64,000 nt of DNA from Mobula birostris (Eukaryota), in assembly GCF_030028105.1 (NCBI RefSeq), contig NC_092374.1, forward strand, positions 8,546,998 through 8,610,997, given 5' to 3'. The notes below the pieces were generated by a model. It saw nothing but the letters and a program-made list of their open reading frames with translations. It was not told where the DNA came from and did no database searches. How positions within the stretch are numbered: position 1 is the stretch's first letter; each line of letters opens with the position of its first letter. The translations under genes were made by a program, and so were the position numbers. Shown here in pieces: positions 1-64,000 of this stretch.

Positions 1-54
1 GGCATCCTCTAATGCCTCCAAGGTCGGCGCCTTTAGAAATTCCTCAATCTCCAT
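1..54 (-). CDS. N-terminus of Gypsy gag-like ORF (MEIEEFLKAPTLEALEDA...), runs off the window
   Basis: ATG ~75 nt downstream of the PBS, open to position 1; resembles fish Gypsy gag starts. Confidence 0.55.
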   Translation of the reverse strand, partial: MEIEEFLKAPTLEALEDA

Positions 55-128
55 TTCTGCTGTTTGCCTTTTCTTTCTTTCGGGAATTTTAACCCAATCA
101 ATTTACCCTGTCCCAAATTTAGCATTTA

Positions 129-148
129 AAATCCCGGACGAGCCCCCA
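129..148 (-). promoter_or_regulatory. Primer-binding site complementary to the tRNA-Pro 3' end
   Basis: Plus strand AAATCCCGGACGAGCCCCCA matches the 3' 20 nt of vertebrate tRNA-Pro including CCA; it lies 4 nt from the LTR end. Confidence 0.9.
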
Positions 149-152
149 CTTA

Positions 153-995
153 TGTTACGTACCCCATAACTGGGTTGCCAAACCAGCAGAAATGGACCAC
201 TTAGTTGGAGTCTGGATTACTGGAACTAAGAAAGTTTTATTAAAGAAATAAGTAACACAGTACTCTAAACGTAAGGATATAAATGCAATCGGTTAGCAAT
301 GATAAAACACACATGTACACAGAACTAGGATTATAGGATCAATCAAGCTCTATCCCAGTCTAGGGGTAAAATGATCAGTCTCAAGTGACACAGAGTTCAG
401 TTCAGTTCAGTTCGTAGTAATCGCTGTTGTGCCGATGGGGGAGAGAGAGAGCGAATGATGATATTCAAATTGGATTCAACAGACCTTTGATATTCCTCGC
501 AGTTAGCTTTCGGGCGAGCCCTTTGTAATGTCTTCTGAGGTCACCGACTGTGACCCCTCCGTTCCGGATACAATCGTTCTTCTGCGGTGAACCCGACACC
601 CAGGCAAGGGCGGACACACACACCATGTTCCCGCCGATCGTACCTTCTCACCCTGTGCGTCTACGGTTGGTCCCGTGACCAGACCTCCACAACTCCCACC
701 AACTTGTGGGGGCACACCGCTCTTCTAGGGTCTCGTTATCTCGTGGTGTCATAGTGTGTGTTCCTCGCCTTAGCGAACCTGTTCCTTTTATCCTCCTGCT
801 GGAGTATCGCCTGTCCATCAAACTTCAAACAGTTCAGGTTCAAAGCAACCGGTCTAAACAATACTCGGAACTGTGTCTCTTTTCGTTAATATCTCTCGTC
901 TCTCTCTGATTAGCATTTTGAATGTTTCCCCCATTTGTCTCTCTCTTAACTCTCTTATTGGCATCAATCTTCTGATAACTTGGTATTTTATCACA
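153..995 (-). repeat. LTR, ~843 bp, TGT...ACA termini
   Basis: Terminal trinucleotides TGT/ACA; minus-strand AATAAA ~90 nt before the LTR 3' end; abuts the PBS. Confidence 0.75.
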
Positions 996-2215
996 GTTGC
1001 AAAGTTTGCAGATGATATGAAGGTAGGTGGAGAGGTAGGTCAATTTGAGGAAGTAGAGAGGCTACAGAAGGACTTAGACAGATTAGGAGAATGGGCAAAG
1101 AAATGGCAAATGGAATACAGTGTCAGGAAGTGTATGGTCATGGGTTGACTGTTTTCTAAATGGAGAGAAAATACAGAAAACTGAGGTGCAAAGGGAAGAG
1201 AGTCCTTGTGCAGGATTCTCTCAAGGTTAATTTGCAGGTTGAGTCTGTGGTGAAGAAGGCAAATGCAACGTTAGCATCCATTTCAAGAGGACTAGAATAT
1301 AAAAGCAAGGATGTAATGTTGAAACTTTATAAAGCCCTGGTGAGGCCTCACGGAGTATTGTGAGCAGGTTTGGGCCCCTTATCTTAGAAAGGAAGTGCTG
1401 AAACTGTAGAGGATTCAAAGGAGGTTCACAAAAATGATTCCAGGATTGAATGGCTTGTCATATGAAGAATGTTTGATGGCTCTGGGCCTTTATTCACTGG
1501 AATTCAGAAGAGTGAGCAGTGACCTAATTGAAACCTATTGAACGGTGAAAGGCCTTGATAGAGTGGATGTGGAGAGGTTGTTTCCGAATGTAGGAGAGTC
1601 TAAGACCAGAAGACATAGCCCCACAATAGTAAAGTAAAGGCATCGGTTAGTCTTGTGAGACCATGGATCTGCACCTGGAAAGCCTTCACTCTCCAGGGCA
1701 CAGGCCTGGGCAAGGTTGTATGGAAGACCAGCAGTTGCCCAAGCTGCAAGTCTCCCCTCTCTACAACACCAATGTTGTCCAAGGAAAGGGCATTAGGACC
1801 CATACAGCTTGGCACCAGTGTCGTCACAGAGCAATGTGTGATTAAGTGCCTTGCTCAAGGACACAACACGCTGCCTCGGCTGGGGCTCGAACTCACGACC
1901 TTCAGATCCCTAGTCCAATGCCTTAACCACTTGGCCATGTGCTCACAATAGAGGGGAGTCCTTTTAGTACGGAGATGAGGAGGAATTTCTTTAACCAGAG
2001 AGTGGCGAATCTGTGGTATTCTCTGGAGGCCAAGTCTTTATGTATCTTTAAGGGAGAGGTTGATAGATTTTTGATTGATCAGGGAATTATGAGATACGGG
2101 GGAAGACAAGAGACTGGGGCTGGACTGAGAGGAAAATTGGATCAGCCATGATGAAATGGCAAAACAGACCCAATGGGCAAAATGGCCTAATTCTGTTCCC
2201 ATATCTTTTAGTCTT
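996..2215 (+). mobile_element. CR1 LINE 3' fragment (degenerate), interrupted by a SINE
   Basis: KFADDMKVGG, WAKKWQMEY, LYKALVRPH and RRNFFNQRV motifs with frameshifts; CR1-type 3' UTR. Confidence 0.9.
1630..1942 (-). mobile_element. tRNA-derived SINE with CORE-like central segment
   Basis: A box TGGCCAAGTGG (1927-1937) and B box GTTCGAGCC (1884-1892) on minus; TGTGTCCTTGAGCAAGGCACTTAA CORE-like motif; (TTTAC)2 tail; TSD CACAATAG at 1622-1629 and 1944-1951. Confidence 0.85.
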
Positions 2216-2217
2216 AT

Positions 2218-2725
2218 GGTAAATAAGGCTGAAAGAGTACAGAGAAAATTTACAAGGATGTTGCCTCAAGTTATCTCTGGCTAAAGAGATGAGCTATATG
2301 GAAAGATTGACTAGGTTAGGACTTTATTCCTTGGAACACAGGAAAATGAGAGGAGATTTGATAGAGATGTACAAAATTATGAGGGTATAGATAGGGTAGA
2401 TACAAGCAGGCTTTTTCCACTGAGGTTGGGTGGGACAACAACTGGAGGCCAAGCATTAAGGGAGAAAGGCAAAAAATTTAAGACGAACACAAGGGGAGGC
2501 TTCTTCACTCAGAGGATTGTGAGGGTGTGGTATGAGTTGCTTGCACAAGTGCTGCCTATGAGTTTGATTTCAACTTTTAAGAGAAGTTTGGATAGGTACA
2601 TAGGTAGGTGGTAGTGATATGGGGGGCTATGGTCCTGCTGCAGTTCGATGGGACTGGACAGTTTAAATCATTCAGCACTGCAGCACTGACTAGGTGGGCA
2701 AAGAGCATGTTTCTGTGCTGTTCTT
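2218..2725 (+). mobile_element. CR1 LINE 3' fragment
   Basis: GGFFTQRIVRVWYELL...FKRSLDRY, typical of the CR1 ORF2 C-terminus. Confidence 0.8.
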
Positions 2726-2789
2726 TTCTATGACTCTAATTGAGCTAATCTATTATCTGCTAGCTTGCGGTCCTTCCCCTTCCCTGCAT

Positions 2790-2950
2790 TTTTATTCTGC
2801 CTTCCGCCCCCTTCCTTGCCAGTCCAGATGAAGGGTCTCAGCCTGAGACTGTTCATTTCCCTCTTTTGATGCTGCCTGACCTGCTGAGTTCTTCCAGTAT
2901 TGTGTGAGTGTTGCTCAAGATTTCCAGCATCTGCAGACCCTCTGGTGTCT
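2790..2950 (+). mobile_element. Penelope-like element 3' tail, degenerate hammerhead core
   Basis: CAGATGAAGGGTCTCAGCCTGAGAC...GATGCTGCCTGACCTGCTGAGTTC...CCAGCATCTGCAG; same family as 59704-60250. Confidence 0.7.
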
Positions 2951-3194
2951 CCGTCATTAGCAATGAAGTTCAAAGGCATTTGTTATCAAAGTACGTTAAT
3001 GTCACTATATACTATTCTGAATTAATTTTCCTGCAAGCATTCACAGCAGAACATAGAAATACAACATATTCAATGAAATACTGCACACAAAGACTGACAA
3101 ACAACCTATGCCTTTGGCAGCATCACTCAAACCCATAAAGGTCAAGGGCACTGGTGGACCCAAAGTTCAAAGTACATTTATTACCGAAGTATGT

Positions 3195-3555
3195 ATATGA
3201 GTAGCTGGGTGGAGATACGTCTCTACCAAAGGAGGTGTAAGATGCTCCTGCCCTCTGCTAGCCTGCAGGTCACCTTTAGGCAGGGTGTAGCACCTGCTTA
3301 GCCCTCACTCAGGGTCATGCGAGACTATGGGAGCAGGTGGTGGATGGTTGTATGAGCAGCTGGTGCATATCACCAGTCCTGGTTATGTGATCATTGATGC
3401 CAGGCAGAGTATTGAAAATGACTGGGTCACCCGTCTTGTAAAGACACTGACCAGAAGAAGGCAATGGAAGACCAGTTCCGTAGAAAAATTTGCCAAGGAC
3501 AATCACGGTCACGGAAAGACTAAGATTGCCCATGTCATACAAGATGGCACATACT
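3195..3555 (+). mobile_element. Probable RTE-related non-autonomous retroelement
   Basis: AGAAGGCAATGGAAGACCAGTTCCGTAGAAAAATTTGCC resembles the RTE/BovB-type 3' block; no ORF. Confidence 0.35.
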
Positions 3556-4039
3556 GAACAAACAAACAAATATATTGCCTTATGCTACAAAGAGATTCAT
3601 TTTCTTGTGAGCATTCACAGTAGCTGCAAAACTCAATAGAATTACAATAGATATTCACAATAGAATAAGCAAATACAATGGAGTCAATGAAAAACTACAA
3701 ACAGCCAATGTGCAAAAGAAGACAAACTCTGCAAATGCAATAATAAGTAATGAAATAATGATAATGAATAAGTAAGTATGTTTGTACATAATACCGAGGG
3801 CAGGAGTTGTAGCATCCTTGAAAGTGAGTAATAGATACATTATTGTCAGGTGTACCAAGATACAGTGAAATGCTTGTGTGCTATCCAGAGAGCTCTCTCC
3901 ACACACAAGTACATTGAGGTAGTACTATTAAATATAAGAGTGTAGAACATTGTGTCACAGTTACAGAGAAAGCACAGTGCAGGTGGACAGATACAGTGAC
4001 AGGACCACGATGTGCTGGATTGAGAGATCATAAGATGGT

Positions 4040-4310
4040 CATAGAGGAGGTCAGTTCAAGAGTCTGACAACAGTGGGGCAGAAGCTGTCCCTGAGATACT
4101 GGCATGTGCTTTCAGGCTTTTGACTCTTTTGGACTGAAAGAAGGGGAGAGGAAGGAGAATAGGTGTGATGGGACTGGTCTCTGATTATGTTGGATGTTTT
4201 CCTGAGGCAGTGGGAAGTGTAGGCAGAATCCATGGAGGGAAGGCTGGTTTCTGTGATATACTGGCCCACATTCAATAAGAAACGTCCCTGTGTTGGAAAT
4301 AGAGAATGTG
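4040..4310 (-). mobile_element. Rex1/Babar-type LINE 3' fragment
   Basis: SLPSMDSAYTSHCLRKTSNII...DSFCPTVVRLLN. Confidence 0.75.
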
Positions 4311-4352
4311 TGAGGGGAGACAGGGTGGACAAACTATAAAGTGCTTAAAACA

Positions 4353-5193
4353 TCCTTCTATCATCAGCAAGGGAGATGAGGCTGAGTACAGGGCAACGGT
4401 ACGAAACTTTGTCACGTAGTGTGAGCAGAATTATCTGCAGCTTAATGTGAAAAAGACTAAGGAGCTGGTGGTAGACCTGAGGAGAACTAGGTCACCAGTG
4501 ACCCCTGTTTCCATCCAGGGGGTCAGTGTGGACATGGTGGAGGATTACAAATACTTGGGGATACGAATTGACAATAAACTGGACTGGTCAAAGAACACTG
4601 AGGTTGTCTACAAGAAGGGTCAGAGCCGTCTCTATTTCCTGAAGAGACTGAGGTCCTCTAACATCTGCCAGACGCTGCTGAGGATGTCCTACGAGTCTGT
4701 GGTGGCCAGTGCAATAATGTTTGCTGTTGTGTGCTGGGGCAGCAGGCTGAGGGTAGCAGACACCAACAGAATCAACAAACTCATTCGTAAGGCCAGTGCT
4801 GTTGTGGGGATGGAACTGGACTCTCTGACGGTGGTGTCTGAAAAGAGGATGCTGTCCAAGTTGCATGTCATCTTGGACAATGTCTCCCATCCACTACATA
4901 ATGTACTGGGTGGGCACAGGAGTACATTCAGCCAGAGACTCATTCCACCAAGATGCAACACTGAGCATCATAGGAAGTCATTCCTGCCTGTGGCCATCAA
5001 ACTTTACAACTCCTCCCTTGGAGGGTCAGACACGCTGAGCCAATAGGCTGGTCCTGGACTTATTTCCTGGCTTAATTTACATATTACTATTTAATTATTT
5101 ATGGTTTTATTACCATTTAATTTTTTATGGTGCAACTGTAACGAAAACCAATTTCCCCCAGGATCAATAAAGTATGACTATGACTATGACTAT
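4353..5193 (+). mobile_element. Rex1/Babar-type LINE, 5'-truncated, (TATGAC)n tail
   Basis: ORF 4447-5046 KTKELVVDLRR...YKYLG...SFLPVAIKLYN; ends GGATCAATAAAG(TATGAC)3TAT. Confidence 0.9.
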
Positions 5194-6804
5194 ACTGGAA
5201 CTGATCTGTAATTCTGTGAATCGGAGTGGAAATCTGGTTTATCACTGACATGTGAAATTTATTGTTTTGTGGCAGCAGTACCGTGCAATACATTAAAAAT
5301 ACTAAAAGTTACAATAAGAAATATATGAAAAGTAAATAAATAGGTAGTCCAAAAAGAGAGTGGACGGTGCGTCACTGTTCATGGATTCAGAAATCCGATG
5401 GCGGGGTGGAGGAATATTTCTAAAATGTCAATAAATGGGAAATGTATCTTCCTCATACAATAACTGAAACTGATTTTAATTGGTCTTATTTTATCCACAG
5501 AGATGATCCAGACTAATCCATTGTTGGAGACCGAGAACCCATTTTTCTCCCTTCACACACAGGAACTTCTCCTGCCCCAACTTCTCTGCAACTGAGTGCT
5601 TCTGCTGATCTGAGCAGCAATCATTTGTTGTATGGGGTCTGCCGTTCCCTCCAATCTGCATGGGTGTGTGGCTGCGCCGTGACTTAAGTGCTCTCGTATG
5701 TGTAGACTTTGTTGCCACACTGCTGAATTTTTCTTTTTCACGATGTTAATGTTAATATAATTTTGAAATCTATGTTAATATAAATGTGTAATTAATTTTG
5801 TTAGTAAATATAATCCATAAATTTTCTAAATAATAAATGTACCACAACCTTTACTTTGAAACATATTTACATTGTTAGTGTTTCAAGTTACAATACTGTT
5901 ACAAATTGTAACAATAAACACAGAATGGAAGTCTGTATCACATTGTTAATAAACTATCAGCCTTCTGAATGTCGATATTGTCTAAGTTTAAAAGTTTATG
6001 AAATGTGAAATATTTTCTTTGTTGTACTACTCTTCAATTAATAAATAAAATTAAAAGGTATTTGATTTTTCAATTTTCATTCTAAATTTACATAGTATAC
6101 ATATTACAAAAATATGCAATTTTGAGGCAAGGAAGAGACTTCCTGCTCAGAGCAATGGTTGATCCACACAGCTGTATAGAGGAAACATTGGTGGTGGCTG
6201 GTCTGATGTGCAAATTCCATCCTGTTAAAGAGCTACTCTGCAATACTGATTCTCCATACCAGCATCTGCAATGAATGAGCGTGTATTCTCCTCTGATAAA
6301 CATCTTCATAAATACCCAGGGACAGAAATTTGGACACGTTTATTTCACACGGGGCAGGGGTGTAGAGTAGCAAAGAGAGGGGGAGGTGAGGGAAGAGGGG
6401 CAGAGGGTGGAAGGGGTTTAAGAAGGAGTATGAGAGCTGATGGGGTGTGAGAGGAAGGATTGAGAAAAAACCTGTGGGTAGACATAGGTGTGCACACAAC
6501 TGCAGTAGTGAAGACAGAAGAATATATTATTGCCAAAGTATACATGCCCCACACAGACCACCAAGTTCACAAATTCAGACACGTTTAATTGCAGTGAATT
6601 ACAGAGATAACTGCTTACACACACAATGCTTGCATTTGCAAGCATGTGCACACATAGAACATAAAACATAGAAAGTACAGCACAGCATTGGCCCTTTGAC
6701 TCATGATTCCAAGATCAATCTAACAGTTCCCTCTCACTTGGCTGTCCATTTTTGTATTATCTATGTGCCTATACAAGAGTTTTTTTTTACCTTATTTTCC
6801 GTCT

Positions 6805-7225
6805 TGGTAATCTCCAACCTGATGACATGAATATCGATTTCTTCTTCTGGTTAAAAAAATTCCCTACCCTTCCCCTCTTCTATTAACCACTCTGGCCTCT
6901 TACCTTTTCTCACCAAGCTATCACCTCCCCCTGGTGCCCCTTCTCCTTCTCCTTCTCCTTCTCCTTCTCCTTTTCCTATGGTCCAAGCTCCTCTCCTATC
7001 AGATTCCTTCCTCTCCTGCCCTTTACCTTTCCTATCCACCAGGCTTCACCTATCACCTTCTAGTTATCCTCTTTCACCCCCGCCCACTTTTTTATGCTGG
7101 TATTTTCCCCCTTCCTTTCCAGTCCTCATGAAGATCTCAGCTTGAAACATTGATTGTTTATTCCTGTCCATAGATGCTGCCTGACCTGCTGAGTTCCTTC
7201 AGTGTTTTCTGTGTGTTGCTGAGGG
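6805..7225 (+). mobile_element. Penelope-like element 3' end (end of GIY-YIG ORF plus tail, degenerate hammerhead)
   Basis: GNLQPDDMNIDF, then a pyrimidine-rich tract containing (TCTCCT)n, CTCATGAAGATCTCAGCTTGAAACAT and GATGCTGCCTGACCTGCTGAG. Confidence 0.75.
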
Positions 7226-7299
7226 TTTCTTAAATCTCCCTATACTTTTGTGGAATCAACTTAAAATGCTGCCCTCTCATATTAGCCATTGTCATCTTC

Positions 7300-7575
7300 G
7301 GAAAAAGGCACATGGACACACAAAGATGTATACCATACACACACACGCACATACACGTGCTTGCATGCGCACAAACAAATACTTGTAGCTGCACTATTAA
7401 TGTTAGCATGCAAAATCACAAATGTATAAACACACATATGCAGACATGTACATAAACACACACATGCACAAACAAATCCATGCACACGCATGCATAATCT
7501 GCACTTGCACACACTTGTGCAAACATGCACATACATGCATGCACACACATGTATATACACATACACACACACTAA
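7300..7575. repeat. Degenerate CA/TG-rich microsatellite
   Basis: Interrupted (CA)n and CATG runs. Confidence 0.8.
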
Positions 7576-7851
7576 CTTACAGATAATAGCAAGTTTACAG
7601 TGTGAAATTCTAGAAAGGAGAACAGAAGTAATTGCGAGAGTTTCCATTTCACAATGAGTTGGGAAATGCTCCTCTAATCCTCTGGACACCGGGACATTCA
7701 CAACCCATCCTGTTGGCCACAGGATTAACTTTTGCCCTTTGGCTCTGGTCAATTCAGTTCTTCAGCCCCTGAAAGGATCCCTAGTATTTGTCCTTCTTAC
7801 CTCTGTCAATATGATGGTCTGTGTTTTTGTTCAGTGTTTCTTTTCTTTTGT

Positions 7852-8420
7852 AATTTTTTTTTTTTGAAGTTCATCATCAAACTAAACCTTCCATAACATG
7901 TATTTCAGATACTGTACATATTTATCATATAGTCATATTTGTCACAGATCTCCACATAATATTTATCTGAGGTATACACTTATAGAAAGGAGAGGAAAGA
8001 AAGAACAATCAAAAGGAGAAAACTATGTACAGGGTAGAGAGTGATTTTTTTACAACATATTCATTGACTTGTGAGAATAAAATCAGGCCTATGAGGTGTT
8101 ATGTAGTTAAACCATTTTTCCCGGTATGAATCAAATTGTTCCAACTTATGATTAACAGATGCTGTTATCTTCTTCATTTTGTAAATGTCGACTGTATTTT
8201 GTATCCATACATTTAAAGCTGGGCTCTCCTGTGATAAACATTTCCTGGTGAGAGTCTTTTCACCAGCCACCAGCAGTATTCTCATTAAATATTTATCTCT
8301 TTTCAACCATTCTTGAGGTATATACCCAAAATATATGATCTTACTTTCCAAAAGTAGTTGATTGACCGAGGACCATGATACAAACAACTGCGTGGACATT
8401 GACTCATCTTTAGTGATAAT
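7852..8420 (-). mobile_element. L1-clade LINE 3' end with poly(A)
   Basis: LTRKCLSQESPALNVW...KITASVNHKLEQF...KWFNYI; T-run at ~7852-7865 on plus. Confidence 0.8.
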
Positions 8421-8659
8421 GTGAAATACAATTTTTCATAAAGTCAGAGTGTGGGAGACCACTCAGTCCATCATGCCTATCCTGTGCTATCATTTACTTT
8501 CAATGTGTACATTTTATGTCAGATCAGGATATTGCCAGCCACTGCCCTGTTCCTTACTGATGGGAGAGTTGGTGGTGGGTCTGGGAGGAGTAATTGAGTA
8601 CCCTTGGTGATTAATTGCAGTGCATCTTGTAGGTGGTAACACTGAAGCCACTGTGAAGC

Positions 8660-9565
8660 CACGGTATTGGTACTGGTTATTATTCTCACATAAGACCACA
8701 GGACACAGGAACAGAATTAAGCCACCTGGCCCATCAAGTCTGCTCCGCCATTCGATCATGGCTGCCCCAGTTCCTGGCCTTCTCCCCGTAACCTTTGATG
8801 CCCTGTCCAATCAAGAAGTTATCAATCTCTGCTTTAAATACACCCAACAACTTGAACTCCACAGGTGCATGTGGCAACAAATTCCACAAATTCCACCCTT
8901 TGGTTAAAGAAATTTCTCCGCATCTGTGTTTTGAAAGGCACCCCTCTGTCCTGAGGCTGTGCCCTTATGTCCTAGACTCTCCCACCATAGGAAACATCCT
9001 TTCCACATCTACTCTGTCTAGGCCTTTCAACATCTGAAAGGTTTCAATGAAGTGCCCCCCTCATCCTTCTGAATTCCAGCAAGTACAAACCCTCAGCCAT
9101 CAAATGTTCTTCATGTGATAACCCTTTCATTCCTGGAATCATCCTTGTGAATCTCCTCTGGACCCTCTCCAATGCCAGCACATCTTTCCTAAGATAAGGA
9201 GCCCAAAACTCTTCACAATACTCAAGGTGAGGCCTCACCAGTGCCTTATAAAGCCTCAACATCACATCCCTGCTCTTGTATTCTCGACCTCTTGAAATGA
9301 ACGCCAACATGGCATTTGCCTTTTTCACCACCGACTCAACCTGCAAGTTAACCTTCAGGGTGTTCTGTACAAGGACTCCCAAGTCCCTTTGCATCTCAGA
9401 TTACTGGATTTTCTCCCTGTTTAGAAAATAGTCTGCACATTTATTTCTACTACCAAAGTGCATCACCATGGATTTTCCAACATTGTATTTAATATGCCAC
9501 TTTCTTACCCATTATCCTAACCTGTTGTCCTCCTCCATCCTACCTGTTTCCTCTACCTGCCCCTC
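8660..9565 (-). mobile_element. CR1 LINE 3' fragment
   Basis: QRDLGVLVQ...LYKALVRPHLEYC...LERVQRRFTRMIPG. Confidence 0.9.
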
Positions 9566-9566
9566 C

Positions 9567-10935
9567 AGTCTTACCTCAGTGGTGGGCAAGTTGCTGAAGA
9601 TCCTGAGAGCCAGGATTTATGAGCATTTTGAGAGACTTAATCTGATTAGGGATAGTCAGCATGGCTTTGTCCACAGCAGGTCGTGCCTTATGAGTCTGAT
9701 TTGAATTCTTTGAGGATGTAACAAAACACATTGATGAAGATAGAGTAGTAGACGTAGTGTATATTGATTTCAGTAAAGCATTTGATAAGGTTCCCCATTT
9801 AAGGCTCATTCAGAAAATAAGGAGGCATGGGATCCAATGGAACATTGTTTTGTGAATCCAGAATTGGCTTGTCCACAGAAGGCAAAAAGTGGTTGTAAAT
9901 GGTTCGTATTCTGCGTGGAGGTCAGTGACCAGTGGTGTTCCACATAGCTCTGTTCTGGGACCCCTACTCTTTGTGATTTTTATAAATGACTTGATGAGGA
10001 AGTAGAAGAGTGAGTTAGAAAGTTTGCTGATGACACAAAGGTTGGGGTGTTGTGGATAATCTGGAAGGTTGTCAGAGGTTACAGTGGGACATCAATAGGA
10101 TGCAGAACTGGGCTGAGAAGTATGAGATGGACTTCAACTTAGATAAATGTGAAAGTGTTCATTTCGGTACGTCAAATATGAAGATAGAATATAATATTAA
10201 TGGTAAGACTCTTGGCGGTGTGGAGGATCAGAGAGATCTTGGGGTCTGTGTCTATAGGACACTCAAAGCTGCTGCGCAGGTTGACAATGCTGTTAAGAAG
10301 GCATATGGTGTGTTGCCTTCATCAACTGTGGGATTGAGATGAAGAGCCGTGAGGTAATGTTACAGCTTTAATAGACCTTGGTTAGACCCATGTGGAGTAC
10401 TGTGTTCAATTCTGGTCACCTCACTACAGGAAGGATGTGGATACTATAGAGAGAGTGCAGAGGAGATTCACAAGTATATTGCCGGGATTGGAGGTTGTAC
10501 CTTATGAGAACAGGTTGAGTGAACTTAGCCTTTCCTCCCTGAAGTGACGGAGAATGAGAGTTGACCTGATAGAGGTGTATAAGATGATGAGAGGCATTGA
10601 CCATGTGGATAGCCAGAGGCTTTTTCCCAGGACTGAAGTGGTTAACATGAGGGGGCACAGTTTTAAGGTGCTTGGAAATAGGTACTGAGGGATATCAGGG
10701 GTAAGTTCTTCATGCAGAGAATGGTGGGTGTGTGGAATGTATTGCTGGCAATGGTGGTACAGGCGGATACAATAGGTTTTTGTTAAGAACCTTTTAAATA
10801 GTTACAAGGAGCTTAGAAAAATAGACTATATGTGGTAGGGAAATTTTAGGTAGTTTCCAGAGCAGATTACATGATCGGCACAACATTGTGGGCCAAAGGG
10901 CCTGTAATGTGCTGTAGATTTCTATGTTCTATGTT
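9567..10935 (+). mobile_element. CR1 LINE RT-to-3'-end fragment, 5'-to-5' with the previous copy
   Basis: SLTSVVGKLL, DSQHGFV, DFSKAFDKVPH, KFADDTKV with frameshifts. Confidence 0.9.
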
Positions 10936-10939
10936 CTTA

Positions 10940-11090
10940 AGCAACACACAGAAAAGGCTCCAGGAACTCAGCAAATCACAATCACATGAGATTCTACAGA
11001 CGACGAAAATCCAAAGCTGGAGGAACTCAGCAGCTATGGAAAGGAAGTCAATGTTTCGGGCTGAGAACTTTCTTTGGGTCTGGAAAGGAA
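10940..11090 (-). mobile_element. Degenerate Penelope-like tail
   Basis: GCTGGAGGAACTCAGCAG...ATGTTTCGGGCTGAGAAC. Confidence 0.55.
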
Positions 11091-11329
11091 GAGGAAAGAA
11101 GCCCGAATAAGAAGTTGGGGGAGGGGAAGGTGTACAAACCAGGTGTATATCTCAGAGATTTGTTTTCTTGCAAGCATACTTAATAAATCGATTTCTCTGT
11201 TATTACTCATAATAGAATCAATGAAAGACTTCACCAACTTTGGCAATCAACCAGTGTGCAAAATACACTAAATGCAAATATAAAAAGGAAGAAATAATAA
11301 TAATAAATGAATAATAAGCAATAAATATT

Positions 11330-12365
11330 AAGGACAACAGATGAAGAATCCTTGAAAGTGAGTCCATAGGTTGTGGAAACATTTCGATGATGAAGTGAAG
11401 TTGAATGAATTTATCCCTTTGGTTTAAGAGCTTGATGGTTGAGAGTAATAACTGTTCCCGAACCTGGTGATGTGAGTCCTGAGGCTTCTGTACCTTCATC
11501 CTGATGGCATCAGTGAGAAGGAAGCATGTTCTTGTGGTGGGGGTCCCCTGATGTTGGGTGCTGCTTTTCTGCATCAATGTTTTGTGTAGGTGTGCTCAAT
11601 GGTGGAGAGGGCTTTACCTGTGATCCATTACTTTTTGCAGGATATTTCTTTCAAGGGCATTTGTGTTTCCATACCAGGCTTTGATGCAGTCAGTCAACAT
11701 ACTCTCCACGACACATCTTTAGAAGTTCTTCAAAGGTTTAGATGTCATGCCTAATGTTTGCAAACTTCTAATGAAGTAGAGGCATTGCTGTCCTTGCTTT
11801 GTAATTGCAGTTACATGCTGGGCCCAGGACAGGTCCTCTGTAATGATATAACCCAGGAATTTAAAGTTGCTGACCCTCTCCACGTCTGAACCTCTGATGA
11901 GGACTGGCTCATGGACCTCTGTTTTCCTCTTCCTGAAGTCAATAATCAGCTCATTGGTCTTGCTGACATTGAGTCAGAGGTTGTTATTGTGGCTCCAGTC
12001 AGCCAGATTTTCAGTATCCCTCCTATATGCAGATTTGTCGCCACCTTTGATTTTGCCTACGACAGTGGTGTCAGCAATCTTGAATATGGCATTGGAGCCT
12101 CACAGTCATAAGTAAAGCAAGTAGAGCAGGGAGCTAAGTGCACAGCCTTGTGGTGCACCTGTGCTGATAGAGACTTTGGAGGAGTTGTTGTTGCCAATTC
12201 AAACTGACTGAGGTCCTCATGTGAGGAAATCAAGTATCCAATTCAAGAAAACTCTCTTTACGAGGAGGCTGAAGAGAGGTAGACTATGCACATCAATACT
12301 TACACCTTTCTTCAGATGTGCAATAGAGAGCACCTTAACATGCTGCATCACTGCATGGAATGGAA
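11330..12365 (-). mobile_element. Rex1/Babar-type LINE fragment
   Basis: Reverse strand LLDFLT, NLNVSKTNELIIDFRK, FKFLG, EQLLLSTIKLLN-type motifs. Confidence 0.75.
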
Positions 12366-12368
12366 ACT

Positions 12369-12990
12369 TAGTAGTCATAGTCATAATCATACTTTATTGA
12401 TCCTGGGGGAAATTGGTTTTCATTACAGTTGCACCATAGATAATAAATAGTAATAGAACCATAAATAGTTGAGTAGTAATATGTAAATTATGCCAGTAAA
12501 TTATGAAAGCAGTCCAGGACCAGCCTATTGGCTCAGGGTGTCTGACCCTCCAAGGGAGGAGTTGTAAAGTTTGATGGCCACAGGCAGGAATGACTTCCTA
12601 TGATGCTCTGTGCTGCATCTCGATGGAATGAGTCTCTGGCTGAATGTACTCCTGTGCCCAACCAGTACATTATGTAGTGGATGGGAGACATTGACCAAGA
12701 TGGCATGCAACTTGGACAGCATCCTCTTTTCAGACACCACCGTCAGAGAGTCCAGTTCCATCCCCACAACATCACTGGCCTTACGAATGAGTTTGTTGAT
12801 TCTGTTGGTGTCTGCTACCCTCAGCCTGCTGCCCCAGAACACAACAGCAAACATGATAGCACTGGCCACCACAGACTCGTAGAACATCCTCAGCATCGTC
12901 CGTCAGAGGTTAAAGGACTTCAGTCTCCTCAGGAAATAGAGATGGCTCTGACCCTTCTTGTAGACAGCTTCAGTGTTCTTAGACCAGTCT
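12369..12990 (-). mobile_element. Second copy of the (TATGAC)n-tailed Rex1-type family, nested in the previous element
   Basis: ORF 12525-12896 nearly identical to the C-terminal part of 4447-5046; tail TAGTCATAGTCATA on plus. Confidence 0.9.
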
Positions 12991-13639
12991 TTAACTGCAC
13001 TGCCAACTCCTTTGCCAATCGCACTCCTTATCTGTCACAGATTCCACACCGCTCCTATGGCACTCCAGTCTCGCCATTCCAAACGCCTTTTGCTCCCGCC
13101 AGATTTTCAACCTCACTGTCTACTCCACGTTGACCCTAGCTACTGTAAATGCAAGTGCCTAAAACTTTTGCACAGTACTTATCTCGACGTAATAAGAATA
13201 CTGATCATTGTATGATTGGGTTGACTCTTGACCTTGCAATTTACCCTGTCATGACACTGCACCTTATCGTGTGCCAGTGCTGCATGTTCTCTGTAACTGG
13301 AACACTTCATACTGCATTCTGTTGTTGCTTCTCCTTGTACTAACTCAATGCACTGTTCTGTTGAAATAATTTGTGGCCACATCTGCAAAATTAACGAAAT
13401 TACTGACTTGTTTATTCATCTGTGTTGAAATTCATCCATATTCTGCACAAAGCATTTTGCAAAGGCAGCTGACTTCCATTATGCTGGGATTTGTACTTGT
13501 GGTTTCATTGGAATTGATCTTCAGGGGTATAAATTTGGGTCAAACCGCTGTTGTCTCATTTCTGTTAATAACCCCTGTTCTGTAAAATGTTTTCCAGTAT
13601 TTCCCCTTCCACTGATAGAAAGAATCACTGGTTCACATT

Positions 13640-13721
13640 CAAAATAAAATGGCAGATTTTGGAAATTTAAAATAAATAAACCCTGAAAATGCTGCAAATA
13701 CTCAACTGGACAGGCAGTGTA
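13640..13721 (-). mobile_element. Penelope-like tail remnant forming the left flank of the satellite
   Basis: GGCAGATTTTGGAAAT...AAATGCTGCAAATACTCAACTGGACAGGCAGTGTATGTGG aligns to GCAGATGCTGGAAAT...GCTG..GAACTCAGCAGGTCGGGCAGCATCTGTGG of the copies at 49140, 57490 and 59704. Confidence 0.7.
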
Positions 13722-16700
13722 TGTGGAAAGAGAAAGAGAGTGATGTTTCGTGTGGAAAGAGAAACAGAGTGACATTTCTTATGGAAAGAGAAACAGTGAC
13801 ATTTCGTGTGGAAAGAGAACAGAGTGACGTTTCGTGTGGAAAGAGAACAGAGTGACATTTCGTATGGAAAGAGAAACAGAGTGACGTTTCGTGTGGAAAG
13901 AGAACAGAGTGACATTTCGTATGGAAAGAGAAACAGAGTGACATTTTTTATGGAAAGAGAAACAGAGTGACGTTTCGTGTGGAAAGAGAAACAGAGTGAC
14001 ATTTCGTGTGGAAAGAGAACAGAGTGACGTTTCGTGTGGAAAGAGAAACAGAGTGATGTTTCGTGTGGAAAGAGAATCAGAGTGACGTTTCGTGTGGAAA
14101 GAGAAACAGAGTGACGTTGCGTGTGGAAAGAGAACAGAGTGACGTTTCGTGTGGAAAGAGAAACAGAGTGACATTTCGTGTGGAAAGAGAAACAGAGTGA
14201 CGTTTCGTGTGGAAAGAGAAACAGAGTGACATTTCTTATGGAAAGAGAAACAGAGTGACATTTCATGTGGAAAGAGAAACAGAGTGACGTTTCGTGTGGA
14301 AAGAGAAACAGAGTGACGTTTCGTGTGGAAAGAGAAACAGAGTTACATTTCGTATGGAACAGAGTGACGTTTCGTGTGGAAAGAGAAACAGAGTGACGTT
14401 TCGTGTGGAAAGAGAACAGAGTGACGTTTCGCGTGGAAAGAGAAACAGAGTTACTTTTTGTGTGGAAAGAGAAACAGAGTGACATTTCGGGTGGAAAGAG
14501 AAACAGAGTGACGTTTCGTGTGGAAAGAGAACAGAGTGATGTTTCGTGTGGAAGGAGAAACAGAGTGACATTTCGTGTGGAAAGGGAAACAGAGTGACGT
14601 TTCGTGTGGAAAGAGAAACAGAGTGACATTTCATATGGAACAGAGTGACGTTTTGTGTGGAAAGAGAACAGAGTGACGTTTCTTGTGGAAAGAGAAACAG
14701 AGTGACGTTTCTTATGGAAAGAGAAACAGAGTGACATTTCGTATGGAACAGAGTGACGTTTCGTGTGGAAAGAGAAACAGAGTGACGTTTCGTGTGGAAA
14801 GAGAAACAGAATGACGTTTCTTATGGAAAGAGAAACAGAGTGACATTTCGTGTGGAAAGAGAAACAGACTGAGGTTTCGTGTGGAAAGAGAAACAGAGTG
14901 ACGTTTCGTGTCAAAAGAAAAACAGAGTGACGTTTCGTGTGGAAAGAGAACAGAGTGACGTTTCGCGTGGAAAGAGAAACAGAGTGACTTTTCGTGTGGA
15001 AAGAGAAACAGAGTGACATTTCGGGTGGAAAGAGAAACAGAGTGACGTTTCGTGTGGAAAGAGAACAGAGTGACATTTCGTGTGGAAAGAGAAACAGAGT
15101 GACATTTCATGTGGAAAGGGAAACAGAGTGATGTTTCGTGTGGAAAGAGAAAGAGAGTGACATTTCGTATGGAACAGAGTGACGTTTTGTGTGGAAAGAG
15201 AACAGAGTGACATTTCTTGTGGAAAGAGAAACAGAGTGACATTTCTTATGGAAAGAGAAACAGAGTGACATTTCGTATGGAAAGAGAAACAGAGTGATGT
15301 TTCATGTGGAAAGAGAAACAGAGTGACGTTTCGTGTGGAAAGAGAAACACAGTGAGGTTTCGTGTGGAAAGAGAAACAGAGTGACGTTTCGTGTCAAAAG
15401 AGAAACAGTCACATTTCGTACGGAACAGAGTGACGTTTCGTGTGGAAAGAGAAACAGAGTGACGTTTCGTGTGGAAAGAGAAACAGAGTGATATTTCGTC
15501 TGGAACAGAGTGACGTTTCGTGTGGAAAGAGAAACAGAGTGACATTTCTTATGGAAAGAGAAACAGAGTGATATTTCGTGTGGAAAGAGAAACAGAGTGA
15601 TATTTCGTATGGAACAGAGTGACGTTTTGTGTGGAAAGAGAAATAGAGTGACGTTTCGTCTGGAAAGAGAACAGAGTGACATTTCGTGTGGAAAGAGAAA
15701 CAGAGTGACGTTTCATGTGGAAAGAGAAACAGAGTGACGTATCTTATGGAAAGAGAAACAGAGTGACGTTTCGTGTGGAAAGAGAAAGAAAGTGATGTTT
15801 CGCGTGGAAAGAAAAACAGAGTGACGTTTCGTGTGGAAAGAGAAACAGAGTGACGTTTCGTGTGGAAAGAGATATAGAGTGACATTTCTTATGGAAAGAG
15901 AAACAGAGTGACATTTCGTGTGGAAAGAGAAACAGAGTGACTTTTCGTGTGGAAAGAGAAACAGAGTGACATTTCTTATGGAAAGAGAAACAGAGTGACA
16001 TTTCGTGTGGAAAGAGAAACAGAGTGAAGTTTCGTGTGGAAAGAGAACAGAGTGACGTTTCGTGTGGAAAGAGAAACAGAGAGACATTTTGTGTGGAAAG
16101 AGAAATAGAGTGACGTTTCGTGTGGAAAGAGAAACAGAGTGACATTTCGTATGGAACAGAGTGACGTTTCGTGTGGAAAGAAAAACAGAGTGACATTTCT
16201 TATGGAAAGGGAAACAGAGTGACATTTTGTGTGGAATGTGAAACAGGGTGATATTTCATATGGAACAGAGTGACGTTTCGTGTGAAAAGAGAACAGAGTG
16301 ACGTTTCGTCTGGAAAGAGAATAGAGTGACGTTTCATGTGGAAAGAGAAACAGGGTGACGTTTCGTGTGGAAAGAGAAACAGAGTGACGTTTCTTATGGA
16401 AAGAGAAACAGAGTGATGTTTCGTGTGGAAAGAGAAACAGAGTGACATTTCGTGTGGAAAGAGAAACAGAGTGACGTTTCGTGTCAAAAGAGAAACAGTC
16501 ACATTTCGTACGGAACAGAGTGACGTTTCGTGTGGAAAGAGAAACAGAGTGACATTTTGTGTGGAAAGAGAAGCAGAGTGACGTTTCGTGTGGAAAGAGA
16601 AACAGAGTGACATTTTGTGTGGAATGTGAAACAGGGTGATATTTCATATGGAACAGAGTGACATTTCGTGTGAAAAGAGAACAGAGTGACGTTTCGTCTG

Positions 16701-19700
16701 GAAAGAGAATAGAGTGACATTTCATGTGGAAAGAGAAACAGGGTGACGTTTCGTGTGGAAAGAGAAACAGAGTGACGTTTCTTATGGAAAGAGAAACAGA
16801 GTGATGTTTCGTGTGGAAAGAGAAACAGAGTGACATTTCGTGTGGAAAGAGAAACAGAGTGACGTTTCGTGTCAAAAGAGAAACAGTCACATTTCGTACG
16901 GAACAGAGTGACGTTTCGTGTGGAAAGAGAAACAGAGTGACGTTTCGTGTGGAAAGAGAAACAGAGTGACATTTTGTGTGGAAAGAGAAGCAGAGTGACG
17001 TTTCGTGTGGAAAGAGAAACAGAGTGACATTTCGTATGGAACAGAGTGACGTTTCGTGTGGAAAGAAAAACAGAGTGATATTTCGCATGGAACAGAGTGA
17101 CGTTTCGTGTGGAAAGAGAACAGAGTGACGTTTCGTGTGGAAAGAGAAACAGAGTGACGTTTCATGTGGAAAGAGAAACAGAGTGACGTTTCTTATGGAA
17201 AGAGAAACAGAGTGACGTTTCGTGTGGAAAGAGAAAGAAAGTGATGTTTCGCGTGGAAAGAGAAACAGAATGACGTTTCGTGTGGAAAGAGAAATAGAGT
17301 GACATTTCTTATGGAAAGAGAAACAGAGTGACATTTCGTGTGGAAAGAGAAACAGAGTGACATTTCTTATGGAAAGAGAAACAGAGTGACGTGTCGTGTG
17401 GAAAGAGAAACAGAGTGAAGTTTCGTGTGGAAAGAGAACAGAGTGACGTTTCATGTGGAAAGAGAAACAGAGTGAAATTTCGTATGGAACAGAGTGACGT
17501 TTCGTGTGGAAAGAAAAACAGAGTGACATTTCTTATGGAAAGGGAAACAGAGTGACATTTTGTGTGGAATGTGAAACAGAGTGATATTTCATATGGAACA
17601 GAGTGAAGTTTCGTGTGGAAAGAGAAATAGAGTGACGTTTCGTCTGGAAAGAGAACAGAGTGACGTTTCATGTGGAAAGAGAAACAGGTGACGTTTCGTG
17701 TGGAAAGAGAAACAGAGTGACGTTTCTTATGGAAAGAGAAACAGAGTGATGTTTCGTGTGGAAAGAGAAAAAGAGTGACATTTCGTGTGGAAAGAGAAAC
17801 ACAGTGAGGTTTCGTGTGGAAAGAGAAACAGAGTGACTTTTTGTGTGGAAAGAGAAACAGAGTGACATTTCGGGTGGAAAGAGAAACAGAGTGACGTTTT
17901 GTGTGGAAAGAGAACAGAGTGATGTTTCGTGTGGAAGGAGAAACAGAGTGACATTTCGTGTGGAAAGGGAAACAGAGTGACGTTTCGTGTGGAAAGAGAA
18001 ACAGAGTGACATTTCGTATGGAACAGAGTGACGTTTTGTGTGGAAAGAGAACAGAGTGACGTTTCTTGTGGAAAGAGAAACAGAGTGACGTTTCTTATGG
18101 AAAGAGAAACAGAGTAACATTTCGTATGGAACAGAGTGACGTTTCGTGTGGAAAGAGAAACAGAGTGACGTTTCGTGTGGAAAGAGAAACAAAATGACGT
18201 TTCTTATGGAAAGAGAAACAGAGTGACATTTCGTGTGGAAAGAGAAACAGAGTGAGGTTTCGTGTGGAAAGAGAAACAGAGTGACGTTTCGTGTCAAAAG
18301 AAAAACAGAGTGACGTTCCGTGTGGAAAGAGAACAGAGTGACGTTTCGCGTGGAAAGAGAAACAGAGTGACTTTTCGTGTGGAAAGAGAAACAGAGTGAC
18401 ATTTCGGGTGGAAAGAGAAACAGAGTGACGTTTCGTGTGGAAAGAGAACAGAGTGACATTTCGTGTGGAAAGAGAAACAGAGTGACATTTCATGTGGAAA
18501 GGGAAACAGAGTGATGTTTCGTGTGGAAAGAGAAAGAGAGTGACATTTCGTATGGAACAGAGTGACGTTTTGTGTGGAAAGAGAACAGAGTGACATTTCT
18601 TGTGGAAAGAGAAACAGAGTGACATTTCTTATGGAAAGAGAAACAGAGTGACATTTCGTATGGAAAGAGAAACAGAGTGATGTTTCATGTGGAAAGAGAA
18701 ACAGAGTGACGTTTCGTGTGGAAAGAGAAACACAGTGAGGTTTCGTGTGGAAAGAGAAACAGAGTGACGTTTCGTGTCAAAAGAGAAACAGTCACATTTC
18801 GTACGGAACAGAGTGACGTTTCGTGTGGAAAGAGAAACAGAGTGACGTTTCGTGTGGAAAGAGAAACAGAGTGACATTTCTTATGGAAAGAGAAACAGAG
18901 TGATATTTCGTGTGGAAAGAGAAACAGAGTGATATTTCGTATGGAACAGAGTGACGTTTTGTGTGGAAAGAGAAATAGAGTGACGTTTCGTCTGGAAAGA
19001 GAACAGAGTGACATTTCGTGTGGAAAGAGAAACAGAGTGACGTTTCATGTGGAAAGAGAAACAGAGTGACGTATCTTATGGAAAGAGAAACAGAGTGACG
19101 TTTCGTGTGGAAAGAGAAAGAAAGTGATGTTTCGCGTGGAAAGAAAAACAGAGTGACGTTTCGTGTGGAAAGAGAAACAGAGTGACGTTTCGTGTGGAAA
19201 GAGATATAGAGTGACATTTCTTATGGAAAGAGAAACAGAGTGACATTTCGTATGGAAAGAGAAACAGAGTGACATTTCTTATGGAAAGAGAAACAGAGTG
19301 ACATTTCGTGTGGAAAGAGAAACAGAGTGAAGTTTCGTGTGGAAAGAGAACAGAGTGACGTTTCGTGTGGAAAGAGAAACAGAGAGACATTTTGTGTGGA
19401 AAGAGAAATAGAGTGACGTTTCGTGTGGAAAGAGAAACAGAGTGACATTTCGTATGGAACAGAGTGACGTTTCGTGTGGAAAGAAAAACAGAGTGACATT
19501 TCTTATGGAAAGGGAAACAGAGTGACATTTTGTGTGGAATGTGAAACAGGGTGATATTTCATATGGAACAGAGTGACGTTTCGTGTGAAAAGAGAACAGA
19601 GTGACGTTTCGTCTGGAAAGAGAATAGAGTGACGTTTCATGTGGAAAGAGAAACAGGGTGACGTTTCGTGTGGAAAGAGAAACAGAGTGACGTTTCTTAT

Positions 19701-22700
19701 GGAAAGAGAAACAGAGTGATGTTTCGTGTGGAAAGAGAAACAGAGTGACATTTCGTGTGGAAAGAGAAACAGAGTGACGTTTCGTGTCAAAAGAGAAACA
19801 GTCACATTTCGTACGGAACAGAGTGACGTTTCGTGTGGAAAGAGAAACAGAGTGACGTTTCGTGTGGAAAGAGAAACAGAGTGACATTTTGTGTGGAAAG
19901 AGAAGCAGAGTGACGTTTCGTGTGGAAAGAGAAACAGAGTGACATTTTGTGTGGAATGTGAAACAGGGTGATATTTCATATGGAACAGAGTGACATTTCG
20001 TGTGAAAAGAGAACAGAGTGACATTTCGTCTGGAAAGAGAATAGAGTGACATTTCATGTGGAAAGAGAAACAGGGTGACGTTTCGTGTGGAAAGAGAAAC
20101 AGAGTGACGTTTCTTATGGAAAGAGAAACAGAGTGATGTTTCGTGTGGAAAGAGAAACAGAGTGACATTTCGTGTGGAAAGAGAAACAGAGTGACGTTTC
20201 GTGTTAAAAGAGAAACAGTCACATTTCGTACGGAACAGAGTGACGTTTCGTGTGGAAAGAGAAACAGAGTGACGTTTCGTGTGGAAAGAGAAACAGAGTG
20301 ACATTTTGTGTGGAAAGAGAAGCAGAGTGACGTTTCGTGTGGAAAGAGAAACAGAGTGACATTTCGTATGGAACAGAGTGACGTTTCGTGTGGAAAGAAA
20401 AACAGAGTGATATTTCGCATGGAACAGAGTGACGTTTCGTGTGGAAAGAGAACAGAGTGACGTTTCGTGTGGAAAGAGAAACAGAGTGACGTTTCATGTG
20501 GAAAGAGAAACAGAGTGACGTTTCTTATGGAAAGAGAAACAGAGTGACGTTTCGTGTGGAAAGAGAAAGAAAGTGATGTTTCGCGTGGAAAGAGAAACAG
20601 AGTGACGTTTCGTGTGGAAAGAGAAATAGAGTGACATTTCTTATGGAAAGAGAAACAGAGTGACATTTCGTGTGGAAAGAGAAACAGAGTGACATTTCTT
20701 ATGGAAAGAGAAACAGAGTGACGTGTCGTGTGGAAAGAGAAACAGAGTGAAGTTTCGTGTGGAAAGAGAACAGAGTGACGTTTCATGTGGAAAGAGAAAC
20801 AGAGTGAAATTTCGTATGGAACAGAGTGACGTTTCGTGTGGAAAGAAAAACAGAGTGACATTTCTTATGGAAAGGGAAACAGAGTGACATTTTGTGTGGA
20901 ATGTGAAACAGAGTGATATTTCATATGGAACAGAGTGAAGTTTCGTGTGGAAAGAGAAACAGAGTGACATTTCGTGTGGAAAGAGAAACAGAGTGACGTT
21001 TCGTGTCAAAAGAGAAACAGTCACATTTCGTACGGAACAGAGTGACGTTTCGTGTGGAAAGAGAAACAGAGTGACGTTTCGTGTGGAAAGAGAAACAGAG
21101 TGACATTTTGTGTGGAAAGAGAAGCAGAGTGACGTTTCGTGTGGAAAGAGAAACAGAGTGACATTTTGTGTGGAATGTGAAACAGGGTGATATTTCATAT
21201 GGAACAGAGTGACATTTCGTGTGAAAAGAGAACAGAGTGACGTTTCGTCTGGAAAGAGAATAGAGTGACATTTCATGTGGAAAGAGAAACAGGGTGACGT
21301 TTCGTGTGGAAAGAGAAACAGAGTGACGTTTCTTATGGAAAGAGAAACAGAGTGATGTTTCGTGTGGAAAGAGAAACAGAGTGACATTTCGTGTGGAAAG
21401 AGAAACAGAGTGACGTTTCGTGTCAAAAGAGAAACAGTCACATTTCGTACGGAACAGAGTGACGTTTCGTGTGGAAAGAGAAACAGAGTGACGTTTCGTG
21501 TGGAAAGAGAAACAGAGTGACATTTTGTGTGGAAAGAGAAGCAGAGTGACGTTTCGTGTGGAAAGAGAAACAGAGTGACATTTCGTATGGAACAGAGTGA
21601 CGTTTCGTGTGGAAAGAAAAACAGAGTGATATTTCGCATGGAACAGAGTGACGTTTCGTGTGGAAAGAGAACAGAGTGACGTTTCGTGTGGAAAGAGAAA
21701 CAGAGTGACGTTTCATGTGGAAAGAGAAACAGAGTGACGTTTCTTATGGAAAGAGAAACAGAGTGACGTTTCGTGTGGAAAGAGAAAGAAAGTGATGTTT
21801 CGCGTGGAAAGAGAAACAGAGTGACGTTTCGTGTGGAAAGAGAAATAGAGTGACATTTCTTATGGAAAGAGAAACAGAGTGACATTTCGTGTGGAAAGAG
21901 AAACAGAGTGACATTTCTTATGGAAAGAGAAACAGAGTGACGTGTCGTGTGGAAAGAGAAACAGAGTGAAGTTTCGTGTGGAAAGAGAACAGAGTGACGT
22001 TTCATGTGGAAAGAGAAACAGAGTGAAATTTCGTATGGAACAGAGTGACGTTTCGTGTGGAAAGAAAAACAGAGTGACATTTCTTATGGAAAGGGAAACA
22101 GAGTGACGTTTTGTGTGGAATGTGAAACAGAGTGATATTTCATATGGAACAGAGTGAAGTTTCGTGTGGAAAGAGAAATAGAGTGACGTTTCGTCTGGAA
22201 AGAGAACAGAGTGACGTTTCATGTGGAAAGAGAAACAGGTGACGTTTCGTGTGGAAAGAGAAACAGAGTGACGTTTCTTATGGAAAGAGAAACAGAGTGA
22301 TGTTTCGTGTGGAAAGAGAAAAAGAGTGACATTTCGTGTGGAAAGAGAAACACAGTGAGGTTTCGTGTGGAAAGAGAAACAGAGTGACTTTTTGTGTGGA
22401 AAGAGAAACAGAGTGACATTTCGGGTGGAAAGAGAAACAGAGTGACGTTTTGTGTGGAAAGAGAACAGAGTGATGTTTCGTGTGGAAGGAGAAACAGAGT
22501 GACATTTCGTGTGGAAAGGGAAACAGAGTGACGTTTCGTGTGGAAAGAGAAACAGAGTGACATTTCGTATGGAACAGAGTGACGTTTTGTGTGGAAAGAG
22601 AACAGAGTGACGTTTCTTGTGGAAAGAGAAACAGAGTGACGTTTCTTATGGAAAGAGAAACAGAGTAACATTTCGTATGGAACAGAGTGACGTTTCGTGT

Positions 22701-25700
22701 GGAAAGAGAAACAGAGTGACGTTTCGTGTGGAAAGAGAAACAAAATGACGTTTCTTATGGAAAGAGAAACAGAGTGACATTTCGTGTGGAAAGAGAAACA
22801 GAGTGAGGTTTCGTGTGGAAAGAGAAACAGAGTGACGTTTCGTGTCAAAAGAAAAACAGAGTGACGTTCCGTGTGGAAAGAGAACAGAGTGACGTTTCGC
22901 GTGGAAAGAGAAACAGAGTGACTTTTCGTGTGGAAAGAGAAACAGAGTGACATTTCGGGTGGAAAGAGAAACAGAGTGACGTTTCGTGTGGAAAGAGAAC
23001 AGAGTGACATTTCGTGTGGAAAGAGAAACAGAGTGACATTTCATGTGGAAAGGGAAACAGAGTGATGTTTCGTGTGGAAAGAGAAAGAGAGTGACATTTC
23101 GTATGGAACAGAGTGACGTTTTGTGTGGAAAGAGAACAGAGTGACATTTCTTGTGGAAAGAGAAACAGAGTGACATTTCTTATGGAAAGAGAAACAGAGT
23201 GACATTTCGTATGGAAAGAGAAACAGAGTGATGTTTCATGTGGAAAGAGAAACAGAGTGACGTTTCGTGTGGAAAGAGAAACACAGTGAGGTTTCGTGTG
23301 GAAAGAGAACAGAGTGACGTTTCGTCTGGAAAGAGAATAGAGTGACGTTTCATGTGGAAAGAGAAACAGGGTGACGTTTCGTGTGGAAAGAGAAACAGAG
23401 TGACGTTTCTTATGGAAAGAGAAACAGAGTGATGTTTCGTGTGGAAAGAGAAACAGAGTGACATTTCGTGTGGAAAGAGAAACAGAGTGACGTTTCGTGT
23501 CAAAAGAGAAACAGTCACATTTCGTACGGAACAGAGTGACGTTTCGTGTGGAAAGAGAAACAGAGTGACGTTTCGTGTGGAAAGAGAAACAGAGTGACAT
23601 TTTGTGTGGAAAGAGAAGCAGAGTGACGTTTCGTGTGGAAAGAGAAACAGAGTGACATTTTGTGTGGAATGTGAAACAGGGTGATATTTCATATGGAACA
23701 GAGTGACATTTCGTGTGAAAAGAGAACAGAGTGACATTTCGTCTGGAAAGAGAATAGAGTGACATTTCATGTGGAAAGAGAAACAGGGTGACGTTTCGTG
23801 TGGAAAGAGAAACAGAGTGACGTTTCTTATGGAAAGAGAAACAGAGTGATGTTTCGTGTGGAAAGAGAAACAGAGTGACATTTCGTGTGGAAAGAGAAAC
23901 AGAGTGACGTTTCGTGTTAAAAGAGAAACAGTCACATTTCGTACGGAACAGAGTGACGTTTCGTGTGGAAAGAGAAACAGAGTGACGTTTCGTGTGGAAA
24001 GAGAAACAGAGTGACATTTTGTGTGGAAAGAGAAGCAGAGTGACGTTTCGTGTGGAAAGAGAAACAGAGTGACATTTCGTATGGAACAGAGTGACGTTTC
24101 GTGTGGAAAGAAAAACAGAGTGATATTTCGCATGGAACAGAGTGACGTTTCGTGTGGAAAGAGAACAGAGTGACGTTTCGTGTGGAAAGAGAAACAGAGT
24201 GACGTTTCATGTGGAAAGAGAAACAGAGTGACGTTTCTTATGGAAAGAGAAACAGAGTGACGTTTCGTGTGGAAAGAGAAAGAAAGTGATGTTTCGCGTG
24301 GAAAGAGAAACAGAGTGACGTTTCGTGTGGAAAGAGAAATAGAGTGACATTTCTTATGGAAAGAGAAACAGAGTGACATTTCGTGTGGAAAGAGAAACAG
24401 AGTGACATTTCTTATGGAAAGAGAAACAGAGTGACGTGTCGTGTGGAAAGAGAAACAGAGTGAAGTTTCGTGTGGAAAGAGAACAGAGTGACGTTTCATG
24501 TGGAAAGAGAAACAGAGTGAAATTTCGTATGGAACAGAGTGACGTTTCGTGTGGAAAGAAAAACAGAGTGACATTTCTTATGGAAAGGGAAACAGAGTGA
24601 CATTTTGTGTGGAATGTGAAACAGAGTGATATTTCATATGGAACAGAGTGAAGTTTCGTGTGGAAAGAGAAACAGAGTGACATTTCGTGTGGAAAGAGAA
24701 ACAGAGTGACGTTTCGTGTCAAAAGAGAAACAGTCACATTTCGTACGGAACAGAGTGACGTTTCGTGTGGAAAGAGAAACAGAGTGACGTTTCGTGTGGA
24801 AAGAGAAACAGAGTGACATTTTGTGTGGAAAGAGAAGCAGAGTGACGTTTCGTGTGGAAAGAGAAACAGAGTGACATTTTGTGTGGAATGTGAAACAGGG
24901 TGATATTTCATATGGAACAGAGTGACATTTCGTGTGAAAAGAGAACAGAGTGACGTTTCGTCTGGAAAGAGAATAGAGTGACATTTCATGTGGAAAGAGA
25001 AACAGGGTGACGTTTCGTGTGGAAAGAGAAACAGAGTGACGTTTCTTATGGAAAGAGAAACAGAGTGATGTTTCGTGTGGAAAGAGAAACAGAGTGACAT
25101 TTCGTGTGGAAAGAGAAACAGAGTGACGTTTCGTGTCAAAAGAGAAACAGTCACATTTCGTACGGAACAGAGTGACGTTTCGTGTGGAAAGAGAAACAGA
25201 GTGACGTTTCGTGTGGAAAGAGAAACAGAGTGACATTTTGTGTGGAAAGAGAAGCAGAGTGACGTTTCGTGTGGAAAGAGAAACAGAGTGACATTTCGTA
25301 TGGAACAGAGTGACGTTTCGTGTGGAAAGAAAAACAGAGTGATATTTCGCATGGAACAGAGTGACGTTTCGTGTGGAAAGAGAACAGAGTGACGTTTCGT
25401 GTGGAAAGAGAAACAGAGTGACGTTTCATGTGGAAAGAGAAACAGAGTGACGTTTCTTATGGAAAGAGAAACAGAGTGACGTTTCGTGTGGAAAGAGAAA
25501 GAAAGTGATGTTTCGCGTGGAAAGAGAAACAGAGTGACGTTTCGTGTGGAAAGAGAAATAGAGTGACATTTCTTATGGAAAGAGAAACAGAGTGACATTT
25601 CGTGTGGAAAGAGAAACAGAGTGACATTTCTTATGGAAAGAGAAACAGAGTGACGTGTCGTGTGGAAAGAGAAACAGAGTGAAGTTTCGTGTGGAAAGAG

Positions 25701-28700
25701 AACAGAGTGACGTTTCATGTGGAAAGAGAAACAGAGTGAAATTTCGTATGGAACAGAGTGACGTTTCGTGTGGAAAGAAAAACAGAGTGACATTTCTTAT
25801 GGAAAGGGAAACAGAGTGACGTTTTGTGTGGAATGTGAAACAGAGTGATATTTCATATGGAACAGAGTGAAGTTTCGTGTGGAAAGAGAAATAGAGTGAC
25901 GTTTCGTCTGGAAAGAGAACAGAGTGACGTTTCATGTGGAAAGAGAAACAGGTGACGTTTCGTGTGGAAAGAGAAACAGAGTGACGTTTCTTATGGAAAG
26001 AGAAACAGAGTGATGTTTCGTGTGGAAAGAGAAAAAGAGTGACATTTCGTGTGGAAAGAGAAACACAGTGAGGTTTCGTGTGGAAAGAGAAACAGAGTGA
26101 CTTTTTGTGTGGAAAGAGAAACAGAGTGACATTTCGGGTGGAAAGAGAAACAGAGTGACGTTTTGTGTGGAAAGAGAACAGAGTGATGTTTCGTGTGGAA
26201 GGAGAAACAGAGTGACATTTCGTGTGGAAAGGGAAACAGAGTGACGTTTCGTGTGGAAAGAGAAACAGAGTGACATTTCGTATGGAACAGAGTGACGTTT
26301 TGTGTGGAAAGAGAACAGAGTGACGTTTCTTGTGGAAAGAGAAACAGAGTGACGTTTCTTATGGAAAGAGAAACAGAGTAACATTTCGTATGGAACAGAG
26401 TGACGTTTCGTGTGGAAAGAGAAACAGAGTGACGTTTCGTGTGGAAAGAGAAACAAAATGACGTTTCTTATGGAAAGAGAAACAGAGTGACATTTCGTGT
26501 GGAAAGAGAAACAGAGTGAGGTTTCGTGTGGAAAGAGAAACAGAGTGACGTTTCGTGTCAAAAGAAAAACAGAGTGACGTTCCGTGTGGAAAGAGAACAG
26601 AGTGACGTTTCGCGTGGAAAGAGAAACAGAGTGACTTTTCGTGTGGAAAGAGAAACAGAGTGACATTTCGGGTGGAAAGAGAAACAGAGTGACGTTTCGT
26701 GTGGAAAGAGAACAGAGTGACATTTCGTGTGGAAAGAGAAACAGAGTGACATTTCATGTGGAAAGGGAAACAGAGTGATGTTTCGTGTGGAAAGAGAAAG
26801 AGAGTGACATTTCGTATGGAACAGAGTGACGTTTTGTGTGGAAAGAGAACAGAGTGACATTTCTTGTGGAAAGAGAAACAGAGTGACATTTCTTATGGAA
26901 AGAGAAACAGAGTGACATTTCGTATGGAAAGAGAAACAGAGTGATGTTTCATGTGGAAAGAGAAACAGAGTGACGTTTCGTGTGGAAAGAGAAACACAGT
27001 GAGGTTTCGTGTGGAAAGAGAAACAGAGTGACGTTTCGTGTCAAAAGAGAAACAGTCACATTTCGTACGGAACAGAGTGACGTTTCGTGTGGAAAGAGAA
27101 ACAGAGTGACGTTTCGTGTGGAAAGAGAAACAGAGTGATATTTCGTATGGAACAGAGTGACGTTTCGTGTGGAAAGAGAAACAGAGTGACATTTCTTATG
27201 GAAAGAGAAACAGAGTGATATTTCGTGTGGAAAGAGAAACAGAGTGATATTTCGTATGGAACAGAGTGACGTTTTGTGTGGAAAGAGAAATAGAGTGACG
27301 TTTCGTCTGGAAAGAGAACAGAGTGACGTTTCGTGTGGAAAGAGAAACAGAGTGACGTTTCATGTGGAAAGAGAAACAGAGTGACGTATCTTATGGAAAG
27401 AGAAACAGAGTGACGTTTCGTGTGGAAAGAGAAAGAAAGTGATGTTTCGCGTGGAAAGAGAAACAGAGTGACGTTTCGTGTGGAAAGAGATATAGAGTGA
27501 CATTTCTTATGGAAAGAGAAACAGAGTGACATTTCGTGTGGAAAGAGAAACAGAGTGACATTTCGTGTGGAAAGAGAAACAGAGTGACTTTTCGTGTGGA
27601 AAGAGAAACAGAGTGACATTTCTTATGGAAAGAGAAACAGAGTGAGGTGTCGTGTGGAAAGAGAAACAGAGTGAAGTTTCGTGTGGAAAGAGAACAGAGT
27701 GACGTTTCGTGTGGAAAGAGAAACAGAGTGACGTTTCGTGTGGAAAGAGAAACAGAGAGACATTTTGTGTGGAAAGAGAAATAGAGTGACGTTTCGTGTG
27801 GAAAGAGAAACAGAGAGACATTTCGTATGGAACAGAGTGATGTTTCGTGTGGAAAGAAAAACAGAGTGACATTTCTTATGGAAAGGGAAACAGAGTGACA
27901 TTTTGTGTGGAATGTGAAACAGGGTGATATTTCATAAGGAACAGAGTGACGTTTCGTGTGGAAAGAGAACAGAGTGACGTTTCGTCTGGAAAGAGAACAG
28001 AGTGACGTTTCATGTGGAAAGAGAAACAGGGTGACGTTTCGTGTGGAAAGAGAAACAGAGTGACGTTTCTTATGGAAAGAGAAACAGAGTGATGTTTCGT
28101 GTGGAAAGAGAAACAGAGTGACATTTCGTGTGGAAAGAGAAACACAGTGAGGTTTCGTGTGGAAAGAGAAACAGAGTGACGTTTCGTGACAAAAGAGAAA
28201 CAGTCACATTTCGTACGGAACAGAGTGACGTTTCGTGTGGAAAGAGAAACAGAGTGACGTTTCGTGTGGAAAGAGAAACAGAGTGACATTTTGTGTGGAA
28301 AGAGAAACAGAGTGACGTTTCGTGTGGAAAGAGAAACAGAGTGACATTTCGTATGGAACAGAGTGACGTTTCGTGTGGAAAGAAAAACAGAGTGATATTT
28401 CGTATGGAACAGAGTGACGTTTCGTGTGGAAAGAGAACAGAATGACGTTTCGTGTGGAAAGAGAAACAGAGTGACGTTTCATGTGGAAAGAGAAACAGAG
28501 TGACGTTTCTTATGGAAAGAGAAACAGAGTGACGTTTCGTGTGGAATGAGAAAGAAAGTGATGTTTCGCGTGGAAAGAGAAACAGAGTGACGTTTTGTGT
28601 GGAAAGAGAAATAGAGTGACATTTCTTATGGAAAGAGAAACAGAGTGACATTTCGTGTGGAAAGAGAAACAGAGTGACATTTCTTATGGAAAGAGAAACA

Positions 28701-31700
28701 GAGTGACGTGTCCTGTGGAAAGAGAAACAGAGTGAAGTTTCGTGTGGAAAGAGAATAGAGTGACGTTTCATGTGGAAAGAGAAACAGAGTGAAATTTCGT
28801 ATGGATCAGAGTGACGTTTCGTGTGGAAAGAAAAACAGAGTGACATTTCTTATGGAAAGGGAAACAGAGTGACATTTTGTGTGGAATGTGAAACAGAGTG
28901 ATATTTCATATGGAACAGAGTGACGTTTCGTGTGGAAAGAGAAATAGAGTGACGTTTCGTCTGGAAAGAGAACAGAGTGACGTTTCATGTGGAAAGAGAA
29001 ACAGGGTGACGTTTCGTGTGGAAAGAGAAACAGAGTGACGTTTCTTATGGAAAGAGAAACAGAGTGATGTTTCGTGTGGAAAGAGAAACAGAGTGACATT
29101 TCGTGTGGAAAGAGAAACACAGTGAGGTTTCGTGTGGAAAGAGAAACAGAGTGACGTTTCGTGTCAAAAGAGAAACAGTCAAATTTCGTACGGAACAGAG
29201 TGACGTTTCGTGTGGAAAGAGAAACAGAGTGACATTTTGTGTGGAAAGAGAAACAGAGTGACGTTTCGTGTGGAAAGAGAAACAGAGTGACATTTCGTAT
29301 GGAGCAGAGTGACGTTTCGTGTGGAAAGAAAAACAGAGTGACATTTCTTATGGAAAGGGAAACAGAGTGACATTTTGTGTGGAATGAGAAACAGAGTGAT
29401 ATTTCATATGGAACAGAGTGACGTTTCGTGTGGAAAGAGAAATAGAGTGACGTTTCGTCTGGAAAGAGAACAGAGTGGTGTTTCATGTGGAAAGAGAAAC
29501 AGGGTGACGTTTCGTGTGGAAAGAGAAACAGAGTGACGTTTCCTATGGAAAGAGAAACAGAGTGATGTTTCGTGTGGAAAGAGAAACAGAGTGACATTTC
29601 GTGTGGAAAGAGAAACACAGTGAGGTTTCGTGTGGAAAGAGAAACAGAGTGACGTTTCGTGTCAAAAGAGAAACAGTCACATTTCGTACGGAACAGAGTG
29701 ACGTTTCGTGTGGAAAGAGAAACAGAGTGACGTTTCGTGTGGAAAGAGAAACAGAGTGATATTTCGTATGGAACAGAGTGACGTTTCGTGTGGAAAGAGA
29801 AACAGAGTGACATTTCTTATGGAAAGAGAAACAGAGTGATGTTTCGTGTGGAAAGAGAAATAGAGTGATGTTTCATCTGGAAAGAGAACAGAGTGACGTT
29901 TCGTGTGGAAAGAGAAACAGTGTGACGTTTCATGTGGAAAGAGAAACAGAGTGACGTTTCTTATGGAAAGAGAAACAGAGTGACGTTTCATGTGGAAAGA
30001 GAAAGAAAGTGATGTTTCGCGTGGAAAGAGAAACAGAGTGACGTTTTGTGTGCTAAGAGAAACAGAGTGATGTTTCGTGTGGAAAGAGAAACAGGGTGAC
30101 GTTTCGTGTGGAAAGAGAAACAGAGTGACGTTTCTTATGGAAAGAGAAACAGAGTGATGTTTCGTGTGGAAAGAGAAACAGAGTGACATTTCGTGTGGAA
30201 AGAGAAACACAGTGAGGTTTCGTGTGGAAAGAGAAACAGAGTGACGTTTCGTGTCAAAAGAGAAACAGTCAAATTTCGTACGGAACAGAGTGACGTTTCG
30301 TGTGGAAAGAGAAACAGAGTGACATTTTGTGTGGAAAGAGAAACAGAGTGACGTTTCGTGTGGAAAGAGAAACAGAGTGACATTTCGTATGGAGCAGAGT
30401 GACGTTTCGTGTGGAAAGAAAAACAGAGTGACATTTCTTATGGAAAGGGAAACAGAGTGACATTTTGTGTGGAATGAGAAACAGAGTGATATTTCATATG
30501 GAACAGAGTGACGTTTCGTGTGGAAAGAGAAATAGAGTGACGTTTCGTCTGGAAAGAGAACAGAGTGGTGTTTCATGTGGAAAGAGAAACAGGGTGACGT
30601 TTCGTGTGGAAAGAGAAACAGAGTGACGTTTTGTGTGGAAAGAGAAACAGAGTGACGTTTCGTGTGGAAAGAGAAATAGAGTGACATTTCTTATGGAATG
30701 AGAAACAGAGTGACATTTCGTGTGGAAAGAGAAACAGAGTGACATTTCTTATGGAAAGAGAAACAGAGTGACGTGTCGTCTGGAAAGAGAAACAGAGTGA
30801 AGTTTCGTGTGGAAAGAGAACAGAGTGACGTTTCGTGTGGAAAAAGAAACAGAGTGACATTTTGTGTGGAAAGAGAAACAGAGTGACGTTTCGTGTGGAA
30901 AGAGAAACAGAGTGACATTTCGTATGGAAAGGGAAACAGAGTGACATTTTGTGTGGAATGTGAAACAGAGTGATATTTCATATGGAACAGAGTGACGTTT
31001 CGTGTGGAAAGAGAAATAGAGTGACGTTTCGTCTGGAAAGAGAACAGAGTGACGTTTCATGTGGAAAGAGAAACAGGGTGACGTTTCGTGTGGAAAGAGA
31101 AACAGAGTGACGTTTCTTATGGAAAGAGAAACAGAGTGATGTTTCGTGCGGAAAGAGAAAATGAGTGACATTTCGTGTGGAAAGAGAAACACAGTGAGGT
31201 TTCGTGTGGAAAGAGAAACAGAGTGACGTTTCGTGTCAAAAGAGAAACAGTCACATTTCGTACGGAACAGAGTGACGTTTCGTGTGGAAAGAGAAACAGA
31301 GTGACGTTTCATGTGGAAAGAGAAACAGAGTGACATTTTGTGTGGAAAGAGAAACAGAGTGACGTTTCGTGTGGAAAGAGAAACAGAGTGACATTTCGTA
31401 TGGAACAGAGTGACGTTTCGTGTGGAAAGAAAAACAGAGTGACATTTCTTATGGAAAGGGAAACAGAGTGACATTTTGTGTGGAATGAGAAACAGAGTGA
31501 TATTTCATATGGAACAGAGTGACGTTTCGTGTGGAAAGAGAAACAGAGTGACGTTTCTTATGGAAAGAGAAACAGAGTGATGTTTCGTGTGGAAAGAGAA
31601 ACAGAGTGACATTTCGTGTGGAAAGAGAAACACAGTGAGGTTTCGTGTGGAAAGAGAAACAGAGTGACGTTTCGTGTCAAAAGAGAAACAGTCACATTTC

Positions 31701-34700
31701 GTACGGAACAGAGTGACGTTTCGTGTGGAAAGAGAAACAGAGTGACGTTTCGTGTGGAAAGAGAAACAGAGTGACATTTTGTGTGGAAAGAGAAACAGAG
31801 TGACGTTTCGTGTGGAAAGAGAAACAGAGTGACATTTCGTATGGAACAGAGTGACGTTTCGTGTGGAAAGAGAAACAGAGTGACGTTTCGTGTGGAAAGA
31901 GAAACAGAGTGACATTTCATGTGGAAAGGGAAACAGAGTGATGTTTCGTGTGGAAAGAGAAAGAGAGTGACATTTCGTATGGAACAGAGTGACGTTTTGT
32001 GTGGAAAGAGAACAGAGTGACATTTCTTGTGGAAAGACAAACAGAGTGACATTTCTTATGGAAAGAGAAACAGAGTGACATTTCGTATGGAAAGAGAAAC
32101 AGAGTGATGTTTCATGTGGAAAGAGAAACAGAGTGACGTTTCGTGTCAAAAGAGAAACAGTCACATTTCGTACGGAACAGAGTGACGTTTCGTGTGGAAA
32201 GAGAAACAGAGTGACGTTTCGTGTGGAAAGAGAAACAGAGTGATATTTCGTATGGAACAGAGTGACGTTTCGTGTGGAAAGAGAAACAGAGTGACATTTC
32301 TTATGGAAAGAGAAACAGAGTGATATTTCGTGTGGAAAGAGAAACAGAGTGATATTTCGTATGGAACAGAGTGACGTTTTGTGTGGAAAGAGAAATAGAG
32401 TGACGTTTCGTCTGGAAAGAGAACAGAGTGACGTTTCGTGTGGAAAGAGAAACAGAGTGACGTTTCATGTGTGAAAGAGAAACAGAGTGACGTATCTTAT
32501 GGAAAGAGAAACAGAGTGACGTTTCGTGTGGAAAGAGAAAGAAAGTGATGTTTCGCGTGGAAAGAGAAACAGAGTGACGTTTCGTGTGGAAAGAGAAACA
32601 GAGTGACGTTTCGTGTGGAAAGAGATATAGCGTGACATTTCTTATGGAAAGAGAAACAGAGTGACATTTCGTGTGGAAAGAGAAACAGAGTAACATTTCG
32701 TGTGGAAAGAGAAACAGAGTGAAGTTTCGTGTGGAAAGAGAACAGAGTGACGTTTCGTGTGGAAAGAGAAACAGAGAGACATTTTGTGTGGAAAGAGAAA
32801 TAGAGTGACGTTTCGTGTGGAAAGAGAAACAGAGTGACATTTCGTATGCAACAGAGTGACGTTTCGTGTGGAAAGAAAAACAGAGTGACATTTCTTATGG
32901 AAAGGGAAACAGAGTGACATTTTGTGTGGAATGTGAAACAGGGTGATATTTCATATGGAACAGAGTGACGTTTCGTGTGGAAAGAGAACAGAGTGACGTT
33001 TCGTCTGGAAAGAGAACAGAGTGACGTTTCATGTGGAAAGAGAAACAGGGTGACGTTTCGTGTGGAAAGAGAAACAGAGTGACATTTCTTATGGAAAGAG
33101 AAACAGAGTGATGTTTCGTGTGGAAAGAGAAACAGAGTGACATTTCGTGTGGAAAGAGAAACACAGTGAGGTTTCGTGTGGAAAGAGAAACAGAGTGACG
33201 TTTCGTGACAAAAGAGAAACAGTCACATTTCGTACGGAACAGAGTGACGTTTCGTGTGGAAAGAGAAACAGAGTGACGTTTCATGTGGAAAGAGAAACAG
33301 AGTGACATTTTGTGTGGAAAGAGAAACAGAGTGACGTTTCGTGTGGAAAGAGAAACAGAGTGACATTTCGTATGGAACAGAGTGACGTTTCGTGTGGAAA
33401 GAAAAACAGAGTGATATTTCGTATGGAACAGAGTGACGTTTCGTGTGGAAAGAGAACAGAATGACGTTTCGTGTGGAAAGAGAAACAGAGTGACGTTTCG
33501 TGTGGATAGAGAAATAGAGTGACGTTTCATCTGGAAAGAGAACAGAGTGACGTTTCGTGTGGAAAGAGAAACAGTGTGACGTTTCATGTGGAAAGAGAAA
33601 CAGAGTGACGTTTCTTATGGAAAGAGAAACAGAGTGACGTTTCATGTGGAAAGAGAAAGAAAGTGATGTTTCGCGTGGAAAGAGAAACAGAGTGACGTTT
33701 CTTATGGAAAGAGAAACAGAGTGACGTTTCGTGTGGAAAGAGAAAGAAAGTGATGTTTCGCGTGGAAAGAGAAACAGAGTGACGTTTCGTGTGGAAAGAG
33801 AAATAGAGTGACATTTCTTATGGAAAGAGAAACAGAGTGACATTTCGTGTGGAAAGAGAAACAGAGTGACATTTCTTATGGAAAGAGAAACAGAGTGACG
33901 TGTCCTGTGGAAAGAGAAACAGAGTGAAGTTTCGTGTGGAAAGAGAATAGAGTGACGTTTCATGTGGAAAGAGAAACAGAGTGAAATTTCGTATGGATCA
34001 GAGTGACGTTTCGTGTGGAAAGAGAAACAGAGTGACATTTTGTGTGGAAAGAGAAACAGAGTGACGTTTCGTGTGGAAAGAGAAACAGAGTGACATTTCG
34101 TATGGAACAGAGTGACGTTTCGTGTGGAAAGAAAAACAGAGTGACATTTCTTATGGAAAGGAAAACAGAGTGACGTTTCGTGTGGAAAGAGAAATAGAGT
34201 GACGTTTCGTCTGGAAAGAGAACAGAGTGGTGTTTCATGTGGAACGAGAAACAGGGTGACGTTTCGTGTGGAAAGAGAAACAGAGTGACGTTTCTTATGG
34301 AAAGAGAAACAGAGTGATGTTTCGTATGGAAAGAGAAACAGAGTGACATTTCGTGTGGAAAGAGAAACACAGTGAGGTTTCGTGAGGAAAGAGAAACAGA
34401 GTGACGTTTCGTGTCAAAAGAGAAACAGTCACATTTCGTACGGAACAGAGTGACGTTTCATGTGGAAAGAGAAACAGAGTGACGTTTCGTGTGGAAAGAG
34501 AAACAGAGTGATATTTCGTATGGAACAGAGTGACGTTTCGTGTGGAAAGAGAAACAGAGTGACATTTCTTATGGAAAGAGAAACAGAGTGACGTTTCGTG
34601 TGGAAAGAGAAATAGAGTGACGTTTCATCTGGAAAGAGAACAGAGTGACGTTTCGTGTGGAAAGAGAAACAGTGTGACGTTTCATGTGGAAAGAGAAACA

Positions 34701-37700
34701 GAGTGACGTTTCTTATGGAAAGAGAAACAGAGTGACGTTTCATGTGGAAAGAGAAAGAAAGTGATGTTTCGCGTGGAAAGAGAAACAGAGTGACGTTTCG
34801 TGTGCTAAGAGAAACAGAGTGATGTTTCGTGTGGAAAGAGAAACAGAGTGACATTTTGTGTGGAAAGAGAAACAGAGTGATGTTTCGTGTGGAAAGAGAA
34901 ATAGAGTGACGTTTCATGTGGAAAGAGAAACAGAGTGACATTTTGTGTGGAAAGAGAAACAGAGTGACGTTTCGTGTGGAAAGAGAAACAGAGTGACATT
35001 TCGTATGGAACAGAGTGACGTTTCGTGTGGAAAGAAAAACAGAGTGACATTTCTTATGGAAAGGGAAACAGAGTGACATTTTGTGTGGAATGAGAAACAG
35101 AGTGATATTTCATATGGAACAGAGTGACGTTTCGTGTGGAAAGAGAAACAGAGTGACGTTTCTTATGGAAAGAGAAACAGAGTGATGTTTCGTGTGGAAA
35201 GAGAAACAGAGTGACATTTCGTGTGGAAAGAAAAACACAGTGAGGTTTCGTGTGGAAAGAGAAACAGAGTGACGTTTCGTGTCAAAAGAGAAACAGTCAC
35301 ATTTCGTACGGAACAGAGTGACGTTTCGTGTGGAAAGAGAAACAGAGTGACGTTTCGTGTGGAAAGAGAAACAGAGTGACATTTTGTGTGGAAAGAGAAA
35401 CAGAGTGACGTTTCGTGTGGAAAGAGAAACAGAGTGACATTTCGTATGGAACAGAGTGACGTTTCGTGTGGAAAGAAAAACAGAGTGATATTTCGTATGG
35501 AACACAGTGACGTTTCGTGTGGAAAGAGAACAGAGTGACATTTCGTGTGGAAAGAGAAACAGAGTGACATTTCATGTGGAAAGGGAAACAGAGTGATGTT
35601 TCGTGTGGAAAGAGAAAGAGAGTGACATTTCGTATGGAACAGAGTGACGTTTTGTGTGGAAAGAGAACAGAGTGACATTTCTTGTGGAAAGACAAACAGA
35701 GTGACATTTCTTATGGAAAGAGAAACAGAGTGACATTTCGTATGGAAAGAGAAACAGAGTGATGTTTCATGTGGAAAGAGAAACAGAGTGACGTTTCGTG
35801 TCAAAAGAGAAACAGTCACATTTCGTACGGAACAGAGTGACGTTTCGTGTGGAAAGAGAAACAGAGTGACGTTTCGTGTGGAAAGAGAAACAGAGTGATA
35901 TTTCGTATGGAACAGAGTGACGTTTCGTGTGGAAAGAGAAACAGAGTGACATTTCTTATGGAAAGAGAAACAGAGTGATATTTCGTTTGGAAAGAGAAAC
36001 AGAGTGATATTTCGTATGGAACAGAGTGACGTTTTGTGTGGAAAGAGAAATAGAGTGACGTTTCGTCTGGAAAGAGAACAGAGTGACGTTTCGTGTGGAA
36101 AGAGAAACAGAGTGACGTTTCATGTGGAAAGAGAAACAGAGTGACGTATCTTATAGAAAGAGAAACAGAGTGACGTTTCGTGTGGAAAGAGAAAGAAAGT
36201 GATGTTTCGCTTGGAAAGAGAAACAGAGTGACGTTTCGTGTGGAAAGAGAAACAGAGTGACGTTTCGTGTGGAAAGAGATATAGCGTGACATTTCTTATG
36301 GAAAGAGAAACAGAGTGACATTTCGTGTGGAAAGAGAAACAGAGTGACATTTCGTGTGGAAAGAGAAACAGAGTGACTTTTCGTGTGGAAAGAGAAACAG
36401 AGTGACATTTCTTATGGAAAGAGAAACAGAGTGACGTGTCGTGTGGAAAGAGAAACAGAGTGAAGTTTCGTGTGGAAAGAGAACAGAGTGACGTTTCGTG
36501 TGGAAAGAGAAACAGAGAGACATTTTGTGTGGAAAGAGAAATAGAGTGACGTTTCGTGTGGAAAGAGAAACAGAGTGACATTTCGTATGGAACAGAGTGA
36601 CGTTTCGTGTGGAAAGAAAAACAGAGTGACATTTCTTATGGAAAGGGAAACAGAGTGACATTTTGTGTGGAATGTGAAACAGGGTGATATTTCATATGGA
36701 ACAGAGTGACGTTTCGTGTGGAAAGAGAACAGAGTGACGTTTCGTCTGGAAAGAGAACAGAGTGACGTTTCTTATGGAAAGAGAAACAGTGATGTTTCGT
36801 GTGGAAAGAGAAACAGAGTGACATTTCGTGTGGAAAGAGAAACACAGTGAGGTTTCGTGTGGAAAGAGAAACAGAGTGACGTTTCGTGACAAAAGAGAAA
36901 CAGTCACATTTCGTACGGAACAGAGTGACGTTTCGTGTGGAAAGAGAAACAGAGTGACGTTTCGTGTGGAAAGAGAAACAGAGTGACATTTTGTGTGGAA
37001 AGAGAAACAGAGTGACGTTTCGTGTGGAAAGAGAAACAGAGTGACATTTCGTATGGAACAGAGTGACGTTTCGTGTGGAAAGAAAAACAGAGTGATATTT
37101 CGTATGGAACAGAGTGACGTTTCGTGTGGAAAGAGAACAGAATGACGTTTCGTGTGGAAAGAGAAACAGAGTGACGTTTCGTGTGGAAAGAGAAATAGAG
37201 TGACGTTTCATCTGGAAAGAGAACAGAGTGACGTTTCGTGTGGAAAGAGAAACAGTGTGACGTTTCATGTGGAAAGAGAAACAGAGTGACGTTTCTTATG
37301 GAAAGAGAAACAGAGTGACGTTTCGTGTGGAAAGAGAAAGAAAGTGATGTTTCGCGTGGAAAGAGAAACAGAGTGACGTTTCGTGTGGAAAGAGAAATAG
37401 AGTGACATTTCTTATGGAAAGAGAAACAGAGTGACATTTCGTGTGGAAAGAGAAACAGAGTGACATTTCTTATGGAAAGAGAAACAGAGTGACGTGTCCT
37501 GTGGAAAGAGAAACAGAGTGAAGTTTCGTGTGGAAAGAGAATAGAGTGACGTTTCATGTGGAAAGAGAAACAGAGTGAAATTTCGTATGGATCAGAGTGA
37601 CGTTTCGTGTGGAAAGAGAAACAGAGTGACATTTTGTGTGGAAAGAGAAACAGAGTGACGTTTCGTGTGGAAAGAGAAACAGAGTGACATTTCGTATGGA

Positions 37701-40700
37701 ACAGAGTGACGTTTCGTGTGGAAAGAAAAACAGAGTGACATTTCTTATGGAAAGGAAAACAGAGTGACGTTTCGTGTGGAAAGAGAAATAGAGTGACGTT
37801 TCGTCTGGAAAGAGAACAGAGTGGTGTTTCATGTGGAACGAGAAACAGGGTGACGTTTCGTGTGGAAAGAGAAACAGAGTGACGTTTCTTACGGAAAGAG
37901 AAACAGAGTGATGTTTCGTATGGAAAGAGAAACAGAGTGACATTTCGTGTGGAAAGAGAAACACAGTGAGGTTTCGTGTGGAAAGAGAAACAGAGTGACG
38001 TTTCGTGTCAAAAGAGAAACAGTCACATTTCGTACGGAACAGAGTGACGTTTCATGTGGAAAGAGAAACAGAGTGACGTTTCGTGTGGAAAGAGAAACAG
38101 AGTGATATTTCGTATGGAACAGAGTGACGTTTCGTGTGGAAAGAGAAACAGAGTGACGTTTCATCTGGAAAGAGAACAGAGTGACGTTTCGTGTGGAAAG
38201 AGAAACAGTGTGACGTTTCATGTGGAAAGAGAAACAGAGTGACGTTTCTTATGGAAAGAGAAACAGAGTGACGTTTCATGTGGAAAGAGAAAGAAAGTGA
38301 TGTTTCGCGTGGAAAGAGAAACAGAGTGACGTTTCGTGTGCTAAGAGAAACAGAGTGATGTTTCGTGTGGAAAGAGAAACAGAGTGACATTTTGTGTGGA
38401 AAGAGAAACAGAGTGATGTTTCGTGTGGAAAGAGAAATAGAGTGACATTTCTTATGGAATGAGAAACAGAGTGACATTTCGTGTGGAAAGAGAAACAGAG
38501 TGACATTTCTTATGGAAAGAGAAACAGAGTGACGTGTCGTCTGGAAAGAGAAACAGAGTGAAGTTTCGTGTGGAAAGAGAACAGAGTGACGTTTCGTGTG
38601 GAAAAAGAAACAGAGTGACATTTTGTGTGGAAAGAGAAACAGAGTGACGTTTCGTGTGGAAAGAGAAACAGAGTGACATTTCGTATGGAACAGAGTGACG
38701 TTTCGTGTGGAAAGAAAAACAGAGTGACATTTCTTATGGAAAGGGAAACAGAGTGACATTTTGTGTGGAATGTGAAACAGAGTGATATTTCATATGGAAC
38801 AGAGTGACGTTTCGTGTGGAAAGAGAAATAGAGTGACGTTTCATCTGGAAAGAGAACAGAGTGACGTTTCATGTGGAAAGAGAAACAGGGTGACGTTTCG
38901 TGTGGAAAGAGAAACAGAGTGACGTTTCTTATGGAAAGAGAAACAGAGTGATGTTTCGTGCGGAAAGAGAAACAGAGTGACATTTCGTGTGGAAAGAGAA
39001 ACACAGTGAGGTTTCGTGTGGAAAGAGAAACAGAGTGACGTTTCGTGTCAAAAGAGAAACAGTCACATTTCGTACGGAACAGAGTGACTTTTCGTGTGGA
39101 AAGAGAAACAGAGTGACGTTTCGTGTGGAAAGAGAAACAGAGTGATATTTCGTATGGAACAGAGTGACGTTTCGTGTGGAAAGAGAAACAGAGTGACATT
39201 TCTTATGGAAAGAGAAACAGAGTGATGTTTCGTGTGGAAAGAGAAATAGAGTGATGTTTCATCTGGAAAGAGAACAGAGTGACGTTTCGTGTGGAAAGAG
39301 AAACAGTGTGACGTTTCATGTGGAAAGAGAAACAGAGTGACGTTTCTTATGGAAAGAGAAACAGAGTGACGTTTCATGTGGAAAGAGAAAGAAAGTGATG
39401 TTTCGCGTGGAAAGAGAAACAGAGTGACGTTTCGTGTGCTAAGAGAAACAGAGTGATGTTTCGTGTGGAAAGAGAAACAGGGTGACGTTTCGTGTGGAAA
39501 GAGAAACACAGTGAGGTTTCGTGTGGAAAGAGAAACAGAGTGACGTTTCGTGTCAAAAGAGAAACAGTCAAATTTCATACGGAACAGAGTGACGTTTCGT
39601 GTGGAAAGAGAAACAGAGTGACATTTTGTGTGGAAAGAGAAACAGAGTGACGTTTCGTGTGGAAAGAGAAACAGAGTGACATTTCGTATGGAGCAGAGTG
39701 ACGTTTCGTGTGGAAAGAAAAACAGAGTGACATTTCTTATGGAAAGGGAAACAGAGTGACATTTTGTGTGGAATGAGAAACAGAGTGATATTTCATATGG
39801 AACAGAGTGACGTTTCGTGTGGAAAGAGAAATAGAGTGACGTTTCGTCTGGAAAGAGAACAGAGTGGTGTTTCATGTGGAAAGAGAAACAGGGTGACGTT
39901 TCGTGTGGAAAGAGAAACAGAGTGACGTTTTGTGTGGAAAGAGAAACAGAGTGACGTTTCGTGTGGAAAGAGAAATAGAGTGACATTTCTTATGGAATGA
40001 GAAACAGAGTGACATTACGTGTGGAAAGAGAAACAGAGTGACATTTCTTATGGAAAGAGAAACAGAGTGACGTGTCGTGTGGAAAGAGAAACAGAGTGAA
40101 GTTTCGTGTGGAAAGAGAACAGAGTGACGTTTCGTGTGGAAAAAGAAACAGAGTGACATTTTGTGTGGAAAGAGAAACAGAGTGACGTTTCGTGTGGAAA
40201 GAGAAACAGAGTGACATTTCGTATGGAAAGGGAAACAGAGTGACATTTTGTGTGGAATGTGAAACAGAGTGATATTTCATATGGAACAGAGTGACGTTTC
40301 GTGTGGAAAGAGAAATAGAGTGACGTTTCGTCTGGAAAGAGAACAGAGTGACGTTTCATGTGGAAAGAGAAATAGGGTGACGTTTCGTGTGGAAAGAGAA
40401 ACAGAGTGACGTTTCTTATGGAAAGAGAAACAGAGTGATGTTTCGTGCGGAAAGAGAAACAGAGTGACATTTCGTGTGGAAAGAGAAACACAGTGAGGTT
40501 TCGTGTGGAAAGAGAAACAGAGTGACGTTTCGTGTCAAAAGAGAAACAGTCACATTTCGTACGGAACAGAGTGACGTTTCGTGTGGAAAGAGAAACAGAG
40601 TGACGTTTCATGTGGAAAGAGAAACAGAGTGACATTTTGTGTGGAAAGAGAAACAGAGTGACGTTTCGTGTGGAAAGAGAAACAGAGTGACATTTCGTAT

Positions 40701-43700
40701 GGAACAGAGTGACGTATCGTGTGGAAAGAAAAACAGAGTGACATTTCTTATGGAAAGCGAAACAGAGTGACATTTTGTGTGGAATGAGAAACAGAGTGAT
40801 ATTTCATATGGAACAGAGTGACGTTTCGTGTGGAAAGAGAAACAGAGTGACGTTTCTTATGGAAAGAGAAACAGAGTGATGTTTCGTGTGGAAAGAGAAA
40901 CAGAGTGACATTTCGTGTGGAAAGAGAAACACAGTGAGGTTTCGTGTGGAAAGAGAAACAGAGTGACGTTTCGTGTCAAAAGAGAAACAGTCACATTTCG
41001 TACGGAACAGAGTGACGTTTCGTGTGGAAAGAGAAACAGAGTGACGTTTCGTGTGGAAAGAGAAACAGAGTGACATTTTGTGTGGAAAGAGAAACAGAGT
41101 GACGTTTCGTGTGGAAAGAGAAACAGAGTGACATTTCGTATGGAACAGAGTGACGTTTCGTGTGGAAAGAAAAACAGAGTGATATTTCGTATGGAACACA
41201 GTGACGTTTCTGTGGAAAGAGAACAGAGTGACATTTCGTGTGGAAAGAGAAACAGAGTGACATTTCATGTGGAAAGGGAAACAGAGTGATGTTTCGTGTG
41301 GAAAGGGAAAGAGAGTGACATTTCGTATGGAACAGAGTGACGTTTTGTGTGGAAAGAGAACAGAGTGACATTTCTTGTGGAAAGACAAACAGAGTGACAT
41401 GTCTTATGGAAAGAGAAACAGAGTGACATTTCGTATGGAAAAAGAAACAGAGTGATGTTTCATGTGGAAAGAGAAACAGAGTGACGTTTCGTGTCAAAAG
41501 AGAAACAGTCACATTTCGTACGGAACAGAGTGACGTTTCGTGTGGAAAGAGAAATAGAGTGACGTTTCATCTGGAAAGAGAACAGAGTGACGTTTCGTGT
41601 GGAAAGAGAAACAGTGTGACGTTTCATGTGGAAAGAGAAACAGAGTGACGTTTCTTATGGAAAGAGAAACAGAGTGACGTTTCATGTGGAAAGAGAAAGA
41701 TAGTGATGTTTCGCGTGGAAAGAGAAACAGAGTGACGTTTCTTATGGAAAGAGAAACAGAGTGACGTTTCGTGTGGAAGGAGAAAGAAAGTGATGTTTCG
41801 CGTGGAAAGAGAAACAGAGTGACGTTTCGTGTGGAAAGAGAAATAGAGTGACATTTCTTATGGAAAGAGAAACAGAGTGACATTTCGTGTGGAAAGAGAA
41901 ACAGAGTGACATTTCTTATGGAAAGAGAAACAGAGTGACGTGTCCTGTGGAAAGAGAAACAGAGTGAAGTTTCGTGTGGAAAGAGAATAGAGTGACGTTT
42001 CATGTGGAAAGAGAAACAGAGTGAAATTTCGTATGGATCAGAGTGACGTTTCATGTGGAAAGAGAAACAGAGTGAAGTTTCGTGTGGAAAGAGAACAGAG
42101 TGACGTTTCGTGTGGAAAGAGAAACAGAGTGACATTTTGTGTGGAAAGAGAAACAGAGTGACGTTTCGTGTGGAAAGAGAAACAGAGTGACATTTCGTAT
42201 GGAACAGAGTGACGTTTCGTGTGGAAAGAAAAACAGAGTGACATTTCTTATGGAAAGGAAAACAGAGTGACTTTTCTTGTGGAAAGAGAAATAGAGTGAC
42301 GTTTCGTCTGGAAAGAGAACAGAGTGGTGTTTCATGTGGAACGAGAAACAGGGTGACGTTTCGTGTGGAAAGAGAAACAGAGTGACGTTTCTTATGGAAA
42401 GAGAAACAGAGTGATGTTTCGTATGGAAAGAGAAACAGAGTGACATTTCGTGTGGAAAGAGAAACACAGTGAGGTTTCGTGTGGAAAGAGAAACAGAGTG
42501 ACGTTTCGTGTCAAAAGAGAAACAGTCACATTTCGTACGGAACAGAGTGACGTTTCATGTGGAAAGAGAAACAGAGTGACGTTTCGTGTGGAAAGAGAAA
42601 CAGAGTGATATTTCGTATGGAACAGAGTGACGTTTCGTGTGGAAAGAGAAACAGAGTGACATTTCTTATGGAAAGAGAAACAGAGTGACGCTTCGTGTGC
42701 AAAGAGAAATAGAGTGACGTTTCATCTGGAAAGAGAACAGAGTGACGTTTCGTGTGGAAAGAGAAACAGTGTGACGTTTCATGTGGAAAGAGAAACAGAG
42801 TGACGTTTCTTATGCAAAGAGAAACAGAGTGACGTTTCATGTGGAAAGAGAAAGAAAGTGATGTTTCGCGTGGAAAGAGAAACAGAGTGACGTTTCGTGT
42901 GCTAAGAGAAACAGAGTGATGTTTCGTGTGGAAAGAGAAACAGAGTGACATTTTGTGTGGAAAGAGAAACAGAGTGATGTTTCGTGTGGAAAGAGAAATA
43001 GAGTGACATTTCTTATGGAATGAGAAACAGAGTGACATTTCGTGTGGAAAGAGAAACAGAGTGACATTTCTTATGGAAAGAGAAACAGAGTGACGTGTCG
43101 TCTGGAAAGAGAAACAAAGTGAAGTTTCGTGTGGAAAGAGAACAGAGTGACGTTTCGTGTGGAAAAAGAAACAGAGTGACATTTTGTGTGGAAAGAGAAA
43201 CAGAGTGACGTTTCGTGTGGAAAGAGAAACAGAGTGACATTTCGTATGGAACAGAGTGACGTTTCGTGTGGAAAGAAAAACAGAGTGACATTTCTTATGG
43301 AAAGGGAAACAGAGTGACATTTTGTGTGGAATGTGAAACAGAGTGATATTTCATATGGAACAGAGTGACGTTTCGTGTGGAAAGAGAAATAGAGTGACGT
43401 TTCATCTGGAAAGAGAACAGAGTGACGTTTCATGTGGAAAGAGAAACAGGGTGACGTTTCGTGTGGAAAGAGAAACAGAGTGACGTTTCTTATGGAAAGA
43501 GAAACAGAGTGATGTTTCGTGCGGAAAGAGAAACAGAGTGACATTTCGTGTGGAAAGAGAAACACAGTGAGGTTTCGTGTGGAAAGAGAAACAGAGTGAC
43601 GTTTCGTGTCAAAAGAGAAACAGTCACATTTCGTACGGAACAGAGTGACGTTTCGTGTGGAAAGAGAAACAGAGTGACGTTTCGTGTGGAAAGAGAAACA

Positions 43701-46135
43701 GAGTGACATTTTGTGTGGAAAGAGAAACAGAGTGACGTTTCGTGTGGAAAGAGAAACAGAGTGACATTTCGTATGGAACAGAGTGACGTTTCGTGTGGAA
43801 AGAAAAACAGAGTGACATTTCTTATGGAAAGGGAAACAGAGTGACATTTTGTGTGGAATGAGAAACAGAGTGATATTTCATATGGAACAGAGTGACGTTT
43901 CGTGTGGAAAGAGAAATAGAGTGACGTTTCGTCTGGAAAGAGAACAGAGTGACGTTTCGTGTGGAAAGAGAAGCAGAATGACGTTTCGTGTGGAAAGAGA
44001 ACAGAGTGACGTTTCGTGTGGAAAGAGAAACAGAATGACGTTTCGTGTGGAAACAGAAACAGAGTGACGTTTCGTGTGGAAAGAGAACAGAGTGACGTTT
44101 CGTGTGGAAAGAGAAACAGAGTGACGTTTTGTGTGGAAAGAGAAACAGAGTGACATTTCATATGGAAGAGAGTGACGTTTCATGTGGAAAGAGTACAGAG
44201 TGATGTTTCGTGTGGAAAGAGAAGCAGAGTGACGTTTCGTGTGGAAAGAGAAACAGAGTGACAGTTCTTATGGAAAGAGAAACGGTGACATTTCGTCTGG
44301 AAAGAGAAACAGAGTGACGTTTCGTGTGGAAAGAGAACAGAGTGACGTTTCGTGTGGAAAGAGAAACAGAGTGACATTTCGTGTGGAAAGAGAACAGAGT
44401 GACGTTTCGTGTGGAAAGAGAAACAGAGTGACGTTTCGTGTGGAAAGAGAAACAGAGTGACGTTTCGTGTGGAAAGAGAAACAGAGTGACGTTTCGTGTG
44501 GAAAGAGAAGCAGAATGACGTTTCGTGTGGAAAGAGAACAGAGTGACATTTCTTATGGAAAGAGAAACAGAGTGACATTTCGTGTGGAAAGAGAAACAGA
44601 GTGACGTTTCATGTGGAAAGAGAAACAGAGTGACGTTTCTTATGGAAAGTGAAACAGAGTGACGTTTCGTGTGGAAAGAGAAACAGAGTGAAGTTTCGTG
44701 TGGAAAGAGAACAGAGTGACGTTTCATGTGGAAAGAGAAACAGCGTGACGTTTCATGTGGAAAGAGGAACAGAGTGACATTTCGTGTGGAAAGAGAAACA
44801 GAGTGACGTTTCGTGGGGAAAGAGAAAAGAGTGACCTCTTGTGTGGAAAGAGAAACAGAGTGATGTATCGTGTGGAAAGAGAAACAGAGTGACATTTCGT
44901 GTGGAAAGAGAAACAGAGTGACGTTTCGTGTGGAAAGAGAAACACAGTGACATTTCTTATGGAAAGAGAAACAGAGTGACGTTTTGTGTGGAAAGAGAAC
45001 AGAGTGACGTTTCGTGTGGAAAGAGAAACAGAGTGACGTTTCTTATGGAAAGAGAAACAAAGTGACGTTTCGTGTGGAAAGAGAAACAGAGTGACGTTTC
45101 TTATGGAAAGAGAAAAAGAGTGACGTTTCATGTGGAAAGAGAAACAGAGTGACGTTTCTTATGGAAAGAGAAACAGAGTGATGTTTCATGTGGAAAAAGA
45201 AATAGAGTGACGTTTCGTGTGGAAAGAGAATCAGAGTTACATTTCGTATGGAACAGAGTGACATTTCGTGTGGAAAGAGAACAGAGTGACGTTTCGTGTG
45301 GAAAGAGAAACAGAATGACGTTTCGTGTGGAAAGAGAAACAGAGTGACGTTTCGTGTGGAAAGAGAAACAGTGTGACGTTTCGTGTGGAAAGAGAACAGA
45401 GTGACGTTTCGTGTGGAAAGAGAAACAGAGTGACGTTTTGTGTGGAAAGAGAAACAGAGTGACATTTCATATGGAAGAGAGTGACGTTTCATGTGGAAAG
45501 AGAACAGAGTGATGTTTCGTGTGGAAAGAGAAGCAGAGTGACGTTTCGTGTGGAAAGAGAAACAGAGTGACATTTCTTATGGAAAGAGAAACGGTGACAT
45601 TTCGTCTGGATAGAGAAACAGAGTGACGTTTCGTGTGGAAAGAGAACAGAGTGACGTTTCGTGTGGAAAGAGAAACAGTGACATTTCGTGTGGAAAGAGA
45701 ACAGAGTGACGTTTCGTGTGGAAAGAGAAACAGAGTGACGATTTGTGTGGAAAGAGAAACAGACTGACATTTCATATGGAAGAGAGTGACGTTTCATGTG
45801 GAAAGAGAACAGAGTGATGTTTCGTGTGGAAAGAGAAGCAGAGTGACGTTTCGTGTGGAAAGAGAAACAGAGTGACGTTTCGTGTGGAAAGAGAAGCAGA
45901 GTGACGTTTCGTGTGGAAAGAGAAACAGAGTGACATTTCTTATGGAAAGAGAAACGGTGACATTTCGTCTGGAAAGAGAAACAGAGTGACGTTTCGTGTG
46001 GAAAGAGAACAGAGTGACGTTTCGTGTGGAAAGAGAAACAGAGTGACGTTTCATGTGGAAAGAGAAACAGAGTGACATTTCTTATGGAACAGAGTGACGT
46101 TTCATGTGGAAAGAGAACAGAGTGACGTTTTGTGT
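13722..46135. repeat. ~32.4-kb tandem satellite, 29-bp monomer GTGACGTTTCGTGTGGAAAGAGAAACAGA with 28-, 27- and 22-bp variants and multi-kb higher-order repeats
   Basis: Direct reading. The ORF track repeats the 29-aa unit SLSTRNVTLFLFPHETSLCFSFHTKRHSV (3 x 29 nt). Roughly 1100-1200 monomers by length estimate. Confidence 0.99.
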
Positions 46136-46156
46136 CCAAGACTTCATCGCAACTGA
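46136..46156 (-). mobile_element. Penelope-like remnant forming the right flank of the satellite (decayed CTGATGA half of the hammerhead)
   Basis: (GACGTTTTGTGT)CCAAGACTTCATCGCAACTGA versus GACGTTTCAGGCCGAGACCCTTCGTCAGGACTAACTGA at 59812-59849. Confidence 0.6.
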
Positions 46157-46449
46157 TCTGTCATTATCTCTGCGACTTTTTGGAATAAATGAAGCCTTCA
46201 TATGTTGTCTTCCAGTCATCTGGTTCCTTGTCTGAGGTAGCAAAGATTCAGTAGTCTCTATCAGGGCCCCACCAGACTCATGCGGACTCTAAACGGAGTA
46301 TAAGTAGGATATAGAGAACTTAGTAGGATATAGAGAACTTAATGACATGGTGTCATGGCAAGAACCCTTCACTCAATGTCAACAGCACAAAAAAGCTGGT
46401 CATTGACTTCAGACTATGGGAATGGTTCTTGGTTAGGAATGGTATCATA

Positions 46450-47535
46450 CATTTTTTAAAATTTCAAAATATACTTTATTCAAAAATAAAATTATATACA
46501 ATAAACCATTCAATAATTTTCCATCCTTTACATACGTTTCCATCATAGTCTGTACATATCCATACTTATGGCCACCCACGTGGTACTCCAGTTGTTCACC
46601 TTACCACACCATTGTTGATGGGTATACTCCCCGCCACCCGACCCCTCCCACTCCCGTGGGTGAAGAAACCTCTACCGTGGTCCTTCCCCACCGGGCCCTT
46701 GCGGTGGCTGCGCCAAGTTTCAGTGCGTCCCTCAACACGTACTCCTGCAGCCGAGAATGTGCCAGTTGGCAGCATTCTCCCACGGACATCTCCATGTGCT
46801 TGTAGATCAACAAGTTTCGGGCCGACCAAAGAGCGTCTTTCACTGAGTTGATGATCTGCCAGCAGCACCAGATGTTGGTCTCCGTGTGCGTCCCCGGGAA
46901 CAGCCCGTAGATCAGAGAGTCCTCTGTTACGCAGCTGCTGGGGATAAAACGTGACACTAGCCCGTCCATCCTCCTCCACACCCTCTCTGCGAACTGACAG
47001 TGTGCAAAGAGGTGGGTCACAGACTCCTCCTCACTGCAGTCCTCCCGTGGGCAGTGGGGTGCGGAGACGACTTTCCGGGCATACAGGAGGGATCTGACTG
47101 GGAGGGACCCTCTCACCGCCAGCCAGGCGAGGTCTTGGTGCCTGTTGGTGAGATCTGGCGATGAGGCATTTTGCCAGCTGAACTGGACGGACTGCTCGGG
47201 GAACCAACCCACTGTGTCCATCACGTCCTCCTCCTGCAGCGCCTGCAGGACATTACGTGCCGACTACTACCTGATGGCCCTGTGGTCAAAGGTGTTCTCT
47301 TGGAAGAACTTTTCTACGAAGGACAGGTATGGCGGCAACGACTAGCTGACTGGGGCATTGCGCGGGAGTGGGGCCAGACCCATCCTTCGTAGCCAGGGCG
47401 ACAGGTAGAACCTGGGCACATAGTGGTACTTGGTGCCCACATACCTGGGTTCTACACACAACCTGATACAGCCACATACGAAGCTGGCCATGCTCCACCC
47501 TACATCAATGATCTTGATGTTGAGAGGGTTGAGTT
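46450..47535 (-). mobile_element. Tx1-clade L1-like LINE 3' portion
   Basis: ORF 46601-47224 with zf-RVT-type Cys/His motif CPREDCSEEESVTHLFAHC and W..RN; minus-strand AATAAA near 46470. Confidence 0.8.
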
Positions 47536-47619
47536 CTAAGCTGTGACTATTAACAATAACTTGTCCTACTCCAACCACATTGATGTTACAGCAAAGAAAA
47601 CCCATCAACATAAGACCAT

Positions 47620-48075
47620 AAGACACAGGAGCAGAAATAGGCTATTTGGAGAATTGTGTCTGCTCTGCTATTCAATCATGGCTGATTATTTTTTTCCCCT
47701 CCTCTGCCCACTCCCTGGCCTTCTCCCTGGAACTTTTAATGCCGTGTCCAATCAAGAACCAATCAATCTCTGCTTTAAATACACCCAACAACCTGCCCTC
47801 CACAGCTGCCTGTGGTAATAAAATCCACAAATTCACGATCCTCTGGCTAAAAAAATTTCTCCGCATCTGTTTTATATGGATGCCCCTCTATTCTGAGGCT
47901 GTGCCCTGTTGTCCTAGACTCCCTGTCCTTTCCACATCTACTCTGTCTAGGCCTTTCAACATTTGAAAAGTTTCAATGAGATCCACACCCCCATCCTTCT
48001 AAATACCAGTGAGTACAGACCCAGAGCCATCAAATGTTCCTCATATGATAACCCTTTCATTCCTGGAATCATCCT
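47620..48075 (-). mobile_element. CR1 LINE 3' fragment
   Basis: MRRNFFSQRIVNLW...VFKAEIDWFL; (CATAAGAC) tail. Confidence 0.85.
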
Positions 48076-48611
48076 TGTGAACCTCCTCTGGACCTTCTCT
48101 ACTCCCTCAGGAGACTAAAGGAATTCAGTACATCCTGGATTTATCTTACCAATTTTTATCGATGCACCACAGAAAATATGCAGTCTGCATGAATAAGGTC
48201 ATGGCATGGCAACTGTTCTGCACATAATCTTAAGAATCTGTAGACACAGCTCAGCACATTGCAGGAACCAGCCTCTGCTCTATGGACTTTGTCACAGTAA
48301 AGAGCCAGCATAACCAAGCATCAAATGTTCCTCATATGATAACCCTTTCATTCCTGGAATCATCCTTGTGAACCTCCTCTGGACCTTCTCTACTCCCTCA
48401 GGAGACTAAAGGAATTCAGTACATCCTGGATTTATCTTACCAATTTTTATCGATGCACCACAGAAAATATGCAGTCTGCATGAATAAGGTCATGGCATGG
48501 CAACTGTTCTGCACATAATCTTAAGAATCTGTAGACACAGCTCAGCACATTGCAGGAACCAGCCTCTGCTCTATGGACTTTGTCACAGTAAAGAGCCAGC
48601 ATAACCAAGCA
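48028..48611. repeat. Two apparently identical 291-bp tandem copies spanning a CR1/Rex1 junction
   Basis: CATCAAATGTTCCTC at 48028 and 48319; TAACCAAGCA at 48311 and 48602. Confidence 0.9.
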
Positions 48612-48770
48612 GCCCACACACCCCGGAGATTCCCTCTTCTCTCCTCTCCCATCAGGCAGAAGATACAAAAGCCTGAAAGCACATATCACCAGCCTCAAGG
48701 ACAGCTTCAATCCAACTGCTATCAGATCTATTGTAAAACATGATAGACTCTTGGCCTTAAAATCTACCTC
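48076..48770 (+). mobile_element. Rex1/Babar-type 3' fragment (partly duplicated)
   Basis: LRRLKEF, AQHIAGTSL, PSGRRYKSLKAHITSLKDSFNP-type motifs. Confidence 0.65.
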
Positions 48771-48789
48771 AATGTAGAGTAATAAAATC

Positions 48790-49135
48790 ATTGAACAGTA
48801 CAACACAGAAACAGGCTCTTCGGTCCATCTAGTCCATGCTGAACCATTATGCTGCCTCGTCCCATCGACCTTCATTTGGACCATAGCTCTTCATATCACT
48901 CACATCAGTGGACCTATCCGAAGTTGCTTTAGTGTTGAGATCGAATCCGCATCTATCACTTCTGCTGGTGGGTTGTTCCACACTCTGACCTCATTCTGAA
49001 TGAAAAAAATTCCCACTCATCTTCCCCCTAAACATTTCACCCTTCACCCTTAACCCCTGACCTCTAGTTCTAGTCTCACTCAGCCTCAGTGGAAAAGGCC
49101 TCCTTGCATTGACCCCATCTATACCTTTCATAATT
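48790..49135 (-). mobile_element. CR1 3' fragment
   Basis: Reverse-strand RTRGQGLRVKG...FFIQNEVRVWN and CR1 3' UTR. Confidence 0.7.
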
Positions 49136-49139
49136 TGAA

Positions 49140-49965
49140 ATCCTGCAGATGCTGGGAAACCCAGAGCAATACGCTCAAAATTCAGGAGAAACTCGGCAGG
49201 TCAGGCAGCATCCATGGAAATGAATGAACACTCAATGTTTCTGGATGAGACCCTTTTTTCAGGACTGGAAAGGAAGGGGGAGAATCCCAGAACGAGTAGG
49301 TGGGTGGAGAAGAAGGACAAGGAAGATTCAATCAAGAGGGCATGGGTTGAGAATTAGAGGACAAAAGTTTAGGGGCAACATGAGGGGGAACTTCTTTACT
49401 CAGAGAGTGGTAGCTGTGTGGAATGAGCTTCCAGCAGAAGTGGTTGAGGCAGGTTCTATGTTGTCGTTTAAAGTTAAATTGGCTAGATATATGGATAGGA
49501 AAGGAATGGAGGGTTATGGGCTAAGTGCAGGTCGGTGGGAATAGGATAGGGTAAGATTCCGGCACGGACTAGAAGGGCCGAGATGACCTGTTTCCGTGCT
49601 GTAATTGTTATATGGTTATACGGTTATACAAGCGAGAAGGTGACTGGTGACGTCAGTTGGATGGGAAAGATAAAGGACTGGAGATGAAGGAATATGATAG
49701 GAGAAAAGAGTGGACCATAAAAGAAAGGGAGGAGGAAGGGTACCAGGGCACATGATAGGCAGGTGAGAAGAGGTAAGAGGCCAGACCAGAGAATAGAATA
49801 AGAGGGGAGGGGGAGAGATTATTTTTTACTGGAAGGAGAAATCGATATTCATATCATCAGTTTAAAGGTCTCCCAGACGGAATATGAGGTGTTGCTCCTG
49901 CAGCCCGAGGGAAACCTCATTGGTGTATAAGAGAAGGCCATGGACTGACATGTCGGAACGGGAAT
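49140..49965 (-). mobile_element. Penelope-like element 3' end with a nested plus-strand CR1 fragment (~49330-49628)
   Basis: Reverse strand SDMSVHGL...QEQHLIFRLG...MNIDFSFQ (end of GIY-YIG ORF) and tail; nested SRGHGLRIRG...GNFFTQRVVAVWNELP. Confidence 0.75.
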
Positions 49966-51149
49966 GGGCATTAAAATTAAAATGCTCTGTTAAAAATTAG
50001 AAGGTCTTCTTTTAACGAATTGATAGGCCTTCTCCATGCCTCTCATCACTTTGTTTCCCTCTGTCCAATCTCCCCTCAGTCTGCTATGCTTCAGGAAATA
50101 AAGACCTAACGTATTTAACCTTTCTCTAATAACTCAGTACTCAAGTCCCGGCAACGTCTTTTAAATTTTCTCTGAACTCTTTCAAACATTGATATCTTTC
50201 CTGCTTGACCCGAAATCCCTAAATACTCATCAGCATCTTATACAATGTCACCACAACATGCTAATTCCAGTACTCACTACTTAGATTTACAAAGGCCCAC
50301 ATGCCAAAAGCTCTTTGTACTTAAGGACGTAAAAATATGATGTACTTTCGCACTTGTGAGACTCTACCGCAAACTGCCACGACGAATAGTATCAAACTTG
50401 TTTGAAAATGTTTGTAAGAATAAGATTGAATTTTTTGGGCGGTAAAGGACTTTTTTTACGAAAGGGTCTTATGAGTTCTGTGGCATCGAAGTGAAATATT
50501 ACAGAGTGCCAACATTGTGGTGTTAAGTATGTACTGTTTAATTTTCACCAATCGCTCAATGTAGGAATTATTTTGGAGATGTATGAGGGAGACGATATAC
50601 CCAGGTATTGACATCACACAAATGTAGATGGAGCATCATGACGACTCCAGCCAGCTATTAACTCTGATTACCGCCTTCCATGAACTCGTCAGCCCCGCGG
50701 AGAAGCAGAGTATTTCGTCAGAGCTGCCCTCACTTAAAGTCGCTGGTGCGAAATCAGAATCTTTGCGGAAGATCGAATAAATGATCGAAATTCACCAGAC
50801 GCATCCCAAAGGGATTCACGAGTTGGTGAAAGCGAGTAAATAATTTTTGAAAAGCTTTGGGATCCTCCTTAATCATATGTGCCGCTGAAACTTTATTGCT
50901 ACCCTTTGCCCTCTCAAGTTCAGTTTTAGGAACGCGTCTGAACTCTCCGAACTCCTCAGGGAGTTTTCCGATGGTCAGGGCAGAAGGCGTGTGCGTGTTC
51001 CTGCAATACACCAACCCTGTTCAGTTAAGAATCAGTGACTTACCTAATTTATAAGAGTGGTGGATCTTTAAGGAAATGACGAACACTTCGTGCAACTTCT
51101 GCATTTCAGTTTCAGGAAGCAAAAAGGACACCAGACTGCAGTGTCGGCG

Positions 51150-51210
51150 ATGCTCTCCCTCCGGGTTTGCCTCTGCACGTTTCTGCTTGCCGTATCAGTC
51201 CGGGGATACA
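51150..51210 (+). CDS. siglec15: Leader (signal peptide) exon of Siglec-15-like gene, MLSLRVCLCTFLLAVSVRGY + 1 nt
   Basis: Hydrophobic 20-aa signal-like peptide ending at a phase-1 donor A|GTAGGT, phase-compatible with the V exon. The link across the 9.6-kb intron is inferred, and the symbol means Siglec-15-like, not proven orthology. Confidence 0.7.
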
Positions 51211-52328
51211 GTAGGTGTTTTCCATTGTCCTCATTATCTCCTTGTTCGGGTGTCCGCTGTGGCAGCTCTGCAGGTGTTTGAGCATTGTATCACACAGAGG
51301 GAGTGAGAGGTTGGTGGGAAACTGTCCAACCGTAAGCGCTCCTGACTGATCCGCTTTCTTGACACACTGCACACCCTCTGGTGGAGGTGATCTGATGGCC
51401 GGACAGTTGGAGAAACACACACATATAGATCCCAGGGTTTTGTACCCCAGAGTGGAACCCTCGATAAACAGGAGGGAAGGCGGCTGTTGGTCGATGGCGG
51501 AGGATTGGGCGTTGAGTTTAAACAGATCAGCCGGCATCTTATTCAATGGCGGTGAGATCTAGCGGTGCCGAGTGGCCTCCTGCTTCTAATTCACACCCCG
51601 GATGATCTCCTTACAGTTAAGGAGGTCGGAGGGATTCCTAGTTGGGAGAAGGGGAGGTGGGCAGTTAAAATTATGAGAGTTTGGATTGTGGGAGACTCTT
51701 CCCATTGGTGGGCGTGGTAGGAAATTACGTCGCAGAATGACAGTTAATCGGTAGATAACTAAACTACAGCATTGCTCGGATGCATTCTTCCCACCCTGCC
51801 TGTGTTCGGAGTGAAACGTGGGACCGGCGTAGGAAGTGGGCGTTGAAAAGGGGAGCGGGAAAAGGAATTCGTGGGGCTGTGGATAGAGGATGGGGGAATG
51901 GGACTGGGTGGGTTGTTCTCACACACGGGCAGTATGAAACCAATGGGCTGAATGTCCCCCTACCCTGCTGTAAGCTTTCCGTCACTCCGAGGGAATTCTT
52001 AGAACTCTGCTGTCCGTAACCGGTGTCCCAGAATTTCCAATCAGTTCCCCTCTGAAGGATTGCAAAAGCCAGCAGATTCCGGGAACAGACAATTACGAAC
52101 CCTCGAAACCCCGACTGGCTTCCAGCATGTAACCCACTCCCGGGTATCCGTTATTATACATATAACCGTCACTCCCACACCTCCACCACGTCAGATCCCG
52201 GGTACCCGTTACCAGACATATGACGCTCACTCCCGCACCCCTGCCACGTCACTCCGCAGCCTTTATCCTACTCCCGCTGTCCGTTATTGTACACATAACC
52301 ACCACCCGAACCCCTCCTACGCTAAACC

Positions 52329-52577
52329 TGTCACCCGGTGCGGGTATGGCCCAAGTGCGGAGTGAGAGAATCTGTAACAGGTCGACAGTTCACAGACTTT
52401 AATGCGAAAGGGAAAAGAAAACAATAAACACTAGGCCAAACGGGGTCGTTAACTAAAACTCTCAGATGGAAAACGAAAGCCTACACGGCGGCTGAAAAGA
52501 AGTACTAAGAACGACACGTGCATATTCACCCGCGGAATTGCCGCATCTGTTGCGCTGCAGAATCCGTGGTTGTGACA
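52329..52577. mobile_element. 249-bp solo LTR or short TIR element
   Basis: Termini TGTCAC...GTGACA; perfect 5-bp TSD AAACC at 52324-52328 and 52578-52582. Confidence 0.75.
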
Positions 52578-52599
52578 AAACCACAACCTGAAAAAAAAC

Positions 52600-54830
52600 A
52601 CACTAAACAATTACCATCAACAGATCACTTGCAATACCAGAGGAAACATCACACTGGGCCATTGCTACACCACCATCAAGAATGCCTACCGTGCGATTCC
52701 ACGCCCTCACTTCGGGAAGTCTGATCACCTGGCTGTACTTCTACTCCCTAAGTATAGGCAGAGACTGGGGACTGCAGCACCAGCAGCGAGGACCAAGAAG
52801 GTGTGGACAAGGGAGGCACAGGAGCGCTTACAGGACTGCTTTGAATCGGCGGACTGGACTGTATTCAGGAATTGATCTTCGAATCTGGATGAGTATGCTG
52901 CAGTTGTTACCGACTTCATTAAAACCTGTGTGGATGACTGTGTGCCTACAAAGACTTGCTGTGCATTCCCAAACCAAAAGCTGTGGAGGTACGCCGTCTG
53001 CTGAAGGCTAGATCTGTGGCTTTCAAGTCTGGCGACTGAGGTCTGTACCAGAAAGCCAGGTATGACTTGCGGAGGTCTATTTCAACGGCGAAGAGACAAT
53101 TTCGAACGAAGTTGGAAGTGACATCGGATGCACGGCAACTCTGGAAGGGTCTGCAAGACATCACTTCCTACAAAGCGAAACCCAAGTAGAATGAATGGCA
53201 GCGATGCCTCACTACCAGATGAACTCAACACCTTCTATGCCCACTTTGAGAGGGAGAACACAACTACAGCTGTGAAGATCCTTGCTGTACCTGATGACTG
53301 CGTGATCTCTGTCTCGGGTGCGAATATTAGGCTGTCTTTATATAGGGTGAAACCCCGCAAGGCGGAAGATCCTGATGGAATACCTTGTAAAGCTTTGAAA
53401 ATTTGTGCCAACCAACTGGCGGAAGTATTGAAGGACATTTTCAAGCTTTCACTGCCAAGGGCGGAAATTCCCACTTGCTTCAAAAATGCAACAATTTTCC
53501 CAGTGCCTAGGAAGAATAGTGTGAGCTGCCTTAATGACTGTCACCCAGTAGCATTCACATCTACAGTGATGAAATGCTTTGACAGGTTGGTCATGACTAG
53601 ACTGAACTCCTGCCTCAGTAAAGACCTGGACTCATTGCAATTTGCCTATCGCCACAATAGGTTAATGGCAGACGCAATCTCAGTAGCTCTTCAGACGGCC
53701 TTAGACCACCTGGACAATGCAAACACTTATGTTAAGATGCTGTTCATCTACTATAATCAGCATTTAATACCATCGTTCCCACAATCCTGTCTGATAAGTT
53801 ACAGAACCTGGGCCTCTGTACCTCCATCTGCAATTGGATCCTCGACTTCCTAACCGGAAGTCCATAATTTGTGTGGATTGGTGATACTATCTTCTCCTTG
53901 CTGACGATCAACACTCAGGGGTGTGTGCTTAGCCCACTGCTCTACTCTCTCTATACCCATGTCTGTGTGGCTAGGCATAGCTTAAATGCCATCTATAAAT
54001 TTGCTGATGAATCAACCATTGTTGGTAGAATCTCAGGTGGTGATGAGAGGGCGTCCAGGAGTGAGATATACCAATTAGTGGACTGGTGTCAGAGCAATAA
54101 CCTTGGACTCAACGTCAGTAAGACGAAAGAGCTAATTGTGGACTTCAGGAAGGCTAAGACGAAGGAACACATACCAATCCTCATAGAGGGATTATGAGTG
54201 GAGAGAGTGAGCAGTTTCAAGTTCCTGGGTGTCCAGATCTCTGAGGATCTAACCTGGTCCCAAAACATTGTTGTAGTTATAAAGAAGGCAAGACAGCAAC
54301 TATACTTCATTACGAGTTTGAAGAGATTTGGTATGTCAACAAATACACTAAAAAAATCTTCTGTAGATGTGCTGTAGAGAGCATTCTGACCAGGCTGCAT
54401 CACTGCCTGGTATGGGGGCGGGGTGGGGGGGGGGTGGGGTTACGGAACAGGACCGAAAGAAGCTGCAGAGGGTTGTAAATCTAGTCAGCTCCATCTTGGG
54501 TACTAGCCTACAAAGTACCCAGGACTTCTTCAAGGAGCGGTGTCTCAGGAAGGCAGTGTCCATTATTAACGACCCCCAGCACCCAGGGCATGCCTTTTTC
54601 TCACTGTTACCATTAGGTAGGAGGTACAGAAGCCTGAAGGCACACACTCTGAGACTCAAGAACAGCTTCTTCCCCTCTGCCATCCGATTCCTAAACGGAC
54701 AATGAACCCGTGAACACTACTTCAATGTTTTTGCACAATTTTAATATATTCAATATACATATACTGTAATTGTTTTACTTATTTATTTATACTGTTTTCT
54801 TCTATATTTTGTATTGCATTGAACTGCTGC
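52600..54830 (+). mobile_element. Rex1/Babar-type LINE, near-complete but disrupted ORF (end of APE domain plus RT)
   Basis: HCYTTIKNAY...HFGKSDH; DGIP...VPRK...TVMKCF; QGCVLSPLLY...KFADE; SFFPSAIRFLN; stops and frameshifts. Confidence 0.92.
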
Positions 54831-54834
54831 TGCT

Positions 54835-56530
54835 GCGTTAGCACATGCAGGAGATGAGGCTTAATCAAAGCCAGTGGCATGAATTACAGAGCAATAGAGG
54901 CGTGGTGCAGTTAAAACAGAATGCAACAAATACTGGACTGAGAGTGTTGTATTTGAATGCACGCAGCATAAGAAATACAATGGACGATCTTGAAATTCAG
55001 CAACAGATTGCCAAATATGACAATGTGGCCATCCCTGAAACTTGGCTAAAGGATGGCTGCCATTGGGAGCTGAACGTCCAAGCATATACAGTATATCAGA
55101 AGGATAGGTTAGTAGGCAGAGGGGGTGGTGTAGCCTTGTGTATAAGAAATAATATTAAACCATTGGAAAGAGATGACATAGGATTGGAAGGTGTAGAGTA
55201 TCTTTGGATTGAATTAAGAAATGACAAGGGTAAAAGGACCCTAATGTAAATTGTATACAGGCCTCCAAACAGCAGCGGGATGTGGATTATAAATTACAGC
55301 AGGAGATAGAAAAACCATGTCAGAAGGGCAATGTTATGATAATAGTTGGGGATTTTAACATGAAAGTGGATTAGGAAAACTAGGTCAGTACTGGACCTCA
55401 AGAGGGAAAAAATGAAATCCAATGTGTCGGTATTTCAATGGAATAAAGGAAATTACAATGGCATGAGAGGGGAACTGGCCGAAGTTGATTGGAAAGGGAC
55501 ATTTGCAGAGCAGCAATGGCTGGAGTTTCTGCGTAAAATGAGGGAAGTGCAAGTCAGATATATTCCAAATAATTTTCAAGGGGAAGAAGGACACTACCGT
55601 GGCTGACAAATGAAGTCAGAGGCAAAGTAAAAGCAAAAGAGAGGGCATACAAGGAAGCCAGAACTAGTGGGATGATTGGGAAGCTTTTAACAACTTGCAG
55701 AAGGAAGCTAAGAATGTCATTTGGAAGGAAAAGATGAATTATGAGAGAAAGCTGGCGACTAATATCAAAGAAGATATCAAAAGCTTTTTTTTTAATATAT
55801 AAAGGGTAAAAGAGAGTCGAGGGTAAATATAGGACCAATACAAAATAACGCTGGAGATATTGTAATGAGAGATGCAGGGATGGCAGAGGAACTCAATGCG
55901 TATTTTGCATCAGTCTTCACAGTAGAAAACGTCTGCAGTATACCAGACATTCAAGAATATTAGGGAACTGAAGTTTGTGCAGTGAAAATTGCGACCGAGA
56001 AGGTGCTCAGGAAGCTTAATGGTTTGAGGGTGGATAAACCTCCTGAACCTCGTGGAATGCACCTTCGGGTTCTGAAGGAAGAAGCTAGAGAGATTGCGGG
56101 GGCATTAACGATGATCTTTCAAGAATTGATAGATTTTGGCATTGTACCGGATGACTGGAAAATTGCAAATGTTACTTGGTTATTTAAGAAGGGTGGGATG
56201 CAGCTGTTAGCCTGACACCAGTGGTTGGGAAGTTGTTGGAATCGATTGTTAGGTATGAGATTACGGAATTTCTGGAGGCACATAACAAGATAGGCTAAAG
56301 CCAGCATGGTTTCCTGAAAGGAAAATCCTGCCTGACAAACTTACTGCAACTCTTTGAGGTAATTACAGCTGGATAGACAAAAAAGATGCAGTAGACGTGG
56401 TGTATTTGGATTTTCAGAAGGCCTTTGACAAGGTGCCGCACATGAGTCTGCTGAGCAAGATAAGGGCCCATGGAATTACAAGGAAGTTACTAGAGTGGGT
56501 GGAGCATTGGCTGATCGGCAGAAAACAGAA
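54835..56530 (+). mobile_element. CR1 LINE ORF2 5' half (APE plus N-terminal RT), disrupted
   Basis: LYLNARSIRN, GRGGGVAL, VGDFN, WKIANVT.LFKKG, SQHGFLKGKSCLTNLL, YLDFQKAFDKVPH. Confidence 0.9.
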
Positions 56531-57489
56531 AGTCCTTTAACCTAATATCTGGTTTGTTTCTTTCTTGATTAATTAATTGGTAGTTTTTCCTACTAATAGG
56601 GCTTCTTTTTATATATATATTTAGGGGAGGGTTCAATTACTTATAATATTACTAGTTGGTATTTTTGAAAATTTAGTTGGGTTAAATATACTATTAACTT
56701 TTTTCTGCTTTATTATAGCGCCTTATAACCGAATTTAAAGCTTTTCTTTAGGGATTTAATGTTAAATTTAAAAATGGCACTGTTTTTTCTTTGTAACACA
56801 TAACATTATGTCGGTTCTTTCTTGTTTAAAAAGAAGATTAAATATAAACATGGGATATTTTGTAGATGCTGGAATGTAAACACTTTCTTTTATTGAGATT
56901 TTGTCGTTTCTCTTACAAGGTCAGTGGGTTTTGTTTTTTTTTAACTAGGGGGAGGGAGAGAGAATCTTTTAAAGTTATTTTGTAAAGACAGAGCAGTCCC
57001 TGGCTTCGTATTCTATCATAGTGTACCTGCTGTTTTTCGGACTATGGGGGGAAGGGGGTGGTGTTAGAGTTAGGGTTTTTTCCCCATTGGGTGATCCCGG
57101 AGCATGCGTGCTTTCTATGTGGTCGTAGTCTTCATTGCCGCCATTTTTGATCATCCAGTATTAGTATGTGCTCTGCGCATGTGTAAAGTAGAATAAAATT
57201 ATAGTACAGTATTGTATTTAAACGGATTAATGTAATAAATTGGAATGTATGTGGTTGGAATCATCCTATCAAACGAAAAAAAGACTTTTAAAATCATTAA
57301 CCGATTCCAACCTGATATAATTTTTGCCCAAGAGACACATATCAGGACGGGAGATCAAAATAGATTTTTTTGGATGATGGAGGGGTTTGAAGTTTCACTC
57401 CACTTCTTAGAGTAAAACTAAGGGCATGTCTATCTTTATTAAATCCAATATCTTTACTCAAGAAGATAATGAGTCTGATTTTAATGGTA

Positions 57490-57699
57490 ACAGTCACAAC
57501 ACGCTGAAGGAACTCAGCAGGTCGGGCAGCATCTGTGGAAAAGATCGGTCGATGTTTCGGGCCGGAACCCTTCATCAGTCCAGGTTCCGGCCCGAAACGT
57601 CGACCGATCTTTTCCACGATGCTGCCCGACCTGCCGAGTTCTTCCAGCGTGTTGTGAGTGTTGCTTTGACTCCTGCATCTGCAGATTATTTTGTATTTT
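57490..57699. mobile_element. 210-bp palindromic Penelope-like tail insertion in L1
   Basis: ~75-bp inverted arms 57494-57569 and 57583-57657; 14-bp TSD TGATTTTAATGGTA at 57476-57489 and 57700-57713. Confidence 0.85.
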
Positions 57700-58108
57700 T
57701 GATTTTAATGGTAGATTTTTAATTGTTAAAGGAGTAATTTGTAACAGAAAAGTTGTTTTAGTCAATTTGTACAGTCCTAACTTAGATAATCCTTCTTTTT
57801 TTTAAAAAAGGTATTTGCTTTATTGCCTGATTTAAATGAATATATGTTAATAATGGGTGGGGATTTTAACTGTTGTTTAAATTCTTTGATTGACAAGAGC
57901 TCAACCAATCAGCGACTTCCAAATCGCTCCGCGTCACTTATTAACTCCTTTTTGACTGATTTTGGATTGATTGAATTATGGAGTTATCTACACCCTGATA
58001 ACAGAGAATATTCTTTCCTTTCAAATGTTTATAAAAATATTCTAAAAAGATTATATTATAATCGATCCTCGCTTCTTGCGTAGTCTTAAAAATTGTGAAT
58101 ATGACGCT

Positions 58109-58168
58109 GTAACGAAAAGCAATTCCCCCCGGGATCAATAAGGTATGACTATGACTCTGACTATGACT
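58109..58168 (+). mobile_element. 60-bp extreme 3' tip of the (TATGAC)n-tailed Rex1-type family inserted in L1
   Basis: GTAACGAAAAGCAATTCCCCCCGGGATCAATAAGG(TATGAC)n matches ~5138-5193; splits the L1 sequence NCEYDA|IAISDHAPL. Confidence 0.8.
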
Positions 58169-59703
58169 ATTGCTATATCTGATCATGCGCCTCTGAGTTT
58201 GTCTTTTGAATTTGATGATGTCATTCTTGTTCTCCCACCATGGCGCATGTCTCAGACCTTATTGCAAAACTCCGACTTTGTCAGTTTCATTGAAACCCAG
58301 ATAAAAGAAATTTTTCTTTTTAATGATATAGGGGGTACGTCTAAATTAATCATATGGGATACATTTAAAGCATTTTTACATGGTCAGATCATTTCTTATT
58401 CAGCTAAGCTTAAAACAGAGTAAAGTAGAATTAGATAAGATTTCAAAACAAATTAAAGACTTAGATAATATTTGTTCAATTTCCCCTAATACTGATTTAT
58501 TCAAACAAAGGGTGGAACTCCAATCACAATATAATCTATTATTAACTCATCATATTGAAGGCTATTTGCTTCAGTTAAATAGCCAATTTTATATGTTTGG
58601 AGATAAAAATAATAGACTGCTTGTATCTCAATTAAAAATGGCTAGAGCCAAAAGGCAAATTTTGAAAATCCGTAGGAAAGATGGTACCCTGGCTTGGGAA
58701 TATAAAGAAATTAATAAGATTTTTCAAGATTTTTATGCTGAACTTTATAAATCTCAATATCTAGTAGATTCTTCTAAAATGAATGCTTTCTTACGAAAGA
58801 TTGCTTTTCCTAAAATTTCTGTTGAGAATCAAAAAACTCTTGATGCCCAAGTTACTGAAGCCGAAATTCATTAAGCTATTTTTTCAATGCAGTCTGGTAA
58901 GGCCCTTGGACTTGATGGCTGTCCTGTAGAATTTTATAAAAAATTTGGAAAATTGCTTTCTCCGTATACGTTGGAAATGCTTCAGGATTCTTTTGTGAAA
59001 GGTGATTTACCCTCTACTTTTAATGAAGCTTCTATTTCTTTAATTCTTAAAAAGGACAAAGATCCTACTGATTGCGCCTCATATAGACTTATTTCCTTAT
59101 TGAATGTCGATGCCAAGATTCTGTCAAAGATAATGACCAATCGGTTGGACAACATTTTGGGTAAAATTTCTTTTAAAGATCAAACAGGCTTTATAAAGTG
59201 TTGTATTCTTTTTCAAATGTTCGGAGATTATCTAACATTATATATTCGTCCTCTTTTAAAACTCCACAATGCGTCGTCTCTTTGGATGCTGAAAAAGCGT
59301 TCGATAGAGTCTAATGGAAATATTTATTTAATGTTTTAGAGAAATTTGTCTTTGGTGTTAATTTTAATAATTGGATTAGAGTGATATATAGAACTCCTAT
59401 TGCAACTGTTATTACTAATAACTGTAGGTCTCCTTTTTCAGCCTTTTGTTATTTAATTTAATATTAGAATCCCTTGCTATTGCTCTTCGTGAAGCTAAAG
59501 AATTTATAGGATTTCTGTAAATGTGACCATTCATAAGATTTCTTTTTACGCTGACAATTTACTGGTTTATATATACAATCCCGAGGAATCTATTCCTGCC
59601 TTGCTAAAATTATTTAATGAATTTGGAAACTTTTTCAGGATATAAAATAAACTGTTTCCTTTAAATGAATCTGTTTCTATATATGATAATACTCCTTTCA
59701 AAG

Positions 59704-60250
59704 TCACGCAAACACGAGGAATTCTGCAGATGCTGGAAATTCAAGCAACACACATCAAAGTTGCTGGTGAACGCAGCAGGCCAGGCAGCATCTCTAGGAA
59801 GAGGTACAGTCGACGTTTCAGGCCGAGACCCTTCGTCAGGACTAACTGAAGGAAGAGATAGTAAGAGATTTGAAAGTGGGAGGGGGAGGGGGAGATCCAA
59901 AATGATAGGAGAAGACAGGAGGGGGAGGGATGGAGCCAAGAGCTGGACAGGTGACTGGCAAAAGGGATATGAGAGGATCATGGGACAAGAGGCACAGGGA
60001 GAAGGAAAAGGGCGGGGGGGGGTGAACCCAGAGGTTGGGCAAGGTGTATAGTCAGAGGGACAGAGGGAGAAAAAGAAGAGTGAGAGAAAGAATGTGTGTA
60101 TATAAGTAAGATGAAGCCACACTCAGGTTGGAGAAACAACACCTTATATTCCGTCTGGGTAGCCTCCAACCTGATGGCATGAACATTGAATTCTCTAACT
60201 TCCACCAATGCCCCACCTCCCCCTCGTACCCCATCCGTTAAGTATTTATT
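59704..60250 (-). mobile_element. Penelope-like element 3' end with 5' inversion (tail on minus 59704-60109; ORF end on plus 60110-60250)
   Basis: Plus piece reads DEATLRLEKQHLIFRLGSLQPDGMNIEFSNFH; minus piece carries the 3' tail and hammerhead. Confidence 0.8.
59808..59843 (-). ncRNA. Minimal type I hammerhead ribozyme motif (Penelope-associated)
   Basis: Minus strand AGUC-CUGACGA-AGG.GUCUCGG.CCU-GAA-ACGU-C-GACU: helix I agUc/gAcu, intact core, helix II AGG/CCU, palindromic loop-less helix III ACGU, GUC cleavage triplet. Confidence 0.75.
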
Positions 60251-60269
60251 TAGATATGACAGTTATTTC

Positions 60270-60545
60270 CCATGGTAGGGAATTCTGAAGCGGAGAAATT
60301 AGTCAGAGGGTGGTAAATCTGTGGAATTTGTTGCCACGAGCGGCTGTGGAGGCCAAGTCATTGGGTGCATGTAAGGCAGAGATAGATAAGTAGTTGATTT
60401 GCCAGGGCATCAAAGGGTATGGGGAGAAGGCAGGGGAGTAGGGGCGACTGGGAAGAGTTGAATGAGCCCGTGTTTGAATGGCGAAGCAGGCCCGATGGGC
60501 CGAATGGCCTGCTTCTGCTCCTATTTATTATGGTCTTATGCCGTT
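60270..60545 (+). mobile_element. CR1 3' end fragment
   Basis: SQRVVNLWNLLP..AVEAKSLG; GATGGGCCGAATGGCCTGCTTCTGCTCC; (TATGGTCT) tail. Confidence 0.8.
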
Positions 60546-60697
60546 GATAATAAACCGGAATCTGAGTCTGTATGTATATGAGAACCAGACTCACCGATAT
60601 GTTACGATACCACGTGGGACTACAGCCAAGGATCCCGTTCAATTTTCTTCTGAAACTCTGTTCATCAGCTGTTTCAATATTGATCTCTCTACCCCCA

Positions 60698-60701
<4 letters not shown>

Positions 60702-60738
<37 letters not shown>
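60702..60738. repeat. (CT)n microsatellite ~50 nt upstream of the V-exon acceptor
   Basis: Direct reading. Confidence 0.95.
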
Positions 60739-60740
<2 letters not shown>

Positions 60741-60785
60741 GCACATACTCAAGCGATTTTTGTCTGTTTGTCTCTCTATCTGCAG

Positions 60786-61166
60786 ACTATTCGAAGCATG
60801 GTTGGTCAATATCCGGCGTTGATGTGGTCTCTGCGGTGGAAGGGGCCTCCGCTGTGTTACCGTGTACTTTCACCCACTCACCCACTGACGTCGCCTTGAA
60901 CGGCTCCGTGAACTGGTACAAGATAGAATCAGGTGCTAGTAAACAGGTTTTTAACTGCACATTTTTCGGTTCCGGCCGCGCCGGGTGCAATACGACACAG
61001 GAGGCTGGAGGAGGGCGGTTCGGATTCGTGGGGAACCTCAGTCGGAGAGATGCCTCGATAATGGTGCAGCGTCTGAACCGGAGTGACGGTGGTCGGTATC
61101 GGTGCCGGCTGGAGCTCAATATAGCCAAACTTCAAACGGCAGTTCTAACAGAACTCTCTGTGAGAG
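60786..61166 (+). CDS. siglec15: Ig V-set exon of a Siglec-15-like protein (381 nt, phase 1-1)
   Basis: Acceptor tctctctatctgcag|AC and donor AGAG|gtgagg. Translation WSISGVDVVSAVEGASAVLPCTFTH...VNWY...QVFNC...C...GRFGFVGNLSRRDASIMVQRLNRSDGGRYRCRLEL parallels SIGLEC15 AVLPCTFTH / QVFRC / GRFRLLGN / RYFCRVEF as I recall it. Orthology versus a paralogue is not established. Confidence 0.85.
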
Positions 61167-61663
61167 GTGAGGACCAAATTTCAGGTACTGTAGTTGTCTC
61201 GGAGCGCACGGACCACAGGATCTCCATGGTCCAAACCTGATCAATAAATGTGGGAGCGAAGTATCGGGGACCCTGATCCGGATCCCTCTCCGGTGAATCC
61301 TGCTGGGCAGTGTGCTTGGGGAACTGCATGAAACGTTGGCTCTGGTATATTTGTTCGGGCTGTTTGATATAAAAGTATTGCAGCTTTATAAAACTTTGGA
61401 GAACCGACGTTCGGAGATTTCTGTGCTGATCTAGGAGCTACATTAGAGGAAGGGTATGGAAGCGTTGGAGAGTATTCAGAAGGTGTTCAATGTAATGGAA
61501 AGTGGTAAGGAACAGGAGAAGTTGGACAATATTGGTTTCTTTTATCAAGAGTAGGAAAAGGGAGAGGAGTGGCCGATCTGATAGTAGATAAAACTCTAAG
61601 AATAGAGACAGAGTGTAGAGTCAGGGACTTTGTCAAATGACCGAATATTTTCCTTCCTTGCAG

Positions 61664-61828
61664 TAAACATTCTCACTCCGACGGAAATCCAGGAACTCTC
61701 CTGTATTTACCCGGTGCCCAGAAAATCGACAATCTCTTCCCCACCTCCAGAAAACGAAGCAGCAGAATTATAAAAACCAACAGTTCAGGGGAACAGAGAA
61801 GGCAAACACTTGAGTGTATTGCTTTCAG
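61664..61828 (+). other. Candidate third exon (165 nt, phase 1-1, Pro/Ser/Thr/Glu-rich stalk) containing an in-frame TAA at 61771-61773
   Basis: Acceptor tattttccttccttgcag and donor TCAG|gtaaaa; reads VNILTPTEIQELSCIYPVPRKSTISSPPPENEAAEL*KPTVQGNREGKHLSVLLS. Confidence 0.45.
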
Positions 61829-62049
61829 GTAAAATGCGAGAAAGTTTAAAGAGGTTTAGACTGGCAGTTTTTTTTCGTTCACAGAGAGTGGAATATCGAA
61901 AGTAAAACAGCAGGGTACAGGAGTAGACCGTTTGGTTCGCCAGTCTGTGCGACCATGTCGGCGAATTAAATCCGATCGAACCGCACATGACCACATCCTT
62001 CCAAAGCTTGCATATTCACGTTCGTATCCAAAACTGCCATATCTGGCAG

Positions 62050-62600
62050 TCCAGTAGATGGAAATTGATCTGTGAAAAAAAAGCCCTGTGCTTATCTCAG
62101 TGAAGATGCGCAGGCACTGGAGAAGGTTCAAAGGAGCTTCAGAAGAGTGATTCCGGGAATGCAAGGGTTAACGTATCAGGAGTGTTTGATGGCTGTGCGT
62201 CTGTACCCGCTAGAAGACGGGGTGTGGGGGAGGTGGTAGGTAGGGGTAGGGGAGGGTTATCTTATTGAAACGTACCTAATATTAATCAAAGGCCTAGGCT
62301 GAGTGGACGTGGAGACAATGTTTCCTGTAGTTGGGGAATCTAGGACTGGGGCCGCAGCTTCAGAATAGAAGGCCGTCCCTTTAGAACAGAGATGAAGAGA
62401 AATTTATTTAGATAGAGAGTGATAAATCAGTGGAGGCCAAGTCATTAGACATATGAAAGCGGAGCTGGATATGTTCTTAATTTGTAACGGCGTCAAAGCT
62501 TACGGGGAGAAGGCTGGAGAATGGGGTTGAGAGGGAAAATACAACAGTCATGATCGAATTGCAGAGTAAAACCGGCGGGCCGAATGTCCCAATTCTACTT
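62050..62600 (+). mobile_element. Degenerate CR1 3' fragment
   Basis: ALEKVQRSFRRVIPGMQGLTYQECLMAV; CR1-type 3' region. Confidence 0.7.
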
Positions 62601-62749
62601 ACATGTCTCATGGACTTGTTATGGAGTCCCCTTCGCTACTGCCTTATCTGGCATGTCACATACACACTGAAATTCAGAGGCTGCCTCAGTGCGACCTGGC
62701 TACTGCTGTTGTGTCCAGAAAAGCTCACTACAACTCCCCCTCCACCCTA

Positions 62750-62900
62750 GCAGTGCTAAAAGTGTCTACTTGTGGACTTGCTACTGAGAGGAACAGTCAC
62801 GGGGGGCACCCTGCTCCGTCGGTCCCGTCCACGACCTCTCCTGGTGGTCACCCAACTATCTTGCAGCCTGCGCTGTAGGTGTGACCACCTCACTAAAAAT
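62750..62900 (-). mobile_element. Probable CR1 ORF1 fragment
   Basis: SWVTTRRGRG...PVTVPLSSK resembles the CR1 ORF1 WVT.RR...V.L.NK/R block. Confidence 0.45.
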
Positions 62901-62940
62901 CTTGCCTGTGATGCTCTCAGCGTCCCGCAAGATCCTAGAT

Positions 62941-64000
62941 ACATAGAACATAGAACATAGAATAGTACAGCACAGTACAGGCCCTTCGACCCACAATGTT
63001 GTGCCCACCCTCAAACCCTGCCTCCCATATAAGCCCCCAACTTAAATTCCTCCATGTACCTGTCCAGTAGCCTCTTAAACTTCACTAGTGTATCTGCCTC
63101 CACCATTGACTCAGGCAGTGCATTCCAGGTACCAACCAGCCTCTGAGTAAAAAACCTTCCTCTAATACCTCCTTGAACTTCCCACCCCTTACCTTAAAAC
63201 CATGTCCTCTTGTATTGAGCAGTGGTGCCCTGGGGAAGAGGCGCTGGCTATCCACTCTATCTATTCCTCTTATTATCTTGTACACCTCTATCATGTCTCC
63301 TCTCATCCTCCTTCTCTCCAAAGAGTAAAGCCCTTGCTCCCTTAATCTCTGATCATAATCCATACTCTCGAAACCAGACAGCATCCTGGTAAATCTCCTC
63401 TGTACCCTTTCCAATGCTTCTACATCTTTCCTATAGTGAGGCGACCAGAAATGGACACAGCACTCCAAGTGTGGCCTAACCAGAGTTTTATAGAGCTGCA
63501 TCATTACATCGTGACTCTTAAGCTCTATCCCTCGACTTATGAAAGCTAACACTCCATAAGCTTTCTTAACTACCCTATCTACCTATGAGGCAACTTTCAG
63601 GGATCTGTGGACATGTACCCCCAGATCCCTCTGCTCCTCCACACAACCAAGTATCCTGCCATTTACTTTGTACTCTGCCTTGGAGTTTGTCCTTCCAAAG
63701 TGTACCACCTCACACTTCTCCGGGTTAAACTCCATCTGCCACTTCTCAGCCCACTTCTGCATCCTATCAATGTCTCTCTGCAATCTTCGACAATCCTCTA
63801 CACTATCTACAACACCACCAACCTTTGTGTCGTCTGCAAACTTGCCAACCCACCCTTCTACCCCCACATCCAGGTCGTTAATAAAAATCATGAAAAGTAG
63901 AGGTCCCAGAACAGATCCTTGTGGGACACCACTAGCCACAATCCTCCAATCTGAATGTACTCCCTCCACCACCACCCTCTGCCTTCTGCAGGCAAGCCAA
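62941..64000 (-). mobile_element. Relatively young CR1 LINE (RT C-terminus to 3' end), continues right of the window
   Basis: [20 protein letters not shown]...KFADDTKVGG; LYKTLVRPHLECC; (CATAGAA)n tail at ~62941-62962. Confidence 0.92.

What the first reader, a model, noticed from the sequence alone, without database searches (positions are those of the whole stretch)
13640..46156. A 32-kb satellite appears to have been amplified from inside a Penelope hammerhead-ribozyme tail, with both halves of the parent element still on the flanks
Seen: the left flank (GCTGCAAATACTCAACTGGACAGGCAGTGTATGTGGAAAGAGAAAGAGAGTGATGTTTCG) aligns with the Penelope tails in this window, e.g. 57503 GCTGAAGGAACTCAGCAGGTCGGGCAGCATCTGTGGAAAAGATCGGTCGATGTTTCG. 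The right flank (GACGTTTTGTGTCCAAGACTTCATCGCAACTGA) continues that element (cf. GACGTTTCAGGCCGAGACCCTTCGTCAGGACTAACTGA at 59812). Removing all but one monomer rebuilds a single collinear tail. On the minus strand the monomer is ACGAAACGTCACTCTGTTTCTCTTTCCAC, i.e. the GAA-ACGU-C half of the hammerhead plus downstream sequence. Known: Penelope-like elements carry minimal hammerheads, and TE-derived satellites exist. Inference: local slippage (GTGT/TGT microhomology) followed by unequal exchange expanded a 29-bp piece over 1000-fold in place, so the birthplace of the array is still readable.
Basis: partly seen in the sequence, partly recalled or inferred. Interest (0 to 1): 0.85.

Follow-up and report, generated by a model that had tools for sequence, protein, structure and literature searches.

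The report
Satellite born inside a Penelope tail
A 32-kb block of about 1,150 copies of a 29-base unit grew, in this species' lineage only, out of a short piece of an old retrotransposon tail that still adjoins it on the left; this is a clean but ordinary example of how satellite DNA arises from a mobile element.

Summary
The array is real: 13722-46135, period 29, about 1,159 units, with 28- and 22-base variants and kb-scale internal duplications. The left flank (13651-13721) belongs to the hammerhead-bearing repeat family that has seven other copies in this window. The 29-base unit is the next stretch of that tail, in register (12.2 to 18.4 bits, P<=0.0007; native register best of 29 shifts). 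With the array collapsed to one unit, the locus is the only non-training hit of the family profile (E 4e-6, one collinear alignment). The right flank is weaker. It reads like a decayed CUGAUGA half, but three controls give P 0.01-0.14, and alone it gives no profile hit.

Both junctions are single-copy in the source genome. Unit depth there (about 600-1,800 copy equivalents) matches this one array. A relative about 5-6% diverged has both orthologous junctions but only about 1-20 unit equivalents. A more distant relative has none.

So the reading is in-place, lineage-specific growth in two stages: an old short seed, then block amplification (blocks 98.3-99.8% identical, edges not homogenised). 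The units lack the CUGAUGA box, so this is neither a ribozyme array nor a retrozyme. It is a new member of a known kind; interest is modest.

The parts
13651..13721 (-). Left flank: the 3' part of an old, decayed Penelope-type tail (family profile positions 88-151), read on the minus strand
   Evidence: nhmmer hit on the left flank alone, profile positions 73-151 with the first unit and 88-151 without it. Hundreds of other genomic copies lie on 13650-13739 at 80% likeness or more: depth 120-1870 against 4.84 for unique sequence.
13722..13750 (-). First unit, which is the parent copy of the repeated piece. It continues the tail in register and differs from the array consensus at 2 positions.
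   Evidence: Appending the unit to the left tail raises the profile score from 12.2 to 17.0 bits (first unit) or 18.4 bits (consensus unit). P is 0.003 and 0.0007 against random genomic 29-mers, and the native register is the best of 29 circular shifts.
13722..46135 (.). Satellite array: 29-base unit, about 1,159 copies, 32,414 bases; units of 28 and 22 bases interspersed; plus strand 69% purine
   Evidence: No CTGANGA box on either strand, and 525 GAAACGTC on the minus strand.
16514..27157 (.). Recently amplified core of the array. 19567-23450 matches 23280-27157 at 99.36%; 16514-18892 matches 24778-27157 at 99.79%; 16514-18940 matches 21065-23498 at 98.85%.
   Evidence: Self-megablast. Dominant 40-mer offsets are 1219, 3713, 417, 4551 and 3332. 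The share of recurring 60-mers is 0.9-1.0 here.
38067..43724 (.). Second duplicated block pair: 38067-39164 matches 42621-43724 at 98.28%
43722..46135 (.). Right edge of the array, not homogenised. The first ~1 kb at the left edge (13722-14722) behaves the same way.
   Evidence: Recurring 60-mers are only 0.23-0.55 here, and 0.29 at the left edge. The best internal relatives of the edge stretches are only 80-87% identical.
46133..46156 (-). Right flank: possible decayed 5' half of the hammerhead. The minus strand reads GCGATGAA, then a small GTC..GAC hairpin, where the family has CTGATGAA plus helix II.
   Evidence: The consensus alignment runs through it, but support is weak: P 0.01-0.14, and there is no hit on its own.
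57490..57699 (.). Reference family copy: a 210-base fold-back insertion with an intact hammerhead core at 57554-57578 (minus strand). It is flanked by a 14-base target-site duplication (57476-57489 and 57700-57713) and sits inside an L1-like element.
   Evidence: Read directly; core pattern; profile hits E 1e-38 and 2e-32.
59696..59873 (-). Reference family copy with an intact core (59815-59839, CTGACGA...GAAAC), helix I of 5 pairs, and helix II of 4 pairs after one unpaired A

Best explanation
A 5'-truncated tail of a Penelope-type retroelement inserted here long ago and decayed. It belongs to the family whose terminal repeat carries a minimal, dimer-type hammerhead. A 29-base piece of it became tandemly duplicated. 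On the element's sense strand this piece runs from the GAAAC-GUC end of the ribozyme through helix I's 3' strand and about 18 bases further. The duplication was probably slippage between two TGT triplets 29 bases apart (inferred). The result stayed a short seed array for a long time. During that time its units diverged to about 90% of consensus, lost many CpGs, and spawned 28- and 22-base deletion forms. In the lineage of the source species, kb-scale blocks of these already-diverged units were then amplified by unequal exchange or a similar recombination-based process. This took the array from at most a few tens of units to about 1,150 (32 kb). The centre was homogenised at block level and the edges were left old. 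The array has no complete ribozyme, and no function is needed to explain it. Shown here: the array, the family membership of the left flank, the in-register identity of the unit with the tail, the single-copy junctions, the block structure, and the low copy number in relatives. Inferred: the slippage step, the exchange mechanism, and the order of events.
For: Array and variants. Family membership and collinearity: the collapsed locus is the only non-training hit, E 4.1e-6, profile positions 39-151, and it is 70% identical to the consensus over 125 columns. The unit is the next piece of the tail in register: score rises from 12.2 to 18.4 bits, P<=0.0007, 0 of 1,500 shuffles reach it, and the native register is the best of 29. 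In place: a source-genome contig covers 12951-13766 with 0 differences at depth 4.84, and another covers 46096-46479 with 1 difference at depth 5.85, so both junctions are single-copy. Only array: unit-bin depths of 3,257-8,683 over 4.84-5.85 give about 600-1,800 copy equivalents, against 1,159 units assembled here. Lineage-specific: organism C has orthologous contigs at 12961-13609, 13580-13751 and 46116-46322, about 5-6% diverged. It also has a single-copy contig over the last unit. Its unit-bin depths are only 12.5-289 over 11.8-13.6, that is about 1-21 equivalents, and it holds under 5% of the array's 31-mers. Organism D has 0-7.5. Two stages: unit identity to consensus is about 0.90 everywhere, while kb blocks are 98.3-99.8% identical. 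The edges lack close block relatives. CpG decay: site 1 reads CG 477, CA 296, TG 79; site 2 reads CG 627, CT 144, CA 128, TG 94.
Against: The right flank is not significantly like the family. The parent may therefore have ended at or near the unit, and 'rebuilding one tail' rests mostly on the left flank plus the unit. No target-site duplication of 8 bases or more was found. Depths from Logan contigs are sums of assembler word depths, not copy numbers, so the counts for organisms A, C and D are rough. Unitigs in organism C break at the array, so its units were not shown to lie at this locus and were not counted directly. The family profile rests on only seven copies from this window. No Penelope reverse-transcriptase gene lies in the window, so 'Penelope' rests on the ribozyme architecture and the literature. 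The assembled array length was not checked independently.
Confidence: 0.78

Rival explanations
1. Same in-place origin, but the parent tail was 5'-truncated at about the right end of the unit. The right flank is then plain host DNA, and only one half of the parent survives.
For: The right flank gives no profile hit alone. Its contribution to the joined score is within the range of random sequence, P 0.08-0.12. No family copies lie on it. Penelope insertions are commonly 5'-truncated at variable points (general knowledge, and the varied starts of the copies).
Against: The consensus alignment does run on through GATGAA and CAGT at the expected spacing. The mean anchored scores are in the top 1-7% of controls. 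On the minus strand a small hairpin stands where helix II should be.
Confidence: 0.35
2. The array was born in a Penelope tail somewhere else and arrived here together with part of that tail. The route would be segmental duplication, or transposition of an element that already carried an internal minisatellite.
For: Mobile elements with internal tandem repeats are known seeds of satellites (PMC12692304). Other very large element-derived satellites are noted elsewhere in this genome by first-stage readers (unchecked).
Against: Both junctions are single-copy in the source genome. Unit depth is accounted for by this array alone. A relative has the same junctions with few units. Family copies that lie on the left flank leave it at about 13735 and do not continue into unit-like sequence (loose ends).
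Confidence: 0.06
3. It is a retrozyme-like or ribozyme-active tandem array: a functional hammerhead in each unit, propagated through circular RNA.
For: Tandem hammerhead repeats derived from Penelope terminal repeats exist in vertebrates (preprint 10.64898/2026.07.22.740005; PMC7229834). One RNA run of the source species holds 8% of the array's sampled words.
Against: The defining feature, a complete type I hammerhead in each unit, was tested and is absent: 0 CTGANGA boxes in 32 kb on either strand. A 29-base unit is far shorter than any retrozyme unit. Rfam finds nothing.
Confidence: 0.01
4. The likeness of the unit to the tail is chance, or the array length is an assembly artefact.
For: The unit is short, and the profile is built from few copies. 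Satellites are hard to assemble.
Against: The register and append tests argue against chance, as does E 4.1e-6. Read-derived depth of about 600-1,800 unit equivalents agrees with the 1,159 assembled units.
Confidence: 0.04

Closest known systems
Satellite DNAs derived from parts of transposable elements: 'tandemization' of a structural part, and seed arrays that expand in some species (reviewed in PMC12692304, which lists Penelope elements among the sources)
   Same: A short internal piece of a mobile element is repeated head to tail and expanded to tens of kb. It is long in one species and a short seed in a relative. The centre is homogenised and the edges are diverged.
   Different: The whole genomic complement appears to sit at one locus. 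The parent element is still attached in register on one side. The unit (29 bases) is cut from within a ribozyme motif rather than from a UTR repeat, LTR or terminal inverted repeat.
Minimal hammerhead ribozymes in the terminal repeats of Penelope-like elements (Cervera and de la Pena 2014, PMC4209133)
   Same: The parent family has the described architecture. It has a CUGAUGA core, one unpaired base before helix II, and a short helix I. It has no helix III loop but a palindromic ACGU before the cleavage-site C, so it should act as a dimer. It is dispersed mostly as solo, truncated or fold-back copies.
   Different: The array keeps only the GAAAC-GUC side of the motif, and the copy at this locus has a dead core. 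Nothing here should cleave.
Non-LTR retrozymes and the classical hammerhead satellites, such as newt satellite 2 and Schistosoma Sm-alpha (PMC7229834; preprint 10.64898/2026.07.22.740005)
   Same: They are tandem repeats that descend from Penelope terminal repeats carrying hammerhead sequence.
   Different: Those units are a few hundred bases long, each holds a complete type I hammerhead, and they spread through RNA. Here the unit is a 29-base fragment without the catalytic box, it is confined to one locus, and it grew by DNA-level duplication.

Membership tests
Penelope-like element terminal repeat with minimal hammerhead (parent family) | Conserved core CUGANGA ... GAAA, followed by a palindromic ACGU without a loop and the cleavage-site C | tested here: met
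   Intact in two window copies, 57554-57578(-) and 59815-59839(-), each followed by ACGTC or ACATC. The pattern count alone is not above chance (3 found, 1.7 expected). The two real ones lie inside family copies with E 1e-32 to 1e-43.
Penelope-like element terminal repeat with minimal hammerhead (parent family) | Short helix I (4-5 pairs), and helix II preceded by one unpaired base | tested here: met
   Copy at 59804-59846(-): helix I UAGUC/GACUG has 5 pairs. Helix II GGGU/GCCU has 4 pairs with a tetraloop after an unpaired A (and direct reading). Helix II is shorter than the 7-8 pairs reported for Schistosoma families (PMC4209133).
Penelope-like element terminal repeat with minimal hammerhead (parent family) | Physical link to a Penelope gene (telomerase-like reverse transcriptase plus GIY-YIG endonuclease) | not testable with these tools
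   No such gene lies in this window. The Pfam scan of the larger reading frames found only LINE-type RT fragments, a zf-RVT tail and a V-set domain. The rest of the genome cannot be searched with the tools given.
Penelope-like element terminal repeat with minimal hammerhead (the copy at this locus) | Sequence membership in the same repeat family, collinear across the collapsed array | tested here: met
   E 4.1e-6, profile positions 39-151; 70% identity to the consensus. Its own core is dead: GCGATGA stands for CTGATGA.
Transposable-element-derived satellite born in place | The unit is homologous to a segment of the element, and the flank continues the element in register | tested here: met
   Left side: (P<=0.0007; best of 29 registers).
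Transposable-element-derived satellite born in place | The other flank continues the element on the far side of the unit | tested here: inconclusive
   P 0.01-0.14 in three controls; no hit alone.
Transposable-element-derived satellite born in place | The orthologous site in relatives holds the element with no array or a short one, and there are no other arrays in the genome | tested here: met
   Organism C has both junctions and about 1-21 unit equivalents. Organism D has none. Source-genome depth equals about one array. These are rough, depth-based figures, and the units were not counted on a spanning read.
Non-LTR retrozyme | Every tandem unit holds a complete type I hammerhead (criterion of preprint 10.64898/2026.07.22.740005) | tested here: not met
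   0 CTGANGA boxes in the array on either strand.
Rfam hammerhead families | A match to a curated hammerhead covariance model | tested here: not met
   No hit at gathering score in the window. No hammerhead hit up to E 10 in 57400-60000. The loop-less minimal form is not what those models describe, so this says little about the parent family.

The most novel reading that the evidence does not exclude
Minus-strand transcripts of the array would string together more than 500 GAAAC-GUC half-sites. Each has the ACGU palindrome through which Penelope minimal hammerheads are thought to dimerise. Such RNA could pair in trans with active Penelope ribozymes and act as a decoy or trans-substrate that interferes with processing of the element's RNA. 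The only hint is that one RNA run of the species holds 8% of the array's sampled words. The helix I partner in the unit is a poor match to the family, which argues against this reading.
Probability: 0.03. Interest if true: 0.75.

Novelty: new member of a known kind. Interest (0 to 1): 0.35.

Why it matters
Most satellites are met long after their origin, when the source sequence and the first locus can no longer be identified. This one has four useful properties:
- The parent element is still attached in register.
- The satellite seems to exist at one locus only.
- A close relative appears to keep the short seed state.
- A further relative has none.

That makes it a convenient, datable case for studying how a seed array turns into a satellite: rates, block sizes and the role of CpG decay. 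It also shows that fragments of ribozyme motifs can be multiplied a thousand-fold without any ribozyme activity, which is a caution for motif-based hammerhead counts. It does not change any concept in the field.

Tried and rejected
- Rfam at gathering score on the whole window and at E up to 10 on 57400-60000. There were no hammerhead hits, only weak microRNA-like matches to the fold-back copy. These models do not cover the loop-less minimal form, so the motif was checked by pattern and by reading.
- The CTGANGA...GAAAC pattern count is not above chance as a count. It is useful only because two of the three hits lie in family copies.
- Minimum-energy folds and co-folds of the ribozyme stretches. 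They show helices I and II of the copy at 59804-59846, but they also pair core bases, so they say nothing about activity.
- Search for a target-site duplication around the collapsed element. No shared word of 8 bases or more was found, only two 7-mers.
- Possible second, inverted copy in the right flank (a TTCCAGTC...GTCTGAGG stretch near 46205-46245), which would make the parent a fold-back like 57490-57699. There was no profile hit on either strand, so this was dropped.
- The long minus-strand reading frames across the array are a mechanical result of a unit without stop codons. They are not genes.


Full report
**What is there.** Tandem Repeats Finder reports one array from 13722 to 46135, with period 29 and 1159.1 copies (82% matches, 6% indels). 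Splitting the array at a fixed anchor gives about 730-770 units of 29 bases, about 120 of 28 and about 90-130 of 22. The 22-base form lacks seven bases of the purine run. The plus strand of the unit is 69% purine.

**The parent family.** They are at 2791-2976(+), 7091-7263(+), 10935-11110(-), 49130-49295(-), 57553-57711(+), 57480-57599(-) and 59696-59873(-).
- Two copies keep an intact core on the minus strand: CTGATGA...GAAAC at 57554-57578 and CTGACGA...GAAAC at 59815-59839.
- In the copy at 59804-59846, helix I has five pairs. Helix II has four pairs after one unpaired A. GAAAC is followed directly by GUC, so positions ACGU form a loop-less palindrome.
- This is the minimal, dimer-type hammerhead described for the terminal repeats of Penelope-like elements, including fish families. 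It is also described as spread through genomes as solo motifs (PMC4209133).
- The pair at 57490-57699 is a 210-base fold-back insertion with a 14-base target-site duplication inside an L1-like element.
- Rfam's hammerhead models do not see any of these copies.
- No Penelope gene lies in the window. The name therefore rests on the ribozyme architecture and the literature.

**Left flank and unit.**
- I built a profile from the seven copies and searched the window with the array collapsed to a single unit. The locus is the only hit that is not a training sequence: E 4.1e-6, in one collinear alignment from profile position 39 to 151. It runs on the minus strand from 46148 across the join to 13651. 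The next background hit has E 0.56.
- Against the majority consensus the collapsed locus is 87/125 = 70% identical. The seven copies themselves are 70-87% identical to it.
- The tail part left of the first unit scores 12.2 bits alone. Adding the consensus unit in its native register gives 18.4 bits and extends the alignment to position 57.
- Only 0.07% of 1,500 random genomic 29-mers and none of 1,500 shuffles do as well. The native register is the best of the 29 circular shifts of the unit.
- In public contigs of the source species, hundreds of family copies lie on 13650-13739 and then leave it near 13735. They do not continue into unit-like sequence.
- The unit is therefore the next 29 bases of this very tail, in register. 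On the element's sense strand it covers GAAAC-GUC, the 3' strand of helix I and about 18 further bases.

**Right flank.** On the minus strand the first 24 bases after the array read CAGTTGCGATGAAGTCTTGGACA, where the family has CAGTCCTGATGAAGGGTCTCAGCC. The consensus alignment runs through them. The controls do not make this significant:
- Anchored global alignment to six copies: P 0.04-0.14.
- Gain in profile score over random appended sequence: P 0.08-0.12.
- Best anchored prefix alignment: P 0.01-0.11.
- The right flank alone gives no profile hit on either strand.
- No other genomic copy lies on it at 80% likeness.
- I found no target-site duplication.

The right half is possible but unproven. 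The parent may equally have been truncated at about the unit.

**Is this the birthplace?** Logan contigs of public runs were laid on both junctions.
- Source species (organism A): one contig covers 12951-13766 without a difference at depth 4.84. Another covers 46096-46479 with one difference at depth 5.85. Both junctions are therefore single-copy.
- Summed depth in the unit bins is 3,257-8,683, or about 600-1,800 copy equivalents. That is what this array alone (1,159 units) would give. It also speaks against a gross assembly error.
- Organism C has orthologous contigs at 12961-13609 (32 differences), 13580-13751 (10 differences and one gap, ending at the end of the first unit) and 46116-46322 (12 differences). 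It also has a single-copy contig over the last unit, which there has the 29-base form. Flank divergence is about 5-6%.
- Unit-bin depth in organism C is only 12.5-289 against 11.8-13.6 for unique sequence, about 1-21 equivalents. Its runs hold under 5% of the array's sampled 31-mers. The breaks of its contigs at the unit boundaries fit a short array rather than a single unit, but no contig spans it.
- Organism D, with flanks 12-14% diverged, shows depth 0-7.5 in the unit bins.
- Organisms B and E hold 7-11% of the array words, and B has the left junction letter for letter.

These depths are sums of assembler word depths and are rough. The contrast of two orders of magnitude is not subtle.

**How it grew.**
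- Unit identity to the consensus is about 0.90 in every 2-kb bin. The two CpGs of the unit are widely decayed: site 1 reads CG 477, CA 296, TG 79; site 2 reads CG 627, CT 144, CA 128, TG 94.
- Yet kb-scale blocks are nearly identical. 19567-23450 matches 23280-27157 at 99.36%, 16514-18892 matches 24778-27157 at 99.79%, 16514-18940 matches 21065-23498 at 98.85%, and 38067-39164 matches 42621-43724 at 98.28%. Dominant offsets are 1219, 3713, 417, 4551 and 3332.
- The share of 60-mers that recur is 0.9-1.0 in the centre, but 0.29 in the first kilobase and 0.23-0.55 in the last 2.4 kb. The edge stretches have no internal relative above 80-87%.
- The units therefore diverged first, in a short array. 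Blocks of diverged units were multiplied later, in the middle. This fits the short array in organism C and the usual behaviour of arrays that grow by unequal exchange.
- The first duplication may have used the TGT that stands at both ends of the unit (GTA-TGT-GG... and ...TTCG-TGT-CC). A three-base match proves nothing.

**What it is not.** There is no CTGANGA box anywhere in the 32 kb on either strand, while GAAACGTC occurs 525 times on the minus strand. The array is therefore not a retrozyme, whose criterion is a complete type I hammerhead in each unit (preprint 10.64898/2026.07.22.740005). It cannot self-cleave. The long minus-strand reading frames are a by-product of a unit without stop codons.

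**Comparison and novelty.** A recent review describes satellites that arise by tandem repetition of a part of a mobile element, explicitly including Penelope elements. It also describes short seeds that are long arrays in one species and low-copy in another (PMC12692304). First-stage notes on this genome mention other very large satellites next to CR1 and LTR sequences (unchecked). This case is a new member of that kind. It is unusually legible: the parent is still attached in register on one side, the satellite appears confined to its birthplace, and relatives seem to preserve the seed state and the empty state.

**Verdict.** The 'both halves' claim and the microhomology step remain unproven. 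Interest is modest (0.35).

Noticed in passing
window 57476-57713: A 210-base fold-back Penelope-type insertion (two inverted tail pieces, with an intact hammerhead core on the minus strand at 57554-57578). It has a perfect 14-base target-site duplication (57476-57489 and 57700-57713) and sits inside an L1-like element whose RT fragments run to about 59340.
   Followed up: partly
window 48028-48611: A 291-base unit present exactly twice in tandem at 100% identity. It is either a very recent duplication or an assembly stutter.
   Followed up: no
window 60572-61240 (+): A reading frame with an immunoglobulin V-set domain (Pfam E 2.9e-11). The satellite lies about 14 kb from an Ig-type receptor exon, in line with first-stage notes on V-domain genes just beyond the window's end.
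   Followed up: no
window 12904-12989 and 46446-46700: Extremely abundant repeats. Summed contig depth is 10^5 to 10^6 in the source species, against about 5 for unique sequence, and similar in organisms C and D.
   Followed up: no
window 30000-31200 (array interior): One run labelled RNA from the source species (X12) holds 8% of the array's sampled words. The array may be transcribed, or the library may carry genomic DNA.
   Followed up: no
window 13630-13774: A very small run of organism B (39 million letters of contigs) holds an exact 145-base contig across the left junction at depth 8.6, although unique sequence beside it is not covered. This suggests a reduced-representation or enriched library, or extra copies of this junction in that organism.
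   Followed up: no
window 4447-5046 (+): A reading frame with a match to Pfam ALKBH8_N (E 2.7e-9, above the curated cut-off) in a region otherwise full of mobile-element debris.
   Followed up: no
window 46601-47224 (-): A LINE reverse-transcriptase C-terminal zinc-binding domain (zf-RVT, E 1e-9) about 470 bases to the right of the array. The array sits between mobile-element remains on both sides.
   Followed up: no
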